Source: Candidatus Dojkabacteria bacterium
Lineage (GTDB): Bacteria > Patescibacteriota > Dojkabacteria > J137
Length of the DNA: 64,000 bases
Assembly: GCA_030950485.1 (NCBI GenBank)
Contig: JAUZRK010000021.1
Coordinates: 5,498 to 69,497 of the forward strand
Direction of reading: 5' to 3'
Position numbers and translations under genes: made by a program. The number at the start of each line of letters is the position of its first letter. Position 1 is the stretch's first letter. The notes under the pieces were generated by a model. The model did not search any database, had not been told where the DNA came from, and saw only the letters and a program-made list of their open reading frames with translations. This document shows positions 1 to 64,000 of the stretch, piece after piece.

Positions 1-207
1 AAGGAATAATAGTATTAGTAATGCTTGATGCATCTACTATTCTTTGTAATACGCCATAGCTCTTAGTAGTTGAGTCCCATATATTAACTTGAGGTTCTTT
101 TTTGAATTTTTTATCTTCAGGCGCTATCTCTAAATACTTATCTTCAGGCTTTAGTCTGATGACTTTAGTTTGATTGTCCTTTTTATAAGAATAAAGAGAC
201 ATATTTT

Positions 208-1563
208 TTGATGGATTCTAAGTATGTTAAAATAGTGAGAGTTTATAATAACCCTCAAATTTCAGTTTATCATAATTCTAATTATAAAATAAAAATGGCA
301 ATATCTTCAGAAGAAAAGCAAAAGGTGAAAAACCTAGTAATCCTTGGTAAAAAACAAGGCTACTTAACTCAAGATGATATTTTATCTGTATTCGCAAATA
401 TAGAAGATAATCTTCAACTACTTGAATATATAATAAGTAATCTTGAGAATGAAGATGTTCAAATAATAGAACCTGTTACAAATGCAGGATATGATGAGAC
501 TCAGAGGACAAAGTTAAGTTTTGATGAGAAAATCAAAATACTAAAACAAATTAAATCTCACGTAAGTACTGATCCAATTAGAGCATATTTACAAGAAATT
601 GGTCGAATTCCTCTTTTAAGCGCAGAAGAAGAAGTTATTCTTGCTAAAAGAATCGAGAAGGGTGAGGCTGAAATGCAAGAGGTAATAAAAAAATTAGCAG
701 AAGAAGAAAATGATGAAGTTTATATAAAGGCTTGGGCTAAGTTAAAAGAAGGTGATATTAAAAATAAAGAAGTTGATGCTGCAAAGAAAAGATTAAGCGA
801 GAAAGACAGAAAATATACAAGTAAAACTATTAGAACAGGTATCGAGGCAAAGCATTTACTAACTACTGCAAATCTAAGATTAGTAGTTTCAATTGCTAAG
901 AACTATCTTAAAAGAGGTCTAGCACTTCTTGATTTAATACAAGAGGGTAATCTTGGATTAATGAGAGCAGTAGAGAAATTTGAATATAGAAAAGGATTTA
1001 AGTTTTCTACATATGCGACATGGTGGATTAGACAGGCAATTACAAGAGCTATTGCAGACCAAGCTAGAACTATTAGAGTTCCAGTGCATATGATTGAAAC
1101 AATTAATAAACTAAGTAAAATTTCTTCACAGCTTGCATCAAAATTAGGTAGAAAACCAACTATCAAAGAAATTGCGAGAGCGATGGAAATTACTCCTAAA
1201 AAAGTCCAAGAGATTATAAAAATTGCACAAAAGCCTCAATCGTTAGAAACACCAATTGGTGAAGATGGAGATAATACTCTAATAGATATTATAGCCGATG
1301 AATATACGGCATCGCCATCTGAGCTTGCAACATTCTCATTCTTGAAGAAACAAATTTATGAAATTCTTGAAGGTTTAACTGATAGAGAAAGAAAGGTGTT
1401 AGAACTTAGATTTGGATTGAGAGATGGTGTTACAAGGACGTTAGAGGAAGTAGGACATGAGTTCAATGTAACAAGAGAGAGAATTAGACAGATTGAAGCT
1501 AAAGCTCTAAGAAGAATGAAGAGCGATGAAGTAGCACAGGCACTAAAAGACTATTTAACTTAA
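208..1563 (+). CDS. rpoD: RNA polymerase primary sigma factor (sigma-70 family); true start probably the ATG at 295 (MAISSEEK...)
   Basis: Conserved sigma-70 regions 1.2 through 4 are present (e.g. [76 protein letters not shown]). It ends in TAA. Confidence 0.92.
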
Positions 1564-1582
1564 TCTTTTATAAATAATACCG

Positions 1583-2407
1583 ATGGGGGGGAATTATTTA
1601 GAGAAAACAAAAGGTAAATCTTTAAACAGATTTAAAGTTTGGCTTGAACAAGCAAAGTATGACTTGGAAATTGCGAGAATATCGCATGACTCTGGTTATT
1701 ATGAATGGGCTTGTTATCAATCTATTCAATCAGTAGAAAAATTAGTGAAATCTGTTATTGTTCATTCTGGATATAGACCTCCTAGAATTCATAAGTTAGG
1801 AGTTCTATTAAGTATAGCCAATAGAGCAAATAAAGCTTTTGAAAATGTTAAATTAAACTTCAGAAAAGTAGAGTCATTTACTTTCATCTCAAGGTATCCA
1901 TTTATTATCCCTGGACAAAATAACACGCCTCATGAAATGATCTCTGCTGATGATTCAAAATTATGCATAAGATTAGCAACTGATATCTTTGAAGAAATAC
2001 AAGTTTTCCTAAAAGGGCAAAAAATTAGAACTCCAAATGGTGAATCTATCGAAATGCAAGATTACTATTTTACACAAGACGAAATTGATACAAGATTAAC
2101 GCAGATTGAAAGTTTACCTGAGATATGTGAAAAATTAGATATAAAAAAGATCATACTTTTTGGAAGTTTCTCTAGGGAGCTTATACGACCTAGATCAACA
2201 ACAATGGATATATTAATAGTTGCTGATACTACGCTATCTTTCTTCGATAGAATACATTATGTTAGAGAAAAAACGAGAGGCTTAGAGCCGATTGTTGAAC
2301 CAATAATTTATACTCCTAGTGAGTTTAATAACCTTTTAGTTGAAGAAGGCGAGGGCTACTTAGAGAGTGCGGTAGAGGAGGGAAAAGTATTGTTTGAGAA
2401 GAAATAA
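1583..2407 (+). CDS. Single-chain fusion of an N-terminal HEPN domain and a C-terminal minimal nucleotidyltransferase (MNT-like) domain
   Basis: The N-terminus has a HEPN-like helical region with an R-x4-H motif (YRPPRIHKL). The C-terminus has a pol-beta-type NTase signature (ILFGSFSRELIRPRSTTMDILIV, a GS...R plus acidic motif that is partly degenerate). Confidence 0.55.
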   Translation: MGGNYLEKTKGKSLNRFKVWLEQAKYDLEIARISHDSGYYEWACYQSIQSVEKLVKSVIVHSGYRPPRIHKLGVLLSIANRANKAFENVKLNFRKVESFTFISRYPFIIPGQNNTPHEMISADDSKLCIRLATDIFEEIQVFLKGQKIRTPNGESIEMQDYYFTQDEIDTRLTQIESLPEICEKLDIKKIILFGSFSRELIRPRSTTMDILIVADTTLSFFDRIHYVREKTRGLEPIVEPIIYTPSEFNNLLVEEGEGYLESAVEEGKVLFEKK

Positions 2408-2507
2408 TATATATGGAAATTCTTTTAGGTCCATTAATTGTAATACTTCTTAGATTAATAATCCCGCTTTATATTTTAAGAATCCTCTCGTTGGAGGTAT
2501 TATAGCG

Positions 2508-2960
2508 ATGGTGCTAGATGCACTTGATGTTGTGATACTAAGGCTATTAAATCTTGGAGATTTTGGCTCATACTCTCAAGTAGATAAGGCATTAGATTCT
2601 GACTATTTGCTTATTGAACTTATAGTTTCACTTAGAATATGGAAAAACCAAGTAGCAAAGAATATGAGTATTTTCTGGTTTGTCTGGCGAATGATTGGTG
2701 TAGTTTTATTTGAAATAACTGGAATTAGAAAATTATTAGTATTCTTTCCTAATATGTTTGAAAACTTCTTTTTATTCATTGAGATCTACAAGAGATTTAG
2801 AAGTGAGCATGATTTAACATTTAGAAAACTTATATACTGGAACATATTTTTGTTTGTTCTTAAACTTCCTATAGAGTTATTGTTACATTGGTATGAAGCC
2901 CAGCCTTGGAATTGGTTCCAAGTAAATATTCTTGGACTTAAGACTCTTCAAGAAAAATAA
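2508..2960 (+). CDS. Hypothetical hydrophobic/membrane protein
   Basis: ORF rich in F/L/I/W hydrophobic segments. No recognisable motif. Confidence 0.3.
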   Translation: MVLDALDVVILRLLNLGDFGSYSQVDKALDSDYLLIELIVSLRIWKNQVAKNMSIFWFVWRMIGVVLFEITGIRKLLVFFPNMFENFFLFIEIYKRFRSEHDLTFRKLIYWNIFLFVLKLPIELLLHWYEAQPWNWFQVNILGLKTLQEK

Positions 2961-3656
2961 CTAGAAAGTACTCCTATCAACAAAATAATCTTTTTCTATA
3001 TAGTTTCCTTCTGGAGGACTAATTGTCCACTTCAATAAATCTTCAATATCATAAAATTTATTTTCAAGCTGTCCTAATTGCTGTTTTTCAATCCATATAG
3101 GTTCTCCCTCTATAGTTTTTTTTGGTGTTCCATTAAATTCATTTATTTCGAATAAAATAAATAGTTTGTCTTCTAAAATCTCTTTTTGTTTTGTGTAGAC
3201 CCTATCGTGAACAATACACTTCTGTCTAAACTTAGTAGGGATTATATCAGCTTCTTCTTTTGTTTCTCTAATTAGTGACTCTTCAAAACTTTCTCCATAT
3301 TTTACTGTCCCTGTAATAACACCGTAATATCCAAAAAATGGTGATTTAAGTCGTTTTAGCATAAGTACTTTATTGTCTTTTATACAAAAGCCTACGACTG
3401 CAACTAGTGGTTGTTTCTCAACTTCATTTTTAAAGACGTCAATAGTTCTTCCAAATTTCTTTCCTTCTGGAGTTAGGTAATATCTTTTATCTTCAGTCTT
3501 TTTTACTAAATTTAATTCTATGAGCTTCTTAATATGATAAGCAAAATGTTCCGAATCTATTTCTTTAGTATTTATATCAGTAAAAGAAGCACCTTCTCTA
3601 AAGAGCAAATCTTTTACTATTAACATTTGAATGTAATGTAGGTTATTTGTATTCAT
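2961..3656 (-). CDS. NUDIX hydrolase with an N-terminal winged-helix DNA-binding domain
   Basis: N-terminal wHTH-like region (DLLFREGASFTDINTKEIDSEHFAYHIKKLIELNLV). Nudix box GYYGVITGTVKYGESFEESLIRETKEEADI (Gx5Ex7REuxEExGu). Confidence 0.6.
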   Translation of the reverse strand: MNTNNLHYIQMLIVKDLLFREGASFTDINTKEIDSEHFAYHIKKLIELNLVKKTEDKRYYLTPEGKKFGRTIDVFKNEVEKQPLVAVVGFCIKDNKVLMLKRLKSPFFGYYGVITGTVKYGESFEESLIRETKEEADIIPTKFRQKCIVHDRVYTKQKEILEDKLFILFEINEFNGTPKKTIEGEPIWIEKQQLGQLENKFYDIEDLLKWTISPPEGNYIEKDYFVDRSTF

Positions 3657-3742
3657 TAAAGTATTTTAAGTAATTGGATTATTACACGAAAGAATATTTT
3701 TCGTAAGTAAAATTGATTTTAGTAAAATAAAGTGGATCATAA

Positions 3743-3784
3743 AAAAAAGAGTGGAGAGATTGTTTATAATCTTTCCACTCTTTT
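3743..3784 (-). terminator. Rho-independent terminator downstream of rny (hairpin flanked by A-run and T-run)
   Basis: aaaaaaaa-GAGTGGAGAGATT...AATCTTTCCACTC-tttt: a 13-bp imperfect stem with U/A runs on both sides, directly 3' of the rny stop. Confidence 0.45.
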
Positions 3785-3802
3785 AAATTTATGTACATTA
3801 AC

Positions 3803-5332
3803 CTATTTTGCTTCGCTTTTAGTTCTGTATTCTCGAATCACACTTACTTTTACAGCACCCGGATAGTTTCCTGAACTTTCAATATCCTTTGCGATTTCAA
3901 ATGCCATTTTCTTAGTTTTATCGTCACTAATTTTTTCAGGATTAACAATAACTCTAACCTCTCTTCCTGCTTGTATTGCATATGAAGATTTAACACCCTC
4001 ACGTTTATTAGCAATATCTTCTAGTGTTCTAAGTCTTTTGACATAGTCCTCATAACTTTCTCTTCTAGCTCCTGGTCTAGAACCTGAGATTTTATTTGCT
4101 ATCTGAACAAGCTCAGCTTCAATATAGTTTGATTCAGCATCACCATGATGAGCTTCAACTGCATTAGCTAGAGCTTTACTTTTTGGCCAGTATTTTCTCG
4201 CAATATCTGCAGAAATTTGTCCGTGATTCTTTCCATCTTGAGGCATAACCTTTCCAACATCATGTAAAAGGCAAGCTAATTTTACATCTCTTACATTTGC
4301 GCCAACTTCATTTGCTAAAGCTTCTGCAATTTTTACAGTTTCCAATGTATGTTTAACTAAGTTTTGTCCATGGCTGAATCTATATTTAAATCTTCCTAAT
4401 AGTAAGATAACTTCATTTGGAATATCACTAAATCCTGCTTCAAATGCAAGTTCTTCTCCTGTCTTTTTAATTTCCTTAAGCACTTCTGTTTTGACTTTTT
4501 TGATTGTTTCCTCAATAGTTGCTGGATTGATTTTTCCAGTCTTAAGAAGCTTTTTTAGTGCAATTGCAGCTACTTCTCTTCTTATAGGATCAAAGCAAGA
4601 TATTGTAACCTCATTTGGAGATTCATCTATAATTACGTCAACTCCTGTTAATCTTTCAAAAGCTCTTACATTTCTTCCACTTTTACCTATAACTCTACTT
4701 TTTAATGATTCGTCTTCGATATCTATTGTTGTAGTTGTAGTTTCTGCAACATAATCAACTACACTATTTAGCATTGTATCTACAAGAATCTTTTTGCTTA
4801 TTTCTTCTGATTTCTCTTTTATTTCTGTTTCAGACTCTTTAATTTTCTTAGTTATCCAGTCTCCGATATCTTCTTCGACTTCTTTTTTAAGAATTTCTTC
4901 TGCCTCTTCTTTAGTTAACCCAGCAACTTTCTCAAGTTGTAATTTTAGATCATCTACTTTACTCTTAATTTCTGATCTTTGATTTTCTATTTCTTTATCT
5001 TTTTCTTCTAGTTCGTCTAACCTACTATCTAGCTGTTTAGATCTTTTTAATAGCTTTTCTTCCTTTTCATCTAATAATCTTTCTTGCTGCTTGAACTTTG
5101 CTCTTGCACTAGCGATTTCTGTGTTCGCTCTTTTTTCTATTTCATTTGCTTCCTTTTCTGCTTTAACTAATTTTTCTTTCGCAAGTTTACTTGCTTTTTC
5201 GATTGCTTCTAACTCAGTAAGAGTCTTTTCTTTTTTTGTTCTCTTTAGTTTGTTTAGCTGAGAGTACAGATATACTGCGAAAGCTGCAGCGCCTGCCAAT
5301 GCTAAAACTAATACAATGATAAATATATTCAT
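3803..5332 (-). CDS. rny: Ribonuclease Y
   Basis: N-terminal TM helix, long coiled coil, KH domain (KSGRNVRAFERLTGVDVIIDE), and HD domain (LACLLHDVGKV, HHGD). Confidence 0.9.
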   Translation of the reverse strand: MNIFIIVLVLALAGAAAFAVYLYSQLNKLKRTKKEKTLTELEAIEKASKLAKEKLVKAEKEANEIEKRANTEIASARAKFKQQERLLDEKEEKLLKRSKQLDSRLDELEEKDKEIENQRSEIKSKVDDLKLQLEKVAGLTKEEAEEILKKEVEEDIGDWITKKIKESETEIKEKSEEISKKILVDTMLNSVVDYVAETTTTTIDIEDESLKSRVIGKSGRNVRAFERLTGVDVIIDESPNEVTISCFDPIRREVAAIALKKLLKTGKINPATIEETIKKVKTEVLKEIKKTGEELAFEAGFSDIPNEVILLLGRFKYRFSHGQNLVKHTLETVKIAEALANEVGANVRDVKLACLLHDVGKVMPQDGKNHGQISADIARKYWPKSKALANAVEAHHGDAESNYIEAELVQIANKISGSRPGARRESYEDYVKRLRTLEDIANKREGVKSSYAIQAGREVRVIVNPEKISDDKTKKMAFEIAKDIESSGNYPGAVKVSVIREYRTKSEAK

Positions 5333-5606
5333 CTTTCTTTAAAATTAATAACCTAATATTTAAGAAAGGATATTATGTGGCTAGATTAGCTAACTTATTT
5401 AAAACGAAGTTATAAACTGTGTTGTAAATTTTCTAGTTGTGGTTAGATAAAATAAGTTTCATTTAAGTCTAGTAAGCCAATTCAAAATATTCCTTTCAAT
5501 AAATTATTATATCATAATTAATTTTTATCTAAGAACTTGAAATAATAAAAAGAATTTTTAATAAAGGCTTCTATAATGTAAAATAAGAATAAATATATCA
5601 ATATAA

Positions 5607-6719
5607 ATGGGTAGAGTATTATTAGGCGCTGCACACACATTAATGCAGCCTGGAGAAATATATAAAGATTTAAGAGAAGCGGACTTAACTAGGAAATTCC
5701 TGAAATTTGCTATTTCTCATCTGGAGAAAAAAGGAATTGAATTCAAAACAGTTCCTTTAGACTTATCACTACTAAAAAGAATTGATTGGATAAATAATAC
5801 TGGATACTCTCAGGAAACTGATGATGTTTTTATTGAATTACATGTTAACGATGGAGGCAAAAGAGGAATAGAGAACTGGTATTCAGATGATCCAGGAGAG
5901 GATAATCCTTCACAGAGATTTGCTGAGTTTATGATTGATGACATGTGTTCTTCATTAGGCTTTACAAACCATGGAGCAAAAAGTGAACACGATTGCCCTC
6001 TTACATCTTTACTAATTCTAAATCAGACAAAAACAATCAGTATTGCAACTGAATTACTATTTATCGATAACGAAGAAGACATCGCTATTCTTAAAGATGA
6101 TTCAAAAGTAGATAACTTAATGAAAGTACTTGTCGAGTCAATTGCAAAATTCTTTGAAGATATTAAAAAGATTCCACTTAAGAAAAAAGCAAAAGTAATT
6201 CCTCCCAAATTTGGTAAGTTTACTAAGCCATCAACTAAGCCAGGGATATCTGGGGGCTCACCATTTTCAACAAAACCAATACCTTCTTTTAATGCTTCAG
6301 TTCCAACAGCTAAAAGCAGTGGAAGTAGTAATCTATTAATGGATAGAGATCAGAGGAAACAAATGATTATAGATACATATAAAAAGATTCTTGGTGATGA
6401 ACCAAAGCAAAATGACCTAAACTATTATCTTAATATGGGAATATCTGAAGAAGAATTAATAAAAAAGATAGTAGATACTGAAGATTTTAAAAAGATGGTT
6501 AAAGATGCAAAAGATGCTATTGAGCTAAGGGAAAAATCTGCACAAATGGATACAGACTTAGCTATGTATAAAGGTAAAGCTACAGATCTTCAAGGAATGT
6601 TAGATAACTTAAATAAGGTATTAGCACATAAAAACCTTTCAATACAGCAAATGCAAAATGAATTAATTAATAGAGGAGTAGTACAGAAAGGTCAATATTA
6701 TCACCCTAATCAAGTTTAA
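5607..6719 (+). CDS. N-acetylmuramoyl-L-alanine amidase (Amidase_3 fold) with a C-terminal DUF4214-like/coiled-coil extension
   Basis: Amidase_3-like pattern (GAAHT..., FIELHVNDGG...ENWY, PLTSLLILNQTKTISIATELLFIDNEEDIAIL). C-terminal KQMIIDTYKKILGDEPKQNDLNYYLNMGISEEELIKKIVDTEDFKKMV resembles DUF4214. Confidence 0.65.
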   Translation: MGRVLLGAAHTLMQPGEIYKDLREADLTRKFLKFAISHLEKKGIEFKTVPLDLSLLKRIDWINNTGYSQETDDVFIELHVNDGGKRGIENWYSDDPGEDNPSQRFAEFMIDDMCSSLGFTNHGAKSEHDCPLTSLLILNQTKTISIATELLFIDNEEDIAILKDDSKVDNLMKVLVESIAKFFEDIKKIPLKKKAKVIPPKFGKFTKPSTKPGISGGSPFSTKPIPSFNASVPTAKSSGSSNLLMDRDQRKQMIIDTYKKILGDEPKQNDLNYYLNMGISEEELIKKIVDTEDFKKMVKDAKDAIELREKSAQMDTDLAMYKGKATDLQGMLDNLNKVLAHKNLSIQQMQNELINRGVVQKGQYYHPNQV

Positions 6720-7348
6720 TGCTCGAATTCGCCTAACATAACTCTTTGTCTTAGATTTATAATATCTTTTAGCATAGAAAGTGTTTTTCTATTAAATCTA
6801 TTAACACTAATCTCTTGACCATTTACTACATGACTTAGAGGAATATTATAATGTATAGACATTGAAATTATTCTTTTCGATATCTCTAGCAAGCTAAGTT
6901 CCTGGTTTAGTAAAGTTATATCTAGCTCTTCTTCTGATTTTTTTGAAATTAATCTAAGTAATTTAATTGCTCTTCTAAGATAATTCTTAGGTGTATTAAC
7001 AAACTCAAAATCATTTGTTTCTAGTCTTTTTTGTAATGAGTTATACCCCATTAGTAACATAGAACATGTGTTTGCTTCTTCCTCGCTAAGTAGAGCTTGC
7101 CTAATTATCCTAAATTTTGTAGTAGTATTTACTTTAAGTTTTTGAGTTAAAGCTTCATCGATTTGAAGCTCTTCAAGTTGAGTGATTTTAATCTCATCAG
7201 AAATTCTAAAATCTACTAGGATATTCTTTATTTCTGTTTGAATATCTACATCTGATTGGTTGAAGTTTTCTATAAATTCACTGATATCTTGAGGCTGTTT
7301 ATTTGCAAATTCAATTTTATTTAAATCATCTTCTCCATAATCACTCAT
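6716..7348 (-). CDS. Hypothetical protein next to parB
   Basis: ORF only. No motif recognised. Confidence 0.35.
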   Translation of the reverse strand: MSDYGEDDLNKIEFANKQPQDISEFIENFNQSDVDIQTEIKNILVDFRISDEIKITQLEELQIDEALTQKLKVNTTTKFRIIRQALLSEEEANTCSMLLMGYNSLQKRLETNDFEFVNTPKNYLRRAIKLLRLISKKSEEELDITLLNQELSLLEISKRIISMSIHYNIPLSHVVNGQEISVNRFNRKTLSMLKDIINLRQRVMLGEFEH

Positions 7349-7391
7349 TCGAATTACCTAACTTTGAGGATTTTAGCAGAACTATTTGATT

Positions 7392-8246
7392 TTAAAAAAT
7401 CTTTTCTACTATATCGTCTAGCTCAGAATCATCTTTAAAAGGAATGACAATTTTGCCACCTTTTTTAGTTCTTGCTAGTGAGACTGATTTACCAAATCTT
7501 TCTCTAAGACCTGTTTCAATACTAAGTGTTTTTTTATCAATTATTCTATTTGTACTTTTCTTAGTTTTCATCTGACCTTTATTTAATCTCCTTACAAGTT
7601 CTTCTACAGCTCTTACAGAGAGCTTATCTCTTAATATTATCTTATAAGTAGCAATCATTGTCTCTTCTGATTTCAATCCAAGGAGTGCTCTTGCATGTCC
7701 TTCGCTAATTTTCTCTTCTAATAATCCTTTTTTAATATCTTCAGGTAAAGTTAACAGTCTAATTTTATTAGCAATTGCTGGTCGACTAATTCCTACTTTC
7801 TTAGAGATTTGTTCATGTGTCATCTTAAAACTTTCGCTTAATTGTTGGAAAGCTAAACCTTCTTCAAGTGCATTTAAATCTTCTCTTTGTATATTCTCAA
7901 TCACTGCAAGTTCTAACATCTCTTTTGGTGTAGCTTCTTTTACTACAACAGGAACGAATTTTAATCCTGCAAGTTTGGCAGCTCTCAACCTTCTTTCTCC
8001 AGCAATTAATTCATAGTTATTCTCGGATTTCTTTGTAACTAGAAGCGGCTCTATAACACCATACTCCCTCATAGAGTCAGCTAGTTCAACTAATTTTTCA
8101 GGGTTCATTTGTGCCCTTGGTTGGTAAGGGTTCGCCACTACAAGGTTAATTGGTAGTTTAGCAATAAAACCGTTAGAGATCTCATTTACAGAGCTCTTAT
8201 CAATTAGTGCTGATAGTCCTTGTCCTAAAGCTGATTTTCTTGCCAT
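7392..8246 (-). CDS. parB: Chromosome partitioning protein ParB (Spo0J)
   Basis: ParB box GERRLRAAKLAGL, an HTH (THEQISKKVGISRPAIANKIRLL), and LPINLVVANPYQPR. Confidence 0.9.
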   Translation of the reverse strand: MARKSALGQGLSALIDKSSVNEISNGFIAKLPINLVVANPYQPRAQMNPEKLVELADSMREYGVIEPLLVTKKSENNYELIAGERRLRAAKLAGLKFVPVVVKEATPKEMLELAVIENIQREDLNALEEGLAFQQLSESFKMTHEQISKKVGISRPAIANKIRLLTLPEDIKKGLLEEKISEGHARALLGLKSEETMIATYKIILRDKLSVRAVEELVRRLNKGQMKTKKSTNRIIDKKTLSIETGLRERFGKSVSLARTKKGGKIVIPFKDDSELDDIVEKIF

Positions 8247-8315
8247 ATGATTAATTTATTTCTTTAAAATATATTTACATATAATCCAGATCACTTCAAC
8301 GCTAAACTTTAAGTC

Positions 8316-9092
8316 TTAAGCGCTTTCGAATCTTTTTATTATTTCTTCAGTTAGTCTCTCATAAGCTTTTGCGCCTGTTGATTCAGGATCATATTCGAAT
8401 ATAGATAATCCATGCGAAGGAGCTTCCGAAAGTCTAATATTTCGTGGAACAATTGTATCAAATAATTTTTCACCGAAAAAGTTTTGTAATTCTGCGGCTA
8501 TATCTTTGCTTAAATTTGTTCTTGTATCAAACATTGTTAGAACAACTCCACCTATATCTAATTGGCTATTTAAATTCTCTTTAACTAATTTTATTGTATT
8601 AATAAGTTGTCCTAAGCCTTCTAGAGCAAAGTATTCTGCTTGAACAGGAATTAATACTTTATCTGAAGCGACATGTCCATTGATTGTAATAAGGCCTAAT
8701 GATGGAGGGCAATCGATGAGGATATAGTCGTAATCATCTTTTATAATATCTAACGCTCTTTTAAGAATTGTTTCTCTAGACATTGAGTTAACCATTTCTA
8801 CTTCAGCTCCAGCTAGTTCAATTCCTGATGGAAGTATATCTAAATGTTCAACTCTAGTTGGTTTAATAATGCTGTTAGGATCTACTTTGTTAATAAGTAA
8901 ATCATAAGTAGTTTTATATTTAGTATCTTTATCTCTATCTCTAGTAAAGCCTATTCCTGAGGTTAAGTTAGCCTGAGGATCTATATCTACTATTAGAACC
9001 TTTTTTCCTTTATTAGCTAAAAATACAGCAAGATTAAGTGTTGTTGTTGTTTTTCCAACTCCTCCTTTTTGATTTGAAATTGATAGTATCAT
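8316..9092 (-). CDS. parA: Chromosome partitioning ATPase ParA (Soj)
   Basis: Deviant Walker A KGGVGKTTT, plus DIDPQANLT, and a ParA-like C-terminus. Confidence 0.9.
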   Translation of the reverse strand: MILSISNQKGGVGKTTTTLNLAVFLANKGKKVLIVDIDPQANLTSGIGFTRDRDKDTKYKTTYDLLINKVDPNSIIKPTRVEHLDILPSGIELAGAEVEMVNSMSRETILKRALDIIKDDYDYILIDCPPSLGLITINGHVASDKVLIPVQAEYFALEGLGQLINTIKLVKENLNSQLDIGGVVLTMFDTRTNLSKDIAAELQNFFGEKLFDTIVPRNIRLSEAPSHGLSIFEYDPESTGAKAYERLTEEIIKRFESA

Positions 9093-9258
9093 TTATAAAA
9101 GCATTATCATTAGTAGTATACTATAAGTAATAAAGCAAAAGTAAAAAGCTTAAAGTCACAGTATGAGAAAAATGATGACAGGTATAAAGAGTAGGAATTA
9201 TTTTAATTGATCTAATCGATCTAATTATACTAAATAAAAGTTGTAGTATAAAAACTAT

Positions 9259-9843
9259 ATGAAATTATTTGACAGGAATTATTATGAAAATGAAGTTTTT
9301 GAAGAAATTAGCTTAGATATTTCTAAGACTGATTTTAACAGTGTAACTTTTAAGAATTGCGACTTTAGTGAAAAGCAATTAAAGGCTAATGATTTTATTA
9401 GATGTAAGTTTATTAACTGTAATTTTCTAAGTACAGATTTTACTGATTCAAAATTAGAAGAACCTATCTTTAAATCCTGTAGGTTATCTGGAATGAATTG
9501 GAGCAGACTAAGGGATTCCTTACATTCGAAATATATTTTTGAGCAGTGTGACTTAAGATTTAGCGCGTTTGTTGATAAAGATTTTTTTATGTCTGAATTT
9601 AATGAATGTAAGATAAACGAATCAGAATTTGATAGTTGTAAACTTAATAAGACAAAATTTTCTTCAGATTTACTGTTAGTGAGTTTTAAAAATTGTGAAT
9701 TGAATAAGGCAGATTTTTCAAGGTCTAAGAATGTATTTATTGATTTAGTTTCGAATAAGGTTAAGGGAATGAAGTTATCAGATAGACAACTTGAAGGTTT
9801 GATAGGGCAGTTTGGGGTTGAGGTTGTTGAGGATGAATATTAA
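9259..9843 (+). CDS. Pentapeptide-repeat protein
   Basis: Tandem A(D/N)LxX-like pentapeptides (FKNCDFSEKQLKANDFIRCKFINCNFLSTDFTDSKL...). Confidence 0.5.
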   Translation: MKLFDRNYYENEVFEEISLDISKTDFNSVTFKNCDFSEKQLKANDFIRCKFINCNFLSTDFTDSKLEEPIFKSCRLSGMNWSRLRDSLHSKYIFEQCDLRFSAFVDKDFFMSEFNECKINESEFDSCKLNKTKFSSDLLLVSFKNCELNKADFSRSKNVFIDLVSNKVKGMKLSDRQLEGLIGQFGVEVVEDEY

Positions 9844-10124
9844 ATAATAGAGAAGGCGACAATGATACATATTCACTTCTTGTAAGAATTTTATTAAATG
9901 TACATTTATACTTTTACGTTCTTTTGTGACCAAAAGAACCAAAAGTCCTGGGAACTTGTAACGGCGACTAACTGTTGTTTGCTATCTCGCCCAACAAAAT
10001 CCCAGACTCAATTTTAACCCGTTTGTGAAAAACTCTCATCTAGAGAAATAATATCCAATGAAGATTTTAATTGGATAGTTTAATTACAGTAGCTTCACTA
10101 GTAATGACTTAATTACTTAGTTAC

Positions 10125-10153
10125 AAAGGGCGGGGTCATCCCCGCCCTTTTTC
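10125..10153. terminator. Bidirectional intrinsic terminator between the convergent gene 9259..9843 and ileS
   Basis: aaa-GGGCGGGG-tcat-CCCCGCCC-ttttt: a perfect 8-bp GC stem with flanking A and T runs. Confidence 0.7.
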
Positions 10154-10154
10154 T

Positions 10155-13124
10155 TTATTTCTCCAATCCCAACTCTATCTTATACCCATTACTATCTATT
10201 AAAATCTGACCTTCTTCTACAACACCTCTTTCTAGCTTAGAAGCGCTAACACCTTCTGAAATCTCGCTAGAGTATTTCTCGAAAAGAGCTATAACCTTAT
10301 CGTCTCCCTCGTAATATACCATTACAGGGTCACCCATTTTCATATTCATATTCTTTCTATTAGCTTGTATCTGTCTTACAATTTCTCTTACTAGTCCTTT
10401 TTCAACTAGATCATCACTAAGTTCAATATCTAGCCCCACTTTTATATCTGATGAATCATCACCAACAACCTTTAGATTCTCAGACTCTTCAATACTAGCT
10501 TTTGATTGAACATTTATAATATTTAACTCATTCATAAGCAGCTCCTTCATCCAATCTCTAGGTTCAGGTACTATTGAATTGTTAGACATTATATACAAGT
10601 TAGCTAAAGGCTGCCTGACCTTCATTGAATTCTCAGTCCTTAATACATGGCCTAATTCAACAACTTTTCTTAAAACATTCATTTCCTCAGGTATAACTTG
10701 GTACTCATCCATAAAGTTTTTATCGAAAACCGGATAGTCTGTTAAATGAATTGACTCAGCTACATCTTCAAAGTGATTAGCTACTAGTTCCTTATAAATG
10801 TACTCAGTTATAAATGGAGTTAATGGTGCCATTAACTTTAATGTTTCTATTAGTACGTAGTAAAGTACTTCAAGAGCTCTTGTATCACCATCAGCAAATC
10901 TATTTCTATTACTTCTGATATACCATTTAGATGTATCATTTATAAAATCTTTTATAGCTCTAGCTGCTTTTGGAATTGTATAGTTATCTAATTCTTCAGT
11001 AACTTTTTTGATTGTTTCCTGAAGTCTGTAAATAATCCAAGCATCTAACTCGTTATTCATGTCATCGAATGGAATGTGATCCCATGGATGAGAGTCATCA
11101 GTTACATTTCTTTCGTTATAAGCTAACTCTTTGCTTGGCATCCAATTATGAATGTTTGCATATGTTGTTAGGTAACTAAAAATATTCCAAAGAGGCAAGA
11201 TTGTCTCTTGCTTATTAGCTTTAATTGTTTTGTCTGTTACTGCTGAATCTTCTCCATACATTAATGGAGAGTCATAGAAATTCAGTCTAATACTATCTGC
11301 ACCATGCTGTTCAATTAGTGGCATTGGTGGAGTATAGTTACCTAGACTCTTTGATAGCTTTCTTCCTTTATCATCAGTAATAGTTCCATTAATGATTACA
11401 TTTTTAAAAGCTGGTGAGTTGAATAATACAGTTCCTTCAGCATGAAGCGTATAAAACCAACCTCTAGTTTGATCTATTCCTTCGGCTATATATTCTGCAG
11501 GAAATTTTTTCTCAAATTTTTCTTTATTTTCAAAAGGGTAGTGAAACCTAGCAAAAGGCATTGCTCCAGAATCATACCAAACGTCGATTACGTCAGTAAT
11601 TCTAGTATATGTCTCTCCATCAAGTTCAAATGTTACTTCATCTACAAAAGGTCTATGAGGGTCTTCTAATTTTACTCCTGATAGTTCTTCTAATTCTTCA
11701 AATGATCCAATAACTTTTGTCTTACCTGATTCAGATTTCCAAACAGGAAGAGGAGTTCCCCAATATCTCTTTCTAGAAATTGCCCAATCTTTAATTTCAG
11801 ACAGCCAATTACCAAATCTACCTTCTCTTGCGTGAGCTGGTATCCAGTTTATCTTATTATTATTTTCTACAAGCTCTGTTCTTACTTTACTCATTCCTAC
11901 ATACCAAGATGTAATAGGTTTATAGATTAATGGAGTTTTTGTTCTCCAACACATTGGCATATCGTGCTCATAATCTTCATGTCTCCAAAGTCTACCCATC
12001 TCTTCTAGATCTTTTATAATATATTTATTAGCTTTTCTGTAAAACATTCCAGCGTATGGTGTTATTTCTTCAGTAAAGTCCCCTTGATCATCAAGTACAT
12101 CAAAACTTTCTATGTCTTCTTTCATAAAGACATCATTGTCTTCCGCACCATAAGGTGCTAAGTGAACAATTCCAGTTCCACTTTCAGTTGAAACATAATC
12201 AGCAGCAAATATTTTATGTGAATTTTTTCTACCTTTGAAAAAATCAAAAGGTGGATTATATTCTTTACCTAAAAGTGTAGAAGAATCAACTTCCTCTAAT
12301 ATCTTATATTCAGCATCTTTAAATACAAATTCTAAGCAATCTTTTGCGCAGATATATGTTTCATCTTCGTTATCGCCTTTTACTTTTACATATTTAATTT
12401 TTGGATTAATAGCTAATCCAAGATTAGTTGGGATTGTCCAAGGTGTAGTAGTCCAAGCTAGTACAAAAGTACTTTCTTCATCTTTTAGTTGAAACTTAAC
12501 TGTAATCGCAGGATCTACAAAAGGTTTATAACCTCCAAGCGCAACTTCAGCATTTGATAGGGTAGTTCCAGCTCTTGTTGAATAAGGAACTACTTTAAAT
12601 CCTTCATATAAATGACCTTTTTCGAATAGTTCTTTTAATGACCACCAGACTGACTCAATGAATTTACTATCCATAGTTGCATATTCCTCTTTGCCATTAG
12701 TAAGTCTACCTACTGCTTCTTCTAGTTCTATAATATTTTTTTGATATTTGATTACAGACTCTTTACAGAGTTGATTGAATTCTTTTATTCCGTATTTTTC
12801 TATATCTTTTTTTTCTTTGAATCCAAGCTTCTTTTCTATCTCATATTCAACAGGGATACCATGACAATCCCAACCTAAACTTCGTGAAACCTTGTATCCT
12901 TGCATACTCCAGTATCTAGGTATTATATCTTTTAACGAAAATGTAAGCATGTGTCCAGTATGAGGTTCACCATTAGCAGTAATAGGTCCGTCATAAAATG
13001 TTTTAATATTATCGTCAGGTCTTTGTTCGATTGATTTTTCAAGAACATTATTTTCTTTCCACCAGTTTAATATGTCTTTTTCTAATTCATGAAAGTCTTG
13101 TCTTGGATTTGGTTTGTTGAACAT
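10155..13124 (-). CDS. ileS: Isoleucyl-tRNA synthetase, type 2 (eukaryote/archaea-like)
   Basis: HIGH-class motif PHTGHM and KMSKS-class motif KLSKSLGN. 989-aa class I aaRS with editing-domain and anticodon-binding regions. Confidence 0.95.
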   Translation of the reverse strand: MFNKPNPRQDFHELEKDILNWWKENNVLEKSIEQRPDDNIKTFYDGPITANGEPHTGHMLTFSLKDIIPRYWSMQGYKVSRSLGWDCHGIPVEYEIEKKLGFKEKKDIEKYGIKEFNQLCKESVIKYQKNIIELEEAVGRLTNGKEEYATMDSKFIESVWWSLKELFEKGHLYEGFKVVPYSTRAGTTLSNAEVALGGYKPFVDPAITVKFQLKDEESTFVLAWTTTPWTIPTNLGLAINPKIKYVKVKGDNEDETYICAKDCLEFVFKDAEYKILEEVDSSTLLGKEYNPPFDFFKGRKNSHKIFAADYVSTESGTGIVHLAPYGAEDNDVFMKEDIESFDVLDDQGDFTEEITPYAGMFYRKANKYIIKDLEEMGRLWRHEDYEHDMPMCWRTKTPLIYKPITSWYVGMSKVRTELVENNNKINWIPAHAREGRFGNWLSEIKDWAISRKRYWGTPLPVWKSESGKTKVIGSFEELEELSGVKLEDPHRPFVDEVTFELDGETYTRITDVIDVWYDSGAMPFARFHYPFENKEKFEKKFPAEYIAEGIDQTRGWFYTLHAEGTVLFNSPAFKNVIINGTITDDKGRKLSKSLGNYTPPMPLIEQHGADSIRLNFYDSPLMYGEDSAVTDKTIKANKQETILPLWNIFSYLTTYANIHNWMPSKELAYNERNVTDDSHPWDHIPFDDMNNELDAWIIYRLQETIKKVTEELDNYTIPKAARAIKDFINDTSKWYIRSNRNRFADGDTRALEVLYYVLIETLKLMAPLTPFITEYIYKELVANHFEDVAESIHLTDYPVFDKNFMDEYQVIPEEMNVLRKVVELGHVLRTENSMKVRQPLANLYIMSNNSIVPEPRDWMKELLMNELNIINVQSKASIEESENLKVVGDDSSDIKVGLDIELSDDLVEKGLVREIVRQIQANRKNMNMKMGDPVMVYYEGDDKVIALFEKYSSEISEGVSASKLERGVVEEGQILIDSNGYKIELGLEK

Positions 13125-13134
13125 GGTTACTGCT

Positions 13135-13330
13135 AATAAAAAATAGATTTATAATTTATTAGAGGACTCTTGTTAGAGTGGTACCACCTCAATTTCCCGA
13201 AATGAAGTTTCGGAACACTTATTACAGCTTTTTCGGGCTTACCCGCTGGGTTCTATTGGCATTTGCTTTCTTCCCAGTGCTCAGGAGTGATATCTCCTTC
13301 ATAGCGTTAAAATAATTTTAGCACAATAAA
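13135..13330 (-). promoter_or_regulatory. Putative T-box leader (tRNA-Ile-responsive) in the 5' UTR of ileS
   Basis: The minus-strand transcript contains AAAUUGAGGUGGUACCACU, close to the T-box consensus AAUUAGGGUGGUACCGCG. An upstream hairpin exposes GAUAUCAC (AUC is an Ile codon). A U-run follows before the start codon. Confidence 0.5.
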
Positions 13331-13659
13331 TGATAAAATTAGCTAATAATACTTTTCCTATAAAATGAAACAGAAATATTTCGAGCTAACATTAGCAGCA
13401 GTAATAAGTCTTCTTTTTACAATATCGACAAGCTTTCTCAGTATTCATATTTATAGAAATACTAATTTGATAGATACAAAGTTAAATTATGAGAATTTCT
13501 TTCTTCCTTCTCTAACTGGGATATTACTAATACTAAGAGTCTCTAGTAATTTATTCAAAGTTTATAAAGGTAAGGAATTTAGAAACAAGGAGTTTATTAT
13601 AATGAATACGATAGCTCCATTTATAGTATTAATAATAGCGATAGTACTTTCTATATTTA

Positions 13660-14229
13660 TTAAGAAACAAACTTATTTCTCTTTATAAAAAACCTCAAGA
13701 TATGTTCTTTTCCTTTTGAGATACCTATTCTTTCAGATTCCATTACCTCGTACTCTGAATCATTTTCTACTATGAATAGTGTTGAATCTTTGTTTGTTAA
13801 GTCTAGTCCATAAAATGACTTGTCGATATCCATTGCTTTACATAATTTTCCAGGGCCAGTAGTTAAATCTTTTAACTTTTCTTTACTTCTAAATTTCTGC
13901 ATTAAATCTATAACTTCGATTGGTTCTAATGCTCTTATTAAGACACTTACTGGATCATTAATCTCGCTGCATGTTATATCTAGTAGATTTTGTCCATGCA
14001 TACTATGAATATAGGCGTAACCCGCTGGTCCGAATAGGACTTTTGTTCTCTCTGTTTTTCCAATGAAAGAATGAGCTGCTGGATCATTTGCGCCTAGATA
14101 TGCTTCAGTTTCAACAATTACGCCAGAAATAATTCTTTCTCCTAACTTTCGAACCAAGAGTTTGCCTAATAAGTCTTTTGCAACTAAGGTCGCATCTCGA
14201 TTGAAGAATGTATTTTCTAGTATGATCAT
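13660..14229 (-). CDS. mpg: DNA-3-methyladenine glycosylase (Mpg/AAG family)
   Basis: GVIVETEAYLGANDPAAHSF...LFGPAGYAYIH matches the Mpg signature. Confidence 0.85.
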   Translation of the reverse strand: MIILENTFFNRDATLVAKDLLGKLLVRKLGERIISGVIVETEAYLGANDPAAHSFIGKTERTKVLFGPAGYAYIHSMHGQNLLDITCSEINDPVSVLIRALEPIEVIDLMQKFRSKEKLKDLTTGPGKLCKAMDIDKSFYGLDLTNKDSTLFIVENDSEYEVMESERIGISKGKEHILRFFIKRNKFVS

Positions 14230-14804
14230 TTATTTAATTTTACAATATAATCCATGATGTCATTCCAATTATATACCCTAGTTACCTTAGGGTGAGAGTA
14301 GTCTTGCCAATATTTACCATTCATTAATAAGAGATGGGGGATAATGTCATAAACATCTTCGAAATTTTGATATCTATCATCAATAAAAACATCACTTCCT
14401 TCAAGAAATGGCCTTTTGCTATTAGTATATCCAACTCCAATTACTTCTATGTTTTCATTTACTTTATAAGTTGCTAGCCATTTAAGTGCTACATCTAATG
14501 ACTCGTCGCTTCTAGCAGTGACTATTTTTACCGTATGATCTCGAGATAGTTTATTAATAGATTTAACTGAATTTAAGATTGGTTTCAATATGTCTGCTGT
14601 TTTTATATCTGCATACATGTCATGGGTAATCTCTCGAAGAATTGTCTTTGGAAGTACTCCAGTTGTCTCTAATTCTTCAAAGCTAACATTAGGAGCATCT
14701 TTAGAAAGTTCTGGGTATCTTTTTTGAAACTCATTTTTAATATAAAAATCTTTCAGTTCTTGCGTATCAGCAATTACTTTATCAAAATCTATTGATATTA
14801 TCAT
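14226..14804 (-). CDS. 5'(3')-deoxyribonucleotidase-like HAD phosphatase (NT5C family)
   Basis: N-terminal DxDxV motif (ISIDFDKV) plus a HAD core. Family-level call. Confidence 0.55.
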   Translation of the reverse strand: MIISIDFDKVIADTQELKDFYIKNEFQKRYPELSKDAPNVSFEELETTGVLPKTILREITHDMYADIKTADILKPILNSVKSINKLSRDHTVKIVTARSDESLDVALKWLATYKVNENIEVIGVGYTNSKRPFLEGSDVFIDDRYQNFEDVYDIIPHLLLMNGKYWQDYSHPKVTRVYNWNDIMDYIVKLNK

Positions 14805-14961
14805 TCTGGAAATTTAATAACTTACGTAGAGAGTATATCAAAATGTTTTGTTTAAATGATAGAATTGAAGTATGAAGATAAAGCTCAGATTACTTCTTTT
14901 CTGATATAGGAGGTGTACTCTTAACTTTGTGTATTACAAGCAAAAGTTTATGAGTTTTAAA

Positions 14962-16071
14962 TTATGATTTATCCTCTTGATTTAGAATAGTTCGCATGTC
15001 ATCAACAACAGTTTTGAGACCAGTTATTAAAGTAAACTTGTTTACAAAAAATTCCGTCACAAATTCAAATAATTTATTTTCTTCTTTTGTCAAATTAACC
15101 GAATTTGGATCAGCTTCATAATAAGCGAAAGTCCTCTGAGTGTTAGGAGTTTCCGTTGCAATCTTCTCATTAATATCAATTAAATCATAAATAACACCAT
15201 GAAATCCTACTAATTTTCCTGTAAGTAGAGATAATGAGAGTTATGGAAATGTTAAATTATATAGATAACTGTATAAGAGGTCCATGTACTCTTTTCCTGT
15301 AATGGTTTGACCAGGAAAAATACTTTCAGCCATTCCTAATATGAATGCCTGTACATTTTGTCCACCTGGATTACGTGCAACTGTATGATATATATTTACC
15401 CCAATATTTACTTGGGACATTGCTCTAGTATTTAGTATTTCAAACTCTGTGATGTTAAGAGGGGCTAGTTTGAACTCTTTAATCTGCCCAACTACTAGCT
15501 CTAAATATTTATTAGCAGCATCTGATCCTTCTTTAAAATCTAAACCTCCTAAGTCACCTAAAACAATTTCTGTAGAACCTTCGTTAAAATATAAGCTAGA
15601 TAAACTTAAATTCCCTATTCTTATCCCTGCTGTATTTGCAGTATCAATGTGTTTTGCCAAAGAGTCTAATAGATCAAGCCTTGTTTCTCTCGTGACTTTT
15701 TCTAGTGCTCCTTTTTTAAGTTGATCAAAAGTAGTACCTTCTGGATAATAAGGCATTCTGAATTTAAGTCCTATAGCATTATCTGTATCACCCTCTGCAT
15801 AAACAGGAATAATACCAGATGTCGTGATTGTAGGAATACCTAGTTCTTTTAAAATTTCTCTCGCAGAATGATCCAGTAAGAGTTGTAGGATTGTTGACTT
15901 AGGGTGTCTTTCAAAGTACACAATCTTTTCTACAATACCACTTTCGGGGTATACTTTGATTTCAGCTAGGTGTGCCGCTCGTTTAATAATTGTTGGCTCT
16001 TCATTTAGCTCGATTGTTAAATCTAATGATCCATCATTCTTTGAATCTAGTTTATTGTTTTTATCATCCAT
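14962..16071 (-). pseudogene. Hypothetical protein interrupted by an in-frame TAA (at 15241..15243) with 92 further in-frame sense codons
   Basis: The ORF 15241..16071 ends in TAA, and the same frame stays open for 92 more codons (LSLSLLTGKLVGFHG...QEDKS) down to 14962. This is unlikely by chance in 30% GC DNA. Confidence 0.5.
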
Positions 16072-16255
16072 ATATCACTCTAAATATTGTAGAGGATCTT
16101 AACATGGTTGCTATAATTCGACAATTAATGTTTCTGTTTAAAGACAAGTGTAATGAATATCTGCAATTACCCACTGAATTAGTTTAAATTAAAACACTAG
16201 GTGAATTAAGATGATAAAATTGCTTTAGTGGATAATAATAAAATCTATATTTAGT

Positions 16256-17197
16256 ATGAAGAAGATAAAAACATTATTTATGGGAACTAGCGAGTTCGCT
16301 GTTCCAGTTTTAGAAGGACTACTTGAAGCAGAGGAGATTGAAGTAACCGGCGTTATAACTCAGCCAGATCGTCCAGCAGGAAGGAAACAAGAATTGAAGC
16401 CAAGTCCACTTAAAGAAGCCGTTGGTAGATTGAATTCTAAAATGGCACTGCATCAGCCAGAGAGAATTAGCAGATTTAAGAAACACATCTTTGAAGAAAT
16501 AAAACCAGATTTAATAATAGTAGCTGCATACGGGCAGATAATTCCAGGAAGTATTTTGGAATTTCCAAAATTTAAGTGTCTAAATGTACACGGCTCATTA
16601 CTACCTGTACTAAGAGGAGCTGTACCTATTCATATGGCAATCCTCCAAGGTCTTGAAAAGACAGGTAATACACTTCAGATCATGAGCAAGAAAATGGATG
16701 AAGGTCCAATTGTATCTACTAGAGAGATTCAATTAGAAGGAAAAGAATATTTTTCAGAGTTATTTGATAAATTAGCTAAGTTAGCTAAAAAACAAATCGT
16801 TGAAGATATTTCTAAATGGGTTAGGGGAGAGCTAACTCCTAAAGACCAGGATGACTCTAAAGCTACTTACTGCTTTATGGATGATATAAAAAAGGAAAAA
16901 GCAGAGATTACTGAAGGTACTTCCGTAATTAAAGCAGAAAGAATGGTTAGAGCATTTAATTTATGGCCAGTAGCCTGGTTTCAATTAAGAGAGAGTAGTA
17001 ATAAAGGTAAAAGAATTAAAACATTTAAGTCTAAGTTAGCTAATTTAGTTATTAATAATGTACCTGACATGGCTTTGTTTGAAAATGATGGAGATCTTTA
17101 TCTTAAGTTAAAAGACGGAGTACTGCTTCTAGAAGAAATTCAACTTGAAGGAAAACAGAGGAGAGAAGGGAAGGAATATTTATATCTTATTGATTAA
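16256..17197 (+). CDS. fmt: Methionyl-tRNA formyltransferase
   Basis: FMGTSEFAVP, HGSLLPVLRGAVPI and SKKMDEGPI, plus the C-terminal Fmt domain. Confidence 0.9.
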   Translation: MKKIKTLFMGTSEFAVPVLEGLLEAEEIEVTGVITQPDRPAGRKQELKPSPLKEAVGRLNSKMALHQPERISRFKKHIFEEIKPDLIIVAAYGQIIPGSILEFPKFKCLNVHGSLLPVLRGAVPIHMAILQGLEKTGNTLQIMSKKMDEGPIVSTREIQLEGKEYFSELFDKLAKLAKKQIVEDISKWVRGELTPKDQDDSKATYCFMDDIKKEKAEITEGTSVIKAERMVRAFNLWPVAWFQLRESSNKGKRIKTFKSKLANLVINNVPDMALFENDGDLYLKLKDGVLLLEEIQLEGKQRREGKEYLYLID

Positions 17198-17208
17198 TTT
17201 AAAATTGA

Positions 17209-17740
17209 ATGACAGATAAAGCTTTTGCAGAAATTATATTTGATAAGACTACTGAATTAGAAATTGAAAATGCAGTTAGTAATCTAATCACTGAAGACGA
17301 CCTATATTATTCTGATCAGGTAGAACATATAAGAGGTTTGATGACTAAAACTCTACATTTAACACTATTCTTGGGACTACCGGTCTGGTTTATAAATGAT
17401 AAAAAACTTCTTAAATTACTTAAATCTGTTGAGATCTCTGAACTTAAACCAGAGAAATTGAATTTCTTTGTAGGCTATATGGGCTTATATAAGGTTTTAT
17501 ATTTAGAAGTAAAGGATAAAGAGATGAAAGATTACTTTCAGTTGCTAAAGAGATAGCTGCTTTCGCACCTGAGCGTAACTTTAGAGTGGCAGACTTCCGT
17601 CCTCATATAACTGTAGCCTATGTTAATAAAGATTTTGAGTTGCCTGCAGAATATGACTTAGGTTTAGTTGAATTGAAAGTAAGTGAAATTAGGGTTAGTA
17701 AGCATTCTGATTTTGTTAAGAAAGTGAAAGAAGCTAAATA
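17209..17740 (+). pseudogene. 2H phosphoesterase (LigT / 2'-5' RNA ligase-like), frameshifted
   Basis: The first HxT motif (HLTLFLG) is in ORF 17209..17556. The second (RPHITVAY) and the C-terminus are in the -1 frame at 17556..17740. Joined length is about 177 aa, typical for LigT. Confidence 0.6.
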
Positions 17741-17742
17741 AT

Positions 17743-19522
17743 TTATTTATAACCTTCAGCCTGTTTAGTAAACATCTCATTATAAAGCCCAGTGGTGTTC
17801 ATCAACTCTTCATGACTACCACTTTCTATAATCTTGCCCTCATCTAATACTATTATCCTATCAGCATTTCTAACTGTAGCGAATCTGTGTGAAACTATTA
17901 TCATAGTTGTATCTTTTGCTAAATGACTTATTTCTTCAAAGACTCTTGCTTCAGCTAGAGCATCTAGTGCAGAAGTTGGTTCATCTAATATTACTAATTT
18001 TGGATTAGCAAATAGCGCTCTTGCAATACCAACTTTTTGCCATTGGCCACCTGAAAGATCAGTTCCATTTTCAAAATCTCTACTAAGTAATGTTTCTATT
18101 CCTTCTGGTAACGTATCAATAAAAGTATTAATTCCTGCTTTTTCTGCACTTTCTTTAATGAATTCTAAATTATTCTCATCTTCTAAGTTTCCAATTGCAA
18201 TATTATCTTTTAAACTAAAATTTTGCAAAAGATTGAAATAGTACTCCCCAAAGTTTGTAATATGAATCTAAATCTAGTTCTTTTATATTTATATTATTTA
18301 TTAAAATCTCTCCCTCGTTTACATCATAAAATCTTGCAAGAAGCTTTATAAGCGTTGTCTTTCCAGCACCATTTTTACCAATTAATGCAATTTTTTCTCC
18401 AGAGTCTATTTTGAAACTTAGATTTTTGAAAATATACCTCTTAGTATTTGGGTATTTAAAGCTAACATTTCTAAACTCAATCTTTGGTGATGACTTTTCT
18501 ACTTTTTGAGGATTTTTAGAAATTATAATTTTTGATTTTAAATCAAAAATTTTTCTTAAGTCGCTTACATAATTCATCTGTTCAATCAGACTAGAAATAC
18601 TTCCTTCTACTTGAGAAAGTCTGTTGGATACGACAAAAATGTTTGCAAGCAAAAAAGTATAAGAACCTATTTTTAACTGACCATCAAGAATTTCTGAGAT
18701 TAAGAACATGTTAAATCCAACAAAGATTAGTGAAGAAATTATTGTTGAAATAAACATGTAAAAGAATTTTCTATTTAATGGTTTATTAGCAGAATTGACA
18801 AAGCTTAGTTGAGCATTTAAAAATACACTAATAATTTTATCTGCAAAACCATATACTCTTGCTTCTTTTATACTATCTAGATCGTCAAATGCTTTCATTG
18901 CTTTATTTGAATGTATTTTCTCATCTCCATCAGTATCCCAAATATTATAGAGTGCCTGTCCGTATTTTTTACTTACAATGAAATCAAATGATATTGGAAT
19001 AAATAATAAAAGTATAAATATAGGATTTATTGTTAGAAGAAGTCCTCCAACAAGTATTAAACCTATTAGTGCAGCCAAGAGCCTAGTAGATTGTCTAGCA
19101 ATTGTTACAGCTCTCCAAAAAATAACTGTACCAGCTTTTTGATGCATAAGATTAAACTCTTTACTCTCATGTGCTTCTATATCTGTAGTTACTATTTTAT
19201 GAATATATTTTGCCCAACCTAGCCTATTCCATTTATAGTTGAATTTTATTTCTGAAAAATAGTCTAATGCAGAAGTAAAATCTTCCAGGATGATTAAAAA
19301 TAATAAGGCCAATAAATATGGACCAAATTCAGGTATTAAATCTTTACTTTGAAAATCTTCTAGTTTTACAAGTTTATTTATTAGTAAACCACTAACAAAA
19401 GTAACAATTACTGGGGCTAATACATTAATAAGTCTTACAATAAGCATTAGTAAGACTTCTGGCTTACAGACCTCCCAAAGTAGCTTAATTATCCATTTGA
19501 AATCTGAAAGTTTTTGTTTCAT
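17743..19522 (-). pseudogene. ABC exporter (fused permease-ATPase, type I exporter), split by a frameshift near 18215..18228
   Basis: The 435-aa piece holds the TMD and Walker A (GKNGAGKTTL). The 161-aa piece holds the ABC signature LSGGQWQ, Walker B ILDEPTSALD and the H-loop. The pieces abut in different frames. Confidence 0.75.
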
Positions 19523-19553
19523 ATAATTATTCTATCGTATTTTATCTTCTATT

Positions 19554-21316
19554 TCATTTCTTACTAAACCCACCACTTTGAATATCCCAAAGATTCTTGT
19601 AAATTTTAGAGTCACTAAGAAGCTCTTTATGAGTTCCGCTTTCAGCTACTGAACCATTTTCTATTACAAAAATATTATCGCAATGCGTAATTGTACTTAA
19701 TCTATGCGCAATAATAATCACTGTCTTATTCTGACTTAAAACTGTAAATGCTTCTTGAATTAGTTTCTCACTCTCGCTGTCTAACATACTAGTAGCTTCA
19801 TCAAATATAACTACTTTTGGGTTCTTAATTAAAACTCTAGCAATAGCAATTCTTTGTTTTTGACCTCCAGAAAGTTTTAATCCTCTTTCTCCAACTTTTG
19901 TTTCATAACCATCTTTTAAAGTCATTATGAAATCATGAATTTTTGCTTTCTTACAAGCTTCAATAATAATCTCTTTATTTCCCAGATTATCTAAATCATG
20001 AATGTCATCCAGAGCATATCCAACATTATAGTAAACGCTTCTATTAAATAAGACTGGCTCTTGGGGAACTAATCCAATAATTTCTCTAAGATCTTTATTT
20101 GAAAGATCTTTTATATTAACTCCATCAATCTCAATGCCTCCTTTCCAAACATCATAATATTTCATTAGGAGTCTGGTTAAGGTTGATTTACCACCTCCTG
20201 AAGTACCTACAAAAGCTATTGTTTCTTCTGACTTTATATCTTAATTTAAATCATTAATAACTGAAATATCACTAGTATAACCAAATGAAACATTTTGAAA
20301 ACTGATATTACCTCTAACCTCGCTTATAATTTGAGGATTGTTTATATATTTAATACTAGGCTTTGCATCGTATAGCTCGTAGAAATCTTCAATTGTAGGA
20401 AGGTCTTTCAATACATCTCTAATATTAAAAATCATTCCCATAACTCTTCCCGTCATCTGAGTTAAATAAGTTAAAATTACTACAACCTCACCTAAAGTTA
20501 AGTTTCCTTCTGTATACAATGTATTAGTAACTACTGCTGGGACTATAAAAACAAAAACCCCGGCAAGTCTTGCAACAAAATCAATAAGTCTAAAAGTATC
20601 TTGATATTTAAATTGTGCCTCTTGTGCAATTTCTAACTTTTTATCTAAATATTTAACTTCATAATCTTCTTTACCAAAAGATCTTACTGTTTCAAAATTT
20701 GAGACACCGTCAATTATCGTACTATTTCTATCGTATTCAGCGTCTTTTAATCGTTCCCTTTGCTTGATATTCATCTTAATTGATAACAGAAGAAAAGGTA
20801 CGGTAACTATTATTACTAAGATTGACGTTAAACTAATTAGTGGAGAGATAAAATCATAACTACAACAGGAATCATTAGATTGCCGAAGTTCTCCATTGTA
20901 AACCACTCAAGCCTCCATAAAAACATATCTATAGCCGATCTACTATTCAATATAATAGAAATCATTTTTCCTGTTTGTTTATTTACATGATAGTTATAGT
21001 CTTGCTCAATTACATTTTTATACACGTCATGCATTAAGTCTCTCATTAGTTTTCCCAGATGCCTTGACTTTGGATAGAATGTTAGAGGTTCTAAGATTAA
21101 TGGAGAGGCTATTAATACTCCTATTAAAAGTATCATCTTAAACATATCTAACTCCTCAACTGAATTTGCAGAATCTATAATTTGACCAATAGCTAGCGGA
21201 ACAAGGTTGTATGAAACTAAGAGAATTATTGATGCAATTATTCCGAGTATATGAAGTGATTTATATTTTTTTGATAAACTAATATACCTTTTATAGAGGC
21301 CGAAGAAATTGTTCAT
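19554..21316 (-). pseudogene. Second tandem ABC exporter, interrupted by one frameshift (about 20837..20906) and one in-frame TAA (20241..20243)
   Basis: Three consecutive ORFs cover the TMD N-terminus, the TMD C-terminus, and the NBD. Walker A (AFVGTSGGGKSTL) lies in frame immediately after the TAA. LSGGQKQR and the H-loop follow. TGA marks the natural end. Confidence 0.75.
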
Positions 21317-21407
21317 AGTTTGTAATGATAATTGGGTAGTGTAGTATAGCGTATGAACTTAGATTTGTTTAGTGAATTCGATTACACTAATATAAATTTA
21401 TGGAGAA

Positions 21408-22073
21408 CTATGATTCAATATTTAAAGATATATTTGAATCATTTGGTTGGAATAAGATTCCTTCCGCAACTCCATTACCTTTAAGTAGAATTATCCCGTC
21501 ATACTTTATTCCACCAGGAATATTGTTTCTAAAGTATTCATTTAAGGCGATATGCGGATGTCTACTGCTTTTATAAGATTCTCCCCAAACTTCATAGAGC
21601 AAGAAATCTATAGATTCATAAGCCTTATCACTGGTTGGATCTATAATCAAGAAAGTACCAGTTACATCTAAATCATATCTTTTCATCTCTTCATCATTTT
21701 TATACCCATCTACTTGAGTACCTTTTAAATCGCCAAGACCTATATAAAAACCTGCGCCTAAAGACATATTTCTATTTGTATATTTATGAGTAGAATCTAA
21801 AACTATATCTTTTCTAGAATAATGCCAGAAACCATCTGCATTTTTAATTGACGCAGTAGCGATACCCTGTAATTCTTTACCTTCGAATGAATGAGTAGAG
21901 ATTGATTTATTTCCTAAATTATAACCTTCAAGATTTATTGTTGATTGAGCATTCTCAACTTTTTCAAAGCCTTTATTAATACGAAGTCGTCCTGAGTTAC
22001 CTACAGGAATAGAATCACTGTTGTCTTCTGAAGGTGTATCTGTGAAATTACTGCTTACTTTAAGTGAACCCAT
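21408..22073 (-). CDS. Hypothetical protein
   Basis: ORF only. Confidence 0.35.
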   Translation of the reverse strand: MGSLKVSSNFTDTPSEDNSDSIPVGNSGRLRINKGFEKVENAQSTINLEGYNLGNKSISTHSFEGKELQGIATASIKNADGFWHYSRKDIVLDSTHKYTNRNMSLGAGFYIGLGDLKGTQVDGYKNDEEMKRYDLDVTGTFLIIDPTSDKAYESIDFLLYEVWGESYKSSRHPHIALNEYFRNNIPGGIKYDGIILLKGNGVAEGILFQPNDSNISLNIES

Positions 22074-22183
22074 CTTTAGCTAATGCTTATTTACTGAATT
22101 AATTATAAGCTTTTTATATGTTTCTGTCTAAAGAATGAAGTGGAAAAAGGATTTAACGAGAGCTGGTTAAGAGATTAACAAAA

Positions 22184-22255
22184 CTCCCCAGACTGGATTC
22201 GAACCAGTGACCTGCCGGTTAACAGCCGGACGCTCTACCGCTGAGCTACTGAGGA
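22184..22255 (-). tRNA. tRNA-Asn (anticodon GUU)
   Basis: The reverse complement folds as a cloverleaf: acceptor UCCUCAG/CUGGGGA, T-loop GGUUCGAAUCC, anticodon loop CUGUUAA, discriminator G. It is very similar to the canonical bacterial tRNA-Asn. Confidence 0.88.
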
Positions 22256-22364
22256 ATACTTTGTTTTTATCAATGTGCTTAGGAATTATACAGTAAACTT
22301 TTTAAGTATCAAACATTTTTATGTTTTTCTAAATAGTTTATTATGATGTATACATTTAGTTTCT

Positions 22365-23111
22365 ATGAATCATACTAAAAATAACCTCTCATTCCTCCTT
22401 GGTAGCAATGAAACGGTTGAGGATGTTGTAACAAAAATGAATCTACTAAGTAGATTTTTTCAAAGCTATTCTGATCTTTCGGGCTTTATTCCTTTTCTAG
22501 AAACATATAAATATGTAACAGGAGAGGTATATTTATCTCGTGAAACATTTAATAGCTTTCCTCAAACTGAGAACCTAGATATATTTTTTGCGAATTTGTA
22601 CTTTAAACCAATCTATAGTTTTCTAACTGAGGGTAAAATGCCGTTACCTTGGAGAACTTACTTAGAATATTGTAACAATAATTTTCACAACCCATTTCTA
22701 CAAGTACTAATAGGTATATGCGTTCATATTAATTCCGATCTAGCATAATCTTTAGTTGAAACTGATTTTAATGAAGAAGATGATCTCTTCCATATAGACA
22801 TAATTTTAATGCATATTGTTCCTAAGTTAATGAGTTATCTAGCATTTAAAGAGCACGATATCTTAGCAATTCTAGGTCTAGCTGCTTTACCTATAACAGA
22901 GCATGAAACAAAGTCTATAATTCTAAGATGGAGACATGATGCTTGGCGAAATGCGAAAAAATTAAGATCTGGAGAAATTAATTTAAATGACTTAAGAATA
23001 GAAACTGATAGATTAGTACAAAGAATAATTTGGGAGTGGAAAGAGTATTTAAACCCAATACATGCTTTTAAATTATTACGAGATCTAGAGAGCTTGAGTG
23101 TCGATATTTAA
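22365..23111 (+). pseudogene. Hypothetical protein with an in-frame TAA at 22746..22748; 22365..22748 and 22809..23111 share one frame
   Basis: The two ORFs are in the same frame, and the frame is open across the TAA (INSDLA*SLVETDFNEEDDLFHIDIILMHIV...). Confidence 0.45.
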
Positions 23112-23366
23112 AATATCTTCTTGGAGAAACAGCAGAGAATTCAGTAGAAGAAAAAAAAGAAAGTTCCCGTTAGCGAGAGCTTGTATTATACGTTAAGCAT
23201 CAATCCACTAACTTGACGTCAGCGTTGATGTCGTTTGAAATATTTGTTTTAAATTATTAAAATTCATAGTTAATTAGACCGTATTCTTTCTATTTCTTAT
23301 CCATTCAAATAAAAACTGTCCAGCCCAAGAAGTATACTCACCAGAATAATCACTTAACCAACTACT

Positions 23367-24109
23367 CATTTCTTCATACTTTTAGGTAAATTATATAATT
23401 CAGTTGCTATTTTAATTCCCCAAGTATCAATTGGAGCAATTCGATCAGTAACTCAAGAAAAAGTTAAAATACAATCTGCAGCCTTATTTCCAATTCCTTT
23501 GATTTTTAATAATTCTTCTTTCACCTCATCTTCGGAAAGATATTTATATCTTTCTAATAAGTTACTTTTTGTTAAGTATTCAATAGCAGAAATAATATAT
23601 TTATCTCTATATCCAACTCCAAGAGGCTTAAGATCCTCGCTTGTAGCTAAACTTAGTTCCTCCAAGTTTGGAAATAGACTAAAACTACGATTATCAATTA
23701 CGAGCTTTTTCCCAAATAGACTCTTTAATAGGTTAATAGTCTTTCTAATTGAAGTTATATTTTTATTTTGAGAAATAATGAATGAAATAATAGTTTCAAA
23801 AAGATCTTGTTTTAAGAGTCTAAGTCCTGGATATTTTACTATGGAGTCATTAATATAATCACCTTTATTAATTGATTTAATCATTGATTCATAGTCAAAT
23901 GATAGTCTGAAGTATTCTTCAATGATTCTTATATCATTTAAAACAGGGTAACTTTGCCAGTGAAGAGTATTTTCTTCCAAACTAATCTTCAAGATAGAAT
24001 TTTGATGAGAACCATAGTAAAAGTTGCCTATTAATTCCCAATTAAAACTTTGTCCACCTACTAAAGTAGTATCCAAATTTATAGCTTCCTTTAACTTAAG
24101 TGTATTCAT
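23367..24109 (-). pseudogene. ogg: 8-oxoguanine DNA glycosylase/lyase (OGG, HhH-GPD) with an in-frame TGA at 23453..23455
   Basis: OGG N-terminal motif GGQSFNW. HhH-GPD region with the catalytic Lys (IKGIGNKAADCILTFS), then TGA, then VTDRIAPIDTWGIKIA (the expected Asp-containing segment) in the same frame. Confidence 0.65.
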
Positions 24110-24139
24110 TGTTAGAATTATATAACTAAAAACATAATT

Positions 24140-24427
24140 ATGAAGTTAAATAAATCAGAAATTGATAGTAAATTACAAAATCTTAGTTCATGGATCTATG
24201 ATAAAGAATCTGAAGAATTAGTATTTGATCTAACTTTAGAAAATTTCAAACAATGTGTAGAGCTTTTAAATAAAGTATTAGAAGTTGCAGAAAAACTTAA
24301 CCATCACCCAGATGTGAGGATTTATAATTACAAGAAAATTGAGATTAGAATAACTACTCATGATCAAAATGGTATAACTGAAATAGATTTTGAGTTTGCT
24401 TCTTTAGTTAATAAATTACTAAATTAA
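24140..24427 (+). CDS. phhB: Pterin-4a-carbinolamine dehydratase (PCD/DCoH)
   Basis: PCD signature EKLNHHPDVRIYNYKKIEIRITTHD. Confidence 0.8.
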   Translation: MKLNKSEIDSKLQNLSSWIYDKESEELVFDLTLENFKQCVELLNKVLEVAEKLNHHPDVRIYNYKKIEIRITTHDQNGITEIDFEFASLVNKLLN

Positions 24428-24428
24428 A

Positions 24429-24920
24429 ATGACTAGATCTTGGATAACTTCAACGGCAATTTTATCATTACATGAACAACTTCCAGTAAGGCAAGTATAC
24501 CTTTGGTGTATTTCAAAAGACGATTATATTGTGGTTGCGGGAAGAAATGATAAATGGCAATTCCCTGGAGGTAAACCAGATTCTGGTGAGAGTAAAGAGC
24601 AGGCATTAGAAAGAGAAGTTTTTGAAGAATCTGGAATTAAACTTAATGAATATAGTAACAGACCTACTATATTTGGATATTATTTGATAGAGGATGATCC
24701 TAATTGGCCGAATGATAAGGCTTATTCGCAATTAAGATTTATCTTAAGAATAGATAAGGACCACAAAGAAATATCACTAAGTAATAACGAAAAAGTAGAT
24801 GAGGCAACTCCTTTGGAAGATGTTAGGTGGGTTAAACTTGATGAATTATCAATGTTTAATCATTCTAGAATGAGCCATTCAGAATTTGAATCAGTGCTTA
24901 CTTCAGGAATTTTTGAATAG
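24429..24920 (+). CDS. NUDIX hydrolase
   Basis: Nudix box GGKPDSGESKEQALEREVFEESGI. Confidence 0.7.
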   Translation: MTRSWITSTAILSLHEQLPVRQVYLWCISKDDYIVVAGRNDKWQFPGGKPDSGESKEQALEREVFEESGIKLNEYSNRPTIFGYYLIEDDPNWPNDKAYSQLRFILRIDKDHKEISLSNNEKVDEATPLEDVRWVKLDELSMFNHSRMSHSEFESVLTSGIFE

Positions 24921-24992
24921 AGCTGATAGATGTTGGTGACCAGTGGTTATTGGTGTGTAATATGATAAAATTAATGAAAGTATCTACAAAAA

Positions 24993-25673
24993 ATGCGAAT
25001 ATTACTGATAGAAGACGATAAAGTTATAGCTTCATTTATAAAACATGCAATATCTCAATACGGACACGTAATTGATCATAAAAATGATGGTAAGGAAGGG
25101 TTCCAATTAGCCCAGATAAATAAAAGCAATTATGATTTGATTATCTTAGATGTGTTGCTACCTTCAATGGATGGTTTAAAAATTTGTAGATTGCTGAGAG
25201 AAGAAGGTGACACCACTCCAATCTTAATGCTATCGGGTAGAGACTCAACTGAAAATAAGGTTGAAGGTTTAGACTCAGGTGCTGATGATTACCTTACAAA
25301 GCCTTTTGAAATGGATGAACTATACGCAAGAATTAAGGCTTTACATAGAAGGGCTACTGGAGAAAAAAATGAGATGATAGAGGTACAAAATATTGTATTA
25401 GATCCCAATGCGTATGAGGTTAAGGTAGATGGTAATCCCGTTGAATTAACTAATCTAGAATTTAGACTCCTAATGCTTTTAATGCACAATAAAGATAAAG
25501 TAGTTACTAGATCAGATATCATTGAAAAAGTTTGGGATATGTATGGAGGAGAACTTTTCTCTAACTCTACTAATGTTCATATGAAAAACTTAAGAAAGAA
25601 AATTGAAAGTGGTTCTGTAGAAAATTTAATTAAAACAATTCGAGGTGTAGGTTATAAATTTATTGGAGGTTAA
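24993..25673 (+). CDS. OmpR/PhoB-family response regulator (REC plus winged-helix)
   Basis: A receiver domain (LLIEDD, DLIILDVLLP, TKPF) and a C-terminal trans_reg_C domain (LTNLEFRLLMLLMHNKDKVVTRSDIIEKVWD...IRGVGYKF). Confidence 0.85.
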   Translation: MRILLIEDDKVIASFIKHAISQYGHVIDHKNDGKEGFQLAQINKSNYDLIILDVLLPSMDGLKICRLLREEGDTTPILMLSGRDSTENKVEGLDSGADDYLTKPFEMDELYARIKALHRRATGEKNEMIEVQNIVLDPNAYEVKVDGNPVELTNLEFRLLMLLMHNKDKVVTRSDIIEKVWDMYGGELFSNSTNVHMKNLRKKIESGSVENLIKTIRGVGYKFIGG

Positions 25674-26078
25674 TCTTAGATCTTAATTACACCACTATCA
25701 TTAAAAGTAGTTACTTAACACTAACTGAACTAGAGTCTATATTTGGAGATGACTTAGAAGCTATTAACTCAGTTCTTAAAGAGTTTATAGATCAGGTTGA
25801 TCAATCTCTGGAAGAAATCTCGCAAAGTCTAGTCATTCTAGATATTGGTAATATTAGAAAAGAATTTCAGAAAATAACCTCATCAACCTCATATATTTCA
25901 CAGCACTTAACTGACATGCTAATCTCATTTAGAGCTTCGTGTATTTCATATCAAAATAGAGGATTAGAGAAGCAAGTATTAGAATTTGAATTTGAAAAAC
26001 TGAATGATAAATATCTTGAAGTAAAAAAAGAGATCAATTTTATTTTATTAAAATGATCTCTTTTTTATAATTTGAATT

Positions 26079-26492
26079 TTAGCTAGCACTTAGTATCGTA
26101 TATGTTTTGCTAAGTCCATTTGGAGTAGTTACATCAACATTTTCTCCTTTAATGGCTTTACTAAGAGCTCTCCCCAAAGGGGATAGCCTCGATACATGTC
26201 CAGATTTTGGATCTACTAATTCTTCGTTAACTATTTTAACTTCTCTTACTCTTTCCCCGTTTGAAATAGTAACTGTTCTTAATATACTAGAGTCATTACT
26301 TACTCTTTCTTTTAATTGAACAATGCTGTTATCTAAGGCTTCGATTTCATTTCGGAGTCTGTTTTGAACTAATTGGGCTTCTTCTCCTGATTCGTTGTTG
26401 ACCATTCTTAATCTGACCTCAATCTTTTCCTTCATTGTAATTAATCTCTCTAATCTTGTCTCGAATATATTCTTAGATACATTATTGTCCAT
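26079..26492 (-). CDS. greA: Transcription elongation factor GreA family
   Basis: N-terminal coiled coil and a C-terminal FKBP-like domain (VSRLSPLGRALSKAIKGENVDVTTPNGLSKTYTI). Confidence 0.7.
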   Translation of the reverse strand: MDNNVSKNIFETRLERLITMKEKIEVRLRMVNNESGEEAQLVQNRLRNEIEALDNSIVQLKERVSNDSSILRTVTISNGERVREVKIVNEELVDPKSGHVSRLSPLGRALSKAIKGENVDVTTPNGLSKTYTILSAS

Positions 26493-26841
26493 ATAAAATA
26501 AATAAATAATAAATTAATATGTCTTAATGTTACTCCATGGCGCATGAAGTTTAAGTGAAGAGAGTATTAATTTTGACTGTCTTGAGAAATGACCGAATAT
26601 TATTTGGATATATCGCCATATGTATAATAATTTTGAGGTGGCGTACTTATAATTTGTCAGGTAATTTTGTCGAATTTTACTTGGCTAGTACATAAAAAGC
26701 ATTAGTTATAGAAGGTAACAACATAATCTTCTAGCTTATTCTAACCGTCTATCTTATCAATCGATTTTAATTTGAGACAGAGTAGAAAGAGTTTTGAATT
26801 TAAGAGCTATTATTAATAGCTTAATTTAAAATTATATTTAT

Positions 26842-27615
26842 ATGTTTAAATCTTTCACTGAAAGCGAGAATAGATTTAGAAACCTGAGGATTTTTAATCT
26901 GGTTATGGGTTTCTTTCATCTTGCACAAGCTGTAATTATGCTTATGATTAGTAACGATTATACGCAGACTCTAACTACTAGTTTTATAAAAGGAGTTCAG
27001 ACTGGAGAGAGAGAATTTGTTTTCAGTACAAAGCCTGAAAATTTTATTGATATAAATTTGGGAGCTGCAGTCGCAGTATTCTTGTTTTTATCAGCAGCAG
27101 CACATTTTCTTCTAGCTTCTCCAATGTTTTATAACTGGTATGTTAATAACTTAAAGAAAGGAGTTAATTACGGAAGATGGATTGAATATTCACTAAGTTC
27201 TTCATGGATGATTATAATTATTGCAATTCTAACTGGAATGTTAGATGCGCCAAGTCTATTATTGATGGCTTCTTTAAATGCGATGATGATTCTTTTTGGG
27301 TATGTGATGGAGCTTCACAATCAGACTACTGAGAAGACTGATTGGACTTCGTTTGTATTTGGTTGTATTGCTGGAGCTATACCTTGGGTAATAATCGCAT
27401 GGTATTTTATCTCTGCAGTTACTAACTTTGAAGGAGAAAATCCAATTCCAAAATTTGTTTATGGAATATTAATATCATTATTTGTCTTCTTCAATATTTT
27501 TGCAATCAACATGTACTTGCAATACAAAAAAGTTGGTCCATGGAAAAACTATCTTTTTGGAGAGACTGTTTTTATTATTAAGAGCCATAAATATGTAAAA
27601 GGTCATTTATGCTAG
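26842..27615 (+). CDS. Heliorhodopsin homolog, C-terminally truncated (TM7 and the Schiff-base lysine region missing)
   Basis: Strong similarity to the heliorhodopsin family along TM1 to TM6 (GFFHLAQAV, RWIEYSLSSSWMIIIIA, FGCIAGAIPW, YGILISLFVFFNIFAINMYLQYKK, WKNYLFGE). The ORF ends about 12 aa after GETVFI with non-helical sequence, and the next gene starts 9 nt later. Confidence 0.75.
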   Translation: MFKSFTESENRFRNLRIFNLVMGFFHLAQAVIMLMISNDYTQTLTTSFIKGVQTGEREFVFSTKPENFIDINLGAAVAVFLFLSAAAHFLLASPMFYNWYVNNLKKGVNYGRWIEYSLSSSWMIIIIAILTGMLDAPSLLLMASLNAMMILFGYVMELHNQTTEKTDWTSFVFGCIAGAIPWVIIAWYFISAVTNFEGENPIPKFVYGILISLFVFFNIFAINMYLQYKKVGPWKNYLFGETVFIIKSHKYVKGHLC

Positions 27616-27624
27616 AATTTAGAT

Positions 27625-28146
27625 ATGAAAGTATTAGTAATCTATTCAATAAACGGAGTTGAGGAAAATAAGGAGAATTTTTCTTTCCTTAAAAAATACG
27701 TAAGTGATTACGATGGAGTAGAGCTCGTTGCGCATAAAAACAAAGAAATACTTTCTGGTAAAGCTCATTTCAAAGGTACAAAGAAGGTGATTCAGCAAGC
27801 GGATGCAATAATTATTGATAATTCCCATTCAAGTTTTAGATTAGGATACGAGGCTTCGATTGCTTTAAATATGCATAAGCCGGTTTTAATTCTGTCTAAA
27901 GAAAAAGATTATTCTGAATTCATCCAGCACCCGAGTTTATTTGGAGCGAAATATAATGATACAAAAGGAATAAAAGATAATGTCGATAAATTTTTAAATA
28001 ATGTACATAAGAAAATGCTTTCGATTAGGTTTAATATGTATATTTCAAAAGAGCAGGAAGAAGCAATTGCCAAAAAGGCCTCAACTGAAGGTCTTACAAA
28101 ATCTGAAATTATAAGAATATTGATTGATGAGCATTTAGTTGAGTAA
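27625..28146 (+). CDS. Nucleoside 2-deoxyribosyltransferase-like (Rcl/DNPH1-like) Rossmann domain fused to a C-terminal ribbon-helix-helix domain
   Basis: NDT-like motif ADAIIIDNSHSSFRLGYEASIALNMHKPVLIL. C-terminal RHH-like SIRFNMYISKEQEEAIAKKASTEGLTKSEIIRILIDEHL. Confidence 0.45.
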   Translation: MKVLVIYSINGVEENKENFSFLKKYVSDYDGVELVAHKNKEILSGKAHFKGTKKVIQQADAIIIDNSHSSFRLGYEASIALNMHKPVLILSKEKDYSEFIQHPSLFGAKYNDTKGIKDNVDKFLNNVHKKMLSIRFNMYISKEQEEAIAKKASTEGLTKSEIIRILIDEHLVE

Positions 28147-28215
28147 CAACTCTTTGGTGTCTCACCCATCGCCCTTCGGGCACTTACCTCAAGGGAAAAT
28201 TATAAGGGTGTTAGC

Positions 28216-28854
28216 TTAAACACTCTTGAATGCCTTAACTGTGTCTTTAACTCTTTCTAAATCTTTCCAGTGGATGTGGAGAGAGTCAATAAAGTGAATA
28301 TACTTTCCAGGTTTAACACCTACCTTTTTTGCTACATAGTATTGTAATGACACGAATTCAGAAATATTCATAAATATTTTTTTATACGCATCTGAAGAGT
28401 GAGCATGAGTATGCCATTCTAGCGTATCATCTTTGATTCTTGCCCAAAGTATTTGGGTACATGGGCTAATTTTAGAATCTTGATCTATATTCTTATCCCA
28501 AATTGAAATTTGTGATTCACCAGTAGGTAGCTTTTCTTTTAACTTTTTGATCATGAATTCGATTTGACTATTTGGCTGGTCAAAAATTCGATGATGGTAA
28601 ATTTTTGTCCACTCGTGAACTACTAGCTCTTCATTTTCTCCTGAGTAAATGTAATTGTTAATTATCTCTAAATCTTTTTTACCCATTGGAAATAGATTGT
28701 CGTATTCTATATGACTTGAATTCTCGAGTGTAATAAGTGCTGGCGAGTCTCTAAAGTATTTTTTGTTATCTGCATTTTGATTAGAATCGAGTAGAGTAGC
28801 TAATGTTTTTCTCCAAACTTTCGAAATTGAATTATCTTCGTTAATAGTTATCAT
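28216..28854 (-). CDS. Thymidylate synthase-fold protein (divergent ThyA/dNMP hydroxymethylase family)
   Basis: ISPCTQILWARIKDDTLEWHTHAHSSDAYKK...FIDSLHIHWKD aligns with ThyA APCHAFFQFYV...CQLYQRSCD...GGDTHLYSNH. The catalytic Cys context is conserved. Confidence 0.5.
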   Translation of the reverse strand: MITINEDNSISKVWRKTLATLLDSNQNADNKKYFRDSPALITLENSSHIEYDNLFPMGKKDLEIINNYIYSGENEELVVHEWTKIYHHRIFDQPNSQIEFMIKKLKEKLPTGESQISIWDKNIDQDSKISPCTQILWARIKDDTLEWHTHAHSSDAYKKIFMNISEFVSLQYYVAKKVGVKPGKYIHFIDSLHIHWKDLERVKDTVKAFKSV

Positions 28855-28927
28855 AGCGAGATGATACTAGCTTGATTTTCTTTACTCAAGGGGAATATTG
28901 CGTGTGTAAGTATGTATATGGATCTAT

Positions 28928-30294
28928 CTAAAACCAGTAGTCTCTCTTATTCTGAACATTATGCGTAGCAATCACTTTTTTTCTAACGCACTGCATTATT
29001 CTCGACTCAGTATTGCCCGAGCCTGAAGCTTTCCAACCGGTCCAATGATCCCATCCTGGGAATTCATTTAATGGATCATTTATAAACACCATTCCAGTTT
29101 CGACTTTAGAAGCTATATCTTTAGCAAGCTCTATATTTTTTGTATAAATCGAAGTTGATAACCCATATTTTGTATCATTATTTAATGCAATTGCTTCTTC
29201 AATAGTTTTAAATTTTATAACAGGGATTACATTTCCAAATGTTTCGGTTTGAACTAAATCAAAACTAGTATTAGGTAGCGCAACAATACTAGGGGTTAGG
29301 AAGAATCCTGTTTTGTTTTCATTCCACCGTGAATTAATCGTGCTCCTTTTAGCTCTGAATCAATGATTTTATTTCGGACAATTCCTCGGCTTATTTTATT
29401 TATATATGGACCGTATTGTATATTTGTCTTTAATTGAGACACTTTATTTACTAGTGTTTCTATAAATTCATCATAAATTTTCTCATAAATAAAGACTCTT
29501 TTAGTACCAACGCAGTCTTGTCCTGAATGATAAGTGGCTCCCCAAGTGATTACGCTAGCAGTAAATTCAATATTTGAATCATTTAAAACAATTGCAGCAC
29601 TATTTCCACCCATCTCAGCTTCAATTGGTGTACTTCCAGAATTTCTTTTTATATCTAACCCAGCCTCAACAGATCCGACAAAGAATATCTTATCTATTTC
29701 AGATTTAACCAGTTCTTTACTAATAGATTCATCGCCTAAAACTATCTGTATTAAATCTTTATCGAAACCTGCTTTTACAAATACTTCTTTTAGTTCAATC
29801 GCAAGAGCAGGGGAGTATTCAGAAGGTTTAAGTATTACTGAATTTCCTGAAATTAAATTTACAACAATTAGAGCCATTGGTACGAACCATGGGAAATTCC
29901 AGGCTGTAATTAATGCATTTACTCCATACGGCTCATATTTAAATTTAGCTTCAGTATTCTCGTCTATCTCAAATCCTTCATCTAAGCTTTCTAATTTTTT
30001 AACTTGTTTAATATAGTAATCAATATCGCTAATACTTGTTTCTACTTCAACTTCAAAGTCCATAGGTATTTTTCCTGTTTCTTTCTGAGCTATCTTAATC
30101 AATTTTTCTTTAACTTTCTCTATCTCACTCTGTAAATTCTTGAATAATATTATCTTGTCTTCTAATTTAGTAACCTTCCATTTAGTTTGTGCGTTCTTAG
30201 GTTCCAGTATTTGCTGGGCTAATTCTTGAGTCGAAGTTGCTTCGTATTCTTTATAAAGTTCTTCTGTAACTGGGTTTATTGTTTTGAATTTCAT
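28928..30294 (-). pseudogene. Aldehyde dehydrogenase family, frameshifted near 29296..29340 (A-homopolymer context)
   Basis: The N-terminal ORF has the catalytic-Cys motif GQDCVGTKRVF and ends just after the GG motif (ARLIHGG). The C-terminal ~118 aa (GFFLTPSIV...ETFGNVIPVIKF...YGLSTSIYT...GMVFINDP) lie in another frame at 28928..29300. Confidence 0.75.
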
Positions 30295-30335
30295 AACTAA
30301 ATTATAATCTTAAAAGTAATGCTACTGCAAAATTA

Positions 30336-30845
30336 TTATGCTTCACTTTGGATGTTACTCCAGAACATATCTGATGCTCTTTGATCATTCAATTCTATCT
30401 CAACTATCCCAGCATTATCTTCTTCATTATCCACAAACCTTGGAGTAGTTAGTTCTACGAATTTTAAACTATCTCCTGGGTTTACAGTCCACTTAAATGA
30501 CCAGTCTTTTCCATACATTGCAAATTGGTTTTTAGATTCTGGAAAAGACGAATCATATGTACCTTTTAAAATAGTTCCATCAGGTGCCTCTGCAACGAAA
30601 GTTGCTTTACCTTCTACCATTATGTCGCAGAAGACTATATCCTTTGTAAAATGCTGAACTGGAGAACCATCAGCTTTTAGTGTGATAATTGCTAGATCTA
30701 GCGTACTATCTCCTTGTATTGTATACATTTCTAGATAGATATGATCTTTTCCTTCGTATGGAAAGCCGCTCCAGCCTTGTATTAGCTCTTGAGGCTCACC
30801 ACCAGAGTAAAGATATGTTTTTTCATTTTCCTCGTATACGCGCAT
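30336..30845 (-). CDS. Hypothetical protein
   Basis: ORF only. Confidence 0.35.
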   Translation of the reverse strand: MRVYEENEKTYLYSGGEPQELIQGWSGFPYEGKDHIYLEMYTIQGDSTLDLAIITLKADGSPVQHFTKDIVFCDIMVEGKATFVAEAPDGTILKGTYDSSFPESKNQFAMYGKDWSFKWTVNPGDSLKFVELTTPRFVDNEEDNAGIVEIELNDQRASDMFWSNIQSEA

Positions 30846-30957
30846 TTGCTCATCCGTGCTTGAAGCTGGGAGAGTTGTACTAATTATTTCTACTATAAGT
30901 TCTCTACATAATCACATTAATGTTACGACTTTATATTAAAAATCTGGTATACTAAAC

Positions 30958-31776
30958 TTGATGTCCGGAGAAGCAGACAACCTAAAAACGCAGCTATCAC
31001 AATTCGACCTGTCAGAAGGAGAGGTTAAGGTATATTTACACCTTCAAACAAGTGGTAAATCTACGCCTTTAGAAATGAGCAAGAAACTAAAACTTTCTAG
31101 AACTAAGGTATATAGAGTTATTGAGAAGCTTTTAAATAAAGGATTGATTATTGAAAAGATAGAAGGACATGGAAAAAAATATATAGCACAAAGGCCTTCC
31201 AGGTTTTTGGAGATCCTTAGTGAAAAAGAAAGGGAACTCTCATTGCTTCAAATGTCAGCACCCTCAATTGTTAATCAGCTAAACTCCTTAGCGCCTCAGA
31301 TTGACTCTAAAACTCAGATATTACACTATAGAGGCGTTGAAGGATTAAAACAGGTTGTATGGAATACTACGAAGGTCGACGGGACTTTTAGAATTTATGA
31401 GGTTGGAAATTCAATGGATGTGTTTTTATCTCAAGAATTTGCAGAAAGAGTTAGATTAGAGTTATCGAAAAATCAGAAAAATAAATTCAGACAACTTACA
31501 AATCTTAAAGAGATTAGAAACTTTACTAACGTTACCGAACATGTAAAACAATGGGAGGGGAGACATATTCCTCAAAATAAGTTGGAGATCAAAGTAGAAA
31601 TTCAAATCTATAATGACTGTTACGCTATGTATGAATATACTAAGGATGAAGTCTTTATAGTAGAAATTTATAATAAAGAATTGGCAGATATGCAAAAACA
31701 AGTCTATGATTTAATCTGGGAAAGTGCAATGCCAATGAAAGTTATAGAAGCTGGCGGTAGAGCTATTTTAGAATAG
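30958..31776 (+). CDS. TrmB-family transcriptional regulator
   Basis: N-terminal TrmB-type wHTH (FDLSEGEVKVYLHLQTSGKSTPLEMSKKLKLSRTKVYRVIEKLLNKGLI). Confidence 0.6.
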   Translation: MMSGEADNLKTQLSQFDLSEGEVKVYLHLQTSGKSTPLEMSKKLKLSRTKVYRVIEKLLNKGLIIEKIEGHGKKYIAQRPSRFLEILSEKERELSLLQMSAPSIVNQLNSLAPQIDSKTQILHYRGVEGLKQVVWNTTKVDGTFRIYEVGNSMDVFLSQEFAERVRLELSKNQKNKFRQLTNLKEIRNFTNVTEHVKQWEGRHIPQNKLEIKVEIQIYNDCYAMYEYTKDEVFIVEIYNKELADMQKQVYDLIWESAMPMKVIEAGGRAILE

Positions 31777-31777
31777 T

Positions 31778-32365
31778 TTAATAATAATCATAATCTTCAT
31801 CATCATGCATCTTCTTGTATTTTCTATGATCATAAATTAAGAAAAGCAGTATAGTTCCGCAAATTATTGAAAGAGATATTCCTATTACTAAAAGTTTTTC
31901 AGCTCTAGTTTCAATACCAATTTTATCCAAAAATGATTCATCTGTTGGAGAAACTATTTGATCGCTAGAAGCAACTGTAAAGGTTTCTCCAGCAACTCGT
32001 CCTGATTCATTCTGTACATTATTTACATCAATCCCAGCAGCAACATCAGTCCTAGTATCTAAAGCACTTAAAGCGCTAACTACATCACTAGCGGATGTGT
32101 TTTCATTTATCTCAATATTTGAAGCAGCTGTATTTAAATCAAAGTTTGAATTAGAAGTTTCTGGGTTATTAAGTACTACTACCTCTCCAGTAAATTCTGT
32201 TTCTTCTAAATTTTCTAGATTAGCACTGTTATCTTCATATTGTAGATATGAAATATATAAAACTGGCAAAATTAAAAATAAGCCAAGTGTTATAAACACA
32301 CCTAAAATTGATGAAGGGCTTTTATCTACCTGTAATCGTTGTCGTTCTTCCGTATCTGTATACAT
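31778..32365 (-). CDS. Hypothetical membrane-anchored acidic protein
   Basis: Two predicted TM segments flank a Ser/Asn/Asp-rich region. Confidence 0.35.
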   Translation of the reverse strand: MYTDTEERQRLQVDKSPSSILGVFITLGLFLILPVLYISYLQYEDNSANLENLEETEFTGEVVVLNNPETSNSNFDLNTAASNIEINENTSASDVVSALSALDTRTDVAAGIDVNNVQNESGRVAGETFTVASSDQIVSPTDESFLDKIGIETRAEKLLVIGISLSIICGTILLFLIYDHRKYKKMHDDEDYDYY

Positions 32366-32394
32366 TCTTATTGCCTAATTATTGACTTCCTATT

Positions 32395-33450
32395 CTAATT
32401 AAAACCTCGGTACTGTGCAACTTTTGCTTGATGTTCTTCAAATGTTTCTGAATAGAATGTCTGCTTATCGTCTTCAACATGAAAGAAATAATAATTTTCT
32501 GTTTCATTTGGATAGAAAGCTGCTTTAATTGATTCGAATGAGGGACTATTAATTGGTCCTGGAGGCAGTCCAGTATATTTATAAGTATTATAAGGATTAT
32601 CTATTTCTAAATCTGCTAGAGATGCACCAGCTTCATTCTTACCCGTAACATAATTTACAGTAGCATCTGATTGTAAAAGATAATCATCTGCTAGTCTATT
32701 ATGAAAAATCCCAGAAATATCTCCTCTGTCATCCCAACCAGCTGCTTCTTTCTGAATTATAGAAGCTAGAGTTAATGCTTCGTAAAGATTCGTAATGTTG
32801 TCTTGATCTAAATTAAGAGGCTCCAATCCAGTTATTAAATTTCCAAGTCTTACAAGTTGTCTATCAATCACTTCGATTGCAGTTACATTTTGATCTAGTT
32901 CATATGTATCAGGGTATAGATATCCTTCTAAACTATTAACATCACTTGGAAGATAATTATCTAAGAATTCTGTAGCTTCTGGAGAAAAATTATAGCTTCT
33001 TGGTGAGTTAACTACAGCACTATATTCTGTAATACTAAAAGCTGAATTCTCTCCTAATTCATCCTTAATTTGTTTTGCCATTAAATCAGATCTAAGGTCT
33101 TCATCAATTTGTACTAAAACTCCTTCTCTATATGTATCTAGTTTTAGTGTTTCAATGATTACAGGTACATCACTTCCGGCTTTAATTAAATGCTCTCCAA
33201 ATTTTACATGAGTATTTACATTGTTTAATTTTGTATAAACCTTTATAGCTAATACATTGTCAACTAAACCTTCATTCTTAAGATTTTCCAGAACGTCTGC
33301 AAAGCCCTCTCCTTGATTAACGATGAATAATGTATCTTTTTCTACTTTGTTTTCATAAATAGCGTTGTTATACCAATTCCTACCATAGATAAAAACGCCA
33401 ATCATACCTACGAAAATTATTAGTAATAAAGTTAATATTGTTTTTCTCAT
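32395..33450 (-). CDS. mltG: Endolytic murein transglycosylase MltG (YceG-like)
   Basis: N-terminal TM helix. YceG signature ASIIQKEAAG...FHNRL...LQSDATVNY...DNPYNTYKYTGLPPGPINSP. Confidence 0.85.
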   Translation of the reverse strand: MRKTILTLLLIIFVGMIGVFIYGRNWYNNAIYENKVEKDTLFIVNQGEGFADVLENLKNEGLVDNVLAIKVYTKLNNVNTHVKFGEHLIKAGSDVPVIIETLKLDTYREGVLVQIDEDLRSDLMAKQIKDELGENSAFSITEYSAVVNSPRSYNFSPEATEFLDNYLPSDVNSLEGYLYPDTYELDQNVTAIEVIDRQLVRLGNLITGLEPLNLDQDNITNLYEALTLASIIQKEAAGWDDRGDISGIFHNRLADDYLLQSDATVNYVTGKNEAGASLADLEIDNPYNTYKYTGLPPGPINSPSFESIKAAFYPNETENYYFFHVEDDKQTFYSETFEEHQAKVAQYRGFN

Positions 33451-33506
33451 TTTATTTTGTATTATTTAAAATTCTTTTATATATTAAAGTATACCAAATC
33501 TAAAAT

Positions 33507-33998
33507 ATGAAAAATCTTAAACTGATAGAATTTCTTAAAAAAAGTCTTAATAACTGCTACCTTGGAGACTTAAAAAAAGCAGAAAATATTGAAAGAAAAG
33601 GCTTTTTTGAAATGGAATTTAGTGAAGATGATTTAAATTATAGAGATAGTTTTATCGGTTTTTATTTATCTACGGGCTCAGAAATAATAAGAGAAGGCGA
33701 TAGGCCAATTTGGGTCCGAAACTATAGGGGTGGGTTGATTGATAAGTATGTAGGAAATAAAGAAATTTTTACTGAGCTTGAAGAATTTTTAAGAAAATGT
33801 TTAAAGATAGGGTTACAAGAAGATGGGTTTACTCCAAGAGGACCGAAGGAACTTAAATCAGGAGACTGGTTATATAAATGTAATTGGCAGGGGGACTTTA
33901 ATAACTTTAAAGGGAGAGAAACAATTAAACTAAAAGAAGAAGAAATTTTCTACCATGACTTTATTGGCGGAGATATTATTGGGAAGGACTTTAATTGA
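33507..33998 (+). CDS. Hypothetical protein
   Basis: ORF only. Confidence 0.35.
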   Translation: MKNLKLIEFLKKSLNNCYLGDLKKAENIERKGFFEMEFSEDDLNYRDSFIGFYLSTGSEIIREGDRPIWVRNYRGGLIDKYVGNKEIFTELEEFLRKCLKIGLQEDGFTPRGPKELKSGDWLYKCNWQGDFNNFKGRETIKLKEEEIFYHDFIGGDIIGKDFN

Positions 33999-34443
33999 TT
34001 TTATGATCTAAATATTCTTGTAACATTATTCTTGCAGCCTCGCTATCTAAATGTTTCGACTTGAATTTGGAATAATGGTGGTTGATTTTTGCTTGCTTAC
34101 TTGTTAATGTCTCATTAATCTTAACTATCTTTAATGAATCATTATTTTTTTCAAGACTTTCTATAAACTCATCAATCTCAAAACAAATCTTTGTTTTCTC
34201 GAAATCGGAATTTAATGGATAACCAATTAGAATAATATTAGTACCATTTTTTTCTAAGACCTCATTAATTTTCTCAATTAAATTAGTATTTGTATCGACG
34301 TATAGAATGGGAAGCTTTAATGCAAAAGCTAAGTCTTCATCTGAAATTGCTAATCCAATTTTTTTTGTTCCATAGTCAATGCTAAGGATTCTTTCATTAT
34401 CCATAAATAATTTTAACAGAAAAATCTTTCTCAATTCTTTCAA
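33991..34443 (-). CDS. ruvX: Holliday-junction resolvase-like RuvX/YqgF
   Basis: ILSIDYGTKKIGLAISD matches the YqgF signature. Size about 150 aa. Confidence 0.75.
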   Translation of the reverse strand: MKELRKIFLLKLFMDNERILSIDYGTKKIGLAISDEDLAFALKLPILYVDTNTNLIEKINEVLEKNGTNIILIGYPLNSDFEKTKICFEIDEFIESLEKNNDSLKIVKINETLTSKQAKINHHYSKFKSKHLDSEAARIMLQEYLDHKIN

Positions 34444-34492
34444 ATATAAAACATTAAAGTTCTATTCATCATAAATAGTAGGAAAATAATTT

Positions 34493-35191
34493 ATGAAGAG
34501 TTTTCTAAATATCGTAGTAAATATATTTTTACCAAAGAGCTGCTATGTTTGTCGTAAAGAGGGTAGTTATATTTGCTCTAAATGTTTTAAAAGAAAGTGC
34601 GAATTTAACTTTTTTCAAAAATGTCACGTATGTAAGAAGGAATCACATATAGGTTTTGTTCATAGAGATTGTAGGGAATCAACTTATCTTGATGGTTTGA
34701 TATATGTTACTAATTATAATGATCTTGTTGAAAAACTTATCATCAATGGAAAATACAATTTGTATTTTGAAATATTTAATGATTTAGGGAAGATAATGGC
34801 GGAGTATTTTAAACTTTATAATTTTAGTAATCCGACTTTGACATATGTCCCGTCTTTTAAAAGAAAAATTAGAGAACGGGGATTTAATCAAACAAAAATC
34901 TTAGCAAAGAAAGTTAGTAGTGAAACTGGAAAAAAATGCATGAGGCTTTTGAAAAGAACTAGACATACGCACTCTCAGCTAGGGCTTTCTGAAGCTGAGA
35001 GATTTAGAAATCTTAAAGGAGCTTTTGAGATAAATGAAAAAGAATTTAGTTATCTAGATAGTGCCTCAACTATCATACTAATAGATGACGTTTATACAAC
35101 AGGAAGTACACTAAATGAATGTGCAAAGGTTATTAAAGAAAGATTAAACATAACTGTAATCGGTTTTGCTTTTGCAAGGAGTAGAGTTTGA
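34493..35191 (+). CDS. comFC: ComF-family phosphoribosyltransferase-like protein
   Basis: N-terminal Cys4 zinc-finger (CYVCRK...CSKCFKR...CHVCKK) and C-terminal PRTase motif ILIDDVYTTGSTL. Confidence 0.7.
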   Translation: MKSFLNIVVNIFLPKSCYVCRKEGSYICSKCFKRKCEFNFFQKCHVCKKESHIGFVHRDCRESTYLDGLIYVTNYNDLVEKLIINGKYNLYFEIFNDLGKIMAEYFKLYNFSNPTLTYVPSFKRKIRERGFNQTKILAKKVSSETGKKCMRLLKRTRHTHSQLGLSEAERFRNLKGAFEINEKEFSYLDSASTIILIDDVYTTGSTLNECAKVIKERLNITVIGFAFARSRV

Positions 35192-35217
35192 TATAAATGA
35201 CTTTTTTAAATTATGTA

Positions 35218-36084
35218 TCATTCAAACTTAGCAAACTGATTTTCTCCCCAACTCTTGATTACGCTCGGAGTCACTGCTTCTGCTGAAACCCAAAGCGTTA
35301 GAAAAATTGATTTAAAACTTTTTGCTAATGAACTACTCTGAATGACAATTCCATAAGCTTCATCTTCATTTGTAGAAGCAATCATTGCAGTACTTTCTGT
35401 AATAGCTAATCTTTGATATTGCTCAAAGATAGGCGAGTCAATAAATCTATATTCTCTTGCTTTTATATAATCAGGGTCTCTTTGATATTGGTAGGTTAAA
35501 ATATGTTTTGTCCAATCGTTTAGCGGGATTAATTCTTTAATTACTTGACCAGATTCTAAAACTTTTTTAGTTACTTCTTCTATATCCTTGTTAATAAAAC
35601 CTTTTCCAAAAGCATCCATAGGCATTAAATGTGTTATAACATTTATAGGTACCTCACCTCTAACTTCATTTTCCATTAAGTACACTTTTTTAGCTCCTTC
35701 AATTCCTTCATAGTATTCGAAATTTGAATTTGAAGGTTTATCCTTATGAAAACTTTCTTTTAAATCTGGAAGGATATTGACTAGATCTACTTCTAATTTA
35801 TATAAATCATTATGTTTTTGTCTAACTGTTTTTCTTAGCGTCGAAGGATTTTTAGCTTTGATTTTTATCTGCTGTTTTGTAAATCCATCACTTCTCCCAA
35901 GCTCTAGTAATCCTTTAAGCGATAGATCTGTAATTACATCGTATACGGTAGTTCTAGGTATAGCTGTTAATTTTGATAATTCATACGGAGATGTCTCATC
36001 AAGCTTTAAAGCTTCTAAATATACTTTTATTTCATTTTCGGAAAGTCCAATTTTCTCTAAAGTCTTAAAAGTTTGTTTATTCAT
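35218..36084 (-). CDS. TrmB-family transcriptional regulator (second copy)
   Basis: N-terminal IGLSENEIKVYLEALKLDETSPYELSKLTAIPRTTVYDVITDLSLKGLLE. Confidence 0.55.
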   Translation of the reverse strand: MNKQTFKTLEKIGLSENEIKVYLEALKLDETSPYELSKLTAIPRTTVYDVITDLSLKGLLELGRSDGFTKQQIKIKAKNPSTLRKTVRQKHNDLYKLEVDLVNILPDLKESFHKDKPSNSNFEYYEGIEGAKKVYLMENEVRGEVPINVITHLMPMDAFGKGFINKDIEEVTKKVLESGQVIKELIPLNDWTKHILTYQYQRDPDYIKAREYRFIDSPIFEQYQRLAITESTAMIASTNEDEAYGIVIQSSSLAKSFKSIFLTLWVSAEAVTPSVIKSWGENQFAKFE

Positions 36085-36187
36085 TATTTCAATAGAGTAG
36101 TAGTAATGTTAATTTTAGCTTCATCGACACTGACCGTCAAGTTTGGATGAATCTGGTTTTTAACGTATTATCCTAATACTAAAATAT

Positions 36188-36259
36188 GGTGTGGTAGCCA
36201 AGCGGTAAGGCAATTTCTCGGAAGAGAATAGATCGTAGGTTCAAATCCTACCCACACCT
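36188..36259 (+). tRNA. tRNA-shaped gene with a Gln-type D-arm and a non-canonical anticodon arm (isotype undetermined; possibly non-decoding or damaged)
   Basis: Perfect 7-bp acceptor stem (GGTGTGG/CCACACC), T-arm GTAGG-TTCAAAT-CCTAC, D-arm GCCAAGCGGTAAGGC. The anticodon region ATTTCTCGGAAGAGAAT folds best as a 5-bp stem (TTCTC/GAGAA) with a GGAA tetraloop. A T5 run follows. Confidence 0.5.
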
Positions 36260-36276
36260 TTTTAAAAATAAACAAA

Positions 36277-37278
36277 ATGAATAAAGAAAAAATAGTTGAA
36301 AAATTAATTGAGCTTCTAGATTTCACAGAAGCAACTCTTACAGAAGTAGATGAAGATCTATTGAAAAATACAGGGCTTGAATCATTTATTTATGTAAAAC
36401 TTACTACACAGAAATTTAGAAACGCGGCATTAAGTAAAAAAATGAAGAGATATATTAGATCTGTTATTAAAGACTCAATAGAGCAAAATCGAGCAATTCA
36501 TATTACTGTTCCATTTGGTGGATACAAACATTATAAAAACAAATATTACCCAAATATTGGTTGGGCAGAAGTTTTTAATCTTATTCATCTTTTAGATTAT
36601 GTCAAAGTAATTTCTAAGGCGTACAAACCTGGAATAATTTTAGAATATTTCTATGACGAGATTTTTGTCGAGAGATTAAATAAAATCCCCCAAAAAGATC
36701 TCGATACTTATAATAAAAACTTTGCTGATTTATGTGCTCATTATAACGAATTAACTCCAAGTCATATTGATATTAGATATTCTAAGATAAGCGATAAGGT
36801 AGGTCCGGAAGTGCTTCATACTCGTTTTGATAAAGCAATTGAAAAGCTTGAGAAAGAGTGGGACGATCTTGGGGAAGATGCGAAAAATATAAGGTTAGGT
36901 AAAGCGAGAAGAAATTATGCTTTTAGTATTGAGCATCTTTCAGGGAGTCAACAAAATGAGATCTTAAAAGAACCAGCACTAATTCACGATGCATTTATAT
37001 TTGGTGACTGGGAGGAAGGAGTACACTGGGCTTTTGAAAACTATATGATTCCAATTGGCTTCAGATATACAGGAGAGTGGGGAATTGGAATATATAGTTC
37101 AAAAGGTGGGAGCTCAGTTCAATTCTGGGTTGGACATGGAGTTCTACAGATAGTAGAAGACAAAGTTAAGCCACATATCTATACGCATAAGCAATTAGAA
37201 CAGATAAAATCTTCGATAGAATCTATAAACTTAGATCTGCAATATCCCTTCCCAGACTCAATTATTATAAGTCACTAA
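36277..37278 (+). CDS. Hypothetical protein
   Basis: ORF only. Confidence 0.4.
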   Translation: MNKEKIVEKLIELLDFTEATLTEVDEDLLKNTGLESFIYVKLTTQKFRNAALSKKMKRYIRSVIKDSIEQNRAIHITVPFGGYKHYKNKYYPNIGWAEVFNLIHLLDYVKVISKAYKPGIILEYFYDEIFVERLNKIPQKDLDTYNKNFADLCAHYNELTPSHIDIRYSKISDKVGPEVLHTRFDKAIEKLEKEWDDLGEDAKNIRLGKARRNYAFSIEHLSGSQQNEILKEPALIHDAFIFGDWEEGVHWAFENYMIPIGFRYTGEWGIGIYSSKGGSSVQFWVGHGVLQIVEDKVKPHIYTHKQLEQIKSSIESINLDLQYPFPDSIIISH

Positions 37279-37339
37279 TGCTTGGCAGCATATATCTATT
37301 TGTGCTAGAATCTCAGGCTAATTTATTAATAGATTTAAC

Positions 37340-37804
37340 ATGGCTGATGAGTATAATGGGGATGATTTGAATATTGAGGATCCAGAAGCTACAGTTCCGG
37401 ATATAACCCAACCTGGACAACTAGAAGAATATCATACTGAGGCAATTCCTAAGAGACAACTTGAATCTGTTATGAAGAATATGAGCAATATCGTTGCTTT
37501 GCTAACTAATGGGGATAAAATTGTACTAGAAGAATTTCGTAACGAAGCACATAGGACCAATGCTATTAACTATTTGAAAATTTGTCACAATGCCCTTGTT
37601 CGAATTGATCGAGCTAACGGTGACTATCTTAGTGTTAATCAGAAGGGGCATGATACTGATGATACTATAATAGATGACTTGTTGAGGCGGATTGATGTAT
37701 TAAAAGATTTTATGACGGAATACTTTCCTAAGACAGATTCATTTGAATTTGAGAAATCCATTAGAATACATAGGAAACCATTTGTGAATAATATTAGAGG
37801 TTAA
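37340..37804 (+). CDS. Hypothetical protein
   Basis: ORF only. Confidence 0.35.
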   Translation: MADEYNGDDLNIEDPEATVPDITQPGQLEEYHTEAIPKRQLESVMKNMSNIVALLTNGDKIVLEEFRNEAHRTNAINYLKICHNALVRIDRANGDYLSVNQKGHDTDDTIIDDLLRRIDVLKDFMTEYFPKTDSFEFEKSIRIHRKPFVNNIRG

Positions 37805-37816
37805 GCTTAAAAAACT

Positions 37817-38670
37817 ATGAGTATTCAAGAAGTACAAACAGAAAAAGTATTCCCAGATGAAACAAAACCAGAGCTTGAATTTGAAGATACTCTTGATTCT
37901 ACAGATCCATTTTTTGGAGCAGATACGACGGCTACAGACTCAGGATTTTTTAATCAGGGGGTGCAAAATCAAGATGGAGTACCAGGAGAATATACTCTTC
38001 TCTCAAACAATATCAGGAGGCAGTCGGCTCTAATCAAGACACATTTAAATAAACAAATTGAAGGTAATCAAAGTTCAATAAGAAGCTTAGTAGAGAGTTG
38101 TATTGATAATATGTACTTGCTAGCACTTTCTTATTTTGAAGATAAGGATATTGCGTTTCCTCCATTAGCTGAAGATGTTGAGACGCACGCATATTTTAGA
38201 TATGTTTTTTTAATGTCTAGAGTAGATGAAGTTGGCACTTACATAGGTAATCAAGAGGTAAAAAGCTTTAAATATATAATGGGCAAGTTAGATGAACTTG
38301 ACTTCTTTGCTTTTACTTTGATGAGTAATACTCTAATTATCATTAATTATATAAATACTTCTATAAAAGAAATATCGAATTAAGTTGATACGAAAGAAAG
38401 AGAAAGCGGAGATCCTACCGAACTTGATCGTATTGTTTACATAGAGAGCACTCAACCCGCCAGATTCATTGATGACTCAGATCAAGACCCACCTGTTACC
38501 GAATCGTCTAGATATGACGAGACTAATATTTCTAATAAAAAATTAGCTAGTGCAATAATATTTCAGCTCGAACTTTGCGAGAAGTTAATTGCAGACGAAT
38601 CTAACCCGGATCAAGAATATATGATTAATGCTAAAACTAAGGCATTAAAACAGTTTATAAACTTAGGATA
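37817..38670 (+). pseudogene. Hypothetical protein with an in-frame TAA at 38381..38383 followed by about 95 open codons in the same frame
   Basis: Same-frame continuation VDTKERESGDPTELDRIVYIEST...KALKQFINLG up to the TAA at 38668..38670. No ATG/GTG/TTG start near its beginning. Confidence 0.4.
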
Positions 38671-39436
38671 AGAGTACGTTTATAGGGAATCAAATAAGGG
38701 TTTTGATGATTATTTCCCTAGATCAGAAAATATGAAGGTAATAGATAGATAGGGAATTATAAATTTAGCTATAGCTCATGACTTTTACCAATAGATAAAA
38801 TTGAAGATTTCACAGAAAGATGCTCTGCATTACAAGCTGTAATAATACAGTTGCTGAATGATGAAAGCTGGACGGAAAAATGCTATAATATAATTAGATC
38901 TTTAACAAAGAATAAGCTTTCACCCAAAGATAAATACAAAGATTTATATTCTTCTTGTACTTATTTCCGGGGGGATGCTTATTCGACATTAAATCCTTTT
39001 ATTTTAAGGCAAGCCAGAGTTTTGTAGTTAATTACTCTGTAAAAAGAAACACTACACTTGACTTAAGCGTCAAACAAGAAAATTTCGTAGCTAAGGCAGT
39101 TACTGCAGTAAAGAATTTCTTTACTCCTAACTACAACCTAAACTATGCTTTCGTAGCATAATTTAGATAGTCTTAACTATGCTGGTGGAAAAACAAAAAG
39201 TACCCAGCTGTTTAATTTATTTTTCTCCGAATGAAAATTTATTAAACGTCTACTCAGTTCGGATACAGAATTACTCTTTAGTTTATGGAGTAATTTCATG
39301 CTTAATATAAACTCGGAGTTTTATGTTTTTGTTAAGTTTCTATATAACTCTTCGTAAAAAATAAACTTAAATAAGCTTGTACACTTTGAGATTTTAGATT
39401 TAATGGACACGGGAAATCCGTCATCTCCACCAAAAG

Positions 39437-39467
39437 AGCCTGAGTACCACACTCGGGCTTTTTTTTA
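39437..39467 (+). terminator. Intrinsic terminator (hairpin plus U8) upstream of yidC
   Basis: AGCCTGAGT-accac-ACTCGGGCT-tttttttt. Confidence 0.5.
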
Positions 39468-39521
39468 TAATCACTTGTTTTCTTTAAGTATGGTAAAATA
39501 ATTCGTTTTATTAGACACATT

Positions 39522-40484
39522 ATGTTTGGAATTTTAAGTACAATTTTTTACGAGCCGTTATACAACGCGTTAGTCATTTTTTATCACGCCTTGGGTGATA
39601 ATCTAGGGCTTGCAATTATTTCTGTAGCTATTGTTACTAGGACTCTTATGACTCCTATGACGATTAAACAGATTAAGTTGGCTGAAATGAATAGAGAGTT
39701 TTCAGAGAAAGTAAAAGAACTGAAAAGAAAATATAAGGATGATAAAGAGAGACAGCAAAAAGAAATAATGCAGATTAATTCGCAATATTTACCAGCGCAG
39801 CTAGGAGGATGTTTACCAATGATTTTTCAAGTAGTATTCTTTATATATGCCTACAGAGTTATTAGAGATATTGTTAATACTGGAGGATTAGGATTTAACA
39901 AAGTTGCTTATAGCTTTGTTGATAAATTTCCTAGTGATTACAAAATGGATGGAAATTTTTTTGGTATTTTTGATGCTATAAAATCCCCTGCACAAGCATT
40001 TGGAGATCATGGATTTGGCGTTAAATTCTTACCATACATTATCTTAATTGTAGCTGTTGGAATTTCTCAGTACATGTCTATGAAGATTCTTTCTGCAATA
40101 AGAAAGAGTAGAAAACCAGAGAAAGTAGAAAAGAAGAAAAAAGAAGATGAAAAAGAAGATTTCTCAGAAATTATGCAAAGATCAACAAAGCAAACAATGA
40201 TGTTAATGCCTCTGATGATAATGTTCTTTTCATATAATTTACCATCAGCATTGGCTTTATACTGGATTACACAAAGTAGCTTTGTTGTAGTACAACAGTC
40301 ACTAATTGCAAAAATTAGAGGAGATTTAGATCCAGAAGGTAGCAAAACAGTTAAGAGTAACTCATCAGAAACTGAAGTAATAGAGGCTGATAGCATGTTA
40401 CTTCATGAAACAGATGACTTGAAAAAACGTTTACAAAAAAAGAAAAGACAGAAGAAAAATAAGAAGAAACGACAAACTAAATAA
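39522..40484 (+). CDS. yidC: Membrane protein insertase YidC (short monoderm Oxa1/SpoIIIJ type) with a lysine-rich C-terminal tail
   Basis: YidC/Oxa1 core (GLAIISVAIVTRTLMTPMTIKQ...YLPAQLGGCLPMIFQVVFF) and a C-terminal KKRLQKKKRQKKNKKKRQTK tail. Confidence 0.85.
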   Translation: MFGILSTIFYEPLYNALVIFYHALGDNLGLAIISVAIVTRTLMTPMTIKQIKLAEMNREFSEKVKELKRKYKDDKERQQKEIMQINSQYLPAQLGGCLPMIFQVVFFIYAYRVIRDIVNTGGLGFNKVAYSFVDKFPSDYKMDGNFFGIFDAIKSPAQAFGDHGFGVKFLPYIILIVAVGISQYMSMKILSAIRKSRKPEKVEKKKKEDEKEDFSEIMQRSTKQTMMLMPLMIMFFSYNLPSALALYWITQSSFVVVQQSLIAKIRGDLDPEGSKTVKSNSSETEVIEADSMLLHETDDLKKRLQKKKRQKKNKKKRQTK

Positions 40485-40555
40485 AAAAGATTCAAAATCT
40501 CGAATTATGAGTTTTAAATTCATAATTCGTAATTTTTAATTTTTAATTAACAGAG

Positions 40556-41194
40556 ATGAAGCTCTCAGTACAAAATAGAGAAATAACCGGAAAAAAGGTG
40601 AAGCATCTAAGAGGACAAGATATTATCCCAGCTTCTGTTTTCGGTCCAGGCTTCGAGCCAAGAAATGTTCAAGTTAATAGAAAAGAACTAGCTAAAATTT
40701 TTAAAGAAGCAAGTTACAATAAGTTTATCGATCTTGAATTAGAGGGAGATAAAGTGTTTAAGGCTTTGATTAAAGATGTACAGATTCACCCTGTAAGAGA
40801 TTACTTTATATCAGCCGCATTTTATAAAGTTGATGAAAGTAGAAAGATTTCTGTAGATGTACCTATTAACTATGTAGGAACTTCACCTGCAGAAAAGAAT
40901 AAATTAGGATTCGTAGTATATCAATTCGATACAATTAACCTATATTGTTTACCAAAAGATCTTCCAAACAGTGTAGAGGTAGACCTAAGTACTCTAACAG
41001 AAGGAGGTTCAGTTATTACAGCTGCAGATCTTAAATTACCTGAAGGAGTAGAATTTGACAGTAACGTTGGAGATCCTAGTGCATCAGCATTAGTATATGT
41101 AGCAACTGCTCAAAAGACAGTAGAGACTGATGAAGAATCAGCTGAAGAAGAAGGAAATAGTGAAGAATCTAAAGAAGAAGAATCTGCAGAGTAA
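40556..41194 (+). CDS. rplY: Ribosomal protein L25 / general stress protein Ctc
   Basis: L25/Ctc N-terminal beta-barrel region (REITGKKVKHLRGQDIIPASVFG...), a C-terminal domain, and an acidic tail. Confidence 0.8.
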   Translation: MKLSVQNREITGKKVKHLRGQDIIPASVFGPGFEPRNVQVNRKELAKIFKEASYNKFIDLELEGDKVFKALIKDVQIHPVRDYFISAAFYKVDESRKISVDVPINYVGTSPAEKNKLGFVVYQFDTINLYCLPKDLPNSVEVDLSTLTEGGSVITAADLKLPEGVEFDSNVGDPSASALVYVATAQKTVETDEESAEEEGNSEESKEEESAE

Positions 41195-41216
41195 AATTCT
41201 ATAGTTTAAAAGTAAA

Positions 41217-41247
41217 AGAGAGCCTCTTAAAAAAGGCTCTCTTTTTT
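41217..41247 (+). terminator. Intrinsic terminator after rplY
   Basis: AGAGAGCC-tcttaaaaaa-GGCTCTCT-ttttt (a perfect 8-bp stem). Confidence 0.6.
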
Positions 41248-41332
41248 GTTAATATATCTTGTACTAGTTTTTTAGTTATGATAGCCTGGTATAGTTTAAT
41301 GTTATTTATATAAAAAATATAACCTTTGCTCT

Positions 41333-44300
41333 ATGACTCTGGCAACTGAAAAGTTGAATAGGCAAAGAGGTATTAAGTTTTACTTAAGCGCCATATTCAT
41401 ATTGGCGTTCCTCTTTACGTTATTACTATTATTCTCTGGTGAAGGATCTTCGTCAGGTTCAAATTTTGGTAATTCAAATTCAAAGAATGATTTAGCGGTT
41501 ACTGATTTCGGTGACTTTGTTTTGACGAGCTCGCAGTTGAGTGATGGAAGCATTTCAAGGGCTAAAATTTTAAACGGATCTGTAACACTAGATAAACTGG
41601 CAAAAGATACGATTATACAATATCCCGATGGGAAGACTGGCCCTGTAAATGTTAGTAATAAATCAATTTTAGAATGGCATCTTGCAGATGGCTCGGTAAG
41701 TACAGCCAAAATCTTAGATTCTGCAATTACTACAGCTAAACTTGCAGATGGCTCAATAACTGAAATTAAAATAATAGATGGTGCAATATCTTCAGGAAAA
41801 ATTAGAGATGGAAGTATTCTTGCAATTGATCTTTCAAATGGAAGCATTATTACTGCAAAAATTGCAGATGGTGCTATTACTGAGTCGAAAATAGCTAGTA
41901 ATTCAATTAGCACAGATAAACTTCAAAATGGATCAGTAACACTAGATAAATTAGCCCCAGGTGTACTAGATGGTATAACTATAAATAATGATTCATTAAA
42001 TGGAGATGTTTTAATTGATAATTCCGTTAACGGTTCAAAAATAGAAGATAACTCAATTACTGGCGATAAAATTGAAAATAATTCAGTTACGGGGGATGAC
42101 ATTCAGGATAATTCAATTACGGGAGATGATATTCAAGACAACTCAGTTACAAATCTTGATCTTGCAGATGGTTCTGTCACAGGTGTTAAATTGGCAGACA
42201 ACTCAATAAATGGGGCTAAGTTAACTAACTTATCTATAACTGCTGCAAAGATAGCACTAGGAACAATAGCAGGAGCTCAAGTAGCAAGTGATGGAAGTGT
42301 AGTTAAATCTATAATAGGAGGAGGAGGTATACAAGTTACTAATAATAATAATGGTAGCTATTCTCTAAAGCTCATAACTACTTGTTCTGATGGACAGGTA
42401 TTATCATGGAATAGTGCTGGTACGGATTGGGTCTGTACAACACCTCCAGGAGGAGCTGGTCTTTCAGACACAGATGATTTAGCAGAAGGTACGTTAAATC
42501 TATACTATACAACTACAAGATTCAATACAGACTTTAACTCTAAAGATACTGATGAATTAACAGAAGGAACAACAAACCTTTATTATACAGAAGCAAGATT
42601 TGATTCCTCACTTGGTGGAAAAACACTAGACGACATAACAGAAGGGACAACAAATAAATTTTATACAGAAACAGCATTTGATAATTCATTTAGTAATAAA
42701 GATAGTGATGATCTTACAGAAGGAGCTTCAAATCTTTTCTGGACACAAAGTAGATTTGATATAGCTTTTGGACTAAAAGACACAGACGACCTAGCAGAAG
42801 GAGCAACAAACCTATACTATACAGAAACAAGATTTGATAACTCATTCGCAGGAAAGTCATTAGACGATTTAGCGGAAGGAGTTACAAATAAATTCTATAC
42901 AGAAACAGCATTCGATAATTCGTTGAGCGGTAAGACAACAACAGATGTAGCAGAGGGAACAAACTTATACTATACAGAAGAAAGAGCACAAGACGGAGTA
43001 GGAACAGCATTAACAGATACAACAGAAATAAACTTTACATATAACGATGCAGGAAATGCAATTACAGCAGATTTAATAGATGGATCAATAGCAGAATCTA
43101 GATTAGATGTATTAAATGCACCAACAGACACATATTCATTAACATGGAATCAAGGATCAGGAAAAATGGAATGGGTAAATGTAAGTGGAGGAGGAGCAAC
43201 AACATTTAATAGTTTATCAGATACAAACTTAACAGCAGTAGCACAAGGAGACGTACTATATTATGATGGAACAGACTGGGTAAATTTAGCAGCAGGAACA
43301 AGTGGACAATTCTTACAAACCGCTGGAGTGGGTGCAAATCCAACTTGGGCTAATATTAGTGGATCTCTTGCTAGCGGAACTCTTTCAGGAAATACTTTAG
43401 AATGGAATGGAGTTGCCTGGGTAGAAAGCTCAGCATTAACAAATGACGGAACAGATGTAGCTACGAGTGGACAATTTAGTTCAAATGGAAATACAATAAT
43501 CGGAAGTGACGCAGCAGATACATTATTAATAAACGCAATACTACAAGGATCAAATCCATTAGTATTTGAAGGAGCAACAACAAATGCATTTACAACAACA
43601 TTAGCAATAACAGATCCAACAGCAAATAATACAATAACATTACCAGATAGTTCAGGAACACTAGTTCTAACTTCTGATTTAACAGGATTAGCAGCAACAA
43701 CTGATTTCGATACAGAAACAGAACTAGAAGGATTACTAACAGATGTAACAAACATATATACAAATAACGACGGAAACCTAAATGATGACGATCTATCAGA
43801 TAACGATACTGGAGATTTAGCAGAAGGAACAAATCTATACTTTACAAACGAAAGAGTAGATGACCAGGTAGCATTATTAGTACAAAATGGAACAGGAATT
43901 TCATGGGCATATGATGATGGAGCAAATACATTTACACCAACAATAAGTTTAAGTGCATTCGATACAGATAATTTAGCTGAAGGAGCTACAAACTTCTATT
44001 GGAGCGATACAAGATTTGATAACGCTCTTGCATTAAAGGACACAGACGATCTAGCAGAAGGGTTAACAAATCTATACTATACAGAGACAAGATTCGACAA
44101 TTCATTCGCAGGAAAATCATTAGACGATTTAGCGGAAGGAGTTACAAATAAATTCTACACAGAAACAGCATTCGATAATTCATTATCAGGAAAAACACTA
44201 GACGATATAACTGAAGGAATAACAAACCTATACTTTACAAACGAAAGAGTAGACGACCAAGTAGCCTTGTTAATAAAAGATGGACTAGGAATAAATTGGA

Positions 44301-47014
44301 CATACGATGATAGATTAGGCACATTAACAGGAGTAGTAGATTTTACAGACTTCGATACAGATAACTTAGCAGGAAAGATACTAGACGATATAACTGAAGG
44401 AATAACTAATAAATTCTATACAGAAACAGCATTTGATAATAGCTTGTCAGGTAAAACAACAACAGATGTAGCAGAAGGAACAAATCTATACTTTACAGAC
44501 GAAAGAGCACAAGACGGAGTAGGAACAGCATTAACAGATACAACAGAAATAAACTTTACATATAACGATGCAGGAAATGCAATTACCGCTGATTTAATAG
44601 ATGGGACAATAGCAGAAACTAGGTTAGCCGTTCTAAACGGACCTGCTGATGGACAAATTTTAAGTTGGAACCAAGGATCAGCGCAGATGGAATGGATCAA
44701 TAATAGTGGAGGAAGTTCTACATTTAGTGCTTTATCAGATACAAACCTAACAGCAGTAGCACAAGGAGACGTACTGTATTATGACGGAACAGATTGGGTA
44801 AACTTAGCAGCAGGAACAAGCGGACAATTCTTACAAACACAGGGAACAGGTGCTAATCCAATTTGGGCTACAAGTCCAGGTGCTCTTGCAAATGGTACAC
44901 TAGCTAATAATACTTTAAGATGGAACGGTTCAGCTTGGGTTGAAAGCTCAGCTTTAACTAATAATGGTACTGATATAACAGTAAGTGGGCAACTTAATGC
45001 TAATGGAAATACTATAATTGGTGATGCAAATACAGATACTGTAACATTTAATTCAATTCTACAAGGAGCAATCCCACTAGTATTTGAAGGATCTACAAGT
45101 AATACATTCGAAACAAGTTTATCAGTAACAGATCCAACAGCAGATAGAACAATAACATTACCAGATGCTGATGGTACTGTAGCGTTAACATCAGATTTAA
45201 CTGGTTTAGCTGCTACAACTGATTTTGATACTGAGGCAGAGTTAGAAGGATTATTAACAGATGTAACAAATGTATATACTAACAATGATGGAAATTTAAA
45301 TGACGATGACCTTTCAAATAATAGTACAAGTGATCTAGCAGAAGGAACAAATCTATACTTTACAGATGAAAGAGTTGATGACAGGGTTTCAGTTGTAGTA
45401 CAAAACGGAACTGGAATTTCATGGTCATACAATGATGGGGCAAATACATTTACACCAACAATATCACTAGCTGCATTCAGTACAGATAATTTAGCTGAAG
45501 GAGCTACAAATTTATATTACACTGGCGCAAGATTTAATTCTGACTTAGCTACAAAGACAACAACAGATCTAACAGAAGGAACAAACCAATACTTTACAGA
45601 TGAAAGAGTAGACGATAGAGTAGCTACACTTGTACAAAATGGAACAGGAATTACATGGTCATACAATGATGGAGCAAATATATTTACACCAACAATTACT
45701 CTAGGAACAAGCATTGATAGTTCAGAAATCGTCGATGGTACTATTGTAAATGCAGATGTAAACGCAGCTGCTGGAATAGTAGAAAGTAAATTAGCACTAA
45801 ATTTCCCAACACATACTAATGCAAATGATCCAACAGCTGCTCAGAAAGCAAAGCTTGTTGAATTAGTTGATGCAGCAGATACTAATATAGCAATAGGTAA
45901 TAAGAATATTTCTAATATACATACACAAAACACAGATACAGGAACTACAGCTACTAGCTTTCAAATAAATTCAGGAGCAAGCGGTCCTAGATTGAAAAAT
46001 AGTACAGGTACACTTCAAGTAAGAAATGCAGCAGATAGCGGATTCGCTAATTTACAAGCTGCAGATATTCAAGGAGGAAACTTAAATCTAACCGGAAATG
46101 TAGATTTTGATGGAGTATTATTAGCAGGTTCTACTGGCGTTCAATTAACAAACGCAGTTGGTAAAATCCAGGCTATTTCATCAACATATTTTGCAGACTT
46201 ATCAGGAGCTAACTTAACAGGACTTAATGCAACTCAGCTATTATCAGGTACAGTCCCATCCGCAAGATTAAGTGGAAGCTATACAGGAATTACAGGACTT
46301 GGAACAGTAACTACAGGAGTTTGGAACGGTACTAGAGTAGATATTTCAGATTATACAAATTTAGCAGCAGGAACAAATCTAACACTTGTAAACGATACTT
46401 TAAATGTTAATGATGCATTCTTAACAAATACAGGAAATGATTCTACAACAGGGATACTAACAGCAGCAGGATTCGTATCAACACCTACAGGATCAGCACC
46501 AATCTCTCCAACAGCGGGACAAGTTTATTACAATTCGTTAGATAGTAATATGTATGTTTACGATGGGACTCAGTGGGTAGATCTAACAGTACAGTCTGCT
46601 GGAGGTGGAGGAGCAGCTTCAATGGTTCACTATGCTGAGGCAGATGCTCAGCAAACAAATGCTACACTAACAATGACACCTGCTCTTAGTACGACATTTA
46701 CGCCAACAACAACAGGTAATTACCTTATCGAGTATACATATGAAATTAGTAATTCAAGTTCATCTAAATTAAGTCTTTCTAATGTAGATTATTGTACTGG
46801 TACTGTAGCATGTCCTGGAGGAGGAACTATAATAGCAAATCATACACAGTCAGCTTTTGGCTCTGTTAGTTACTCTATGGTCTCAGGTTTCAAGCGAGTT
46901 TCTTTAACTGGTGCTCAGCCATACAATGTAGATGTAAGTCACAGAACAGAGGTGACAGCTGGAGGAGCTACTTCATACATTCAAAATGTAAGAGTAATTG
47001 TTTGGAAGCTATAG
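41333..47014 (+). CDS. Giant (1893 aa) membrane-anchored fibrous surface protein built of short tandem repeats, with phage-tail-fibre-like character
   Basis: N-terminal TM segment. About 25 copies of an ~11-aa repeat (e.g. DGSITEIKIIDGAISSGKIRDGSILAIDLSNGSIITAKIADG). More than 20 copies of a ~19-aa repeat (TDDLAEGxTNLYYTExRFDxSxxGK). Gly/Thr/Asn-rich beta-rich segments. Internal ~1.5-kb tandem duplication. Confidence 0.7.
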   Translation: MTLATEKLNRQRGIKFYLSAIFILAFLFTLLLLFSGEGSSSGSNFGNSNSKNDLAVTDFGDFVLTSSQLSDGSISRAKILNGSVTLDKLAKDTIIQYPDGKTGPVNVSNKSILEWHLADGSVSTAKILDSAITTAKLADGSITEIKIIDGAISSGKIRDGSILAIDLSNGSIITAKIADGAITESKIASNSISTDKLQNGSVTLDKLAPGVLDGITINNDSLNGDVLIDNSVNGSKIEDNSITGDKIENNSVTGDDIQDNSITGDDIQDNSVTNLDLADGSVTGVKLADNSINGAKLTNLSITAAKIALGTIAGAQVASDGSVVKSIIGGGGIQVTNNNNGSYSLKLITTCSDGQVLSWNSAGTDWVCTTPPGGAGLSDTDDLAEGTLNLYYTTTRFNTDFNSKDTDELTEGTTNLYYTEARFDSSLGGKTLDDITEGTTNKFYTETAFDNSFSNKDSDDLTEGASNLFWTQSRFDIAFGLKDTDDLAEGATNLYYTETRFDNSFAGKSLDDLAEGVTNKFYTETAFDNSLSGKTTTDVAEGTNLYYTEERAQDGVGTALTDTTEINFTYNDAGNAITADLIDGSIAESRLDVLNAPTDTYSLTWNQGSGKMEWVNVSGGGATTFNSLSDTNLTAVAQGDVLYYDGTDWVNLAAGTSGQFLQTAGVGANPTWANISGSLASGTLSGNTLEWNGVAWVESSALTNDGTDVATSGQFSSNGNTIIGSDAADTLLINAILQGSNPLVFEGATTNAFTTTLAITDPTANNTITLPDSSGTLVLTSDLTGLAATTDFDTETELEGLLTDVTNIYTNNDGNLNDDDLSDNDTGDLAEGTNLYFTNERVDDQVALLVQNGTGISWAYDDGANTFTPTISLSAFDTDNLAEGATNFYWSDTRFDNALALKDTDDLAEGLTNLYYTETRFDNSFAGKSLDDLAEGVTNKFYTETAFDNSLSGKTLDDITEGITNLYFTNERVDDQVALLIKDGLGINWTYDDRLGTLTGVVDFTDFDTDNLAGKILDDITEGITNKFYTETAFDNSLSGKTTTDVAEGTNLYFTDERAQDGVGTALTDTTEINFTYNDAGNAITADLIDGTIAETRLAVLNGPADGQILSWNQGSAQMEWINNSGGSSTFSALSDTNLTAVAQGDVLYYDGTDWVNLAAGTSGQFLQTQGTGANPIWATSPGALANGTLANNTLRWNGSAWVESSALTNNGTDITVSGQLNANGNTIIGDANTDTVTFNSILQGAIPLVFEGSTSNTFETSLSVTDPTADRTITLPDADGTVALTSDLTGLAATTDFDTEAELEGLLTDVTNVYTNNDGNLNDDDLSNNSTSDLAEGTNLYFTDERVDDRVSVVVQNGTGISWSYNDGANTFTPTISLAAFSTDNLAEGATNLYYTGARFNSDLATKTTTDLTEGTNQYFTDERVDDRVATLVQNGTGITWSYNDGANIFTPTITLGTSIDSSEIVDGTIVNADVNAAAGIVESKLALNFPTHTNANDPTAAQKAKLVELVDAADTNIAIGNKNISNIHTQNTDTGTTATSFQINSGASGPRLKNSTGTLQVRNAADSGFANLQAADIQGGNLNLTGNVDFDGVLLAGSTGVQLTNAVGKIQAISSTYFADLSGANLTGLNATQLLSGTVPSARLSGSYTGITGLGTVTTGVWNGTRVDISDYTNLAAGTNLTLVNDTLNVNDAFLTNTGNDSTTGILTAAGFVSTPTGSAPISPTAGQVYYNSLDSNMYVYDGTQWVDLTVQSAGGGGAASMVHYAEADAQQTNATLTMTPALSTTFTPTTTGNYLIEYTYEISNSSSSKLSLSNVDYCTGTVACPGGGTIIANHTQSAFGSVSYSMVSGFKRVSLTGAQPYNVDVSHRTEVTAGGATSYIQNVRVIVWKL

Positions 47015-47082
47015 AAACTCCTTTACAAATATAACTAAATTATCTAAACTTTTTTATAGTTAATATTTATTAAAATTTAAAA

Positions 47083-47538
47083 ATGGCAAAACTTAAAGGA
47101 CTGGACGATAAGTCATCAATGAATTCAATGGTATCAGGAGAAACTATTAAAATGATTTTATTCTTTTTAATAGCTGTGTTTACATTAACAATAACTATCT
47201 TTAGAGATAATCTAGCCCCTATTTCAAATGACGATCTATATAGTTCAGATTACCAAGCTGTATTTCTTACAAATGGACAAGTTTATTTCGGAGATGTTAC
47301 TGATGAAAGATCTGATGTAGTTATCCTAGAAGATATTTATTATCTACAAATAAATAAAAATATTCAGTCACAAGATCCAAATGAAGCAGCAACTGAAGTT
47401 CCTGATATTAGTTTAATAAAATTAGGAGAAGAGTTACACGGGCCAGAAGATCAAATGATTATAAATAAAGAGCAAGTTCTATTCATTGAGAATCTTAAAT
47501 CTGATTCAGACGTAGTAAAAGCAATTCAGTCAAACTAA
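47083..47538 (+). CDS. Hypothetical protein with an N-terminal TM anchor
   Basis: TM helix (MILFFLIAVFTLTITIF) followed by a soluble domain. Confidence 0.4.
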   Translation: MAKLKGLDDKSSMNSMVSGETIKMILFFLIAVFTLTITIFRDNLAPISNDDLYSSDYQAVFLTNGQVYFGDVTDERSDVVILEDIYYLQINKNIQSQDPNEAATEVPDISLIKLGEELHGPEDQMIINKEQVLFIENLKSDSDVVKAIQSN

Positions 47539-47559
47539 ACTAAATACAAAGAACATTAG

Positions 47560-48762
47560 ATGGAGGGGAATAATTTACAAAATAATAGTGTTATTCAGCC
47601 TTCATCTAATGCTTCGGATCTAAGCTCACAAGTAAAAGACGAAATCTCAATATTAGAAAGAAAGCTAGATAATTCTGATCTTCCTCCAGATTTAATGGAG
47701 AAAGCTAGAGCAATGATCATAAGGCTTAAAAAAATGTCTATTGGAGGCAGTTATTCAAATGAATATGAACCTGTATCTGAATACATTAACTGGATAATAC
47801 AGCTTCCTTGGGATATATATACAAAAGATAATCTTGATATGGCTCATGCTAAAGAAAGTCTAAGTAAATATCATTACGGATTAGATCCTGTAAAAAATAG
47901 AATTTTAGAATATCTAGCAGTAATTCACCTTCAAGCTATGAATAATAAAGCTAAGGCTGAAGAGCTTGCTGCTCAGGGTGGTACAGCAGAATCAAATTCT
48001 GATAAGATGAAAAAGCTTACAGGTAATTCATCTAATGCTCCAATTCTTTGTTTTGTTGGAATTCAAGGTGTTGGTAAAACATCGTTAGCAAAATCAATCG
48101 CAATAGCATTGAATAGAGGTTTTATGAGAATACCTTTAGGAGGGCTTGGTGGAGTTGCAGAAATTAGAGGACGAGCAAGAGGAACTATTGATCCTGAACC
48201 TGGACAAATTATAAAGGCTTTAATAAGGACTGGATCGATGAATCCATTAATATTGCTGGACGAAATAGATAAAGTTAGTAGTGATACTGGTTTACGAGCA
48301 GATGTAATGGCTGCATTACTAGAAATCCTAGATCCAGAACAGAATTCTACTTTTATTGATAAGTATTTAGATTATCCTGTTGATCTTTCAAAGTGCATGT
48401 TTATAACAACTGCGAATAATCTTGGGGGTATTTCAGCAGCACTTCTAGATAGGTTAGAGGTTATTAGATTTGGTAGTTATAATGATAATGAAAAAATGAC
48501 TATAGCTAAAGATTATCTATTACCTAAAGTTAGAAAAGCTACTGGTTTAACAAAAGAACAACTTGATTTTGCACCTGATGTTTGGCCATTAGTAATAAGG
48601 CCTTTAGGTTTTGACGCAGGAGTAAGACAATTAGAAAGAACTTTAACAGATCTTGCTAGAAAGGTCGCTTTAAAAATAGTCCAAGGAGTTACAGATGGTG
48701 TAAAAGTAACTAAAGAAAACTTCCGTGAATTTATACCCGAAGATATCGGTATATACTCTTAA
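47560..48762 (+). CDS. Lon-type AAA+ ATPase module lacking both the N-terminal LON domain and the S16 protease domain
   Basis: High similarity to the Lon ATPase (YINWIIQLPW, HYGLDPVKNRILEYLAV, ILCFVGIQGVGKTSLAKSIA, LLDEIDK, DPEQNSTFIDKYLDYPVDLSKCMFITTAN, LLDRLEVIRFGSY, GVRQLER). The ORF stops where the protease domain would begin. Confidence 0.75.
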   Translation: MEGNNLQNNSVIQPSSNASDLSSQVKDEISILERKLDNSDLPPDLMEKARAMIIRLKKMSIGGSYSNEYEPVSEYINWIIQLPWDIYTKDNLDMAHAKESLSKYHYGLDPVKNRILEYLAVIHLQAMNNKAKAEELAAQGGTAESNSDKMKKLTGNSSNAPILCFVGIQGVGKTSLAKSIAIALNRGFMRIPLGGLGGVAEIRGRARGTIDPEPGQIIKALIRTGSMNPLILLDEIDKVSSDTGLRADVMAALLEILDPEQNSTFIDKYLDYPVDLSKCMFITTANNLGGISAALLDRLEVIRFGSYNDNEKMTIAKDYLLPKVRKATGLTKEQLDFAPDVWPLVIRPLGFDAGVRQLERTLTDLARKVALKIVQGVTDGVKVTKENFREFIPEDIGIYS

Positions 48763-48818
48763 AACATTAGCTTTCCAGAAAAATTTATCCTATTATATAG
48801 TAGGGGAAATGTATATTC

Positions 48819-49382
48819 ATGAAAATAGTTCTAATAGATGATGATCTAATAATTAGGGAAGCCGTTAAATCAGCTTTTAGTATCCTTGAAGATACTTTAA
48901 GTTTTTCTCTTGACGTCTATACAGCAGAGAATGGAGCAGAAGGCCTAGGTTTAGTTTATGTTACAAAAGCGGATGTAATTGTTATCGATCTTACTCTTCC
49001 TAAATATAGTGGAAAAGAAGTCCTTGAATACATTATAAATAATCACGGCCTTAACCCAAAGACAAAGCAAATAATTCTTCTTCATGAAAATGATGATTAC
49101 GCAAGCTTTAGATCCCCTAAAAATATTTCCCTTATTAATAAATCTAAAAACGACTTTACTATAAAGCTTGTTAACAGCATTACAACTTTTTACCATTTAG
49201 AAGGTAAGAAATTTTCATCAATACAAAAAATAAAACTTAGATTAGTAAATAGAGTAATCATATGGGGGAACTATTTAGATATCGTTAGTAAGAGGTTATT
49301 TACTGGAGGTTTATTTATGAAGATAGTTTTCCTGATCCCTTGGATTGTAATTCAAATTATGGGGGGATGTATCTTACATTAA
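48819..49382 (+). CDS. Stand-alone receiver (REC) domain protein; the annotated C-terminus probably over-extends into the next gene
   Basis: IVLIDDD...DVIVIDLTLPKYSGKEVLEYI has a CheY-like fold signature. No output domain. Confidence 0.5.
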   Translation: MKIVLIDDDLIIREAVKSAFSILEDTLSFSLDVYTAENGAEGLGLVYVTKADVIVIDLTLPKYSGKEVLEYIINNHGLNPKTKQIILLHENDDYASFRSPKNISLINKSKNDFTIKLVNSITTFYHLEGKKFSSIQKIKLRLVNRVIIWGNYLDIVSKRLFTGGLFMKIVFLIPWIVIQIMGGCILH

Positions 49383-50542
49383 TGTATTTAGTAAATGGTA
49401 AGGTTAAAGAAATAAATATAGATCAGCAAAAGAAAGACGATATTAAACTTAGAGCAAAGACCTATCCTGTACTTGGAGGTATTGGAGCTGGAATAATGCT
49501 ACTTTTAATTCAAGTTGGTCTTATAGTTCTAGGTGGATTCACTATAGGTAAAAATTCGCTAACAGATACTTTAGCAGTTTCAGAAGGAATTGAAATTAAC
49601 TTTTCAAAGGATGATGCGATAGAGTATAAATTGAATAATATTGGTCTAATGGATAATGGGGCGATCTTACTTAATGATATAGACTTATATGTTGAAGAAG
49701 AAACTATAACTCCTGAAGTTATTAAATTACCTATAGAGGATGCTGAAATTATTCAGCCAACATCTTACAGTGATGTTTTAGAAATTGAAGAGGAGGTAAA
49801 TGATCTAATAATATTTGATGATGAATTAGAAATTACTAATCCAATTGAAGATACCACTTTAGAATCAGATTTAGATTCCGAAGAAATAGTGATTGAGAAT
49901 CTTGATTTACCTGTGGAACAGAAAGAAGAAGCTATAATACCTGACGAAGAACAAGTTTCACAAGACTTAATTGAAAATAAGGCAGAGGTACTTGGTGTTA
50001 GAACTAGTGAAACACGAGTAGGTAGCATTCAGCTATTAAATCCTATCGAATACAAATACATAATAAGCGTAGCTGAGATTGGAAGTAAACCAGAAAATAC
50101 TGAAATTAAATATCAGATTAGTAATGATGGGTTAAGTTGGTATTATAATTGGGAAGGATTATGGGTAGAAACATTTGATGATGAATTTAATTCAAATACA
50201 ATTGAAGATCTAAATTTAAATTTAGAATCATTCGAAAAAACAGGAGAGATTTATTTTAGAATTTATCTAATAGGTAATAGTAACTCTAGTCCTATTCTTG
50301 AGAAATTAGTAATACAAGGAGATTTTGACAGTATTCTAGATATAGAGATTCCAACTAGTAGTCCTATAGATCTCGAATCAACAGATGAATTAATAGAAGA
50401 AAATATTTCTAATATAAATATTGATGAATCATTAAGAAATATTGAAACAAAAATTTACAATGCAAGTTTTTATAACGGTGAAAAAGTTGTTAGAGGTAAG
50501 GTAACTGATCTATCAGATAATCTTATAGGAGTGAATTATTAG
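49340..50542 (+). CDS. Membrane-anchored acidic protein; possibly the N-terminal portion of the downstream giant CSLREA gene
   Basis: TM helix (VLGGIGAGIMLLLIQVGLIVLGGF) then an acidic Glu/Asp/Ile-rich linker. The downstream 50543..50708 has no independent gene. Confidence 0.4.
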   Translation: MDCNSNYGGMYLTLMYLVNGKVKEINIDQQKKDDIKLRAKTYPVLGGIGAGIMLLLIQVGLIVLGGFTIGKNSLTDTLAVSEGIEINFSKDDAIEYKLNNIGLMDNGAILLNDIDLYVEEETITPEVIKLPIEDAEIIQPTSYSDVLEIEEEVNDLIIFDDELEITNPIEDTTLESDLDSEEIVIENLDLPVEQKEEAIIPDEEQVSQDLIENKAEVLGVRTSETRVGSIQLLNPIEYKYIISVAEIGSKPENTEIKYQISNDGLSWYYNWEGLWVETFDDEFNSNTIEDLNLNLESFEKTGEIYFRIYLIGNSNSSPILEKLVIQGDFDSILDIEIPTSSPIDLESTDELIEENISNINIDESLRNIETKIYNASFYNGEKVVRGKVTDLSDNLIGVNY

Positions 50543-50708
50543 CTAACTTAGCTAATTATGAAGTTGTAATAGAATATCCAACCGGAGAGCTTATTGGTAA
50601 GACCGAGCTATATTTGAATAAAAAAAAGAGATAGAATTTACTTTAAGAACTCCAAATAGAGCTGGTGGATATGTTCGAGCATATCTAGTAAATAAAGATG
50701 ACTCAAGT

Positions 50709-53700
50709 TTGAGATCATCTACTTCTGAAAGTAAAGAGAATTCAACATTTACAGTAGACTCAACTCTAGATAATTCAGACTCTGGAATAGATGGATTATG
50801 TGATGATGGGTTAGGTAATTGTACTTTAAGAGCTGCTATTCAAGAAGCAAATGGATTAGGTGGATCAGATAATATTAATTTTGATATACCTGATACGGAT
50901 CCAGGATATGTAGATTACGATGGAGGAGCAGGAGATTCGTTAGATGGAGACGATTATTGGAGTATAGCTCCAAATACAGTTCTACCTGTAATTACAGATG
51001 TTGTCGTAGTAGATGGATCAACACAGAAAGCAAATCAATCTGATACAAATACATTTGGACCGGAGATACAGATTTCTGGAATAAATTATATAAATAATAC
51101 AGGTAATGGACTTTCATTCGTAGGAATCACAGGAAGTGGTTCAATAGTAAATGAGTTAAATATAATAAACTTTGGACGAGCGATTTACATATCTAGTTAC
51201 GACTTAACAGTAACTAATTCATATTTAAATCCAGACGCAAAGGGATTATCGTACGATTCAGATGAGAATCAAGTTACAGGGGTTTACGCGGTCAGCGATG
51301 CTATAAATCAGATAAATACATTGAACATTGGATTAGAAAATGAGGGTAATGCGATGATGAGTGAGTTGGGATTTGGTGTTTGGCTAGAGGCAGGTACATC
51401 TCCAACAGAAGTTCAAGTAAATGTAATGGGTAATAAATTTGGACTGGATCCGACTGGAACAATAGCAACAGATATAAGCACACAGCATCACTTGCATATT
51501 ACTGGAAATGTAAGTGTATTAGTTGGTGAAGCTGGAATTGGTAATAGAAACTATTTTGCGAATAGTAATGTACATTTATTAATATCAGGTGATAGTGTAA
51601 GTAATACAATAGAAATATATAACAACTTTTTTAATACAGATATTAATGGTACGGGACACTTCCCGGCTAGCGGATCAGCATTAAGCTTAGGAGGACAAGG
51701 GGGAACTACTGTAGGAGCCCCCGGAAAAGGTAATTTAATACAGACTCATACTTCAGAAGTTGTTATGGGTGTGGGTGCTAACTCAGGTACGACTACTGTT
51801 CAGAATAATACTATATTTGCATCAGTTGGAATTAGGTTAAAGGGACCCAATAAAATATTTAGAAATAATTTTGTAGCATCAGAAAGTACAAAATCTGATC
51901 CTTATTTCGGAGTAACTAATTCAGGGATAATTATCGATGCAGGTGGATGGAGCGGGCGAGCGATTGAGCTTTTTTCAGCTGATCCAGATGACGAATTACT
52001 ACTAACAGGTAATTATTTTGACGGGCACAACAGTATAATGGAACCTTATGATCCAAATACACATATAACCATCGGAGGACAAGGAGTAGATGCAAATTCA
52101 CTATGTATGGGATTAGAGAAGAATTGTTTTAGTAATGTAGGTAATACTACAATTATAACTAGAGATAGAGCAGCAGGATTTAACTTAGGGGGAACATATC
52201 CTGTAAATTATTCAACAATAGAATTAGATAATGAAATAATATACGATATTGGCGCAACAAAAGTACCTCTTATTGTTGTGGGTCTTGAAGGAACATACGA
52301 GTTATTCTCAGGAGATCAGAGGAGGACAGATCTTACTGACGGCTCAATTTCAATACCTATACTTAATTCTGATTATGTTACTGATATTTGGGATCTTTAT
52401 ACATATATTACAGAAATTCAAAATAGCAAAGTTGATTGTACGGATCCTCTAGATTGCCCTGGCTCCAATGGTGAAAATGAAAAAACAGTTATATTTACAC
52501 CGCCAAGTGCAGTAGGAATTGCAGATATTACTTATCCGGGAGTACAAATACCTATGTTAGTAGTAGATGAGAACGGGGATAAATTTATTGGATCTCCAAG
52601 ACTAGGCGATCTTGAAACTGGTCATTTTACTATGTTGGAGCCATTTAGTTTTGATGGATTTACAACAGATACTCCAAGTATAGATAACGGAGAACCTTGG
52701 AGTACAAGTCCGACTGCTAGTGGAACACTTAGCCCACTTACTACACCTGTAAATTACTACTATTTAATATTCCGACAAGTGACTCTGGTTATGTAGATTA
52801 TAATGGAGGAGCAGGAGAATCATTAGATGGAGACGACTATTGGAGTATTCGGCCAGTAACTCAGTTACCTACTTTAACTAGTTCAATAAATATAGATGGT
52901 TCATCTCAATCATCAAATCAGGGAAATTTAAATATATTTGGACCAGAAATCGAGATTCAAGATGGAGCGAACATTTCAAATGGATTGGTAATTACTGGAG
53001 ATACAATTAATATTGATAACATTGTTATTAATAGTTTTACGGGCCAAATAGACATTGATGGATCCGACGGAGTCGAGATAACAAATAACTACATTGGACT
53101 AGATACAAAAGCTAAATATCTTTCTGCCTTTGCTAATGGAATAGATATTCATGGCGAATCAAATAACATAATAATTGGAAATGATATTACAGATGGAAAT
53201 ATATTTGGAGGATCAGTAAATGACGCTTACGCTAATATAAATATTACGAGTACTGATAATGGTGTATTTGAGAAATATGTATCTATAAGAGGAAATTATA
53301 TCGGAATCGATCCTGTTGGGAATATTATTGGTAATAATACTGTAGACGGTATTGAGCTAAAAGGTGTTTATGGAACTTCAGTTGATATAGGTGGTCCTGA
53401 CCCATCTCATCGTAATATTATTTCTTCAACTGGAGGACATGAAGCTATAATATTAGACCTACTGGAGTTTTAGCTTCTAATTTAAATCCAGTTATAAATA
53501 TTAAGAATAACTATTTATGTACAGATGAAAATGGTAACTCTAAAAATATTAATTATATTTGTAACATAGGAATTTATATTTCCGCACCTAATATTTATCC
53601 ATATGAAGATAATAATTATCTAGACCATATAGACTTAAATATAGGGGGGGCTTAGGAGAAGGTAATGTCTTTGGAAATACTTATGGAGCAATCTACTGGG

Positions 53701-56700
53701 ATATATCACTAGGCGCAGAGGTTTCATACAATACATTTTTAAACTCAGTCTATGGTTACGGTATAAATGCTACAGCTTTTAGAATAATATCCAACTTTGC
53801 TGATATTCAAATATTAAATAATTTTTTTGGAGTCACTTTATTAGATCCATATTTTGGGAAAGGATCGTATCCAGATATAGGAAGTTTAAGTGCGATTCCA
53901 ATGGGCTCATATAGTACAACTATAAAGGGAAATGTATTCTCTTTAGTTAATGTAGGAGTAGAGGCTAATAGTTATATAAAAAATGATACTTCAACATTTC
54001 ATACTCCACTTGTAACGATCGGAGGTACAGGAGTCTTAGCAGATTCACTTTGTGGTGATTTATATGGTCTTGGTAATGTAGAACAAAACTGCTTTATTGA
54101 TTCTACGTATATAGGTGAATTTAGAAATATGTTACCAGAAAATGAGTCTACTTACTTAACTAGTGATAACTATTTTGAGGTAAATGGAGATATTAATACT
54201 GTATTATCTACTGAACTAAAGGCGGTAAAATATATATGGTCTACAAGATTGGAATTAGTAACTGGCACTAAAAGGCGTACTGATTTAGCAGATGGGGTTA
54301 TTACTTTTGATGAATTTTTCGGTGATTACTTTATCTATAATGATGACGTAGGAGTTCCAGACCCAGGGGTAGAGTTTAGAACATTACAAAATATAACCAC
54401 AGATTGTACAGTGTCATTAGATGACTGTAACGGAGTTGATGGAATTCTAAATAAATCATCATTCTTATACAACACTAATGGGTTGCTATGGTTAAACGGA
54501 CAATTAATTTCTAAAGATGTATTGCAAGATAGAACTATTCTAGATAGAAGTGATTTGGCTTTCGATGGAAATCATATTGCATCAAAAAACTTTAGTCTAG
54601 ATGGTAATAGTCTCACTGATCCAGCTACAGATGATTTTGGAGCTATCTGGACGTTTGATGATACAGCTACAGGAGGTATAGCAACGGCTGACTACGGCCA
54701 TATTCAAACATTACAAATACAAGTAGTAGACGCGAATCCGATCTGGAATGGATCAGAATGGGTAATAACCGTAGATTCAACAAGTGATGAAGATAATGTT
54801 TCAATAAGTGGTTATGAGCAAGACCCAGGAGTAGCATATTCAGGCGGAGGTCAAGAAGTAGTAGACGGACTTTCATATGGAAAAACCAGTTTAAGAGAAG
54901 CAATAATAGTAGCTAATAACTTTGCAAATCCAGTAACGATTAAATTTGATATTCCAACAACAGACCCAGGTTATATTAATCCTGATGGAAGTAGAACATC
55001 AACTGCAGAGCCTGCAGGTACTTATACAGCAACAACCTCAGGTTATTGGTACACATAGTAGATGCAAGTCCCACTCACTACATTATAGACAAAAACGAAA
55101 GCTTAACTATAGATGGTTACTCACAGCCAGGTACAAGTCGAAATACTGCATCAATTGGCCAGCCATTTAATGCAAAGCTAGGGATTCAATTAAATCTTTA
55201 TACAATAACTATAAATAATGCTAATGACCTACACATCACTGGATTAAATATTCAAGGTCACGATAATGCAATTAGATACGATAGTGTTGATACAACTCCT
55301 CCTATTAATGATATTTGGCTCGAAGGAAATTACTTTGGTACAAATATTGACGGTTCTAACCTGGCAGTTGCAGGTTATAGTTCATCAGGAGGAATTAGGT
55401 TTACACAAGAAATGTACGGGTTTGTCATTGGTACTAATGGAGATGGTGTAAATGACGCTGGAGAGTTTAATATTATAAGTGGTCAGAATCAGCCGATTAG
55501 TGGGTTAATTACAATATATTCATTTGACCCAATTACAGATGTCAGAATTTCGGGAAATTATATACATACTGACTATACTGGAGAAGTTTGCTCGGATTGA
55601 TGGAGCGATATTTGGAAGTAATCTAGATGGTATATCTGATGACAATGAATCAAATGTATTCGGATGTATTGATACTAACTATAGGTCTTTTATCCGAGCT
55701 TACAATTTGAATAATTCGATAATAGCGAATAACTATATGGGAGTTTCTCCAAATGGTACAAATATAATGAATAAAGCTTTTGGGTCAAACTATACATTAG
55801 ATATTCAAAATACGGACAATCTTAGAGTAGAGAACAATATTATTAATTCTTATAACTCTACTGACTTAGGATCTATATATATTAGAAATGGAAATATAAA
55901 TTTACAGATAGTAGACAATGCTGTATTAGGTGGTACAGTAGGATTATCAGGTGCAACTACTGGAGCATTAATAAAAGGGAATATTTTTGAAGGATATACA
56001 GATAAAGCTATAGTTTTAACTGATGATAGTGATGGAATTACATTAGAAGAGAATACTTTTGAGAGATCTAGTTCAGTTGGTAAAGTAATTCATTTAGGAG
56101 CATTTATAGCTGATGATTTATTAAGTACTCCAAACGATCCTAATGATACAGATATTGGGGTTAATGAATTAATGAATTAATGAATTGGCCAATAATCTAC
56201 AGTGTAAATTATTTAGGTTCAGATCAATTTGAGATCAAAGGATATTTAGATGGTAATCCTTTAGAGGCTCCTTTTGATATTGAGATTTGTGAAAGTGAAG
56301 ATAATATCTCAGGGCATGGGGGTTGTACTCAAAGTTTAGATAAATTCAGTATAGTTACAGATGGAGAGTGGTCTAGAGTAGTAACATTTACTGGAGCAGT
56401 TGGAGATGAAATATTCAGTGCATTAGCAACTAATAATAATGGCTCTACATCAGAATTTGGAAATTATGTAGATACAAAACCTGAAAATATTGGAGGAAAT
56501 TGGGTAATTACAGTAAACAGTACGTCAGACGAAGACAACGTAAGTACTAATTTATATAATTGCGAGGGAGTAGTGGCACAATGCGGTGGATTTGAAGGTC
56601 CTGATGGAAAGGCAAATGGGTTGACTAGTTTGAGAGAGGCAATAATAGTTGCTAATAACTTTGCAAATCCAGTAACGATTGAATTTGATATTCCAACAAC

Positions 56701-59700
56701 AGACCCAGGTTATATTAATCCTGATGGAAGTAGAACATCAACTGCAGAGCCTGCAGGTACTTATACTTCAAAAGATAATGGATATTTTTACGTTAATATA
56801 GCCAATGGAGACTTAACTGTAACAAATTCTATTACTATAAATGGATATACACAAATAGGAAGCACAGTGAATACTAACGTATTTGGAGAGAATTTAAATA
56901 GTAATCTTATGATTCAACTTAATTTAAATTCTTACTTAATAAAATTAAATTCAAATGATAATAAATTATTAGGTTTAAATTTATATCGAAAAAATAGTCC
57001 AGTTGTACTGCAATTAAACTCTTCATCAGATAATTATATTCAGGGAAATATTTCCGGGGGGAATATAACTGGTGAATTTGCAGAAGGGACAGGTTCTATA
57101 CAAGTCTGTGGTAATTCAAATGGTAATGTAATAGGTACTGATGGAGATGGTATAAATGACGCAGGTGAAAGAAATTTAATAATCAGCAATGAAGACCTTG
57201 CAATAATTGGTAATTCCGAAGGTTTAATATACTTTCAAGGAACTCAATCGAATAATGTTATAGCGGGTAATTATATAGGAGTAGACAGATCTGGTAATAC
57301 TTGTGCAGCTGGTAATTTTTATCGGATGGCAGTTCACTCATTTTCAGGAACAAAAACTAACTTTAGAGTTGGTACAGATTTAAATGGAATTAGTGATTCT
57401 GAGGAATCCAATATAATTGGTTGTGTAAGTGAAGGAACAAGGCTAGTGGGACTAACATTACTAGTACCTATATCTGTCTTTAGCATCATTAACTGGCAAG
57501 ATAGCACTATAATTGGAAATTATATTGGAACAACTCCAAATAACGATATTCTTAAAGCAGATTTTCCAAGATCCTTAATGCTTATACAATCTACATCATC
57601 CTCAAATCTAAATATTAGAGATAATACTTTTGCATATAACTTAGGCGAGGGGATAGTAGTATCTAACAATGATGTATCACTAACTTTCTTTCAAAATAGA
57701 ATCTACTCAGTTACAGGTTTGAACATTGATTTAGGCGGGGCATCGCAGAGTATTGGGGATGGAGTAACAGCAAATGACTCGGGTGATATAGATGCAGGCC
57801 CAAATGATTCAATGAACTATCCAATAATAACAAGTATTCGATATATAGGATCAGATCAATTTGAAATAGAAGGAACATTGGATGGAAATATATTAGAAGC
57901 ACCATATGAAATAGAAATATGTGAAAGCGATGATCACCCTTCGGGACATGGAGGATGTATACAAGCATTAGATACATTTACATTAAATACACCTGGAGAA
58001 TGGGATAGGACAGTCACATTAACAGGAGCAATTGGAAATGAGAAATTTAGTACATTGGCTACTAATTCGAATGGATCAACAAGTGAATTCGGAGAAACAA
58101 TAATAACAGATGCAAATCCATATTATGATGGAAGTAAATGGACAATAACTGTAGATAGTACAAGTGATGAGGATAATGTAAGTACATCAGGAAGTGATGA
58201 TGGAGATGGAGCATATTCAGGAGGAGGATTAACAGGTATAGATGGGAATGCAGACGGGAAGACTTCTTTAAGAGAAGCAATAATAGTAGCTAATAATTTT
58301 GCTAATCCTGTGACTATTGAGTTTAATATTCCTACTAGTGATCCTGGTTGGAATACAATTGAATTTCCAAATGCATTTAAAATAAGTTTCACTGGAGCAG
58401 CACTTGAGTTAAACAGTGAAAGTACAATTATAGATGGAAAATCACAAACTAACTTTACTGGTGACACTTCACAAGTAATATTAGAACCTGAAAGTATGCC
58501 TGTTATAGGAAATGCAACTAGGGGGCCAGAGATCAACATTTATTTCAGCTTGAATACAATTTCAGCACCACTTAGATTAAATGCAGCAGATATAACAATC
58601 GATTCTATGGGTTTTTATAATAATCCAATCAATTTAAGGCGGCCACTTACCCTATACGACCAAGCAATAAATGCAACAATCAGAAACAGTGACTTTGTAA
58701 ATAACGAAGGAGGCATTTTTGTAGCACCTGGAAATAATGGACTTACATTACAAAGTAGTGTGATAAGAAATAACGCAGAGTATGATTATCGATTTGATGG
58801 TATTGAAAGCGAGTTTAGTGGTGCATTGATAGAAGATAATCAGTTTGTTTCAAATGGTGGAGCGGCTATAGGGTCACAACAGACGGTCACTCAGGGAGAA
58901 GGAGCAATTATTAGAAACAATTTGATAAAAGCTAATGGGTTTAATCCAACTTTACAAGGCCCAGGAACAGCGATAGCGCCTTCTCCACCTGGACCTCCAG
59001 CTATAACAATGAATAATATTCAAATTTATGGGAATTCAATTGTAGGTAATTCTAGATTTGGAATCCTTGTCTCATCTGGAGTTCAAGGTATAACCTTACA
59101 AGGAAACAAAATCTATGGTTCTAGTGAATCAGATCTAGAAATTACAAATAGTCTCATGGACTTTAATGTCTTAGATGGAGATGGAATTAATATAAACGAC
59201 CCAGGTGATGCAGACACGGGAACAAACGACCTAATGAATTCACCAGTAATTGAAAATATAATATATAGAAGTGTTGATAAAACATACATAATAAGTGGAG
59301 ACTTAGATAATGAGGTAGTCGGAGAGGGACCAAAAATTATAGAAATTTGTGTGAGTCAAAATACTCTAAGTGGGAACTGTCTAGAAAGTGTAGGGCTAAC
59401 TTTAAGCAACAGTCCATGGGAGATAGAAGTACAAGTTAGCGGTAGTTATGGGAATCCAGCAGATCTGATGTTTAGCGCTTTAGCGACAAACGCATTAGGA
59501 TCTACAAGTGAGTTCAGTAGCATACATGCAGTAGATGTTATTCAAACTCCTGTAACAGGATCTCTACAATATGATATAACACTAGTCTCTCCTATAAATA
59601 ATGCTCAGCTAATAAATCAATTAACTCCAACTTTAGACTGGAACCCAAGTAGTGATCCAGAACTAGTTATATACAGAATTTATCTTGATGGGGTTTTTAT

Positions 59701-60934
59701 AGGCGAAGTTGATTCATCAATTACAGAACTTACAATTCCTGGAGACTTAGAACTAAATCAAAGCTATAACTGGCAAGTTAAGGGATTTAGAATAGATGAT
59801 AGTCTTAGTGGTGAAAGTGATCTTTGGACATTCAGTATAGTTACTGAAGATGAACAAGAAGAAAATGAGCCAACGGATGAGAATGAGCCTACTGATGAAA
59901 ATAATGGTGAGAATAATGAGGGAGGAAATACTGATAATCCTAAGCCTATTACACCAAATAATATCCCAACTTCATATCCTGAAGAAGAAGAAATTATAAA
60001 AGTACCAGATCAGACAGTTGTTGACCTTGGGACAGATCAACCAATACAAGTTCCAGTAACTGAAGGAATATTTAAACTAAAAGAAGATAAGTTTGATGTT
60101 TGGCTTACTGTACCGGTTATAACTGGAGGATCTCTAGCCGCAGTTGCAGCAATTAACAACATATTTGGATTCCTTTTTGGATGGTTGTTTAGTAAAAAAA
60201 ATAAATACTGGGGATTTGTTTTTGATGAAGAAACAGAAACTGGGGTTTCATTTGCTACAATCAGACTATATAGGAAACTTGAAAATGACAGAAGAGAAAT
60301 AATTAGTGAAAAGGTTTCAGATCTTGAAGGAAAATATGGATTTGTAGTAGAGAAGTCAGGTACTTATCAAATTGAAGTAAGAGCATCTGGATTTGGTCCA
60401 AGAATTATAGATAATATAGAAATTAATCAGGGCAGAGAAGTAATTCAAGATATTGGATTACTAAATATTAGTTCATCAAAAAAGTCTGATATTAGTTTTA
60501 ATAAAAAGAAATTATTTAAATTAATAAATATAGGACTTTTTATATTAATGTCTAGCGGGTTTATCTACTCACTATATGCATTAATTAAAAGCCCGGTGCT
60601 AAGTAATTATTTCTTTACTATTGGATATCTTATCTTTACTGTACTTAATATTTTAGGATACATTTTCAAGCATAAACATAAAGCTGGAATTGTATTAGAT
60701 GAATCTGGAGAACCAATTAAAGGAGCAATTATTAGACTATTTCAAGGTCCTGACCAAGTATTGTTAGCTATGTCTAATGCTAACGGAGAGTTAAAAGAAA
60801 ATATTGAGAGCGGAGAATATAGTATTTTGGTTTACAAAGAAGGTTTCATAAAGATATCTAATTATTTAATTAATGTAACTGAAGGAGGTCAGCTAGGAGA
60901 AAATATTGTTTTAGAAAAACAAGAATTAAATTAG
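50709..60934 (+). pseudogene. Giant CSLREA-domain / right-handed parallel beta-helix surface protein (over 3300 aa if contiguous), fragmented into at least six ORFs by frameshifts; ends in a two-pass membrane anchor with two carboxypeptidase-regulatory-like domains
   Basis: Four CSLREA-like modules (CTLRAAIQEANG...NFDIPDTDPGY, then three copies of TSLREAIIVANNFANPVTIxFDIPTTDPGYINPDGSRTSTAEPAGTY). Many PbH1-like turns (GNYIGID, NNYIGLD, GNYFGT, ANNYMGV). Three ~100-aa repeats ending LATNxNGSTSEF. C-terminal TM, CarbopepD_reg-like (GFVFDEETETGVSFATIRLYRK...DLEGKYGF), TM, CarbopepD_reg-like. Pieces: 50709..52796, ~52764..53473, 53901..55058, 55046..55600, 55524..56180, 56180..60934. Confidence 0.65.
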
Positions 60935-60956
60935 AAAAAGAAGTTAATAAATTAAT

Positions 60957-60989
60957 AAAAAAGAGCACTAATTTTTAGTGCTCTTTTTA
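60957..60989. terminator. Bidirectional intrinsic terminator between the giant gene and the convergent 61010..61591
   Basis: aaaa-AAGAGCACTA-atttt-TAGTGCTCTT-tttt (10-bp perfect stem). Confidence 0.65.
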
Positions 60990-61009
60990 TTTTCTTTGTA
61001 TATTTGAAA

Positions 61010-61591
61010 CTATTCTTCTAAATAGTTCTTATAGTCTTTATCCTTTCTCATCATGTTTTCAATTGAATTTCTAACGATTTGAGCCTTATGCATTCTTTTT
61101 GTACTTGCAGCCCAATCAAGATATCTTTCAATTTCTGATGAAATAATAAGAATGAATTTTGTATCCATTTTTTTCTTAGCTTCTTCAACAGCTGAATCGA
61201 TTACGTCGCTTATATTCTTAGGATTATATGTCTTTATAATTAGATTTCTAGAAGATGCTCCTTCAATATATTCAAACTCGTTATCAGAAACTGAATCTTT
61301 CTTTAAAGCTATTACAATTTTCTTTTCTCCTAGAGCTTGTGAAATTTCAAAACCTGTTTTTGAATCTGGAACAGAAACTTCTGTTATTAAGATATCAATA
61401 TTTTTAATTAGTTTTCGAATCTTATCGTGTAAATTTTCAGCAGAAACTGTAGTTCCTTTTTTACTACCTTTTCTTAGGCTTACATCTTGGGTTATATTAT
61501 GACCAAGTTTTTTTAAATACTCTATCCCTTCTTTGAATGCTTTAATCTCAGAATCTTTATAATTCGTTGGCAATGTTGAAATAATTTTCAT
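61010..61591 (-). CDS. Paralog of 27625..28146: nucleoside 2-deoxyribosyltransferase-like domain fused to a C-terminal RHH-like domain
   Basis: NDT-like motif DILITEVSVPDSKTGFEISQALGEKKIVIAL. C-terminal FILIISSEIERYLDWAASTKRMHKAQIVRNSIENMM (beta-strand-helix-helix pattern). Confidence 0.45.
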   Translation of the reverse strand: MKIISTLPTNYKDSEIKAFKEGIEYLKKLGHNITQDVSLRKGSKKGTTVSAENLHDKIRKLIKNIDILITEVSVPDSKTGFEISQALGEKKIVIALKKDSVSDNEFEYIEGASSRNLIIKTYNPKNISDVIDSAVEEAKKKMDTKFILIISSEIERYLDWAASTKRMHKAQIVRNSIENMMRKDKDYKNYLEE

Positions 61592-61807
61592 CTATATTCT
61601 TGTTAACTATTAAACTAAAATCTATTTATATATATCAATTATATTATTTGTTTGGAAATTATACAATTGTTTTGTTACAAATGTCTAGTTATCTTAGGAT
61701 AATAAAGCCTAAAAAGAAAAAATACTGTAGTATAAATAGTCAATTTAGCTAAATTTAATTGATATTTAGTCCGCATTACTCCATAATTCATTAAGAAGAA
61801 AAATAAT

Positions 61808-63031
61808 ATGTTTGGATTAAAAAGTAATAAGAAAACAAATCTCAAAGGTGATGAATCATTTCTATCGGTAGATATTGGAACTGAGTTTGTAAAGGTAGCA
61901 CTATGTGAGGTAGAAGGAGGAGAGGTTCTTATCTATGGTTATGCAAAAAAAAGACAGGATGAATACTCAATGCAGAACGCAGTTATTGTTGACTTAGAAA
62001 AAGTTACAGACATAGTAGACCTTGCTATAGGCGACGCAGTTACAATGGCTAATAATAAATTTGATAGAAATTTTTATCCAAGTAGAGTAGTAATGGGTAT
62101 TGCAGGAGAGCTAGTAAAAGGAGTTAGTATTGATGTTGAAGTAGATAGAGAAGACTCAGAAAGAAAGATTTCTAAAAAAGAGATCCAAGGAATTTTAGAT
62201 AATGTAGCAGAATATACATTTGAACATACAATAAATGAAATTAGTGAAGAAATAGGTCTAGTTCCAGAAGATATAAAAGAAATAGATATTTCTATTGATA
62301 GTATCTATGTAAATGGGAATAAAACTAAAAATCCCGAAGGTTTAACAGGTAAAGATATAGTTTATAAAGTTTTTTCAACATTTGCCCCAAGAACACACTA
62401 CAGTGCTATTGAGCGAGTAGCTCATAATCTGAGATTAAATTTAGAAAAAATCGTAGTAGAGCCGTATGCTTTAGCTCACGGAATAGCAAATATGAATGAG
62501 CGAGGAAATAGCGCTATATTTATAGATATTGGTGGAGGTACAACTGATATTGCACTTGTTAAAAATGGAGACTTAGTCGGAACAAAAATGTTTTCAGTAG
62601 GAGGAAGAGCATTTACTAAATCAATATTAAGAGAATTTAATTTAGACTATCTTAATGCAGAGAAATTAAAGCTAGATTATTCATTAGATAAATTAACTAA
62701 AATTGATACCACTAAACTTAGAAACTGTATAACAGAAGATATTGAAGTTTGGCTTGAAGGAGTTTTATTAACACTTGAATCATTTTCAGAAGTTAAAGAA
62801 TATCCTCCGAGATTCTATTTATGCGGAGGAGGCTCATTATTACCAGACGTAAGGACAAGTATAATAGAATATCCATGGACTAAATACTTGAATTTTAAAA
62901 CTTTCCCTAGAGTAGAGTTATTGTTACCTAATAAAGTTAAAGATGTAATAGATTTAACTAAAACCGCTGTTCACGCAACAGACGTAACACCTTTAGCTCT
63001 AGCAAGAACTATTATGGAGACAACACTATAA
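61808..63031 (+). CDS. ftsA: Cell division protein FtsA (actin-like ATPase)
   Basis: SVDIGTEFVKVAL, IFIDIGGGTTDIALV, FSVGGRAFTKSI. Confidence 0.8.
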   Translation: MFGLKSNKKTNLKGDESFLSVDIGTEFVKVALCEVEGGEVLIYGYAKKRQDEYSMQNAVIVDLEKVTDIVDLAIGDAVTMANNKFDRNFYPSRVVMGIAGELVKGVSIDVEVDREDSERKISKKEIQGILDNVAEYTFEHTINEISEEIGLVPEDIKEIDISIDSIYVNGNKTKNPEGLTGKDIVYKVFSTFAPRTHYSAIERVAHNLRLNLEKIVVEPYALAHGIANMNERGNSAIFIDIGGGTTDIALVKNGDLVGTKMFSVGGRAFTKSILREFNLDYLNAEKLKLDYSLDKLTKIDTTKLRNCITEDIEVWLEGVLLTLESFSEVKEYPPRFYLCGGGSLLPDVRTSIIEYPWTKYLNFKTFPRVELLLPNKVKDVIDLTKTAVHATDVTPLALARTIMETTL

Positions 63032-63033
63032 AA

Positions 63034-63987
63034 ATGAGCTTAAATAATACTAAAAAAATATTTATAGATATTTCAGAAGAAGTTACAAATGTAACTTCAC
63101 AGATAATTCATTCTCAAGAAGAAAGAGTTATTCTTGTTGCTCCTGAGAGCTCTTTAATTTTTTCTAATCTAATAAGTCTAAGTTTAATTCATAGAATGGC
63201 GAGCAAATATAATAAGCAAGCTATTTTAGTAACGGAAGATGAGTTTGGAATATCAAGTGCACAAAGAATAGGATTTGTAACAGTACAAAAAGTTAGTCAG
63301 ATAAATGAGGAATTATGGGACATAGCAAAAGATAAATTATTAAAATTTAAGTCAGATCTTGAAAGGAAGCTAAAACAGGATGATGAGATAGAAGAACTAA
63401 GAAAAGATATAATAGAGCCAATAGATGCGAAGATAGATCCAGTGGAAGAAAGTGACATTAGCGAGAATAGCGAGGAACCAGAAAATGAAATAAATAATAA
63501 TAGTGAAGAAGTTGAATCTACAGAATCTACAAACAATGAAGCTAACCAGAAAGATATTTCATTTAATAATTTTCAAAAGAAAGTTTCAAAACCTACATTC
63601 AAATTTATAACAAAAGGTAATATTGCTATTCTTCCTGGACAAGATGTATCTAAAGTAAGAAAAGAAGAATCAGTATCTGAAAGAGTTCAACCAAGAGATA
63701 ATCAGAATACATTTGCGGGAAGAGATTTTAAAGGAGAGGAAGAAAAAAAAGAAAGTTTAATTTCTAAACTATTTCATTTAGGAAAAGAAAACACAAGTAA
63801 TATAAGTTCACGAACTGAAAGATTATTAAAGGGTAGAGAAAAACCAAAATCAAATAAAAAATTAAATACAAAATTAAATACAAAAGGGATTTTTATTGTA
63901 TTCATTTTAATACCAATATCAACTTCTAAGGCTTCTTCGTCTCCACCAGCTTTAGCCATTGCTTGTTTTAAGAAGCGGTCCCGCTGA
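63034..63987 (+). CDS. Hypothetical acidic low-complexity protein downstream of ftsA; the 3' portion may be spurious, since it overlaps a minus-strand ORF that runs off the window
   Basis: ORF only. The minus-strand frame ...DPEDQRDRFLKQAMAKAGGDEEALEV... is open from the window edge to about 63774. Confidence 0.3.
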   Translation: MSLNNTKKIFIDISEEVTNVTSQIIHSQEERVILVAPESSLIFSNLISLSLIHRMASKYNKQAILVTEDEFGISSAQRIGFVTVQKVSQINEELWDIAKDKLLKFKSDLERKLKQDDEIEELRKDIIEPIDAKIDPVEESDISENSEEPENEINNNSEEVESTESTNNEANQKDISFNNFQKKVSKPTFKFITKGNIAILPGQDVSKVRKEESVSERVQPRDNQNTFAGRDFKGEEEKKESLISKLFHLGKENTSNISSRTERLLKGREKPKSNKKLNTKLNTKGIFIVFILIPISTSKASSSPPALAIACFKKRSR

Positions 63988-64000
63988 TCTTCTGGGTCCA

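Follow-up and report, generated by a model that had tools for sequence, protein, structure and literature searches.

Five in-frame stop codons in accessory genes of a Candidatus Dojkabacteria MAG are probably nonsense mutations in young pseudogenes

Why would five genes in one stretch of a Candidatus Dojkabacteria MAG (Patescibacteria/CPR) each carry an in-frame stop codon with sequence that still looks coding on its far side? The original prediction had placed such stops in the window, by which we mean the whole 64,000-nt stretch of DNA analyzed here, and all five (four TAA and one TGA) were located where it had put them, as follows.

TAA at 20241-20243, minus strand: stop in an ABC exporter gene (ABC1), read as ...VINDLN, stop, DIKSEETIAFVGTSGGGKST, with Walker A 13 codons past the stop.
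TGA at 23453-23455, minus strand: stop in OGG, read as ...GIGNKAADCILTFS, stop, VTDRIAPIDTW, with the catalytic Lys before it and the catalytic Asp after it.
TAA at 15241-15243, minus strand: stop in a hypothetical gene at 14962-16071 (hyp15k); the next 92 codons are open.
TAA at 22746-22748, plus strand: stop in a hypothetical gene at 22365-23111 (DUF5995); the next 120 codons are open.
TAA at 38381-38383, plus strand: stop in a hypothetical gene at 37817-38670 (hyp38k); the next 95 codons are open.

Stops make up ~7.9% of random codons at the base composition of the window, and recomputation for an open stretch of 92 codons gave a probability of about 5e-4, the value that had been predicted for roughly 90 codons. 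Four long open continuations were found after ~50 to 65 gene ends, which exceeds chance. The downstream pieces scored 0.27 to 0.39 bits per codon in the same frame, compared with off-frame 92-codon windows, only 0.1% of which score above 0.25 bits per codon; in-frame codon usage was thus retained beyond the stops, and the predicted coding signature was confirmed. No start codon occurs in the first 20 to 79 codons of the downstream pieces, and that of ABC1 has its first ATG past Walker A. Among 49 genes in the window, the terminators are TAA (32), TAG (11), and TGA (6), and therefore the genetic code is the standard one, as had been supposed. Given this stop usage and the start-codon gaps, full-length products would be blocked and no restart would be possible.

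The original list of lesions was right about the stops and incomplete otherwise: it lacked at least five frameshifts, which lie in these genes and their neighbors (ABC1, ABC2, OGG, an aldehyde dehydrogenase gene, and a LigT-like gene). Pfam profiles resume exactly across the frame changes. The affected genes are listed below.

19554-21316, minus strand: ABC1, an ABC exporter half-transporter with two lesions, the TAA and a frameshift at ~20842-20857 in a T-run.
17743-19522, minus strand: ABC2, the half-transporter partner of ABC1, with a frame break past the Q-loop at ~18207-18226.
23274-24109, minus strand: OGG (8-oxoguanine DNA glycosylase), with an OGG_N Pfam match and two lesions, the TGA and a frameshift at ~23372-23386 in an A-run.
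22365-23111, plus strand: DUF5995 gene of 248 codons, with the TAA as codon 128.
28928-30294, minus strand: aldehyde dehydrogenase gene with a frameshift at ~29303-29322 in an A-run.
17209-17741, plus strand: probable LigT-like 2H phosphoesterase gene with a frameshift within 17520-17556.
14962-16071, minus strand: hyp15k, a hypothetical ORFan of 369 codons if read through, of which the TAA leaves 276 (75%).
37817-38671, plus strand: hyp38k, a hypothetical ORFan of 284 codons if read through, of which the TAA leaves 188 (66%).

In ABC1, ABC_membrane profile positions 2-135 and 140-273 were matched by Pfam in two different frames, and the DNA at the junction points to a likely T5>T4 deletion. 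The column of the ABC1 stop is Leu in 4 of 4 nucleotide-binding domains from the PDB (ungapped; E ~1e-64), all ATPase motifs are intact, and the alignment makes TTA (Leu) to TAA the likely ancestral change. The ABC_tran matches of ABC2 are divided between the ORFs at 18215-19531 and 17743-18267, the latter holding profile positions 79-137 of 137. When fused, the ABC2 nucleotide-binding domain aligned with PDB domains at E ~1e-47 to 1e-50, with 3qf4_B among its single-NBD matches; a 2-residue gap falls exactly at the junction and thereby indicates a deletion of 5 nt or 2 nt. ABC1 and ABC2 likely form a heterodimeric ABC exporter. Like exporters of the TM287/288 type, they are encoded by adjacent half-transporter genes, each with a membrane domain and a nucleotide-binding domain and with ATPase motifs intact; unlike in those exporters, both genes are interrupted, and because three lesions fall within 3.6 kb, a full-length subunit cannot be made. 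That both halves are broken is expected if a functional unit decays together.

In OGG, three-frame translation placed the C-terminal segment ...SGEYTSWAGQFLFEW in another frame. The repaired protein aligned with 4ejy over residues 10-274 (E = 2e-34; with two small gaps, both away from the lesions) and with 3f0z over residues 19-274 (E = 4e-33). Both the catalytic Lys and the catalytic Asp are present in the repaired protein, the stop column is Ile or Met in 4ejy and 3f0z, and the codon likely changed from TTA (Leu) to TGA, judging from sequence comparison. For the DUF5995 gene, the Pfam DUF5995 match spans the stop (profile positions 1-211 of 225), and six intact homologs of 235 to 264 aa were found, the nearest being 248 aa long and 48 to 49% identical. 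Their residues in the stop column are Q, Q, Q, H, N, and V, from which CAA (Gln) to TAA appears to be the likely ancestral change. The columns that are invariant among the homologs are kept at 29 of 29 positions upstream of the stop and at 16 of 17 downstream, with no significant difference between the two sides for strictly invariant columns; a looser 5-of-6 criterion of conservation is confounded by the grouping of the query with P0126. A scan of genome contigs with 8-residue patterns of the DUF5995 protein, which were too strict, yielded no relative, and since the homologs lie in unrelated gene contexts, synteny was uninformative.

Two further genes are broken by frameshifts without a stop of this kind. 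In the aldehyde dehydrogenase gene, Aldedh profile positions 8-341 lie in the ORF at 29296-30309 and positions 342-448 in the ORF at 28928-29359, the junction (...LIHGGMKTK / TGFFLTPSIV) is compatible with an A5>A4 deletion, and the gene has no called protein in a sister assembly. The LigT-like frameshift is the least certain of the lesions. Two overlapping ORFs hold the HxT motifs LHLTLF and PHITVAYV, and the fused protein gave weak matches over the junction, below Pfam thresholds (2_5_RNA_ligase2, E = 6e-4; LigT_PEase, E = 5e-3). Homology thus extends across the lesions of ABC1 (in the membrane domain as well as at the stop), ABC2, OGG, DUF5995, and the aldehyde dehydrogenase; at the stops of ABC1, OGG, and DUF5995 it does so ungapped, and the homologs have sense residues there.

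No homologs were found for the two ORFan genes. A search among 5.8 billion proteins returned only hyp15k itself, HMMER, run in full against 1.84 billion representatives, returned only the fragments of hyp38k, and neither gene had a Pfam match. Because these searches returned just the genes themselves, continuity across their stops rests on codon statistics. The 92 downstream codons of hyp15k scored 0.279 bits per codon in frame versus -0.58 to -1.41 in the five alternative frames, and the 95 downstream codons of hyp38k scored 0.269 bits per codon in frame. The earliest in-frame start is at codon 50 of the downstream piece in hyp15k, and the earliest start codon is at codon 80 in hyp38k.

These results indicate that the five stops probably arose by genuine point mutation to nonsense codons, in recently formed pseudogenes of an organism that uses the standard bacterial code. 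Ribosomes would terminate at the stops and release truncated, mostly useless products: the ABC1 product would end before Walker A, the OGG product would lack the catalytic Asp, and the DUF5995 product would be halved. The downstream sequence would still be coding-like because little time has elapsed; indeed, given that 5.7% of substitutions create a stop, five nonsense codons across the ~9 kb that the affected genes span correspond to ~1% neutral divergence. Dispensable genes would thus have been hit by recent, ordinary nonsense and frameshift mutations, most of them within one 8-kb block of accessory genes. From these comparisons we infer which codons were ancestral, how old the lesions are, and that they arose by mutation and not as shared consensus errors.

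The distribution of the lesions bears on this directly. Eight of 10 fall at 15.2 to 23.5 kb (P ~9e-4), none falls at 1 to 15 kb, and two fall at 24 to 48.8 kb. The essential gene fmt, inside the block, is intact, as are the core genes elsewhere in the window. In the related genome L003, the nearest one, the order rny-parB-parA-ileS...fmt is kept and the block at 15.2 to 23.5 kb is absent, and therefore the block is dispensable. No close relative was found, the nearest fmt being 57% identical. When island boundaries or att-like tRNA-Asn repeats were sought, only chance-level repeats were found. The original prediction had described accessory functions (export, repair, and hypotheticals) as being affected while their downstream parts stay coding-like, and this description holds. 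It had also invoked reductive decay of the genome and AT-biased mutation. Within the window, decay is local instead, and the bias is unneeded: one of the three inferred changes is GC>AT (CAA>TAA), TTA>TAA and TTA>TGA are not, and the split of four TAA, one TGA, and no TAG fits uniform mutation of the codon usage (50:28:22).

An assembly artifact had been left unweighed, even though read-level verification had been proposed. We therefore considered the possibility that the stops and frameshifts arose in a noisy metagenome assembly, probably from long reads, and that the organism itself has intact genes. A second deposited MAG of the same species, GCA_030949735.1, has different contig ends and covers 6.2 to 54.5 kb of the window. 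All five stops are present in it, and it is identical to the window at every frame-change zone covered, including the five frameshifts at 15 to 39 kb. The other differences over ~48 kb amount to ~19 indel events, mainly of single bases and mostly in homopolymer runs, and 2 SNPs. Indels found in the sister assembly alone disrupt essential genes, among them ileS and parA; these extra indels are the kind of error that an artifact predicts, and the five stops and the shared frameshifts are not. At 6.2 to 48.8 kb, sister-only indels lie in core genes in 2 of 6 genic cases (ileS and parA) versus 0 of 10 for the shared lesions (P = 0.03). Under the spectrum of inter-assembly differences, taken conservatively as 3 SNPs to 19 indels, the probability of at least five nonsense changes among 10 lesions is 1.4e-8; the roughly 1:1 ratio of nonsense to frameshift lesions is about what would be expected of natural neutral decay. 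The lesions are thus common to two deposited, perhaps not independent, assemblies that differ in their contig ends, with a spectrum unlike that of inter-assembly differences.

Several further observations favor an artifact. The window and the sister assembly differ almost solely by single-base indels, mostly in homopolymer runs, of the sort that break ileS and parA, and 10 inter-assembly differences lie at 48.8 to 54.5 kb, where consensus quality is consequently judged to be poor. A giant repetitive surface-protein gene (50622-60934, plus strand), outside the five-stop set, is divided into seven overlapping ORF pieces, which implies at least six frame breaks at 52.7 to 56.2 kb; tblastn of its intact 3' part traced one colinear module through frames 2>1>2>1 at 54.7 to 56.3 kb. 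In addition, A/T run lengths in the window end abruptly at 8, which, together with the plain consensus errors of the sister assembly, hints at long-read data, three of the frameshifts resemble one-base losses from 5-base runs, and fragmented genes occur in another Dojkabacteria MAG as well. The lesion-bearing genes are otherwise pristine, with intact motifs and with 45 of 46 invariant residues kept in DUF5995, and errors could be shared if one set of reads or one draft underlies both MAGs. Poor assemblies are known to contain more internal stops, and assembly error accounts for many "pseudogenes" of the internal-stop kind (Cooley and Wright 2024, PMC11017572). As in those cases, near-identical assemblies differ here in pseudogene count, the sister having extra single-base frameshifts; in contrast to them, five stops and five frameshifts are common to the two assemblies; substitutions make up half of these lesions, and core genes contain none.

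Against an artifact, five substitution-type stops would require ~90 to 100 random substitution errors, compared with the 2 SNPs seen in ~48 kb. The five sites have no common motif, and no systematic TTA>TAA miscall was apparent (AATTTAG, at 36 copies versus 23 of AATTAAG, is not depleted). Because the contig ends differ, the two assemblies are probably not one draft. Moreover, the lesions spare core genes, in which 89 A/T runs of at least 5 bases carry no frameshift, and cluster in an accessory block with 2 inter-assembly differences in its 8.3 kb, no worse than elsewhere; the ABC2 lesion resembles a multi-base deletion and not a one-base slip. A literature search by accession or locus tag did not find the sequencing method. 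Together, these results make an artifact an unlikely explanation, albeit one that merits serious weight.

It is much less probable that the shortened or divided proteins retain function or that the downstream parts are produced on their own. The best candidates for this would be the two ORFan genes, since hyp15k and hyp38k retain 75% and 66% of their codons, respectively, and the upstream parts have normal codon usage. However, their downstream pieces lack a start for 49 (hyp15k) and 79 (hyp38k) codons, ABC1 would be without its entire ATPase and OGG without its catalytic Asp, and ABC1 and OGG each have a second lesion.

Programmed recoding, whether by low-level readthrough of TAA or TGA (which the original prediction had offered as an alternative), use of selenocysteine, or an altered code (for instance 4 or 25), is so improbable that it can be set aside: the open, coding-like sequence beyond the stops would suit it, but TAA and TGA terminate 32 and 6 of 49 genes, homologs have sense codons at 3 of 3 testable sites, all the stops but one are TAA, and, because OGG and ABC1 each carry two lesions, readthrough could rescue neither gene. 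TAA is generally regarded as the tightest bacterial terminator. Among CPR relatives, Gracilibacteria and Absconditabacteria read TGA as Gly, and an in-frame TGA in a conserved enzyme, here from a candidate-phylum bacterium of low GC content, resembles what codes 25 (TGA = Gly) and 4 (TGA = Trp) or selenocysteine would give. Here, however, there is a single in-frame TGA (with four in-frame TAA) in 64 kb, its column is a hydrophobic one (Ile/Met/Leu), with Ile or Met in homologs and not Gly, Trp, or Cys, the stop columns overall are Leu, Ile/Met, and Gln, and TGA and TAA terminate most genes. Rfam identified two tRNAs and a tmRNA over the window and no SECIS element; nor was a suppressor tRNA found in the window, where a tRNA-Asn and an odd tRNA are unable to read stops. 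The bases after the five stops (G, G, C, T, and G) have no common context. The genuine terminators that had been named elsewhere in the window were correct for rpoD and ileS (TAA) and the ABC nucleotide-binding domain (TGA), but rny ends in TAG.

Point nonsense mutation of young pseudogenes, the reading that we favor, has ample precedent. Decaying or host-restricted genomes such as those of Mycobacterium leprae and Sodalis glossinidius contain nonsense and frameshift pseudogenes, and the likeness is close: stops and frameshifts occur in recognizable accessory genes, some with several lesions, linked genes such as ABC half-transporters decay jointly, essential genes are spared, and fragments remain coding-like. 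The differences are that decay here is seen, at the level of the assemblies, in a local 8-kb block and a few scattered genes of a CPR MAG and that no insertion-sequence expansion is visible. Pseudogene formation by nonsense and frameshift mutation is an ordinary phenomenon, and whether the lesions are real or artifactual they have no bearing on the genetic code or recoding. If they were artifacts, they would be a warning about the quality of both deposited MAGs. The comparison of near-identical assemblies separates random errors (indels, with essential genes hit) from shared lesions (half substitutions, with essential genes spared). If the lesions are real, they provide a small, ordinary example of accessory-gene decay and a data point on the loss of export and DNA repair in CPR bacteria. 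Possibly, though we hold this with low confidence, a Dojkabacteria population has been sampled just as gene loss was beginning, with 6 of 8 protein genes of the block knocked out within ~1% neutral divergence. If so, the block would be a direct snapshot of the shedding of functions in ultra-small genomes, including a heterodimeric ABC exporter and OGG, and without OGG the mutation rate could in turn rise.

Five in-frame stops were found in the window, each exactly at the position given in the original prediction. The genes carrying them, together with the adjacent ABC2, were as follows.

14962-16071, ORFan gene (hyp15k); stop at 15241-15243
17743-19522, ABC exporter half-transporter gene ABC2, adjoining ABC1 (Pfam)
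19554-21316, ABC exporter half-transporter gene ABC1, adjoining ABC2 (Pfam); TAA at 20241-20243
22365-23111, DUF5995 gene, formerly called hypothetical, with a Pfam match straight across the TAA at 22746-22748
23274-24109, 8-oxoguanine DNA glycosylase gene, OGG (Pfam); TGA at 23453-23455
37817-38671, ORFan gene (hyp38k); stop at 38381-38383

Protein homologue searches and Pfam returned no homologues at all of the 14962-16071 and 37817-38671 genes. That the open continuations are unlikely to be due to chance was borne out, since a 92-codon open stretch has a P value of ~5e-4 at the window composition; four long continuations were found after gene ends. The downstream pieces were indeed still coding-like, with in-frame codon usage of 0.27 to 0.39 bits per codon, as in the genome's genes; values of >0.25 bits occurred in 0.1% of off-frame windows, and intergenic sequence was negative in every frame. 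Because start codons were absent from their first 20 to 79 codons, these pieces are not separate genes.

Comparison with homologues indicated which residues the stops had replaced. Every ATPase motif of the ABC1 nucleotide-binding domain was intact, and in gap-free alignments with PDB domains the TAA faced Leu in 4/4, which implies a TTA>TAA change; the PDB matches of ABC2 included TM288 of the TM287/288 heterodimer. Once its downstream frameshift had been repaired, almost the whole of OGG could be aligned with bacterial Ogg structures, the two lesions both being free of gaps, and the residue opposite the TGA was Ile or Met in those structures; on this alignment the predicted ancestral codon is TTA, the sole hydrophobic codon one step away. 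The DUF5995 gene kept 45 of the 46 columns invariant among homologues, and its stop column held Q, Q, Q, H, N, and V in six intact homologues (235 to 264 amino acids), implying a CAA>TAA change. The proposed AT bias was not upheld, as only one of these three inferred changes was GC>AT and the split of 4 TAA, 1 TGA, and 0 TAG was consistent with the 50:28:22 ratio predicted by uniform mutation of window codon usage.

Three-frame translation and split Pfam matches revealed frameshifts in addition to the stops, none of them noted in the original prediction, so that OGG and ABC1 carried two lesions apiece.

17520-17556, probable frameshift lying within this interval, LigT-like gene
~18207-18226 (-), ABC2, after the Q-loop
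~20842-20857, ABC1, membrane domain
~23372-23386, OGG
~29303-29322, aldehyde dehydrogenase gene

At the ABC2 frame break, the protein was two residues shorter than every PDB nucleotide-binding domain displayed in the alignments. This gap relative to homologues falls exactly at the break and points to a multi-base deletion; the lesion looks like the loss of 5 or 2 nucleotides, not a one-base homopolymer slip.

Internal stops can also come from assembly artefacts (PMC11017572), and the stops and frameshifts might be errors of shared origin, common to both available MAGs. The NCBI contigs with these proteins were a 69,686-bp contig matching the window and JAUZSD010000002.1 (63,462 bp), from a sister assembly of the same species (GCA_030949735.1), which covers 6255-54467 of the window. 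From 6.2 to 48.8 kb the sister differed by 10 single-base indels (9 in homopolymer runs) and 1 SNP. Each genic indel in that span disrupted its gene in the sister only, breaking ileS, parA, the genes at 6716-7357 and 30336-30845 (the latter twice), and hyp38k. Such indel-dominated differences hitting essential genes are a consensus-error signature, probably of long-read origin. Moreover, A/T homopolymer runs of 4 to 8 bases numbered 783, 277, 93, 26, and 10 in the whole window, which held no run of at least 9 where extrapolation predicted ~5; this abrupt end may reflect compression in a long-read consensus. The assemblies disagreed most at 48.8 to 54.5 kb (10 further sites), and position 54467 of the window, where the sister contig ended, lies within a giant repetitive gene. 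Two such genes, both for surface proteins, were observed.

41300-47014 (+), intact, 1904 amino acids, with an internal 1.25-kb repeat of 79% identity
50622-60934 (+), seven overlapping open reading frames, one module passing through frames 2>1>2>1

However, the two assemblies, whose contig ends differ, were identical at each of the five stops and five frameshifts (15 to 39 kb). At least five nonsense changes among ten lesions would have a probability of 1.4e-8 under the between-assembly difference spectrum (~19 indels versus 2 to 3 SNPs, with 5.7% of substitutions creating stops), and random substitution error at a density that yields five stops would produce hundreds of SNPs between the assemblies instead of the two seen. 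The five stop sites were not connected by any motif or systematic miscall. The shared lesions spared core genes (0/10, versus 2/6 sister-only genic indels at 6.2 to 48.8 kb; P = 0.03), and core genes held 89 A/T runs of at least 5 bases with zero frameshifts. Eight of the ten shared lesions also lay within ~8.2 kb (P ~9e-4), where the assemblies agreed as well as elsewhere. Since the shared lesions thus differ from the error process in spectrum, gene choice, and clustering, the five stops are likely real mutations, and a shared artefact is less probable.

Recoding fared worse. The terminators of 49 genes were TAA (32), TAG (11), and TGA (6), and the RNA genes in the window were as follows.

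22183-22256 (-), tRNA-Asn, inside the lesion-rich block (~15.2 to 23.5 kb)
36188-36259 (+), an odd tRNA unable to read stops
38971-39432 (+), tmRNA, directly downstream of the truncated hyp38k

Programmed readthrough, offered as an option in the original prediction, was rejected because no sequence context was common to the five stops and because frameshifts in OGG and ABC1 mean that readthrough alone could not restore either gene. Selenocysteine insertion at the OGG TGA was rejected, with no SECIS element found in the window, and codon reassignment was ruled out by all three stop codons ending genes. The odd tRNA, rejected as a nonsense suppressor, had an Rfam tRNA-model score of 56 bits and a Gln-type D arm. 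Covariance-model alignment placed the anticodon GGA in the loop UCGGAAG (with C33), which a C-A mismatch closes; in the minimum-energy fold the arm instead closes with 5 bp capped by a GGAA tetraloop, and the anticodon called by ARAGORN has four bases ('cgga'). Comparison of the two assemblies turned up no differences within this stretch, which could encode a decayed or unconventional tRNA.

The core of the original prediction, nonsense mutation in accessory genes under an unreassigned code, stands. At ~31% GC, the window had intact rpoD, rny, parA, parB, ileS, fmt, greA, yceG, ruvX, yidC, L25, Lon-like AAA protein, and ftsA genes. No close relative was present in the collections searched: the fmt product (methionyl-tRNA formyltransferase, 16256-17194) was 100% identical to an NCBI protein from a Candidatus Dojkabacteria MAG, and its next best match was just 57% identical. 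The rny-parB-parA-ileS...fmt order was conserved in a related Dojkabacteria genome, but without the lesion-rich block, around which no mobile-element boundaries, island ends, or att-like repeats were found. Other genes observed were as follows.

1574-2407 (+), HEPN-nucleotidyltransferase (Polbeta) domain fusion, right after rpoD
26842-27615 (+), intact heliorhodopsin gene (Pfam E = 4e-83), with a small gene downstream, in frame with it, weakly matching RHH_1 (ribbon-helix-helix)
28216-28854 (-), short thymidylate-synthase-like gene (212 amino acids) matching only profile positions 106-223 of 266, possibly because the gene is a short, divergent version or because its N-terminal part is damaged

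Translation ending at the premature stops would leave ABC1 without its ATPase, OGG without its catalytic Asp, the DUF5995 protein halved, and the two ORFan proteins shortened at the C terminus; breakage of both ABC1 and ABC2 would be expected after loss of one partner. Five nonsense codons per ~9 kb would correspond to only ~1% neutral divergence since inactivation, which would explain why motifs are still intact. Genome-wide reductive decay, as originally suggested, was not supported, given the clustering of the lesions. In another Dojkabacteria MAG (GCA_964635995.1, the genome compared above for gene order), 11005-14057 holds a short GH3 fragment and an ABC-F-like gene split into three parts (234, 74, and 192 amino acids); fragmented genes thus occur in an unrelated MAG also. 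Pseudogenes arising by nonsense and frameshift mutation are well known, and the window lesions probably represent the same phenomenon; the error-induced pseudogenes of draft assemblies, equally well known, are an adjacent problem. Nothing points to a new mechanism, and the finding is probably an instance of an already known phenomenon, pseudogene formation.

Follow-up and report, generated by a model that had tools for sequence, protein, structure and literature searches.

A heliorhodopsin homolog lacking most of transmembrane helix 7 in a Candidatus Dojkabacteria genome, probably the remnant of a recently truncated gene

The window, by which is meant the whole 64-kb stretch of Candidatus Dojkabacteria DNA that was analysed, has a GC content of 32% and carries the genes for RpoD, RNase Y, ParAB, IleRS, Fmt, YidC, L25, FtsA and tmRNA; it looks like core CPR chromosome. 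The heliorhodopsin (HeR) ORF occupies positions 26842..27615 of the + strand and encodes 257 aa, with its TAG stop at 27613-27615. A preliminary description of this DNA had carried the feature on to 27624, an end that takes in the 9-nt spacer (27616..27624, + strand) separating the HeR stop from the start codon of the following gene. The next ORF starts at 27625 and, as had been stated there, lies 9 nt on and in the same frame ((27625-26842) mod 3 = 0). The terminator scan reported no site between the stop of the window HeR and this next gene.

The ORF product matched the Heliorhodopsin family of Pfam (PF18761) with E = 2.1e-84 and 283.1 bits (cut-off 26.7), and the NCBIfam model NF038020, 'heliorhodopsin HeR', with 288.9 bits (cut-off 100). 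The PDB matches were TaHeR (6is6) at E = 1.7e-63 and 48C12 (6su3) at E = 8.6e-52, and the TM-score of an AF2 model to TaHeR was 0.85. The membership in the heliorhodopsin family that had been claimed for the ORF is far beyond chance on these matches and, judged by sequence, the ORF is unambiguously a heliorhodopsin homolog. HeRs were previously known in Dojkabacteria and Patescibacteria (PMC9166423), and the closest relatives of the window HeR are HeRs of Dojkabacteria and other Patescibacteria. Identity was 76% to the nearest relative (P0002), 47% to TaHeR and 39-41% to 48C12, so that an 'almost residue-for-residue' match, as it had been called, was overstated. The motifs that had been quoted (RWIEYSLSSS, FGCIAGAIPW, YGILISLFVFFNIFAINMYLQYKK and WKNYLFGE) and the tail IKSHKYVKGHLC were all found in the ORF.

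The HeR-homologous coding part comprises residues 1-246 (26842..27579, + strand) and takes in TM1-TM6 with the AB-loop beta-hairpin, plus ~10 residues from the beginning of TM7 (NYLFGETVFII). Alignment with 48C12 showed that H26, H88, R112, E115 and E241 are kept, corresponding to His23, His80, Arg104, Glu107 (the counterion) and Glu230 in 48C12 numbering; the roles of the 48C12 residues were taken from PMC9726877. The identical protein stands in NCBI twice, as MDQ6985931.1 and MDQ7020372.1, 'heliorhodopsin HeR [Candidatus Dojkabacteria bacterium]', from two MAG records. Neither entry carries a partial or pseudo flag, and both are annotated as ordinary HeR.

In HeRs, those of CPR bacteria included, SxxxK in TM7 is the retinal-binding motif (PMC9166423), and in 48C12 the Schiff base is formed by Lys241 (PMC9726877). 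The homology of the window HeR ended at residue 246-248, after GETVFII(KS), in every comparison made (Pfam, NCBIfam, PDB, tblastn against 82 genomes, and MAFFT). All local alignments stopped at query residue 248, which corresponds to Ser237 of 48C12, and the profile alignments spanned only positions 1-226 of 242 in Pfam and 1-228 of 244 in NCBIfam. Past GExVYII, the consensus of 16 aligned relatives reads LSLVAKSxLAWQVFSGTLR, and the window has KSHKYVKGHLC followed by a stop. In alignments with relatives this tail, which consists of 11 codons and the TAG stop (27580..27615, + strand), replaces ~19-24 codons of the HeR consensus. Absent from the window HeR are most of TM7 (its C-terminal two thirds), the Schiff-base lysine of SxxxK (48C12 Lys241), Trp246 and the extracellular C-terminus. 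Position S+4 is V252, not a lysine, and K253 stands at S+5. With alignments to 48C12 and TaHeR that end before Lys241 and no lysine at S+4, the TM7 lysine region is absent, as first reported. By alignment, S248 (27583-27585) may still be homologous to Ser237 of 48C12, and the breakpoint is thus placed between 27579 and 27586.

Hydropathy analysis gave six hydrophobic segments, and the last 30 aa of the window HeR had a KD maximum of 0.28 versus 1.42 for the intact TM7 of P0002, in keeping with the description of a polar tail in place of the hydrophobic helix of TM7. The AF2 model (pLDDT 78, pTM 0.71) had helices at residues 11-36, 73-105, 110-130, 136-163, 169-194 and 205-228, strands at 41-54 and 58-72 that form the AB-loop beta-hairpin, and a stub helix at 237-256, with pLDDT <50 for residues 250-257. 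The best Foldseek matches of the model, whose fold was driven by the MSA, were TaHeR and 48C12 (TM-score 0.80-0.85, E 1e-13 to 1e-17). The six hydrophobic segments, together with six long AF2 helices and a low-confidence stub, bear out the expectation of six rather than seven helices.

The segment lost from the window HeR is invariant among the homologs compared (119 best matches and 83 loci). The 120 best protein clusters were drawn from a search of 5.8 billion proteins, and all except one of them matched the regular expression GE..[YFW][IVLMA]…S…K; the sole failure was the window protein. A full TM7 with S-x3-K was present in 83 of the 83 HeR loci fetched, which came from Patescibacteria, Chloroflexota, Thermoplasmatota and others. 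No second sequence with the same architecture or tail was found among the best 120 clusters or the 83 fetched loci. Because TM7 is intact in all 119 other best matches and in the 83 loci, the window HeR is a singleton and does not represent a lysine-less family.

A displaced or hidden TM7 was looked for at several levels. Translation past the break in all three frames showed no TM7-like sequence. Nothing in 27560-27700 matched an nhmmer profile made from 40 AT-rich HeR tails, even with the filters off (--max) and at E<=1000. The 45-nt tail, aligned locally as DNA with the ten closest HeR tails, scored 17 at best, and random 45-mers of the window, used as the null, averaged 17.1; 52-58% of the null 45-mers reached a score of 17, and genuine HeR tails scored 27-58 among themselves. 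TM7 peptides (tblastn) and motif regular expressions run over the six frames of the 64-kb window returned noise only. A frameshifted continuation restoring TM7, which the preliminary description had named as something that would refute it, was not found by three-frame translation, nhmmer, the DNA null or the regular-expression and tblastn searches.

Other origins of the tail were tried and rejected. For a rescue by frameshift, a MAFFT alignment with the five closest 3' ends gave a 14-nt gap or deletion and weak similarity, which the profile and the empirical null placed at chance level. The sequence 5' of the one relative that the downstream gene has (locus L084) was tried as a source of the tail, and the alignment, with a score of 20 and four gaps, was unconvincing. 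Recoding of a stop (TGA read as Gly under code 25, or TAG read as sense) was set aside, since each of the two codons terminates conserved genes of the expected length and the breaks are mostly changes of frame. The TrmB and YceG genes terminate with TAG and the phosphoribosyltransferase-like (PRT) gene with TGA, each at homolog length, so TAG and TGA are ordinary stops here and recoding is no explanation.

The gene that follows HeR (27625..28146, + strand) encodes 173 aa with a weak C-terminal ribbon-helix-helix (RHH) match and is the first gene of a lineage-specific segment. Its match to Pfam RHH_1 was sub-threshold (E = 0.001, 19.4 bits; cut-off 20.5), and its name in NCBI is CopG family regulator. 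The label 'NDT-RHH' that had been given to it stood in part: NDT was supported by neither Pfam nor NCBIfam, and RHH only by the sub-threshold match. Among 5.8 billion proteins this one has a single known relative (P0122, with 46% identity), which is encoded at L084 in an unrelated context and without HeR.

The lineage-specific segment reaches from HeR to TrmB (27616..30957) and was without counterpart at this position in the related loci L001, L002 and L006 by blastp synteny. In addition to the RHH gene, it contains a short archaeal-type thymidylate-synthase-like gene (28216..28854, - strand) and a frameshifted aldehyde dehydrogenase (ALDH) gene (about 28928..30294, - strand), both recognised by Pfam/NCBIfam, and a 169-aa ORF (30336..30845, - strand). 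Between HeR and TrmB the relatives have a Cys-rich repeat protein directly 3' of HeR (L001 and L006) or a 263-aa ORF along with others (L002). Just 3' of HeR, L001 and L002 also showed a GC-rich inverted repeat with a T-rich stretch after it, as read by eye and not from a scan. The GC content and skew of 27.6-30.9 kb were not distinct from the flanks and gave no signal of foreign DNA.

The left anchor held in common with L002 is a GreA-like gene (26079..26492, - strand; Pfam GreA_GreB and synteny). The right anchor is the TrmB-family regulator (30958..31776, + strand), which is 70% identical to the L002 homolog and ends with TAG at the same length. The genes 3' of TrmB are YceG, RuvX and the PRT gene, the same as in L002 and L006. 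The order OGG–response regulator–GreA–HeR…TrmB–YceG–RuvX–PRT is common to the window and L002, whose HeR (P0004) is 70% identical to that of the window, and L006 shares only the HeR…TrmB–YceG–RuvX–PRT part. The gap between the response regulator and GreA genes of the window gave no match to a decayed homolog of the 117-aa ORF of L002. The break in HeR falls at the left end of the variable HeR–TrmB segment, whose content differs per genome.

At least five other disrupted genes lie within 17.7-30.3 kb, namely OGG, two ABC exporters, DUF5995 and ALDH, and the local decay pattern that had been noted earlier was thus recovered. The 8-oxoguanine glycosylase (OGG) gene has an in-frame TGA at 23453-23455 and a frameshift downstream of it, and its L002 homolog is intact. 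The coding sequence of DUF5995 is interrupted by an in-frame TAA, and two adjacent ABC exporter genes are split, one into 2 pieces and one into 3 (all within 17.7-30.3 kb). The more distant genes MPG, NT5C, IleRS and Fmt are full length. Two of the neighbouring lesions are base substitutions that gave in-frame stops (TGA in OGG and TAA in DUF5995), which would speak for genuine decay rather than for sequencing errors of the indel type. At the Pfam level, no carotenoid or retinal genes were found among the ~70 scanned ORFs, as had been reported; this absence is uninformative because the window covers only 64 kb of the genome. No other rhodopsin and no flotillin was found among the ~70 ORFs of the window.

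Residues 1-246 of the window HeR contain no stop and no frameshift. Of 72 columns that are conserved at >=90% in 119 relatives, the window HeR deviated at 3; the mean of the others was 1.7, and 25% of them deviated at >=3. Tajima relative-rate tests of the window HeR against its intact sister P0002 with five outgroups were all non-significant (p = 0.13-1.0). The conserved columns and the rate tests therefore gave no hint that constraint on the rest of the protein has relaxed, which is compatible with a recent event, and the upstream 96% of the gene is so far without decay. Since there are no excess substitutions in residues 1-246, either the truncation is recent on the scale of the 24% by which P0002 differs, or constraint on the stub persists.

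We consider it probable that the window HeR is a recent 3'-truncated, non-photoactive HeR gene remnant, or young pseudogene. Of the two readings put forward at the outset, the 3'-truncated pseudogene is favoured by the absence of the lysine region in all frames, the singleton state and at least five disrupted neighbours. Loss of function, recency and a mechanism of deletion or replacement are what we infer. A deletion or replacement at the left border of the HeR–TrmB variable segment would have removed ~60-70 nt that encoded LSLxAKSxLAWQVxSGTLR, that is, the C-terminal two thirds of TM7 with the Schiff-base lysine and the equivalent of Trp246. The HeR frame would now enter unrelated AT-rich DNA and continue for 9-11 codons to a TAG within the sequence 5' of its new neighbour. 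Turnover of the variable segment would be the simplest source for the loss of the last ~20 HeR codons. This mechanism was reconstructed from relatives that are only about 70% identical, and the HeR junction is known from the assembly alone. The product, if made, would have six TM segments and end in a short stub that is polar and basic. Neither a retinal Schiff base nor a closed retinal pocket would be possible, so the product would not be a photoreceptor. The rest of the HeR gene is pristine, which suggests that the truncation is evolutionarily recent.

An assembly or sequencing artefact, in which a local mis-join or a collapsed deletion conceals a gene that is really intact, is unlikely. The source is a MAG, several neighbouring genes have 1-nt indels beside short homopolymers that could be sequence errors, exact-protein look-ups (HeR, the RHH gene and GreA) found no independent contig, and a 33-nt exact pattern had 0 matches in JGI metagenomes. 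However, the lesion is no simple indel, as ~60-70 nt of TM7 coding sequence are gone and no frame restores them. The contig is collinear with the relatives on both sides of the junction, where no repeat >14 nt was present for a mis-join within the window, and in-frame stops by substitution, as in OGG (TGA) and DUF5995 (TAA), are atypical of indel-type error. The protein is identical under both accessions, which would also count against an artefact if the two records were independent.

The second reading in the preliminary description was a retinal-free protein of HeR fold. A functional retinal-free 6-TM protein derived from HeR might, for example, serve as a light-independent binding partner or regulator through the enzyme-binding cytoplasmic surfaces of intact HeRs, and we regard this as quite unlikely. 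It is consistent with the intact residues 1-246, in which H26, H88, R112, E115 and E241 are all kept, with conservation equal to that of intact homologs and no rate acceleration, and with the existence of lysine-less families of type-1 rhodopsin-like proteins, Rh-noK and the FArhodopsins (PMC10308929). A recent lesion, however, predicts an intact upstream sequence equally well. The known lysine-less rhodopsins have seven helices and form conserved families, whereas most of helix 7 is missing here and the protein is a singleton among the best 120 clusters of the 5.8-billion-protein search and the 83 loci, with a tail that is not conserved. This tail resembles the upstream region of the next gene and not an evolved C-terminus, and the neighbourhood contains many disrupted genes. 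The retinal-free alternative thus gained no positive support, with no second example, an unconserved tail and a helix 7 that is largely gone; what stands on its side is that residues 1-246 are without relaxed constraint. We think it very unlikely that the 6-TM HeR stub is kept as a light-independent membrane protein, whether alone or with an occasional RHH fusion produced by read-through of the TAG.

A cryptic lysine, in which the first half of TM7 would persist in degenerate but homologous form as the tail, K253 would be the Schiff-base lysine and a TGG (Trp)->TAG change would have created the stop, or read-through of the TAG to a HeR-RHH fusion, is scarcely credible. MAFFT alignment of 120 sequences placed K253 in the lysine column by means of a 1-residue gap, and GTA AAA GGT CAT TTA TGC TAG overlays GCx AAA AGT xxx CTT GCx TGG in frame. 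Yet the spacing from S to K is 5, compared with 4 in 83 of 83 loci, and the 119 other best matches all fit a motif that requires 4; the residues between are K, H, K and Y, which are not hydrophobic, and only four residues follow K253. The HMM alignments all end at residue 248, and the DNA similarity of the tail is at chance level. As 3 of the 11 tail residues are Lys and the DNA is AT-rich, a near-coincidence with the lysine column is expected by chance. For read-through, the next ORF follows in frame after only 9 nt, and a 6-TM N-in topology would place the fused domain in the cytoplasm; the in-frame arrangement, however, has a 1-in-3 prior, the sequence after the TAG (NLDMKVLVIY…) is unlike QVFSGTLR, TAG is the normal stop of conserved genes here, and the downstream protein has a single relative, which is encoded by a gene standing on its own.

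The window protein resembles the heliorhodopsins 48C12 and TaHeR in sequence and predicted fold across TM1-TM6 and the AB-loop beta-hairpin and on into the start of TM7. It differs from them in having six predicted membrane-spanning segments, and no covalent binding of retinal would be expected. With Rh-noK, the freshwater flotillin-associated rhodopsins and the haloarchaeal retinal-free opsins it shares the state of a rhodopsin-family protein without the retinal-binding lysine. The Rh-noK and FArhodopsin type, however, consists of type-1 relatives in which seven helices are kept and the lysine is substituted, whereas most of TM7 is deleted in the window HeR (PMC10308929). That type also recurs across many genomes, often beside a functional rhodopsin or a flotillin, whereas the window HeR is a singleton (PMC10308929). 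Surveys of HeRs treat lysine-less matches as spurious or as pseudogenes (10.1101/2021.02.16.431466). The window HeR belongs to exactly this class of lysine-less or truncated HeRs excluded from surveys, and it lies amid disrupted genes; unlike them, its upstream 96% is undecayed and its NCBI entry is that of an ordinary HeR.

If the stub did function, the HeR scaffold would have a retinal-independent role, and a working 6-TM stub would be the first HeR scaffold put to use again with neither retinal nor helix 7; nothing here argues for such a role. The window HeR is most likely an ordinary gene remnant of a known family and no new kind of retinal-free protein. HeR surveys that use HMM scores only, with no check for SxxxK and seven helices, would count this genome as light-sensing, very probably in error. 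Taken with the disrupted OGG, ABC exporter, DUF5995 and ALDH genes nearby, the truncated HeR suggests that this Dojkabacteria lineage is still losing genes and, speculatively, this loss may include a light- or oxidative-stress-related module.

Several genes upstream and downstream of heliorhodopsin (HeR) in the window carry lesions. Two adjacent ABC exporter genes, each encoding a TMD and an ABC_tran domain (17743..19522 and 19554..21316, both on the minus strand), carry frameshifts that leave 2 and 3 ORFs in their place, and one of the breaks is consistent with an additional base within a AAAATTTT run (GCAAAATTTTAG near 18215-18228). A DUF5995 gene (22365..23111, plus strand) is divided into two ORFs in the same frame by an in-frame TAA at 22746-22748. 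Two lesions disrupt the 8-oxoguanine DNA glycosylase gene (23295..24109, minus strand): an in-frame TGA at 23453-23455, aligned opposite a Gly in the intact homolog from the L002 locus of a relative, and a frameshift near 23375-23390, with the C-terminal part reaching about 23295 in a different frame. The aldehyde dehydrogenase gene (28928..30294, minus strand) changes frame near 29296-29330 (GGMKTKQ… to …GFFLTPS…), and the C-terminal third of the protein (…EEAIALNNDTKYGLSTSIY…) lies in a different frame.

Several nucleotide-salvage-type genes were also observed in the window, all on the minus strand. These encode a short archaeal-type thymidylate-synthase-like protein (28216..28854), matched over its full length by TIGR03283 with a score well short of the cut-off, an NT5C-like 5'-nucleotidase (14226..14804) and a protein with weak likeness to nucleoside 2-deoxyribosyltransferases (61010..61591).

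Rfam identified a plus-strand tRNA at 36188..36259 (56 bits). ARAGORN made no assignment for it, placing at position 32 an anticodon of four bases, 'cgga'. The tRNA has an anticodon loop that is unusual or else damaged. Part of a 1.1-kb gap without ORFs (38383-39522) is explained by a plus-strand tmRNA gene at 38971..39432 (RF00023, 50.2 bits).

A HEPN and nucleotidyltransferase fusion protein (274 aa; 1583..2407, plus strand) is a toxin-antitoxin-like module in a single polypeptide. Two giant plus-strand ORFs probably encode surface proteins: the first (1893 aa; 41333..47014) had no Pfam match, and the second (1584 aa; 56180..60934) contains beta-helix and CarboxypepD_reg domains. Between them, the ORFs at 53901-56180 overlap one another and had no Pfam matches.

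In two loci of relatives with intact HeR, the gene directly 3' of HeR (L001, 4524..5639; L006, 8920..9852) encodes a secreted or anchored protein with Cys-containing repeats of roughly 30 aa (…NQ[TAS]GCD.[IL][FWY]G..NT.Y…) and no Pfam match. This repeat-protein gene may be the ancestral neighbour of HeR, since replaced in the window.

Follow-up and report, generated by a model that had tools for sequence, protein, structure and literature searches.

The gene at 47560..48762 on the plus strand of the window (the whole 64 kb stretch of Dojkabacteria DNA that was analysed) codes for a Lon-type protein, here called Lon-AAA, which is composed of a LonA-type pre-AAA helical bundle, an AAA+ domain, and the Lon lid. 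The ORF extends from an ATG to a TAA stop codon, codes for 400 aa, and is present in the window exactly as described in an earlier note. As judged from sequence relationships, the gene is intact and belongs to a clade of LonA descendants which is specific for the candidate phyla radiation (CPR) and which has retained only the motor of Lon. Lon-AAA is a LonA derivative by homology, yet it has neither the N domain nor the P domain and also lacks the pore-loop Tyr, all three of which are defining features of LonA. The protein is probably a neofunctionalised Lon-derived ATPase and probably not a canonical threading unfoldase.

Domain architecture of Lon-AAA

A Pfam search of the 400 aa revealed the domains AAA (residues 163-303, E 6e-18) and Lon_lid (residues 326-376, E 3e-10) and detected neither LON_substr_bdg (PF02190) nor Lon_C. 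NCBIfam model TIGR00763 (endopeptidase La) is matched from position 249 to 572 of 795 (E 2e-106). The score of 357 bits is below the cutoff of 608 bits, in keeping with a match restricted to the middle part of Lon. At E<=0.01, only LonA models were matched and none of the LonB or LonC models. The top relatives in PDB (E about 1e-69 to 1e-75) are all of the LonA type: human LONP1, B. subtilis LonA, and the Lon proteins from E. coli, Yersinia, Thermus, and Meiothermus. At E<=1e-3, the PDB matches are LonA and, weakly, ClpB/Hsp101, with no LonB or LonC chains among them. The LonA structures align to residues 55-126 and 157-394 of Lon-AAA, which are separated by a family-specific insertion, and structure-based alignments to E. 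coli Lon, B. subtilis LonA, and human LONP1 show 36-41% sequence identity. Residues 295-307 read LLDRLEVIRFGSY.

In canonical LonA, 230-261 residues precede the point which aligns with residue 20 of Lon-AAA. In Lon-AAA, the helical region is preceded by no more than about 19 residues. The LonA-specific pre-AAA helical region (NTD3H / HI(CC)) is represented by its C-terminal part only; it begins at about position 249 of TIGR00763 and appears to correspond roughly to NTD3H plus one preceding helix (domain names after PMC9569914). At the other end, homology stops at ...ENFREFI, opposite the ...YLG of LonA which belongs to the first strand of the P-domain, and only 8 residues remain.

A structure was predicted with AlphaFold2 from a 47-sequence family alignment (mean pLDDT 82, pTM 0.74). 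The model shows five N-terminal helices (residues 18-37, 43-62, 65-81, 94-104, and 109-138), an alpha/beta AAA+ core, and the lid, and it superposes on LONP1 with a TM score of 0.77 across about 380 columns. Disorder is confined to residues 1-19 and 142-158, and the last 10 residues have a mean pLDDT of 64. The N-terminus differs in length and composition between family members, some of which carry low-complexity extensions. The linker between the helical region and the core has grown to about 130 aa in P0122 and is about 16 residues shorter in Microgenomates.

The earlier note had described a Lon homolog reduced to its AAA+ module, devoid of the LON N-domain and of the S16 peptidase, and this is upheld consistently by Pfam, TIGR00763, PDB, and our HMM searches (see below). 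That the protein aligns with Lon from the pre-AAA helices through the alpha-subdomain, as claimed there, is evident from the LonA matches in PDB and from the AlphaFold2 superposition, and its end does coincide with the junction to the protease domain. The positions of the various features are listed in Table 1.

Table 1. Features of the Lon-AAA gene and of its surroundings in the window.
Feature	Position	Strand	Basis or remark
Gene for protease-less Lon-derived AAA+ ATPase, complete	47560..48762	+	400 aa + TAA stop
Variable N-terminus, residues 1-19, predicted disordered	47560..47616	+	AlphaFold2 pLDDT below 50; family alignment
LonA-type pre-AAA helical region, residues 18-138	47611..47973	+	TIGR00763, PDB, AlphaFold2
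Family-specific variable linker/insertion, residues 127-158, from helical region to beta-1	47938..48033	+	disordered in model
Walker A GIQGVGKT, residues 167-174	48058..48081	+	G167, G170, G172, K173, T174 invariant
Pore-loop 1 RGRARGTIDPEPGQ, residues 203-216	48166..48207	+	family alignment
Walker B ILLDEIDK, residues 231-238	48250..48273	+	family alignment
Sensor-1 N286 to Arg finger R298, TANNLGGISAALLDR	48415..48453	+	both invariant in 120/120 listed homologues
Lon lid (alpha) subdomain, residues 306-380, with sensor-2 R356 in GFDAGVRQLER	48475..48699	+	Pfam, alignment
C-terminal stub and tail NFREFIPEDIGIYS, residues 387-400	48718..48759	+	alignment
Conserved upstream anchors yidC (39522-40484) and rplY/L25-Ctc (40556-41194)	39522..41194	+	synteny
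Insert specific to this genome, flanked by rplY and the Lon-AAA gene	41333..47538	+	outside conserved unit
Downstream block specific to this genome: REC-only protein plus various large proteins without Pfam matches	48819..60934	+	synteny
Restart of conserved synteny downstream	61010-61591, then PilM/FtsA-like gene 61808-63031	- (61010-61591)	synteny

Distribution and phylogeny of the protease-less family

Homologues from Dojkabacteria make up at least 120 clusters with 56-74% sequence identity and a length of 353-520 aa; the set used here consists of the best 120 listed from a search of 5.8 billion protein clusters. All 120 listed homologues have the AAA and Lon_lid domains without S16, and those which carry an organism name are without exception from Candidatus Dojkabacteria. 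Further short proteins with AAA and lid only (45-58% identity) were detected in an exhaustive search of 1.84 billion representatives. When P0148 was used as the seed, at least 119 further clusters were found (346-457 aa), with names that refer to Candidatus Gottesmanbacteria, Roizmanbacteria, Microgenomates or Patescibacteria. A basal CPR branch (P0150 and P0147), which occurs in genomes labelled Dojkabacteria, Saccharibacteria or Patescibacteria, is protease-less as well. The extra length of some members is due to a low-complexity tail or an expanded linker and not to degenerate Lon domains.

A distance-based neighbor-joining tree was computed from 134 AAA+ modules, which were taken from the best 150 representatives only and comprise LonA without a LonB/LonC outgroup. 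In this tree, all protease-less proteins form a single clade (bootstrap 191/200), which branches outside canonical LonA with a long stem and includes none of the S16-bearing proteins in the tree. Among the sampled best representatives, Chloroflexota (Ktedonobacterales) and Clostridiales provide the nearest full-length LonA. An origin of the clade as the split-off first AAA module (D1) of tandem-AAA Lon proteins (P0149, P0154, P0155) is not supported, as these modules are placed elsewhere. The first module of these tandem-AAA proteins is also devoid of the pore-loop Tyr.

The protease-less Lon-AAA family is conserved, and it is hitherto undescribed in the searchable literature, where we found no paper that joins Dojkabacteria, Patescibacteria or the candidate phyla radiation with Lon and no mention of a Lon-like ATPase without a protease.

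The gene is intact

The earlier note had left open whether the gene might be a product of gene decay, and had named peptidase remnants downstream or an assembly error at the ORF boundary as findings which would speak against its description. Profile HMMs were built from 65 S16 domains and from 70 N-regions of full-length LonA and were used to search all 2215 six-frame stop-to-stop segments of the window. No S16 or Lon-N remnant was detected (best E 4.4). There was no signal in any of the six frames in the region upstream of the Lon-AAA gene and in 48763-49400, and there is hence no pseudogene remnant downstream. The same applies to the surroundings of homologues at 13 distinct loci, about 250 kb in total (six-frame HMM search), each locus carrying exactly one Lon-AAA module.

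Gene decay and assembly error are both refuted. The identical protein is encoded on two independent contigs. Dojkabacteria, Microgenomatia, and the basal CPR branch together comprise more than 240 clusters which have kept the truncated architecture and the ATPase motifs; the position of the stop is conserved as well, with 120 of the 120 listed close homologues ending at the identical residue and the Microgenomates subclade having a conserved end of its own. Because the stop position is conserved and the catalytic residues are invariant at such divergence, pseudogene and assembly error are excluded. That a full-length lon has become a pseudogene, has recently been truncated or was misassembled is suggested by nothing but the absence of both flanking Lon domains, and we consider this explanation extremely improbable.

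Several candidates for residual Lon domains were inspected and rejected. The C-terminal extensions of P0150 and P0147 are low-complexity tails rather than a degenerate protease, and the N-terminal extensions of P0151 and P0127 are of low complexity rather than degenerate N domains; neither gave an HMM signal. The tail IPEDIGIYS, which MAFFT places on the catalytic motif IPKDGPSAG, was rejected as a relic of that motif, the resemblance being at the level of chance (z about 1.2, the score being reached by 36 of 300 shuffled sequences).

Intact ATPase motifs and a respecified pore loop

None of the 120 listed Dojkabacteria homologues deviates in Walker A (GxxGxGK[T]), in Walker B (DE), at N286 of sensor-1, at the Arg finger R298 or at R356 of sensor-2, and all ATPase motifs are also kept in the Microgenomates subclade. 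Two further signatures of the clade are present in Lon-AAA: LGFD replaces YTRE before sensor-2, and F-[IL]-P replaces YLG at the end of the homologous region.

The pore is different. In essentially all sampled canonical LonA sequences, pore-loop 1 reads RGHR[RK]TY[IV]G[AS][ML]PG[RK], with TY at the respective position in nearly all of 86 proteins. The Dojkabacteria homologues have RG[IR][SP][RK]G[ENSQT][VLI][DN]AEPGQ. The Tyr position is occupied by Thr209 in Lon-AAA and by E/N/S/Q/T, rarely V/A/L, in the 120 listed Dojkabacteria homologues, in none of which is it aromatic. The Microgenomates have His at this position (DLRGQSR[VI]HPDAE[VP]G). Pore-loop 1 of Lon-AAA has the length which is typical of the A-type, and the clade signature [DN]AE[PV]G appears in it as the minor variant DPEPG (Pro in 3 of the 120 listed). 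The net charge of the loop has changed from +2.0 (range +1 to +3) in canonical LonA to about -0.7 (-2 to +1). The D/N-A-E-P-G-Q replacements are nearly invariant, which indicates that the loop has been respecified under selection and is not drifting. The pore-loop-2 region (VSSDTGLRAD), located directly after Walker B, is also devoid of an aromatic residue.

In MtaLonA, the corresponding residues Tyr397 (pore-loop 1) and Trp431 (pore-loop 2) touch the substrate, and degradation depends on both of them (PMC8503904). As one of two alternatives, the earlier note had proposed a neofunctionalised Lon-derived unfoldase. Neofunctionalisation is in accordance with our data, while a role as unfoldase is doubtful because both of these aromatics are absent and the loop is acidic. 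Some deep-branching members of the clade have kept a Phe at the Tyr position, so that the loss of threading would not be clade-wide.

Proposed function

In the most likely reading, to which we assign a probability of about 0.5, Lon-AAA acts on its own as a remodelling or chaperone-type factor which uses ATP and serves specific clients. Lon-AAA would assemble as a Lon-like hexameric ring and would hydrolyse ATP, and since it has no proteolytic chamber of its own it would not degrade anything itself. With an acidic pore and without the Tyr/Trp by which LonA grips its substrate, it probably does not thread arbitrary polypeptides processively. The ring may instead act on particular, possibly basic, clients, which may be recruited through the helical bundle or the variable N-terminal tail. 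In the reduced genomes of these organisms, Lon-AAA would assume the protease-independent side of Lon function.

This reading is supported by the presence of every residue for ATP binding, hydrolysis, and inter-subunit activation (the Arg finger) and by the location of the gene among core housekeeping genes with no peptidase next to it. There is also a precedent in LONP1, whose chaperone-like activity depends on the ATPase and not on the protease (PMC8368198; PMC7801493). However, the N-domain of LonA recognises substrates (PMC8087443), and a 2026 preprint ascribes the chaperone-like activity of LONP1 to this domain (10.64898/2026.05.06.723147), so that its absence from Lon-AAA counts against a chaperone-type role. 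In addition, mechanical work on proteins may be weak without the pore-loop aromatics.

The C-terminal tail and a possible peptidase partner

The Dojkabacteria homologues end in a conserved tail, P-[ED]-[DQ]-[IFM]-G-[VI]-[Y/F/aliphatic]-[S], or …IPEDIG[VI]YS in its short form, with a shared end residue in all 120 listed. In this set, the penultimate residue is Tyr in 94/120 and Tyr or Phe in 103/120, it is preceded by Val or Ile in 119/120, and the last residue is Ser in 117/120. Lon-AAA itself ends in I-Y-S-COOH, and [VI]-Y-[S/A/T] is found in 94 of the 120 listed; this is HbYX-like as far as a pattern match can tell. A hydrophobic-Tyr-X pattern at the C-terminus is used by proteasomal ATPases, and ATPases of the HslU, PAN, and Mpa type dock to a peptidase ring through their C-terminal tails. 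The Microgenomates have a different tail, FLPxW-COOH, with Trp as the last residue in 104/120 listed.

Such tails would fit a split or modular protease, in which the AAA-only ring would serve as ATPase cap and would dock by its aromatic C-terminus to a peptidase whose gene is located elsewhere, either a free S16 domain or a ring of the HslV, proteasome or ClpP type. The conservation of the extreme C-terminus in Dojkabacteria (G-[VI]-[Y 94/120]-S-COOH) and, in its own form, in Microgenomates points in this direction, and the pLDDT of 64 is consistent with a flexible tail. However, a gene of the S16, ClpP or HslV type is adjacent to the Lon-AAA gene at none of the 13 distinct loci, and the flanks of about 250 kb gave no S16 signal. 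The tails differ between the subclades, with basal members ending in long low-complexity tails. A translocase which feeds a peptidase would also be expected to retain the pore-loop aromatics, which are lost here. We thus regard a split protease as unlikely, though it is the strongest competitor of a free-standing remodelling role.

Genomic context

In other Dojkabacteria, yidC and rplY (L25/Ctc) are directly followed by the Lon-AAA gene, then by one or two unannotated genes and a PilM/FtsA-like gene, with groES, groEL, and clpB 6-9 kb further downstream. Among the genomes which carry the gene are the Dojkabacteria chromosome OZ246402.1 (GCA_965230975.1; 1.19 Mb) and a Gottesmanbacteria contig of 1.12 Mb with P0392. 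The window has kept this backbone from yidC-rplY to the PilM-like gene and carries genome-specific inserts on both flanks of the Lon-AAA gene. Upstream, these are a repeat-rich giant protein of 1893 aa and a protein of 151 aa which contains a hydrophobic segment; downstream, a REC-only protein and about 11 kb which code for large proteins without Pfam matches. The earlier note had placed the REC gene 57 nt after the Lon-AAA gene with no peptidase remnant in between. The latter is correct; the gap amounts to 56 nt when the first ATG (48819) is taken as the start of REC, and in the NCBI annotation REC begins at 48803. REC is located in an insert specific to this genome and is therefore not a conserved partner; since other genomes do not have it beside the Lon-AAA gene, we rejected it as a functional partner.

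In Microgenomates, the gene order is nusA-infB-x-rpsO-pnp-[Lon-AAA]-(udg)-rnj-ftsK. The gene is found near ArgRS, TsaB/TsaE, GatB, and ACPS in the basal branch and beside unrelated genes in two other lineages.

This context raises the question of whether Lon-AAA might be a non-threading ATPase dedicated to complexes of the ribosome or of RNA metabolism (for example basic RNA-binding or ribosomal proteins, or components of the degradosome) rather than to general proteostasis. The gene is located directly 3' of rplY in Dojkabacteria; in Microgenomates it is flanked by rpsO-pnp and rnj, and members of the basal branch have ArgRS, TsaB/TsaE, and GatB nearby. An acidic pore loop would suit basic clients. 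However, no single neighbour is common to all subclades, and the presence of GroES/GroEL/ClpB downstream in Dojkabacteria fits proteostasis equally well. Adjacency to genes for translation and RNA metabolism is weak evidence, because such genes account for much of a small CPR genome. We consider this specialised role somewhat less probable than a split protease.

Similarly low is our confidence in a scenario for Dojkabacteria and Microgenomatia in which the ancestral lon gave rise to an ATPase without a protease, its pore acidic and devoid of aromatics, which is now the sole Lon-type protein of these cells. This ATPase would either be dedicated to the ATP-driven remodelling of basic proteins (ribosomal or RNA-binding) or act as a cap which docks to an as yet unrecognised peptidase via its aromatic C-terminus. 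If true, either role would represent a new functional class of Lon-derived AAA+ machine.

That Lon-AAA belongs to an anti-phage defence or mobile system which uses a Lon-like module is highly improbable: it could be suspected from the variable islands with giant proteins which flank the gene in the window and from a weak, partial PADLOC match to DolB (43 bits, P-loop region only), but the gene is elsewhere found as one copy per locus in conserved housekeeping synteny without such islands, and PADLOC shows no match to BrxL or another Lon-like defence family.

Comparison with known systems

In all Lon proteases, an A domain is followed by a P domain in one chain (PMC9569914). Lon-AAA shares with LonA the pre-AAA bundle, an A-type AAA+ domain with short pore loops, the Lon lid, and the full set of motifs (Walker A/B, sensor-1, Arg finger, sensor-2). 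It differs by the lack of the N-terminal substrate-binding domain (about 230-260 aa), of the entire S16 Ser-Lys protease domain, and of the pore-loop-1 Tyr and the pore-loop-2 aromatic, by the acidic character of the loop, and by two novel features, the linker insertion before beta-1 and the conserved aromatic C-terminus. LonB, LonBA, and LonC have a B- or C-type AAA+ domain (with a membrane anchor or a helical-hairpin insertion and a long pore-loop 1) plus a P domain. Lon-AAA matches only LonA models in NCBIfam (E<=0.01), has a pore-loop 1 of A-type length, and carries no P domain. LonC from Meiothermus taiwanensis, which has no ATP-powered unfolding (PMC3391209), is also a Lon derivative in which only one of two activities is left. 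The two proteins mirror each other: LonC has kept the protease and has a degenerate ATPase, whereas Lon-AAA has a full set of ATPase motifs and no protease (PMC3391209).

Outside the Lon family, there are functional analogies. The FtsHi proteins of chloroplasts, which are proteolytically inactive FtsH homologues (PMC4070914), likewise represent the ATPase of an AAA+ protease that has been repurposed for a non-proteolytic task; FtsHi proteins retain the inactivated protease domain, whereas that of Lon-AAA has been deleted outright. ClpX without ClpP may be considered another analogy. It is naturally a separate polypeptide, in contrast to Lon, which is by definition a fused A+P chain (PMC9569914). 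Lon-AAA resembles HslU, PAN, and Mpa by its conserved hydrophobic-aromatic C-terminus and as a presumably hexameric, free-standing AAA+ protein. Homology is limited to the AAA+ fold, however, and the pore loops of Lon-AAA lack the aromatic residue found in these ATPases. That ClpX can act without ClpP is exemplified by yeast Mcx1.

Biological significance

Every recognised Lon subfamily (A, B, C, and BA) fuses an ATPase with a protease, and the Lon-AAA clade departs from this rule. The members of the clade are called "AAA family ATPase" in the databases, while IMG and some NCBI and UniProt records use "ATP-dependent Lon protease" or "Lon protease". Because of such names, metabolic reconstructions of CPR bacteria may wrongly credit these organisms with Lon proteolysis. 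The clade is large, ancient, and strongly conserved and thus represents a natural experiment on a lone Lon motor, which bears on protein quality control in ultra-small CPR bacteria with minimal genomes.

Gene neighborhood of the Lon-AAA gene

In comparison with the other Dojkabacteria loci, the insertion of a gene for a 1893-aa protein into the interval between rplY and the gene for the protease-less Lon homolog (Lon-AAA) is confined to the genome of the window. The 151-aa ORF directly upstream of the Lon-AAA gene is missing from that position in the other loci compared, and the entire block formed by the REC gene and the subsequent large ORFs is missing beside their Lon-AAA genes. The features concerned are listed in the table.

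Features around the Lon-AAA gene in the window and in two other Dojkabacteria (loci L001 and L003, each in its own coordinates)
Locus	Feature	Coordinates	Strand	Size	Remark
Window	1893-aa protein gene	41333-47014	+	1893 aa	between rplY and Lon-AAA gene
Window	151-aa ORF	47083-47538	+	151 aa	ends 21 nt before Lon-AAA start
Window	REC-only response-regulator-like protein	48819-49382	+		NCBI gene call begins at 48803
Window	large-ORF block after REC gene	49340-60934		~11 kb	ORFs of 400, 695, 385, 1584 aa and others
L001	gene immediately 3' of Lon-AAA gene	11234-11674		146 aa	6-nt gap
L003	gene immediately 3' of Lon-AAA gene	11187-12509		440 aa	16-nt gap

The 1893-aa protein, for which a Pfam search returned no match, contains repeats of two lengths: 26 residues (78 nt; type DDLAEGxTNLYYTExRFDNS…) and 10 residues (30 nt). 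It has the appearance of a giant, strain-variable surface protein. The 151-aa ORF has a single hydrophobic segment (…IKMILFFLIAVFTLTITIF…) and neither a Pfam nor a PADLOC match.

Downstream, the REC-only protein has a hydrophobic C-terminus and is devoid of an output domain. Pfam searches returned no match for the 400-, 695-, and 385-aa ORFs of the following block, nor for the 146-aa and 440-aa proteins encoded downstream of the Lon-AAA genes in L001 and L003. The latter two genes and the REC gene of the window are mutually dissimilar.

Other Lon-related proteins

Eight Lon proteases from outside the window (P0121, P0123, P0124, P0126, P0131, P0149, P0154, and P0155; ~1000-1400 aa) carry two or three tandem Lon-type AAA+ and lid modules N-terminal to one S16 domain. 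One, P0126, comes from Candidatus Dependentiae, and in three (P0149, P0154, and P0155) the pore-loop Tyr is likewise gone from the first module. In the neighbor-joining tree of AAA+ modules from the best 150 representatives, the tandem-module proteases show no sister relation to the AAA-only clade of the CPR.

Protein P0164 (801 aa), which groups with Chloroflexota LonA, is a canonical LonA apart from its C-terminal domain. This domain has no Pfam Lon_C match at E<=1e-3 and attains just 68 bits with the S16 HMM built in this analysis; the protease domain may be divergent.

Protease-less Lon genes are also carried by a 385 kb record named "Candidatus Bathyarchaeia archaeon" (L011; GCA_035529595.1, DATKWK010000017.1), where the surroundings show the typical bacterial nusA-infB-rpsO-pnp synteny, and by a contig of 2.7 kb (L015; SKQS01000078.1) that was assigned to a "Wenzhouxiangella sp." bin. 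We consider it likely that both taxon names are mislabels.

Follow-up and report, generated by a model that had tools for sequence, protein, structure and literature searches.

Simple-sequence contingency loci are genes in which a change in the length of a non-triplet repeat or a homopolymer shifts the reading frame, and surface-type proteins are the usual class for such switches. Examples are the CTCTT repeats of Neisseria opa genes, the tetranucleotide repeats of Haemophilus and the poly-G tracts of Campylobacter. Dispensable genes that carry several frameshifts, i.e. multi-lesion pseudogenes, are known from host-associated and reduced genomes; to our knowledge, the pseudogene content of CPR bacteria has been little studied. 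Consensus errors in metagenome-assembled genomes (MAGs) from long reads also produce frameshifted open reading frames (ORFs), with a bias towards deletions and some of the sites at homopolymers. We analysed 64 kb of DNA of Candidatus Dojkabacteria bacterium (GCA_030950485.1, contig JAUZRK010000021.1, positions 5,498-69,497; hereafter the window), which contains a giant CSLREA/beta-helix-type gene with a reading frame that is broken repeatedly.

A sequence-only reading had described a gene of 10 kb, beginning at 50543 and broken by at least six frameshifts. One long gene was indeed recovered, with coding continuity that hops between frames, and six frame changes occurred at the named places. 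The start was wrong, however: tblastn searches with intact homologues and alignment A1 placed it at an ATG at 48819, with the end at 60934, which gives a gene length of 12.1 kb. Mapping by tblastn and alignment raised the total to nine frame breaks, since three more were found upstream (a G6 run at 49361-66, a site at ~50521-41 and an A8 run at 50620-27). Breaks that had been put near 52796, 53470, 55050 and 55600 correspond to frame changes at ~52.75 kb, 53443-53470, 55040-55058 and ~55.59 kb. The G homopolymer placed near 53643..53650 is a G7 run at 53644-53650, and the 8-bp unit reported in three copies at 56160..56190 is TTAATGAA, repeated three times at 56161-56184. The gene, the coding pieces to which we assigned domains and the nine lesions (A to H) are as follows.

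48819..60934, + strand: whole disrupted gene, 10 coding pieces in 3 frames, delimited by collinearity with intact homologues P0001, P0002, P0003, P0008 and P0009
48819..49367, + strand: piece 1, frame 2, receiver (REC) domain and first hydrophobic segment
49361..49366, + strand: lesion A, G6 run, frame 2 to frame 1, equals one missing base
50521..50541, + strand: lesion B1, frame 1 to frame 0, without repeat context, bounded by stop positions
50620..50627, + strand: lesion B2, A8 run, frame 0 to frame 2
50628..52763, + strand: piece 4, frame 2, first CSLREA-like motif (CTLRAAIQEAN), beta-helix region and GEPW domain
52734..52775, + strand: lesion C, frame 2 to frame 1, junction lacking ~80 module codons
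53443..53470, + strand: lesion D, frame 1 to frame 0, longest homopolymer at most 3
53644..53650, + strand: lesion E, G7 run, frame 0 to frame 2
55040..55058, + strand: lesion F, frame 2 to frame 1
55585..55600, + strand: lesion G, frame 1 to frame 2, the sole +1-type break
56161..56186, + strand: lesion H, TTAATGAA in three copies (+8 nt), frame 2 to frame 1
56186..60934, + strand: piece 10, frame 1, 1582 aa plus stop

Between 50622 and 60931, seven successive stop-free pieces on the + strand (50622-52793 in frame 2, 52733-53470 in frame 1, 53443-53652 in frame 0, 53616-55055 in frame 2, 54995-55597 in frame 1, 55509-56177 in frame 2 and 56168-60931 in frame 1) define six frame changes. With all nine breaks mended, the product has 4035 aa. 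The first break falls at codon 183, and the 4035 codons contain no nonsense codon, as against nine frameshifts. In total, 12 frameshifts were detected in the window, nine of them within this 12.1 of the 64 kb. Their clustering in the gene is far above chance (binomial P = 4e-5).

The repaired protein begins with a receiver domain and two hydrophobic segments, followed by ~3500 aa of CSLREA-like, beta-helix and Ig-like modules. Its C-terminal end consists of a hydrophobic segment, a CarboxypepD_reg domain, two further hydrophobic segments and a second CarboxypepD_reg domain. Judged from its sequence, the N-terminal part is a response-regulator receiver domain with the predicted phospho-acceptor Asp present. 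Pfam Response_reg (PF00072) scored 37.2 bits against a cut-off of 30.2 (E 3.6e-9), residues D57 and K108 were invariant in alignment A1, and residues 7-9 include an acidic cluster. Piece 10 contains two further CSLREA-like modules, Beta_helix, Ig-like repeats, hydrophobic segments and both CarboxypepD_reg domains (PF13620, 61.1 bits). Beta_helix (PF13229) reached 36.5 bits in the stretch 56168-60931, above the gathering threshold of 25.9 for this right-handed beta-helix family. The best match to TIGR04214 scored 17.7 bits (E 0.0024, residues 645-678 of the repaired protein) against a curated cut-off of 25, which places the predicted resemblance to the CSLREA family at the level of the motif and outside TIGR04214 membership. 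As in the known CSLREA/beta-helix giants (TIGR04214, PF13229), a C/T-[ST]-L-R-[EA]-A-I motif is present, here four times, and JGI annotates the homologues as 'CSLREA domain-containing protein'. In contrast to those giants, however, the motif is internal and repeated rather than N-terminal, and the modules share one polypeptide with a receiver at the N terminus and with hydrophobic segments and CarboxypepD_reg domains at the C terminus. A sequence search returned no PDB match, and hence no solved structure is detectable for this protein.

Dojkabacteria genomes carry several members of the family each. Single intact ORFs of about 1300-2460 aa, without frame switching, occur at more than 20 related loci. 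The repaired product is collinear with intact homologues of 2100-2700 aa from Candidatus Dojkabacteria MAGs, and single ORFs of 2046 to 2464 aa were found for P0001, P0002, P0003, P0008 and P0009 and at loci L003-L006, L008, L011, L021-L024 and L032. The locus has two marks of a pseudogene: full-length intact homologues exist, and the frame conserved in them is interrupted by nine breaks.

Four of the nine breaks lie at simple repeats (G6, A8, G7 and the threefold 8-mer) and five outside repeats, of which three are small indels and two coincide with lost codons (~80 and ~12). All lesions except G need a -1 shift, and seven of the nine equal one missing base. At lesion A, a G7 run would give ...IQIMGGMYLTL..., and at lesion B2 an A9 run would give LYLNKKKEIEFTLRT, ungapped relative to the homologues. 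Likewise, a G5 run at lesion E would give IGGLGEGNVF, which aligns without gaps to IGALGKGNLF of the homologues, and a G8 run restores the frame too. The stretch lost at lesion C (VDANP...VDSTSDEDNVS...TSLREA...) includes a CSLREA-type motif, and residues 1303-1386 of P0008 match only 23 nt here. Collapse of a repeat as the origin of lesion C is ruled out because the junction unites non-homologous module positions. The frame-0 piece after lesion D resembles, by eye, residues 945-1000 of P0002. Lesion F has one or four bases fewer than the paralogous module and directly follows a 96.5%-identical internal repeat, while lesion G lacks ~12 codons relative to both P0001 and the paralogous module.

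Positions 56160-56188 read g TTAATGAA TTAATGAA TTAATGAA TTgg, and TRF reported period 8, 3.2 copies and a 100% match over 56161-56186. No other perfect short array of a non-triplet unit is present in the window, and 100 shuffles produced none. The proposal that two copies would leave VNELMNWPII uninterrupted agrees with our comparison: ...GVNELMNWPII... fits the family motif N-x-L-M-N-[YFW]-P as well as the internal paralogues NDSMNYP and NDLMNSP; the paralogous motifs are differently encoded. The two-copy state stems from the codons AAT GAA TTA ATG AAT T (NELMN). A comparison with related genomes, which the sequence-only reading had suggested, showed intact homologues but no such repeat: AATGAATTAATGAATT was absent from all 32 related loci, and the tract is not kept in orthologues or paralogues. 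The 8-mer region also had no exact match in metagenome or genome contig collections. Relative to related loci, the spectrum of homopolymer lengths gave no sign of a technical cap: A/T runs reach 8 ten times in the window and are never longer, and related short-read loci fall off similarly, which makes this comparison uninformative.

Exact protein matches were found in only one other assembly, GCA_030949735.1, which is near-identical but noisier. We compared ~77 kb (loci L001, L002, L035 and L036) with the window. GCA_030949735.1 carries lesions A, B1, B2, C, D, E, G and H, which is every lesion that it covers; lesion F falls in its gap at 54468-55418. The lesions in the aldehyde dehydrogenase and ABC exporter genes are shared as well. 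In total, 20 indel events separate the two assemblies, and the window has the intact allele wherever this could be judged; a T8/T7 run at 23151-58 and the events at 48804 and 48822, just upstream of or at the start codon, were left unjudged. The genes for IleRS and ParA, an amidase gene and others, all uninterrupted in the window, are split in GCA_030949735.1, and T8, A6 and G5 runs are right in the window where the other assembly fails. Three errors exclusive to GCA_030949735.1 (50412, 50481 and 50588) are right in the window within 100 nt of B1 and B2, and those at 50481 and 50588 flank B1. With 95% confidence, the share of random indel errors in the window is <14% of that in GCA_030949735.1, from which fewer than about 0.4 are expected in the gene.

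The differences specific to GCA_030949735.1 are unevenly distributed. The gene has 12 indels and four transitions in 11.2 kb, whereas eight indels in ~65 kb occur elsewhere, i.e. 1.4 versus ~0.15-0.25 differences per kb, an enrichment of ~10-fold. All five substitutions between the assemblies lie inside broken genes and none elsewhere. GCA_030949735.1 is also split into two contigs within the gene, with 733 nt of junk at a contig end. The excess suggests a locus that is hard to call, for instance owing to low coverage, strain heterogeneity or internal repeats. The two assemblies may share one sample or even one read set, given the lack of substitutions outside broken genes, and in that case the sharing of lesions would not be independent confirmation.

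Elsewhere in the window, ABC exporter 1 has a frameshift and an in-frame TAA at 20241-43, directly before the Walker-A region. This exporter is a certain pseudogene, because a nonsense codon is beyond the reach of indel error. A single frameshift was detected in ABC exporter 2 and another in the aldehyde dehydrogenase. The genes for IleRS, sigma-70, RNase Y and YidC are intact, as is an adjoining 5.7-kb repetitive ORF at 41333-47014 (1893 aa), which has no frameshift (P = 0.015 at the rate of the gene). ARAGORN also reported a tRNA with a four-base anticodon (cgga) at 36188-36259.

Several ways of reading through the breaks were discarded. An alternative genetic code is ruled out, as the breaks are frame changes rather than in-frame stops and the genes of relatives end in TGA, TAA and TAG. 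The shifts sum to zero in A+B1+B2, in C+D+E and in F+G; compensating frameshifts are nevertheless ruled out, because between the shifts the original frame is interrupted by stops and homology is confined to the shifted frames. Programmed frameshifting or decoding by a quadruplet tRNA (cgga) is ruled out as well, since all lesions but G call for a -1 shift and the sole +1 site is TCGG, not TCCG.

We consider it probable (about 0.6) that 48819-60934 is a real pseudogene, recently inactivated by several lesions, of a giant surface protein anchored in the membrane; among the readings offered in advance, that of a decaying pseudogene fits best. The main rival is that most or all breaks are consensus or assembly errors and that the true gene is intact or nearly so, with indels from long-read consensus or polishing left in both assemblies at a repetitive, perhaps strain-variable or thinly covered locus. 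The idea of read-error indels is weakened, and we regard it as possible but doubtful. Neutral decay does not usually leave a spectrum of indels alone, which consensus errors from long reads typically do; homopolymers of 6-8 nt (G6, A8, G7), the classic context of error, account for three lesions, and the prevalence of single missing bases is the usual nanopore consensus bias. GCA_030949735.1 shows exactly such artefacts, with homopolymer indels in IleRS and ParA and its extra errors concentrated in the same gene, and one read set could underlie both assemblies. The window, however, is intact at all judged indel differences, including homopolymers up to T8, and has the errors of GCA_030949735.1 corrected only 50-100 nt from the retained B1 and B2. 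Artefacts would also be expected at homopolymers or as changes of 1-2 nt only, and regardless of essentiality. Instead, three of the nine lesions are at homopolymers and one adds 8 nt, and the 12 frameshifts of the window are confined to four dispensable genes, with every essential gene and the adjacent repetitive ORF spared. Base-calling errors do not typically take the form of an exact tandem duplication of 8 nt, or of a junction that lacks ~80 codons between non-homologous positions, and the nonsense codon in ABC exporter 1 shows that the window holds at least one certain pseudogene. The lesions of the window also cluster per gene. We infer that the lesions of the giant gene are located in the DNA and not just in the consensus.

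The 8-mer triplication and the G run had been recognised as slipped-strand-type lesions, rightly in our view, and from them phase variation had been proposed. For a working contingency locus, with switching at the 8-mer or at the G/A homopolymers and the other breaks as sequencing errors, it can be said that a non-triplet repeat and homopolymers lie inside the ORF of a surface-type protein, that there is a frame break at the 8-mer and at each of the G7, G6 and A8 runs, and that a one-step length change mends the local frame at each. We nevertheless hold this to be highly improbable. Five breaks lie off repeats, so no change in a repeat can restore the ORF, and nine corrections are needed for the 4035-aa product. 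The tracts are short (three copies of the 8-mer and runs of 6-8 nt), where those of contingency loci tend to be longer. None of the four differs in length in GCA_030949735.1, the only other assembly of the organism, although many other homopolymers vary there. Moreover, the 8-mer is a by-product of the conserved NELMN codons and absent from all relatives, and G/C runs of 6 or more are only ~2-fold commoner in the window than in related loci. Another reading, ongoing indel accumulation specific to the locus, would make the nine shared and the 12 extra indels all real. It draws on the ~10-fold enrichment in the gene, with its four transitions, of which intact genes have none, and on the dominance of indels in both comparisons. 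We find it very unlikely, as GCA_030949735.1 errs in essential genes, and error would be enough to explain its extra indels; the 12 events all lie on its side and none on that of the window, and no mechanism is known. In the literature library searched, no CPR bacterium was found to vary its surface proteins through repeats or indels, and queries combining Dojkabacteria with nanopore, CSLREA, or Patescibacteria with phase variation returned nothing bearing on the locus.

Under the pseudogene reading, the ancestral product would have combined a receiver domain, two hydrophobic segments, CSLREA-like, beta-helix and Ig-like modules and a C-terminal membrane region with CarboxypepD_reg. Replication slippage would account for four lesions (G6, A8, G7 and the expansion of the 8-mer from two to three copies); the others would be three small non-repeat indels and two junctions with ~80 and ~12 codons gone. 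Lesion A would end translation ~190 codons in. No single reversion restores the product, and the repeats are therefore traces of how some of the mutations arose rather than a switch. The decay appears to be recent, because each piece is still stop-free in its own frame. Like other multi-lesion bacterial pseudogenes, the gene has intact homologues elsewhere and several independent disabling lesions, here a mix of homopolymer slippage, small indels and internal deletions, and further dispensable genes of the window are struck. It differs in that none of its nine lesions is a nonsense codon, all fragments remain open and the host belongs to the CPR.

As a pseudogene, the locus matters chiefly for annotation: the ten ORF fragments belong together as one disrupted 12.1-kb gene, instead of being listed as ten hypothetical proteins or taken for a phase-variable adhesin. 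It is very unlikely that the indel excess is biological, i.e. that in a near-clonal Dojkabacteria population a 12-kb gene gains slippage-type and other indels far faster than substitutions, with up to 12 in GCA_030949735.1 on top of the nine shared lesions; if true, it would point to a locus-specific indel hot spot or a population-level switch-off of a receiver-coupled giant adhesin. The gene is most likely dead, and as a recently dead gene the locus is fairly ordinary. The architecture of the family, a cytoplasmic-type receiver joined to a beta-helix region of 2000-4000 aa, suggests signal-coupled surface or attachment proteins, and the intact members may merit a study of their own. A small CPR genome with several multi-hit pseudogenes, comprising a giant surface protein, two ABC exporters and an aldehyde dehydrogenase, bears on the loss of function in episymbiont-like genomes.

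Used as a protein query, the 1588-aa C-terminal piece of the giant surface-protein gene matched intact proteins of 2000-2700 aa, with the best matches showing 36-38% identity, locally, over ~40% of the query. Several of these homologues start with a response-regulator receiver domain. The sequence-only reading had placed a frame-broken CSLREA/beta-helix gene at 50543-60934, with at least six frameshifts. The long, frame-broken gene was upheld, but its start was not: in tblastn the homologues were collinear with the window from ATG 48819 onward, and, with the N-terminal 650-790 residues also aligned, the count of breaks came to nine. Across 50622-60931 (+ strand), seven stop-free pieces overlap and alternate in frame, giving six frame changes at the anticipated places. 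The three extra breaks (lesions A, B1 and B2) lie upstream of or at the earlier start.

Frame breaks of the giant gene
49361-66, + strand: lesion A, G6 run
~50521-41, + strand: lesion B1, non-repeat site
50620-27, + strand: lesion B2, A8 run
~52734-75, + strand: lesion C, ~80 codons absent
53443-70, + strand: lesion D
53644-53650, + strand: lesion E, G7 run
~55040-58, + strand: lesion F, one or four bases absent
~55585-600, + strand: lesion G, ~12 codons absent
56161-56186, + strand: lesion H, 8-mer in three copies

In frame terms, eight of the nine breaks amount to the loss of one base (H, a gain of eight, has the same effect), and lesion G amounts to one extra base. Once joined, the pieces gave a 4035-aa product without internal stop. 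At lesion C, residues 1303-1386 of the intact homologue P0008 (the VDANP...VDSTSDEDNVS...TSLREA block) match only 23 nt in the window, hence the missing codons, and the junction links non-homologous module positions. The codons absent at lesion G are missing relative to both the homologue P0001 and a paralogous module, while lesion F lies directly after a 96.5%-identical internal repeat.

The 8-mer was indeed present in three copies: window 56160-56188 reads g-TTAATGAA-TTAATGAA-TTAATGAA-TTgg. Tandem Repeats Finder gave the array a period of 8, 3.2 copies and a 100% match, as the sole perfect short non-triplet array within the 64-kb window, and no array like it occurred in 100 shuffles. Two copies yield the frame reading ...GVNELMNWPIIYSVNYLGSDQFEIKG, which agrees with the internal paralogues NDSMNYPIITSIRYIGSDQFEIEG and NDLMNSPVIENIIY and with the homologues' N-x-L-M-N-[YF]-P motif, so that the conserved reading is restored as predicted. 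The two-copy state is itself a side effect of the codon run AAT GAA TTA ATG AAT T. The G run noted near 53.65 kb is the G7 of lesion E; here G5 matches the homologues' IGALGKGN ungapped, which would make E an expansion by two.

Slipped-strand mispairing would be a good explanation for the origin of lesions A, B2, E and H, but such an origin is no evidence for a switch. Phase variation by this route, the preferred interpretation of the sequence-only reading, was not supported. We consider a working contingency locus very improbable, as no single tract change gives a full-length ORF, the defining property of phase variation. Furthermore, five of the nine breaks fall outside repeats (two of these at lost codons), the repeat tracts in the gene are short, and tract lengths are equal in the window and in a second assembly (GCA_030949735.1), although many other homopolymers vary in the latter. 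Comparison with related genomes, which had been proposed as a check, revealed family genes unbroken in frame, with no frame switching and no 8-mer repeat in any related locus.

GCA_030949735.1 was the one other public assembly that encoded four window proteins identically, and over ~77 kb it is >99.9% identical to the window. It is broken within the giant gene, with contig 2 ending at window 54467 and contig 11 starting at 55419, preceded by 733 nt of low-complexity junk. These 733 nt are A/G-rich and then GC-rich, are unrelated to the window, and look like an unpolished read end or chimeric end. Differences between the two amount to 20 indel events and five transitions. The window carries the frame-keeping or homologue-matching allele at nearly all indel events (T8/T7 at 23151-58 was left out), including all those checked inside the coding pieces of the giant gene; the events at 48804 and 48822 fall at the start codon or immediately upstream. 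For example, IleRS comprises 989 aa in the window but is split into 649 + 328 aa in the second assembly, and ParA, an amidase gene, a 169-aa ORF and a 188-aa ORF are likewise whole in the window and disrupted there. At all sites that it covers (lesions A, B1, B2, C, D, E, G, H and those of other genes), the second assembly has identical lesions. Its private indels at 50412, 50481 and 50588 flank B1 and B2 within 100 nt; whatever correction the window received there left both untouched. From 63918 to its end at 64000, the window departs abruptly from contig JAUZSD010000011.1 (9235 onward), where a 668-aa ORF continues; in the window this ORF stops at 63987, at 317 aa, and the tail has coding sequence in the reverse orientation. 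Either a rearrangement took place here or one of the assemblies contains a misjoin.

The remainder of the window is bacterial chromosome with a GC content of 31% and carries genes for sigma-70, RNase Y, IleRS, YidC and YceG. Other genes in it are also broken.

Other broken genes in the window
17746-21358, - strand: two tandem ABC exporter genes, broken
21358 to 19557, - strand: ABC exporter 1, frameshift near 20870 splitting ABC_membrane, in-frame TAA at 20241-43
near 18240, - strand: ABC exporter 2, frameshift splitting ABC_tran
28931-30309, - strand: aldehyde dehydrogenase, frameshift near 29330 in A-rich context

The exporter 1 TAA lies directly ahead of the ABC_tran domain, just before the Walker-A region. 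Aldedh profile positions 8-340 and 342-448 fall in different frames, and this break site and the exporter fragmentation are the same in the second assembly. All detected frameshifts are confined to four dispensable genes, several to a gene, and none was detected in essential genes or in the adjacent repetitive 5.7-kb ORF at 41333-47014. Nine of the 12 frameshifts are concentrated within 12.1 of 64 kb (P = 4e-5); had the 5.7-kb ORF been hit as often as the giant gene, a count of zero would have P = 0.015. The five substitutions between the assemblies also all fall in these broken genes.

These results make a decaying pseudogene, originally named as an alternative, the best-supported reading, and we put the probability that the giant gene is a genuine multi-lesion pseudogene at roughly 60%. 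The main rival, also named at the outset, is that its breaks are largely artefacts of a locus that is hard to call. We regard this as unlikely, though far less so than a switch. Its appeal lies in an indel-dominated spectrum (nine indels, no nonsense codon), in three lesions at runs of 6-8 nt, and in GCA-specific differences that are ~10-fold concentrated in the giant gene (1.4 per kb, peaking at 48.8-50.6 kb), which contig-end coverage explains only in part. Moreover, because there are no substitutions outside the broken genes, the two assemblies may not be independent. Conversely, window-specific events numbered 0 of 20, which bounds the window's random indel error rate at <14% of that of the second assembly (95% confidence); therefore, fewer than ~0.4 errors are expected in the giant gene. 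The homopolymer length spectrum, compared with related loci, gave no evidence of a technical cap. The other broken genes point to real lesions, and the exporter 1 TAA is beyond what indel error can create.

Several further features were observed. The intact 1893-aa ORF at 41333-47014 (+) has no Pfam match, carries tandem repeats of 78 nt (42619-42928, 44040-44239) and an internal duplication of 1.25 kb (79% identity), and is probably another large surface protein. It is separated from the giant gene by an ORF at 47083-47538 and, immediately upstream of the giant gene, an AAA+/Lon-lid ATPase gene at 47560-48762 (+). A 257-aa ORF at 26842-27615 (+) is recorded with a Pfam Heliorhodopsin (PF18761) match in the second assembly's gene table. 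Overlapping ORF pairs in different frames at 17209-17738 (+; weak LigT/2',5'-RNA-ligase matches) and 38782-39158 (+; overlap at a G6 run, 38969-74; no family match) may be frameshifted genes. The tRNA gene at 36188-36259 (+; 56 bits against Rfam RF00005), identical in both assemblies, has a tRNA-Gln-like D-arm and an abnormal anticodon arm, with a C-A loop-closing pair and a 4-base anticodon 'cgga' (ARAGORN) that showed no correspondence with the giant gene's frameshift sites.

Profile matches of the giant gene product
Piece 1, + strand: Pfam Response_reg, 37.2 bits (cut-off 30.2)
Last piece, + strand: Beta_helix, 36.5 bits (cut-off 25.9)
Last piece, + strand: two CarboxypepD_reg domains, 61.1 bits (cut-off 32.3)
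NCBIfam CSLREA_Nterm (TIGR04214): 17.7 bits, below the cut-off of 25

JGI names the homologues CSLREA; because the TIGR04214 score is under its cut-off, the name denotes motif-level resemblance only in the giant gene product. In the N-terminal alignment, the receiver domain, with invariant D57 and K108, is followed by two hydrophobic segments, a YQ[LI]S-x-[ND]...W[YF]Y domain and the first CSLREA-like motif. Hydrophobic segments of the repaired protein lie at ~160-188, 217-245, 3758-3788, 3902-3920 and 3929-3947, and no solved structure was detectable for it by sequence. In a genome scan, family members turned up in MAGs of Candidatus Dojkabacteria and of other CPR bacteria, often in several copies per genome, as single ORFs of ~1300-2460 aa or truncated by contig ends. 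Among the related loci, isolate HKST-UBA15 has five, and DTUPAT2 and JTS-AC489 three each; C-terminal regions vary, and at one locus (L007) a single in-frame TAA divides the gene into 625 + 1821 aa in the same frame. The most interesting by-product of the analysis is this intact Dojkabacteria family, in which giant beta-helix surface proteins are fused to a receiver domain.
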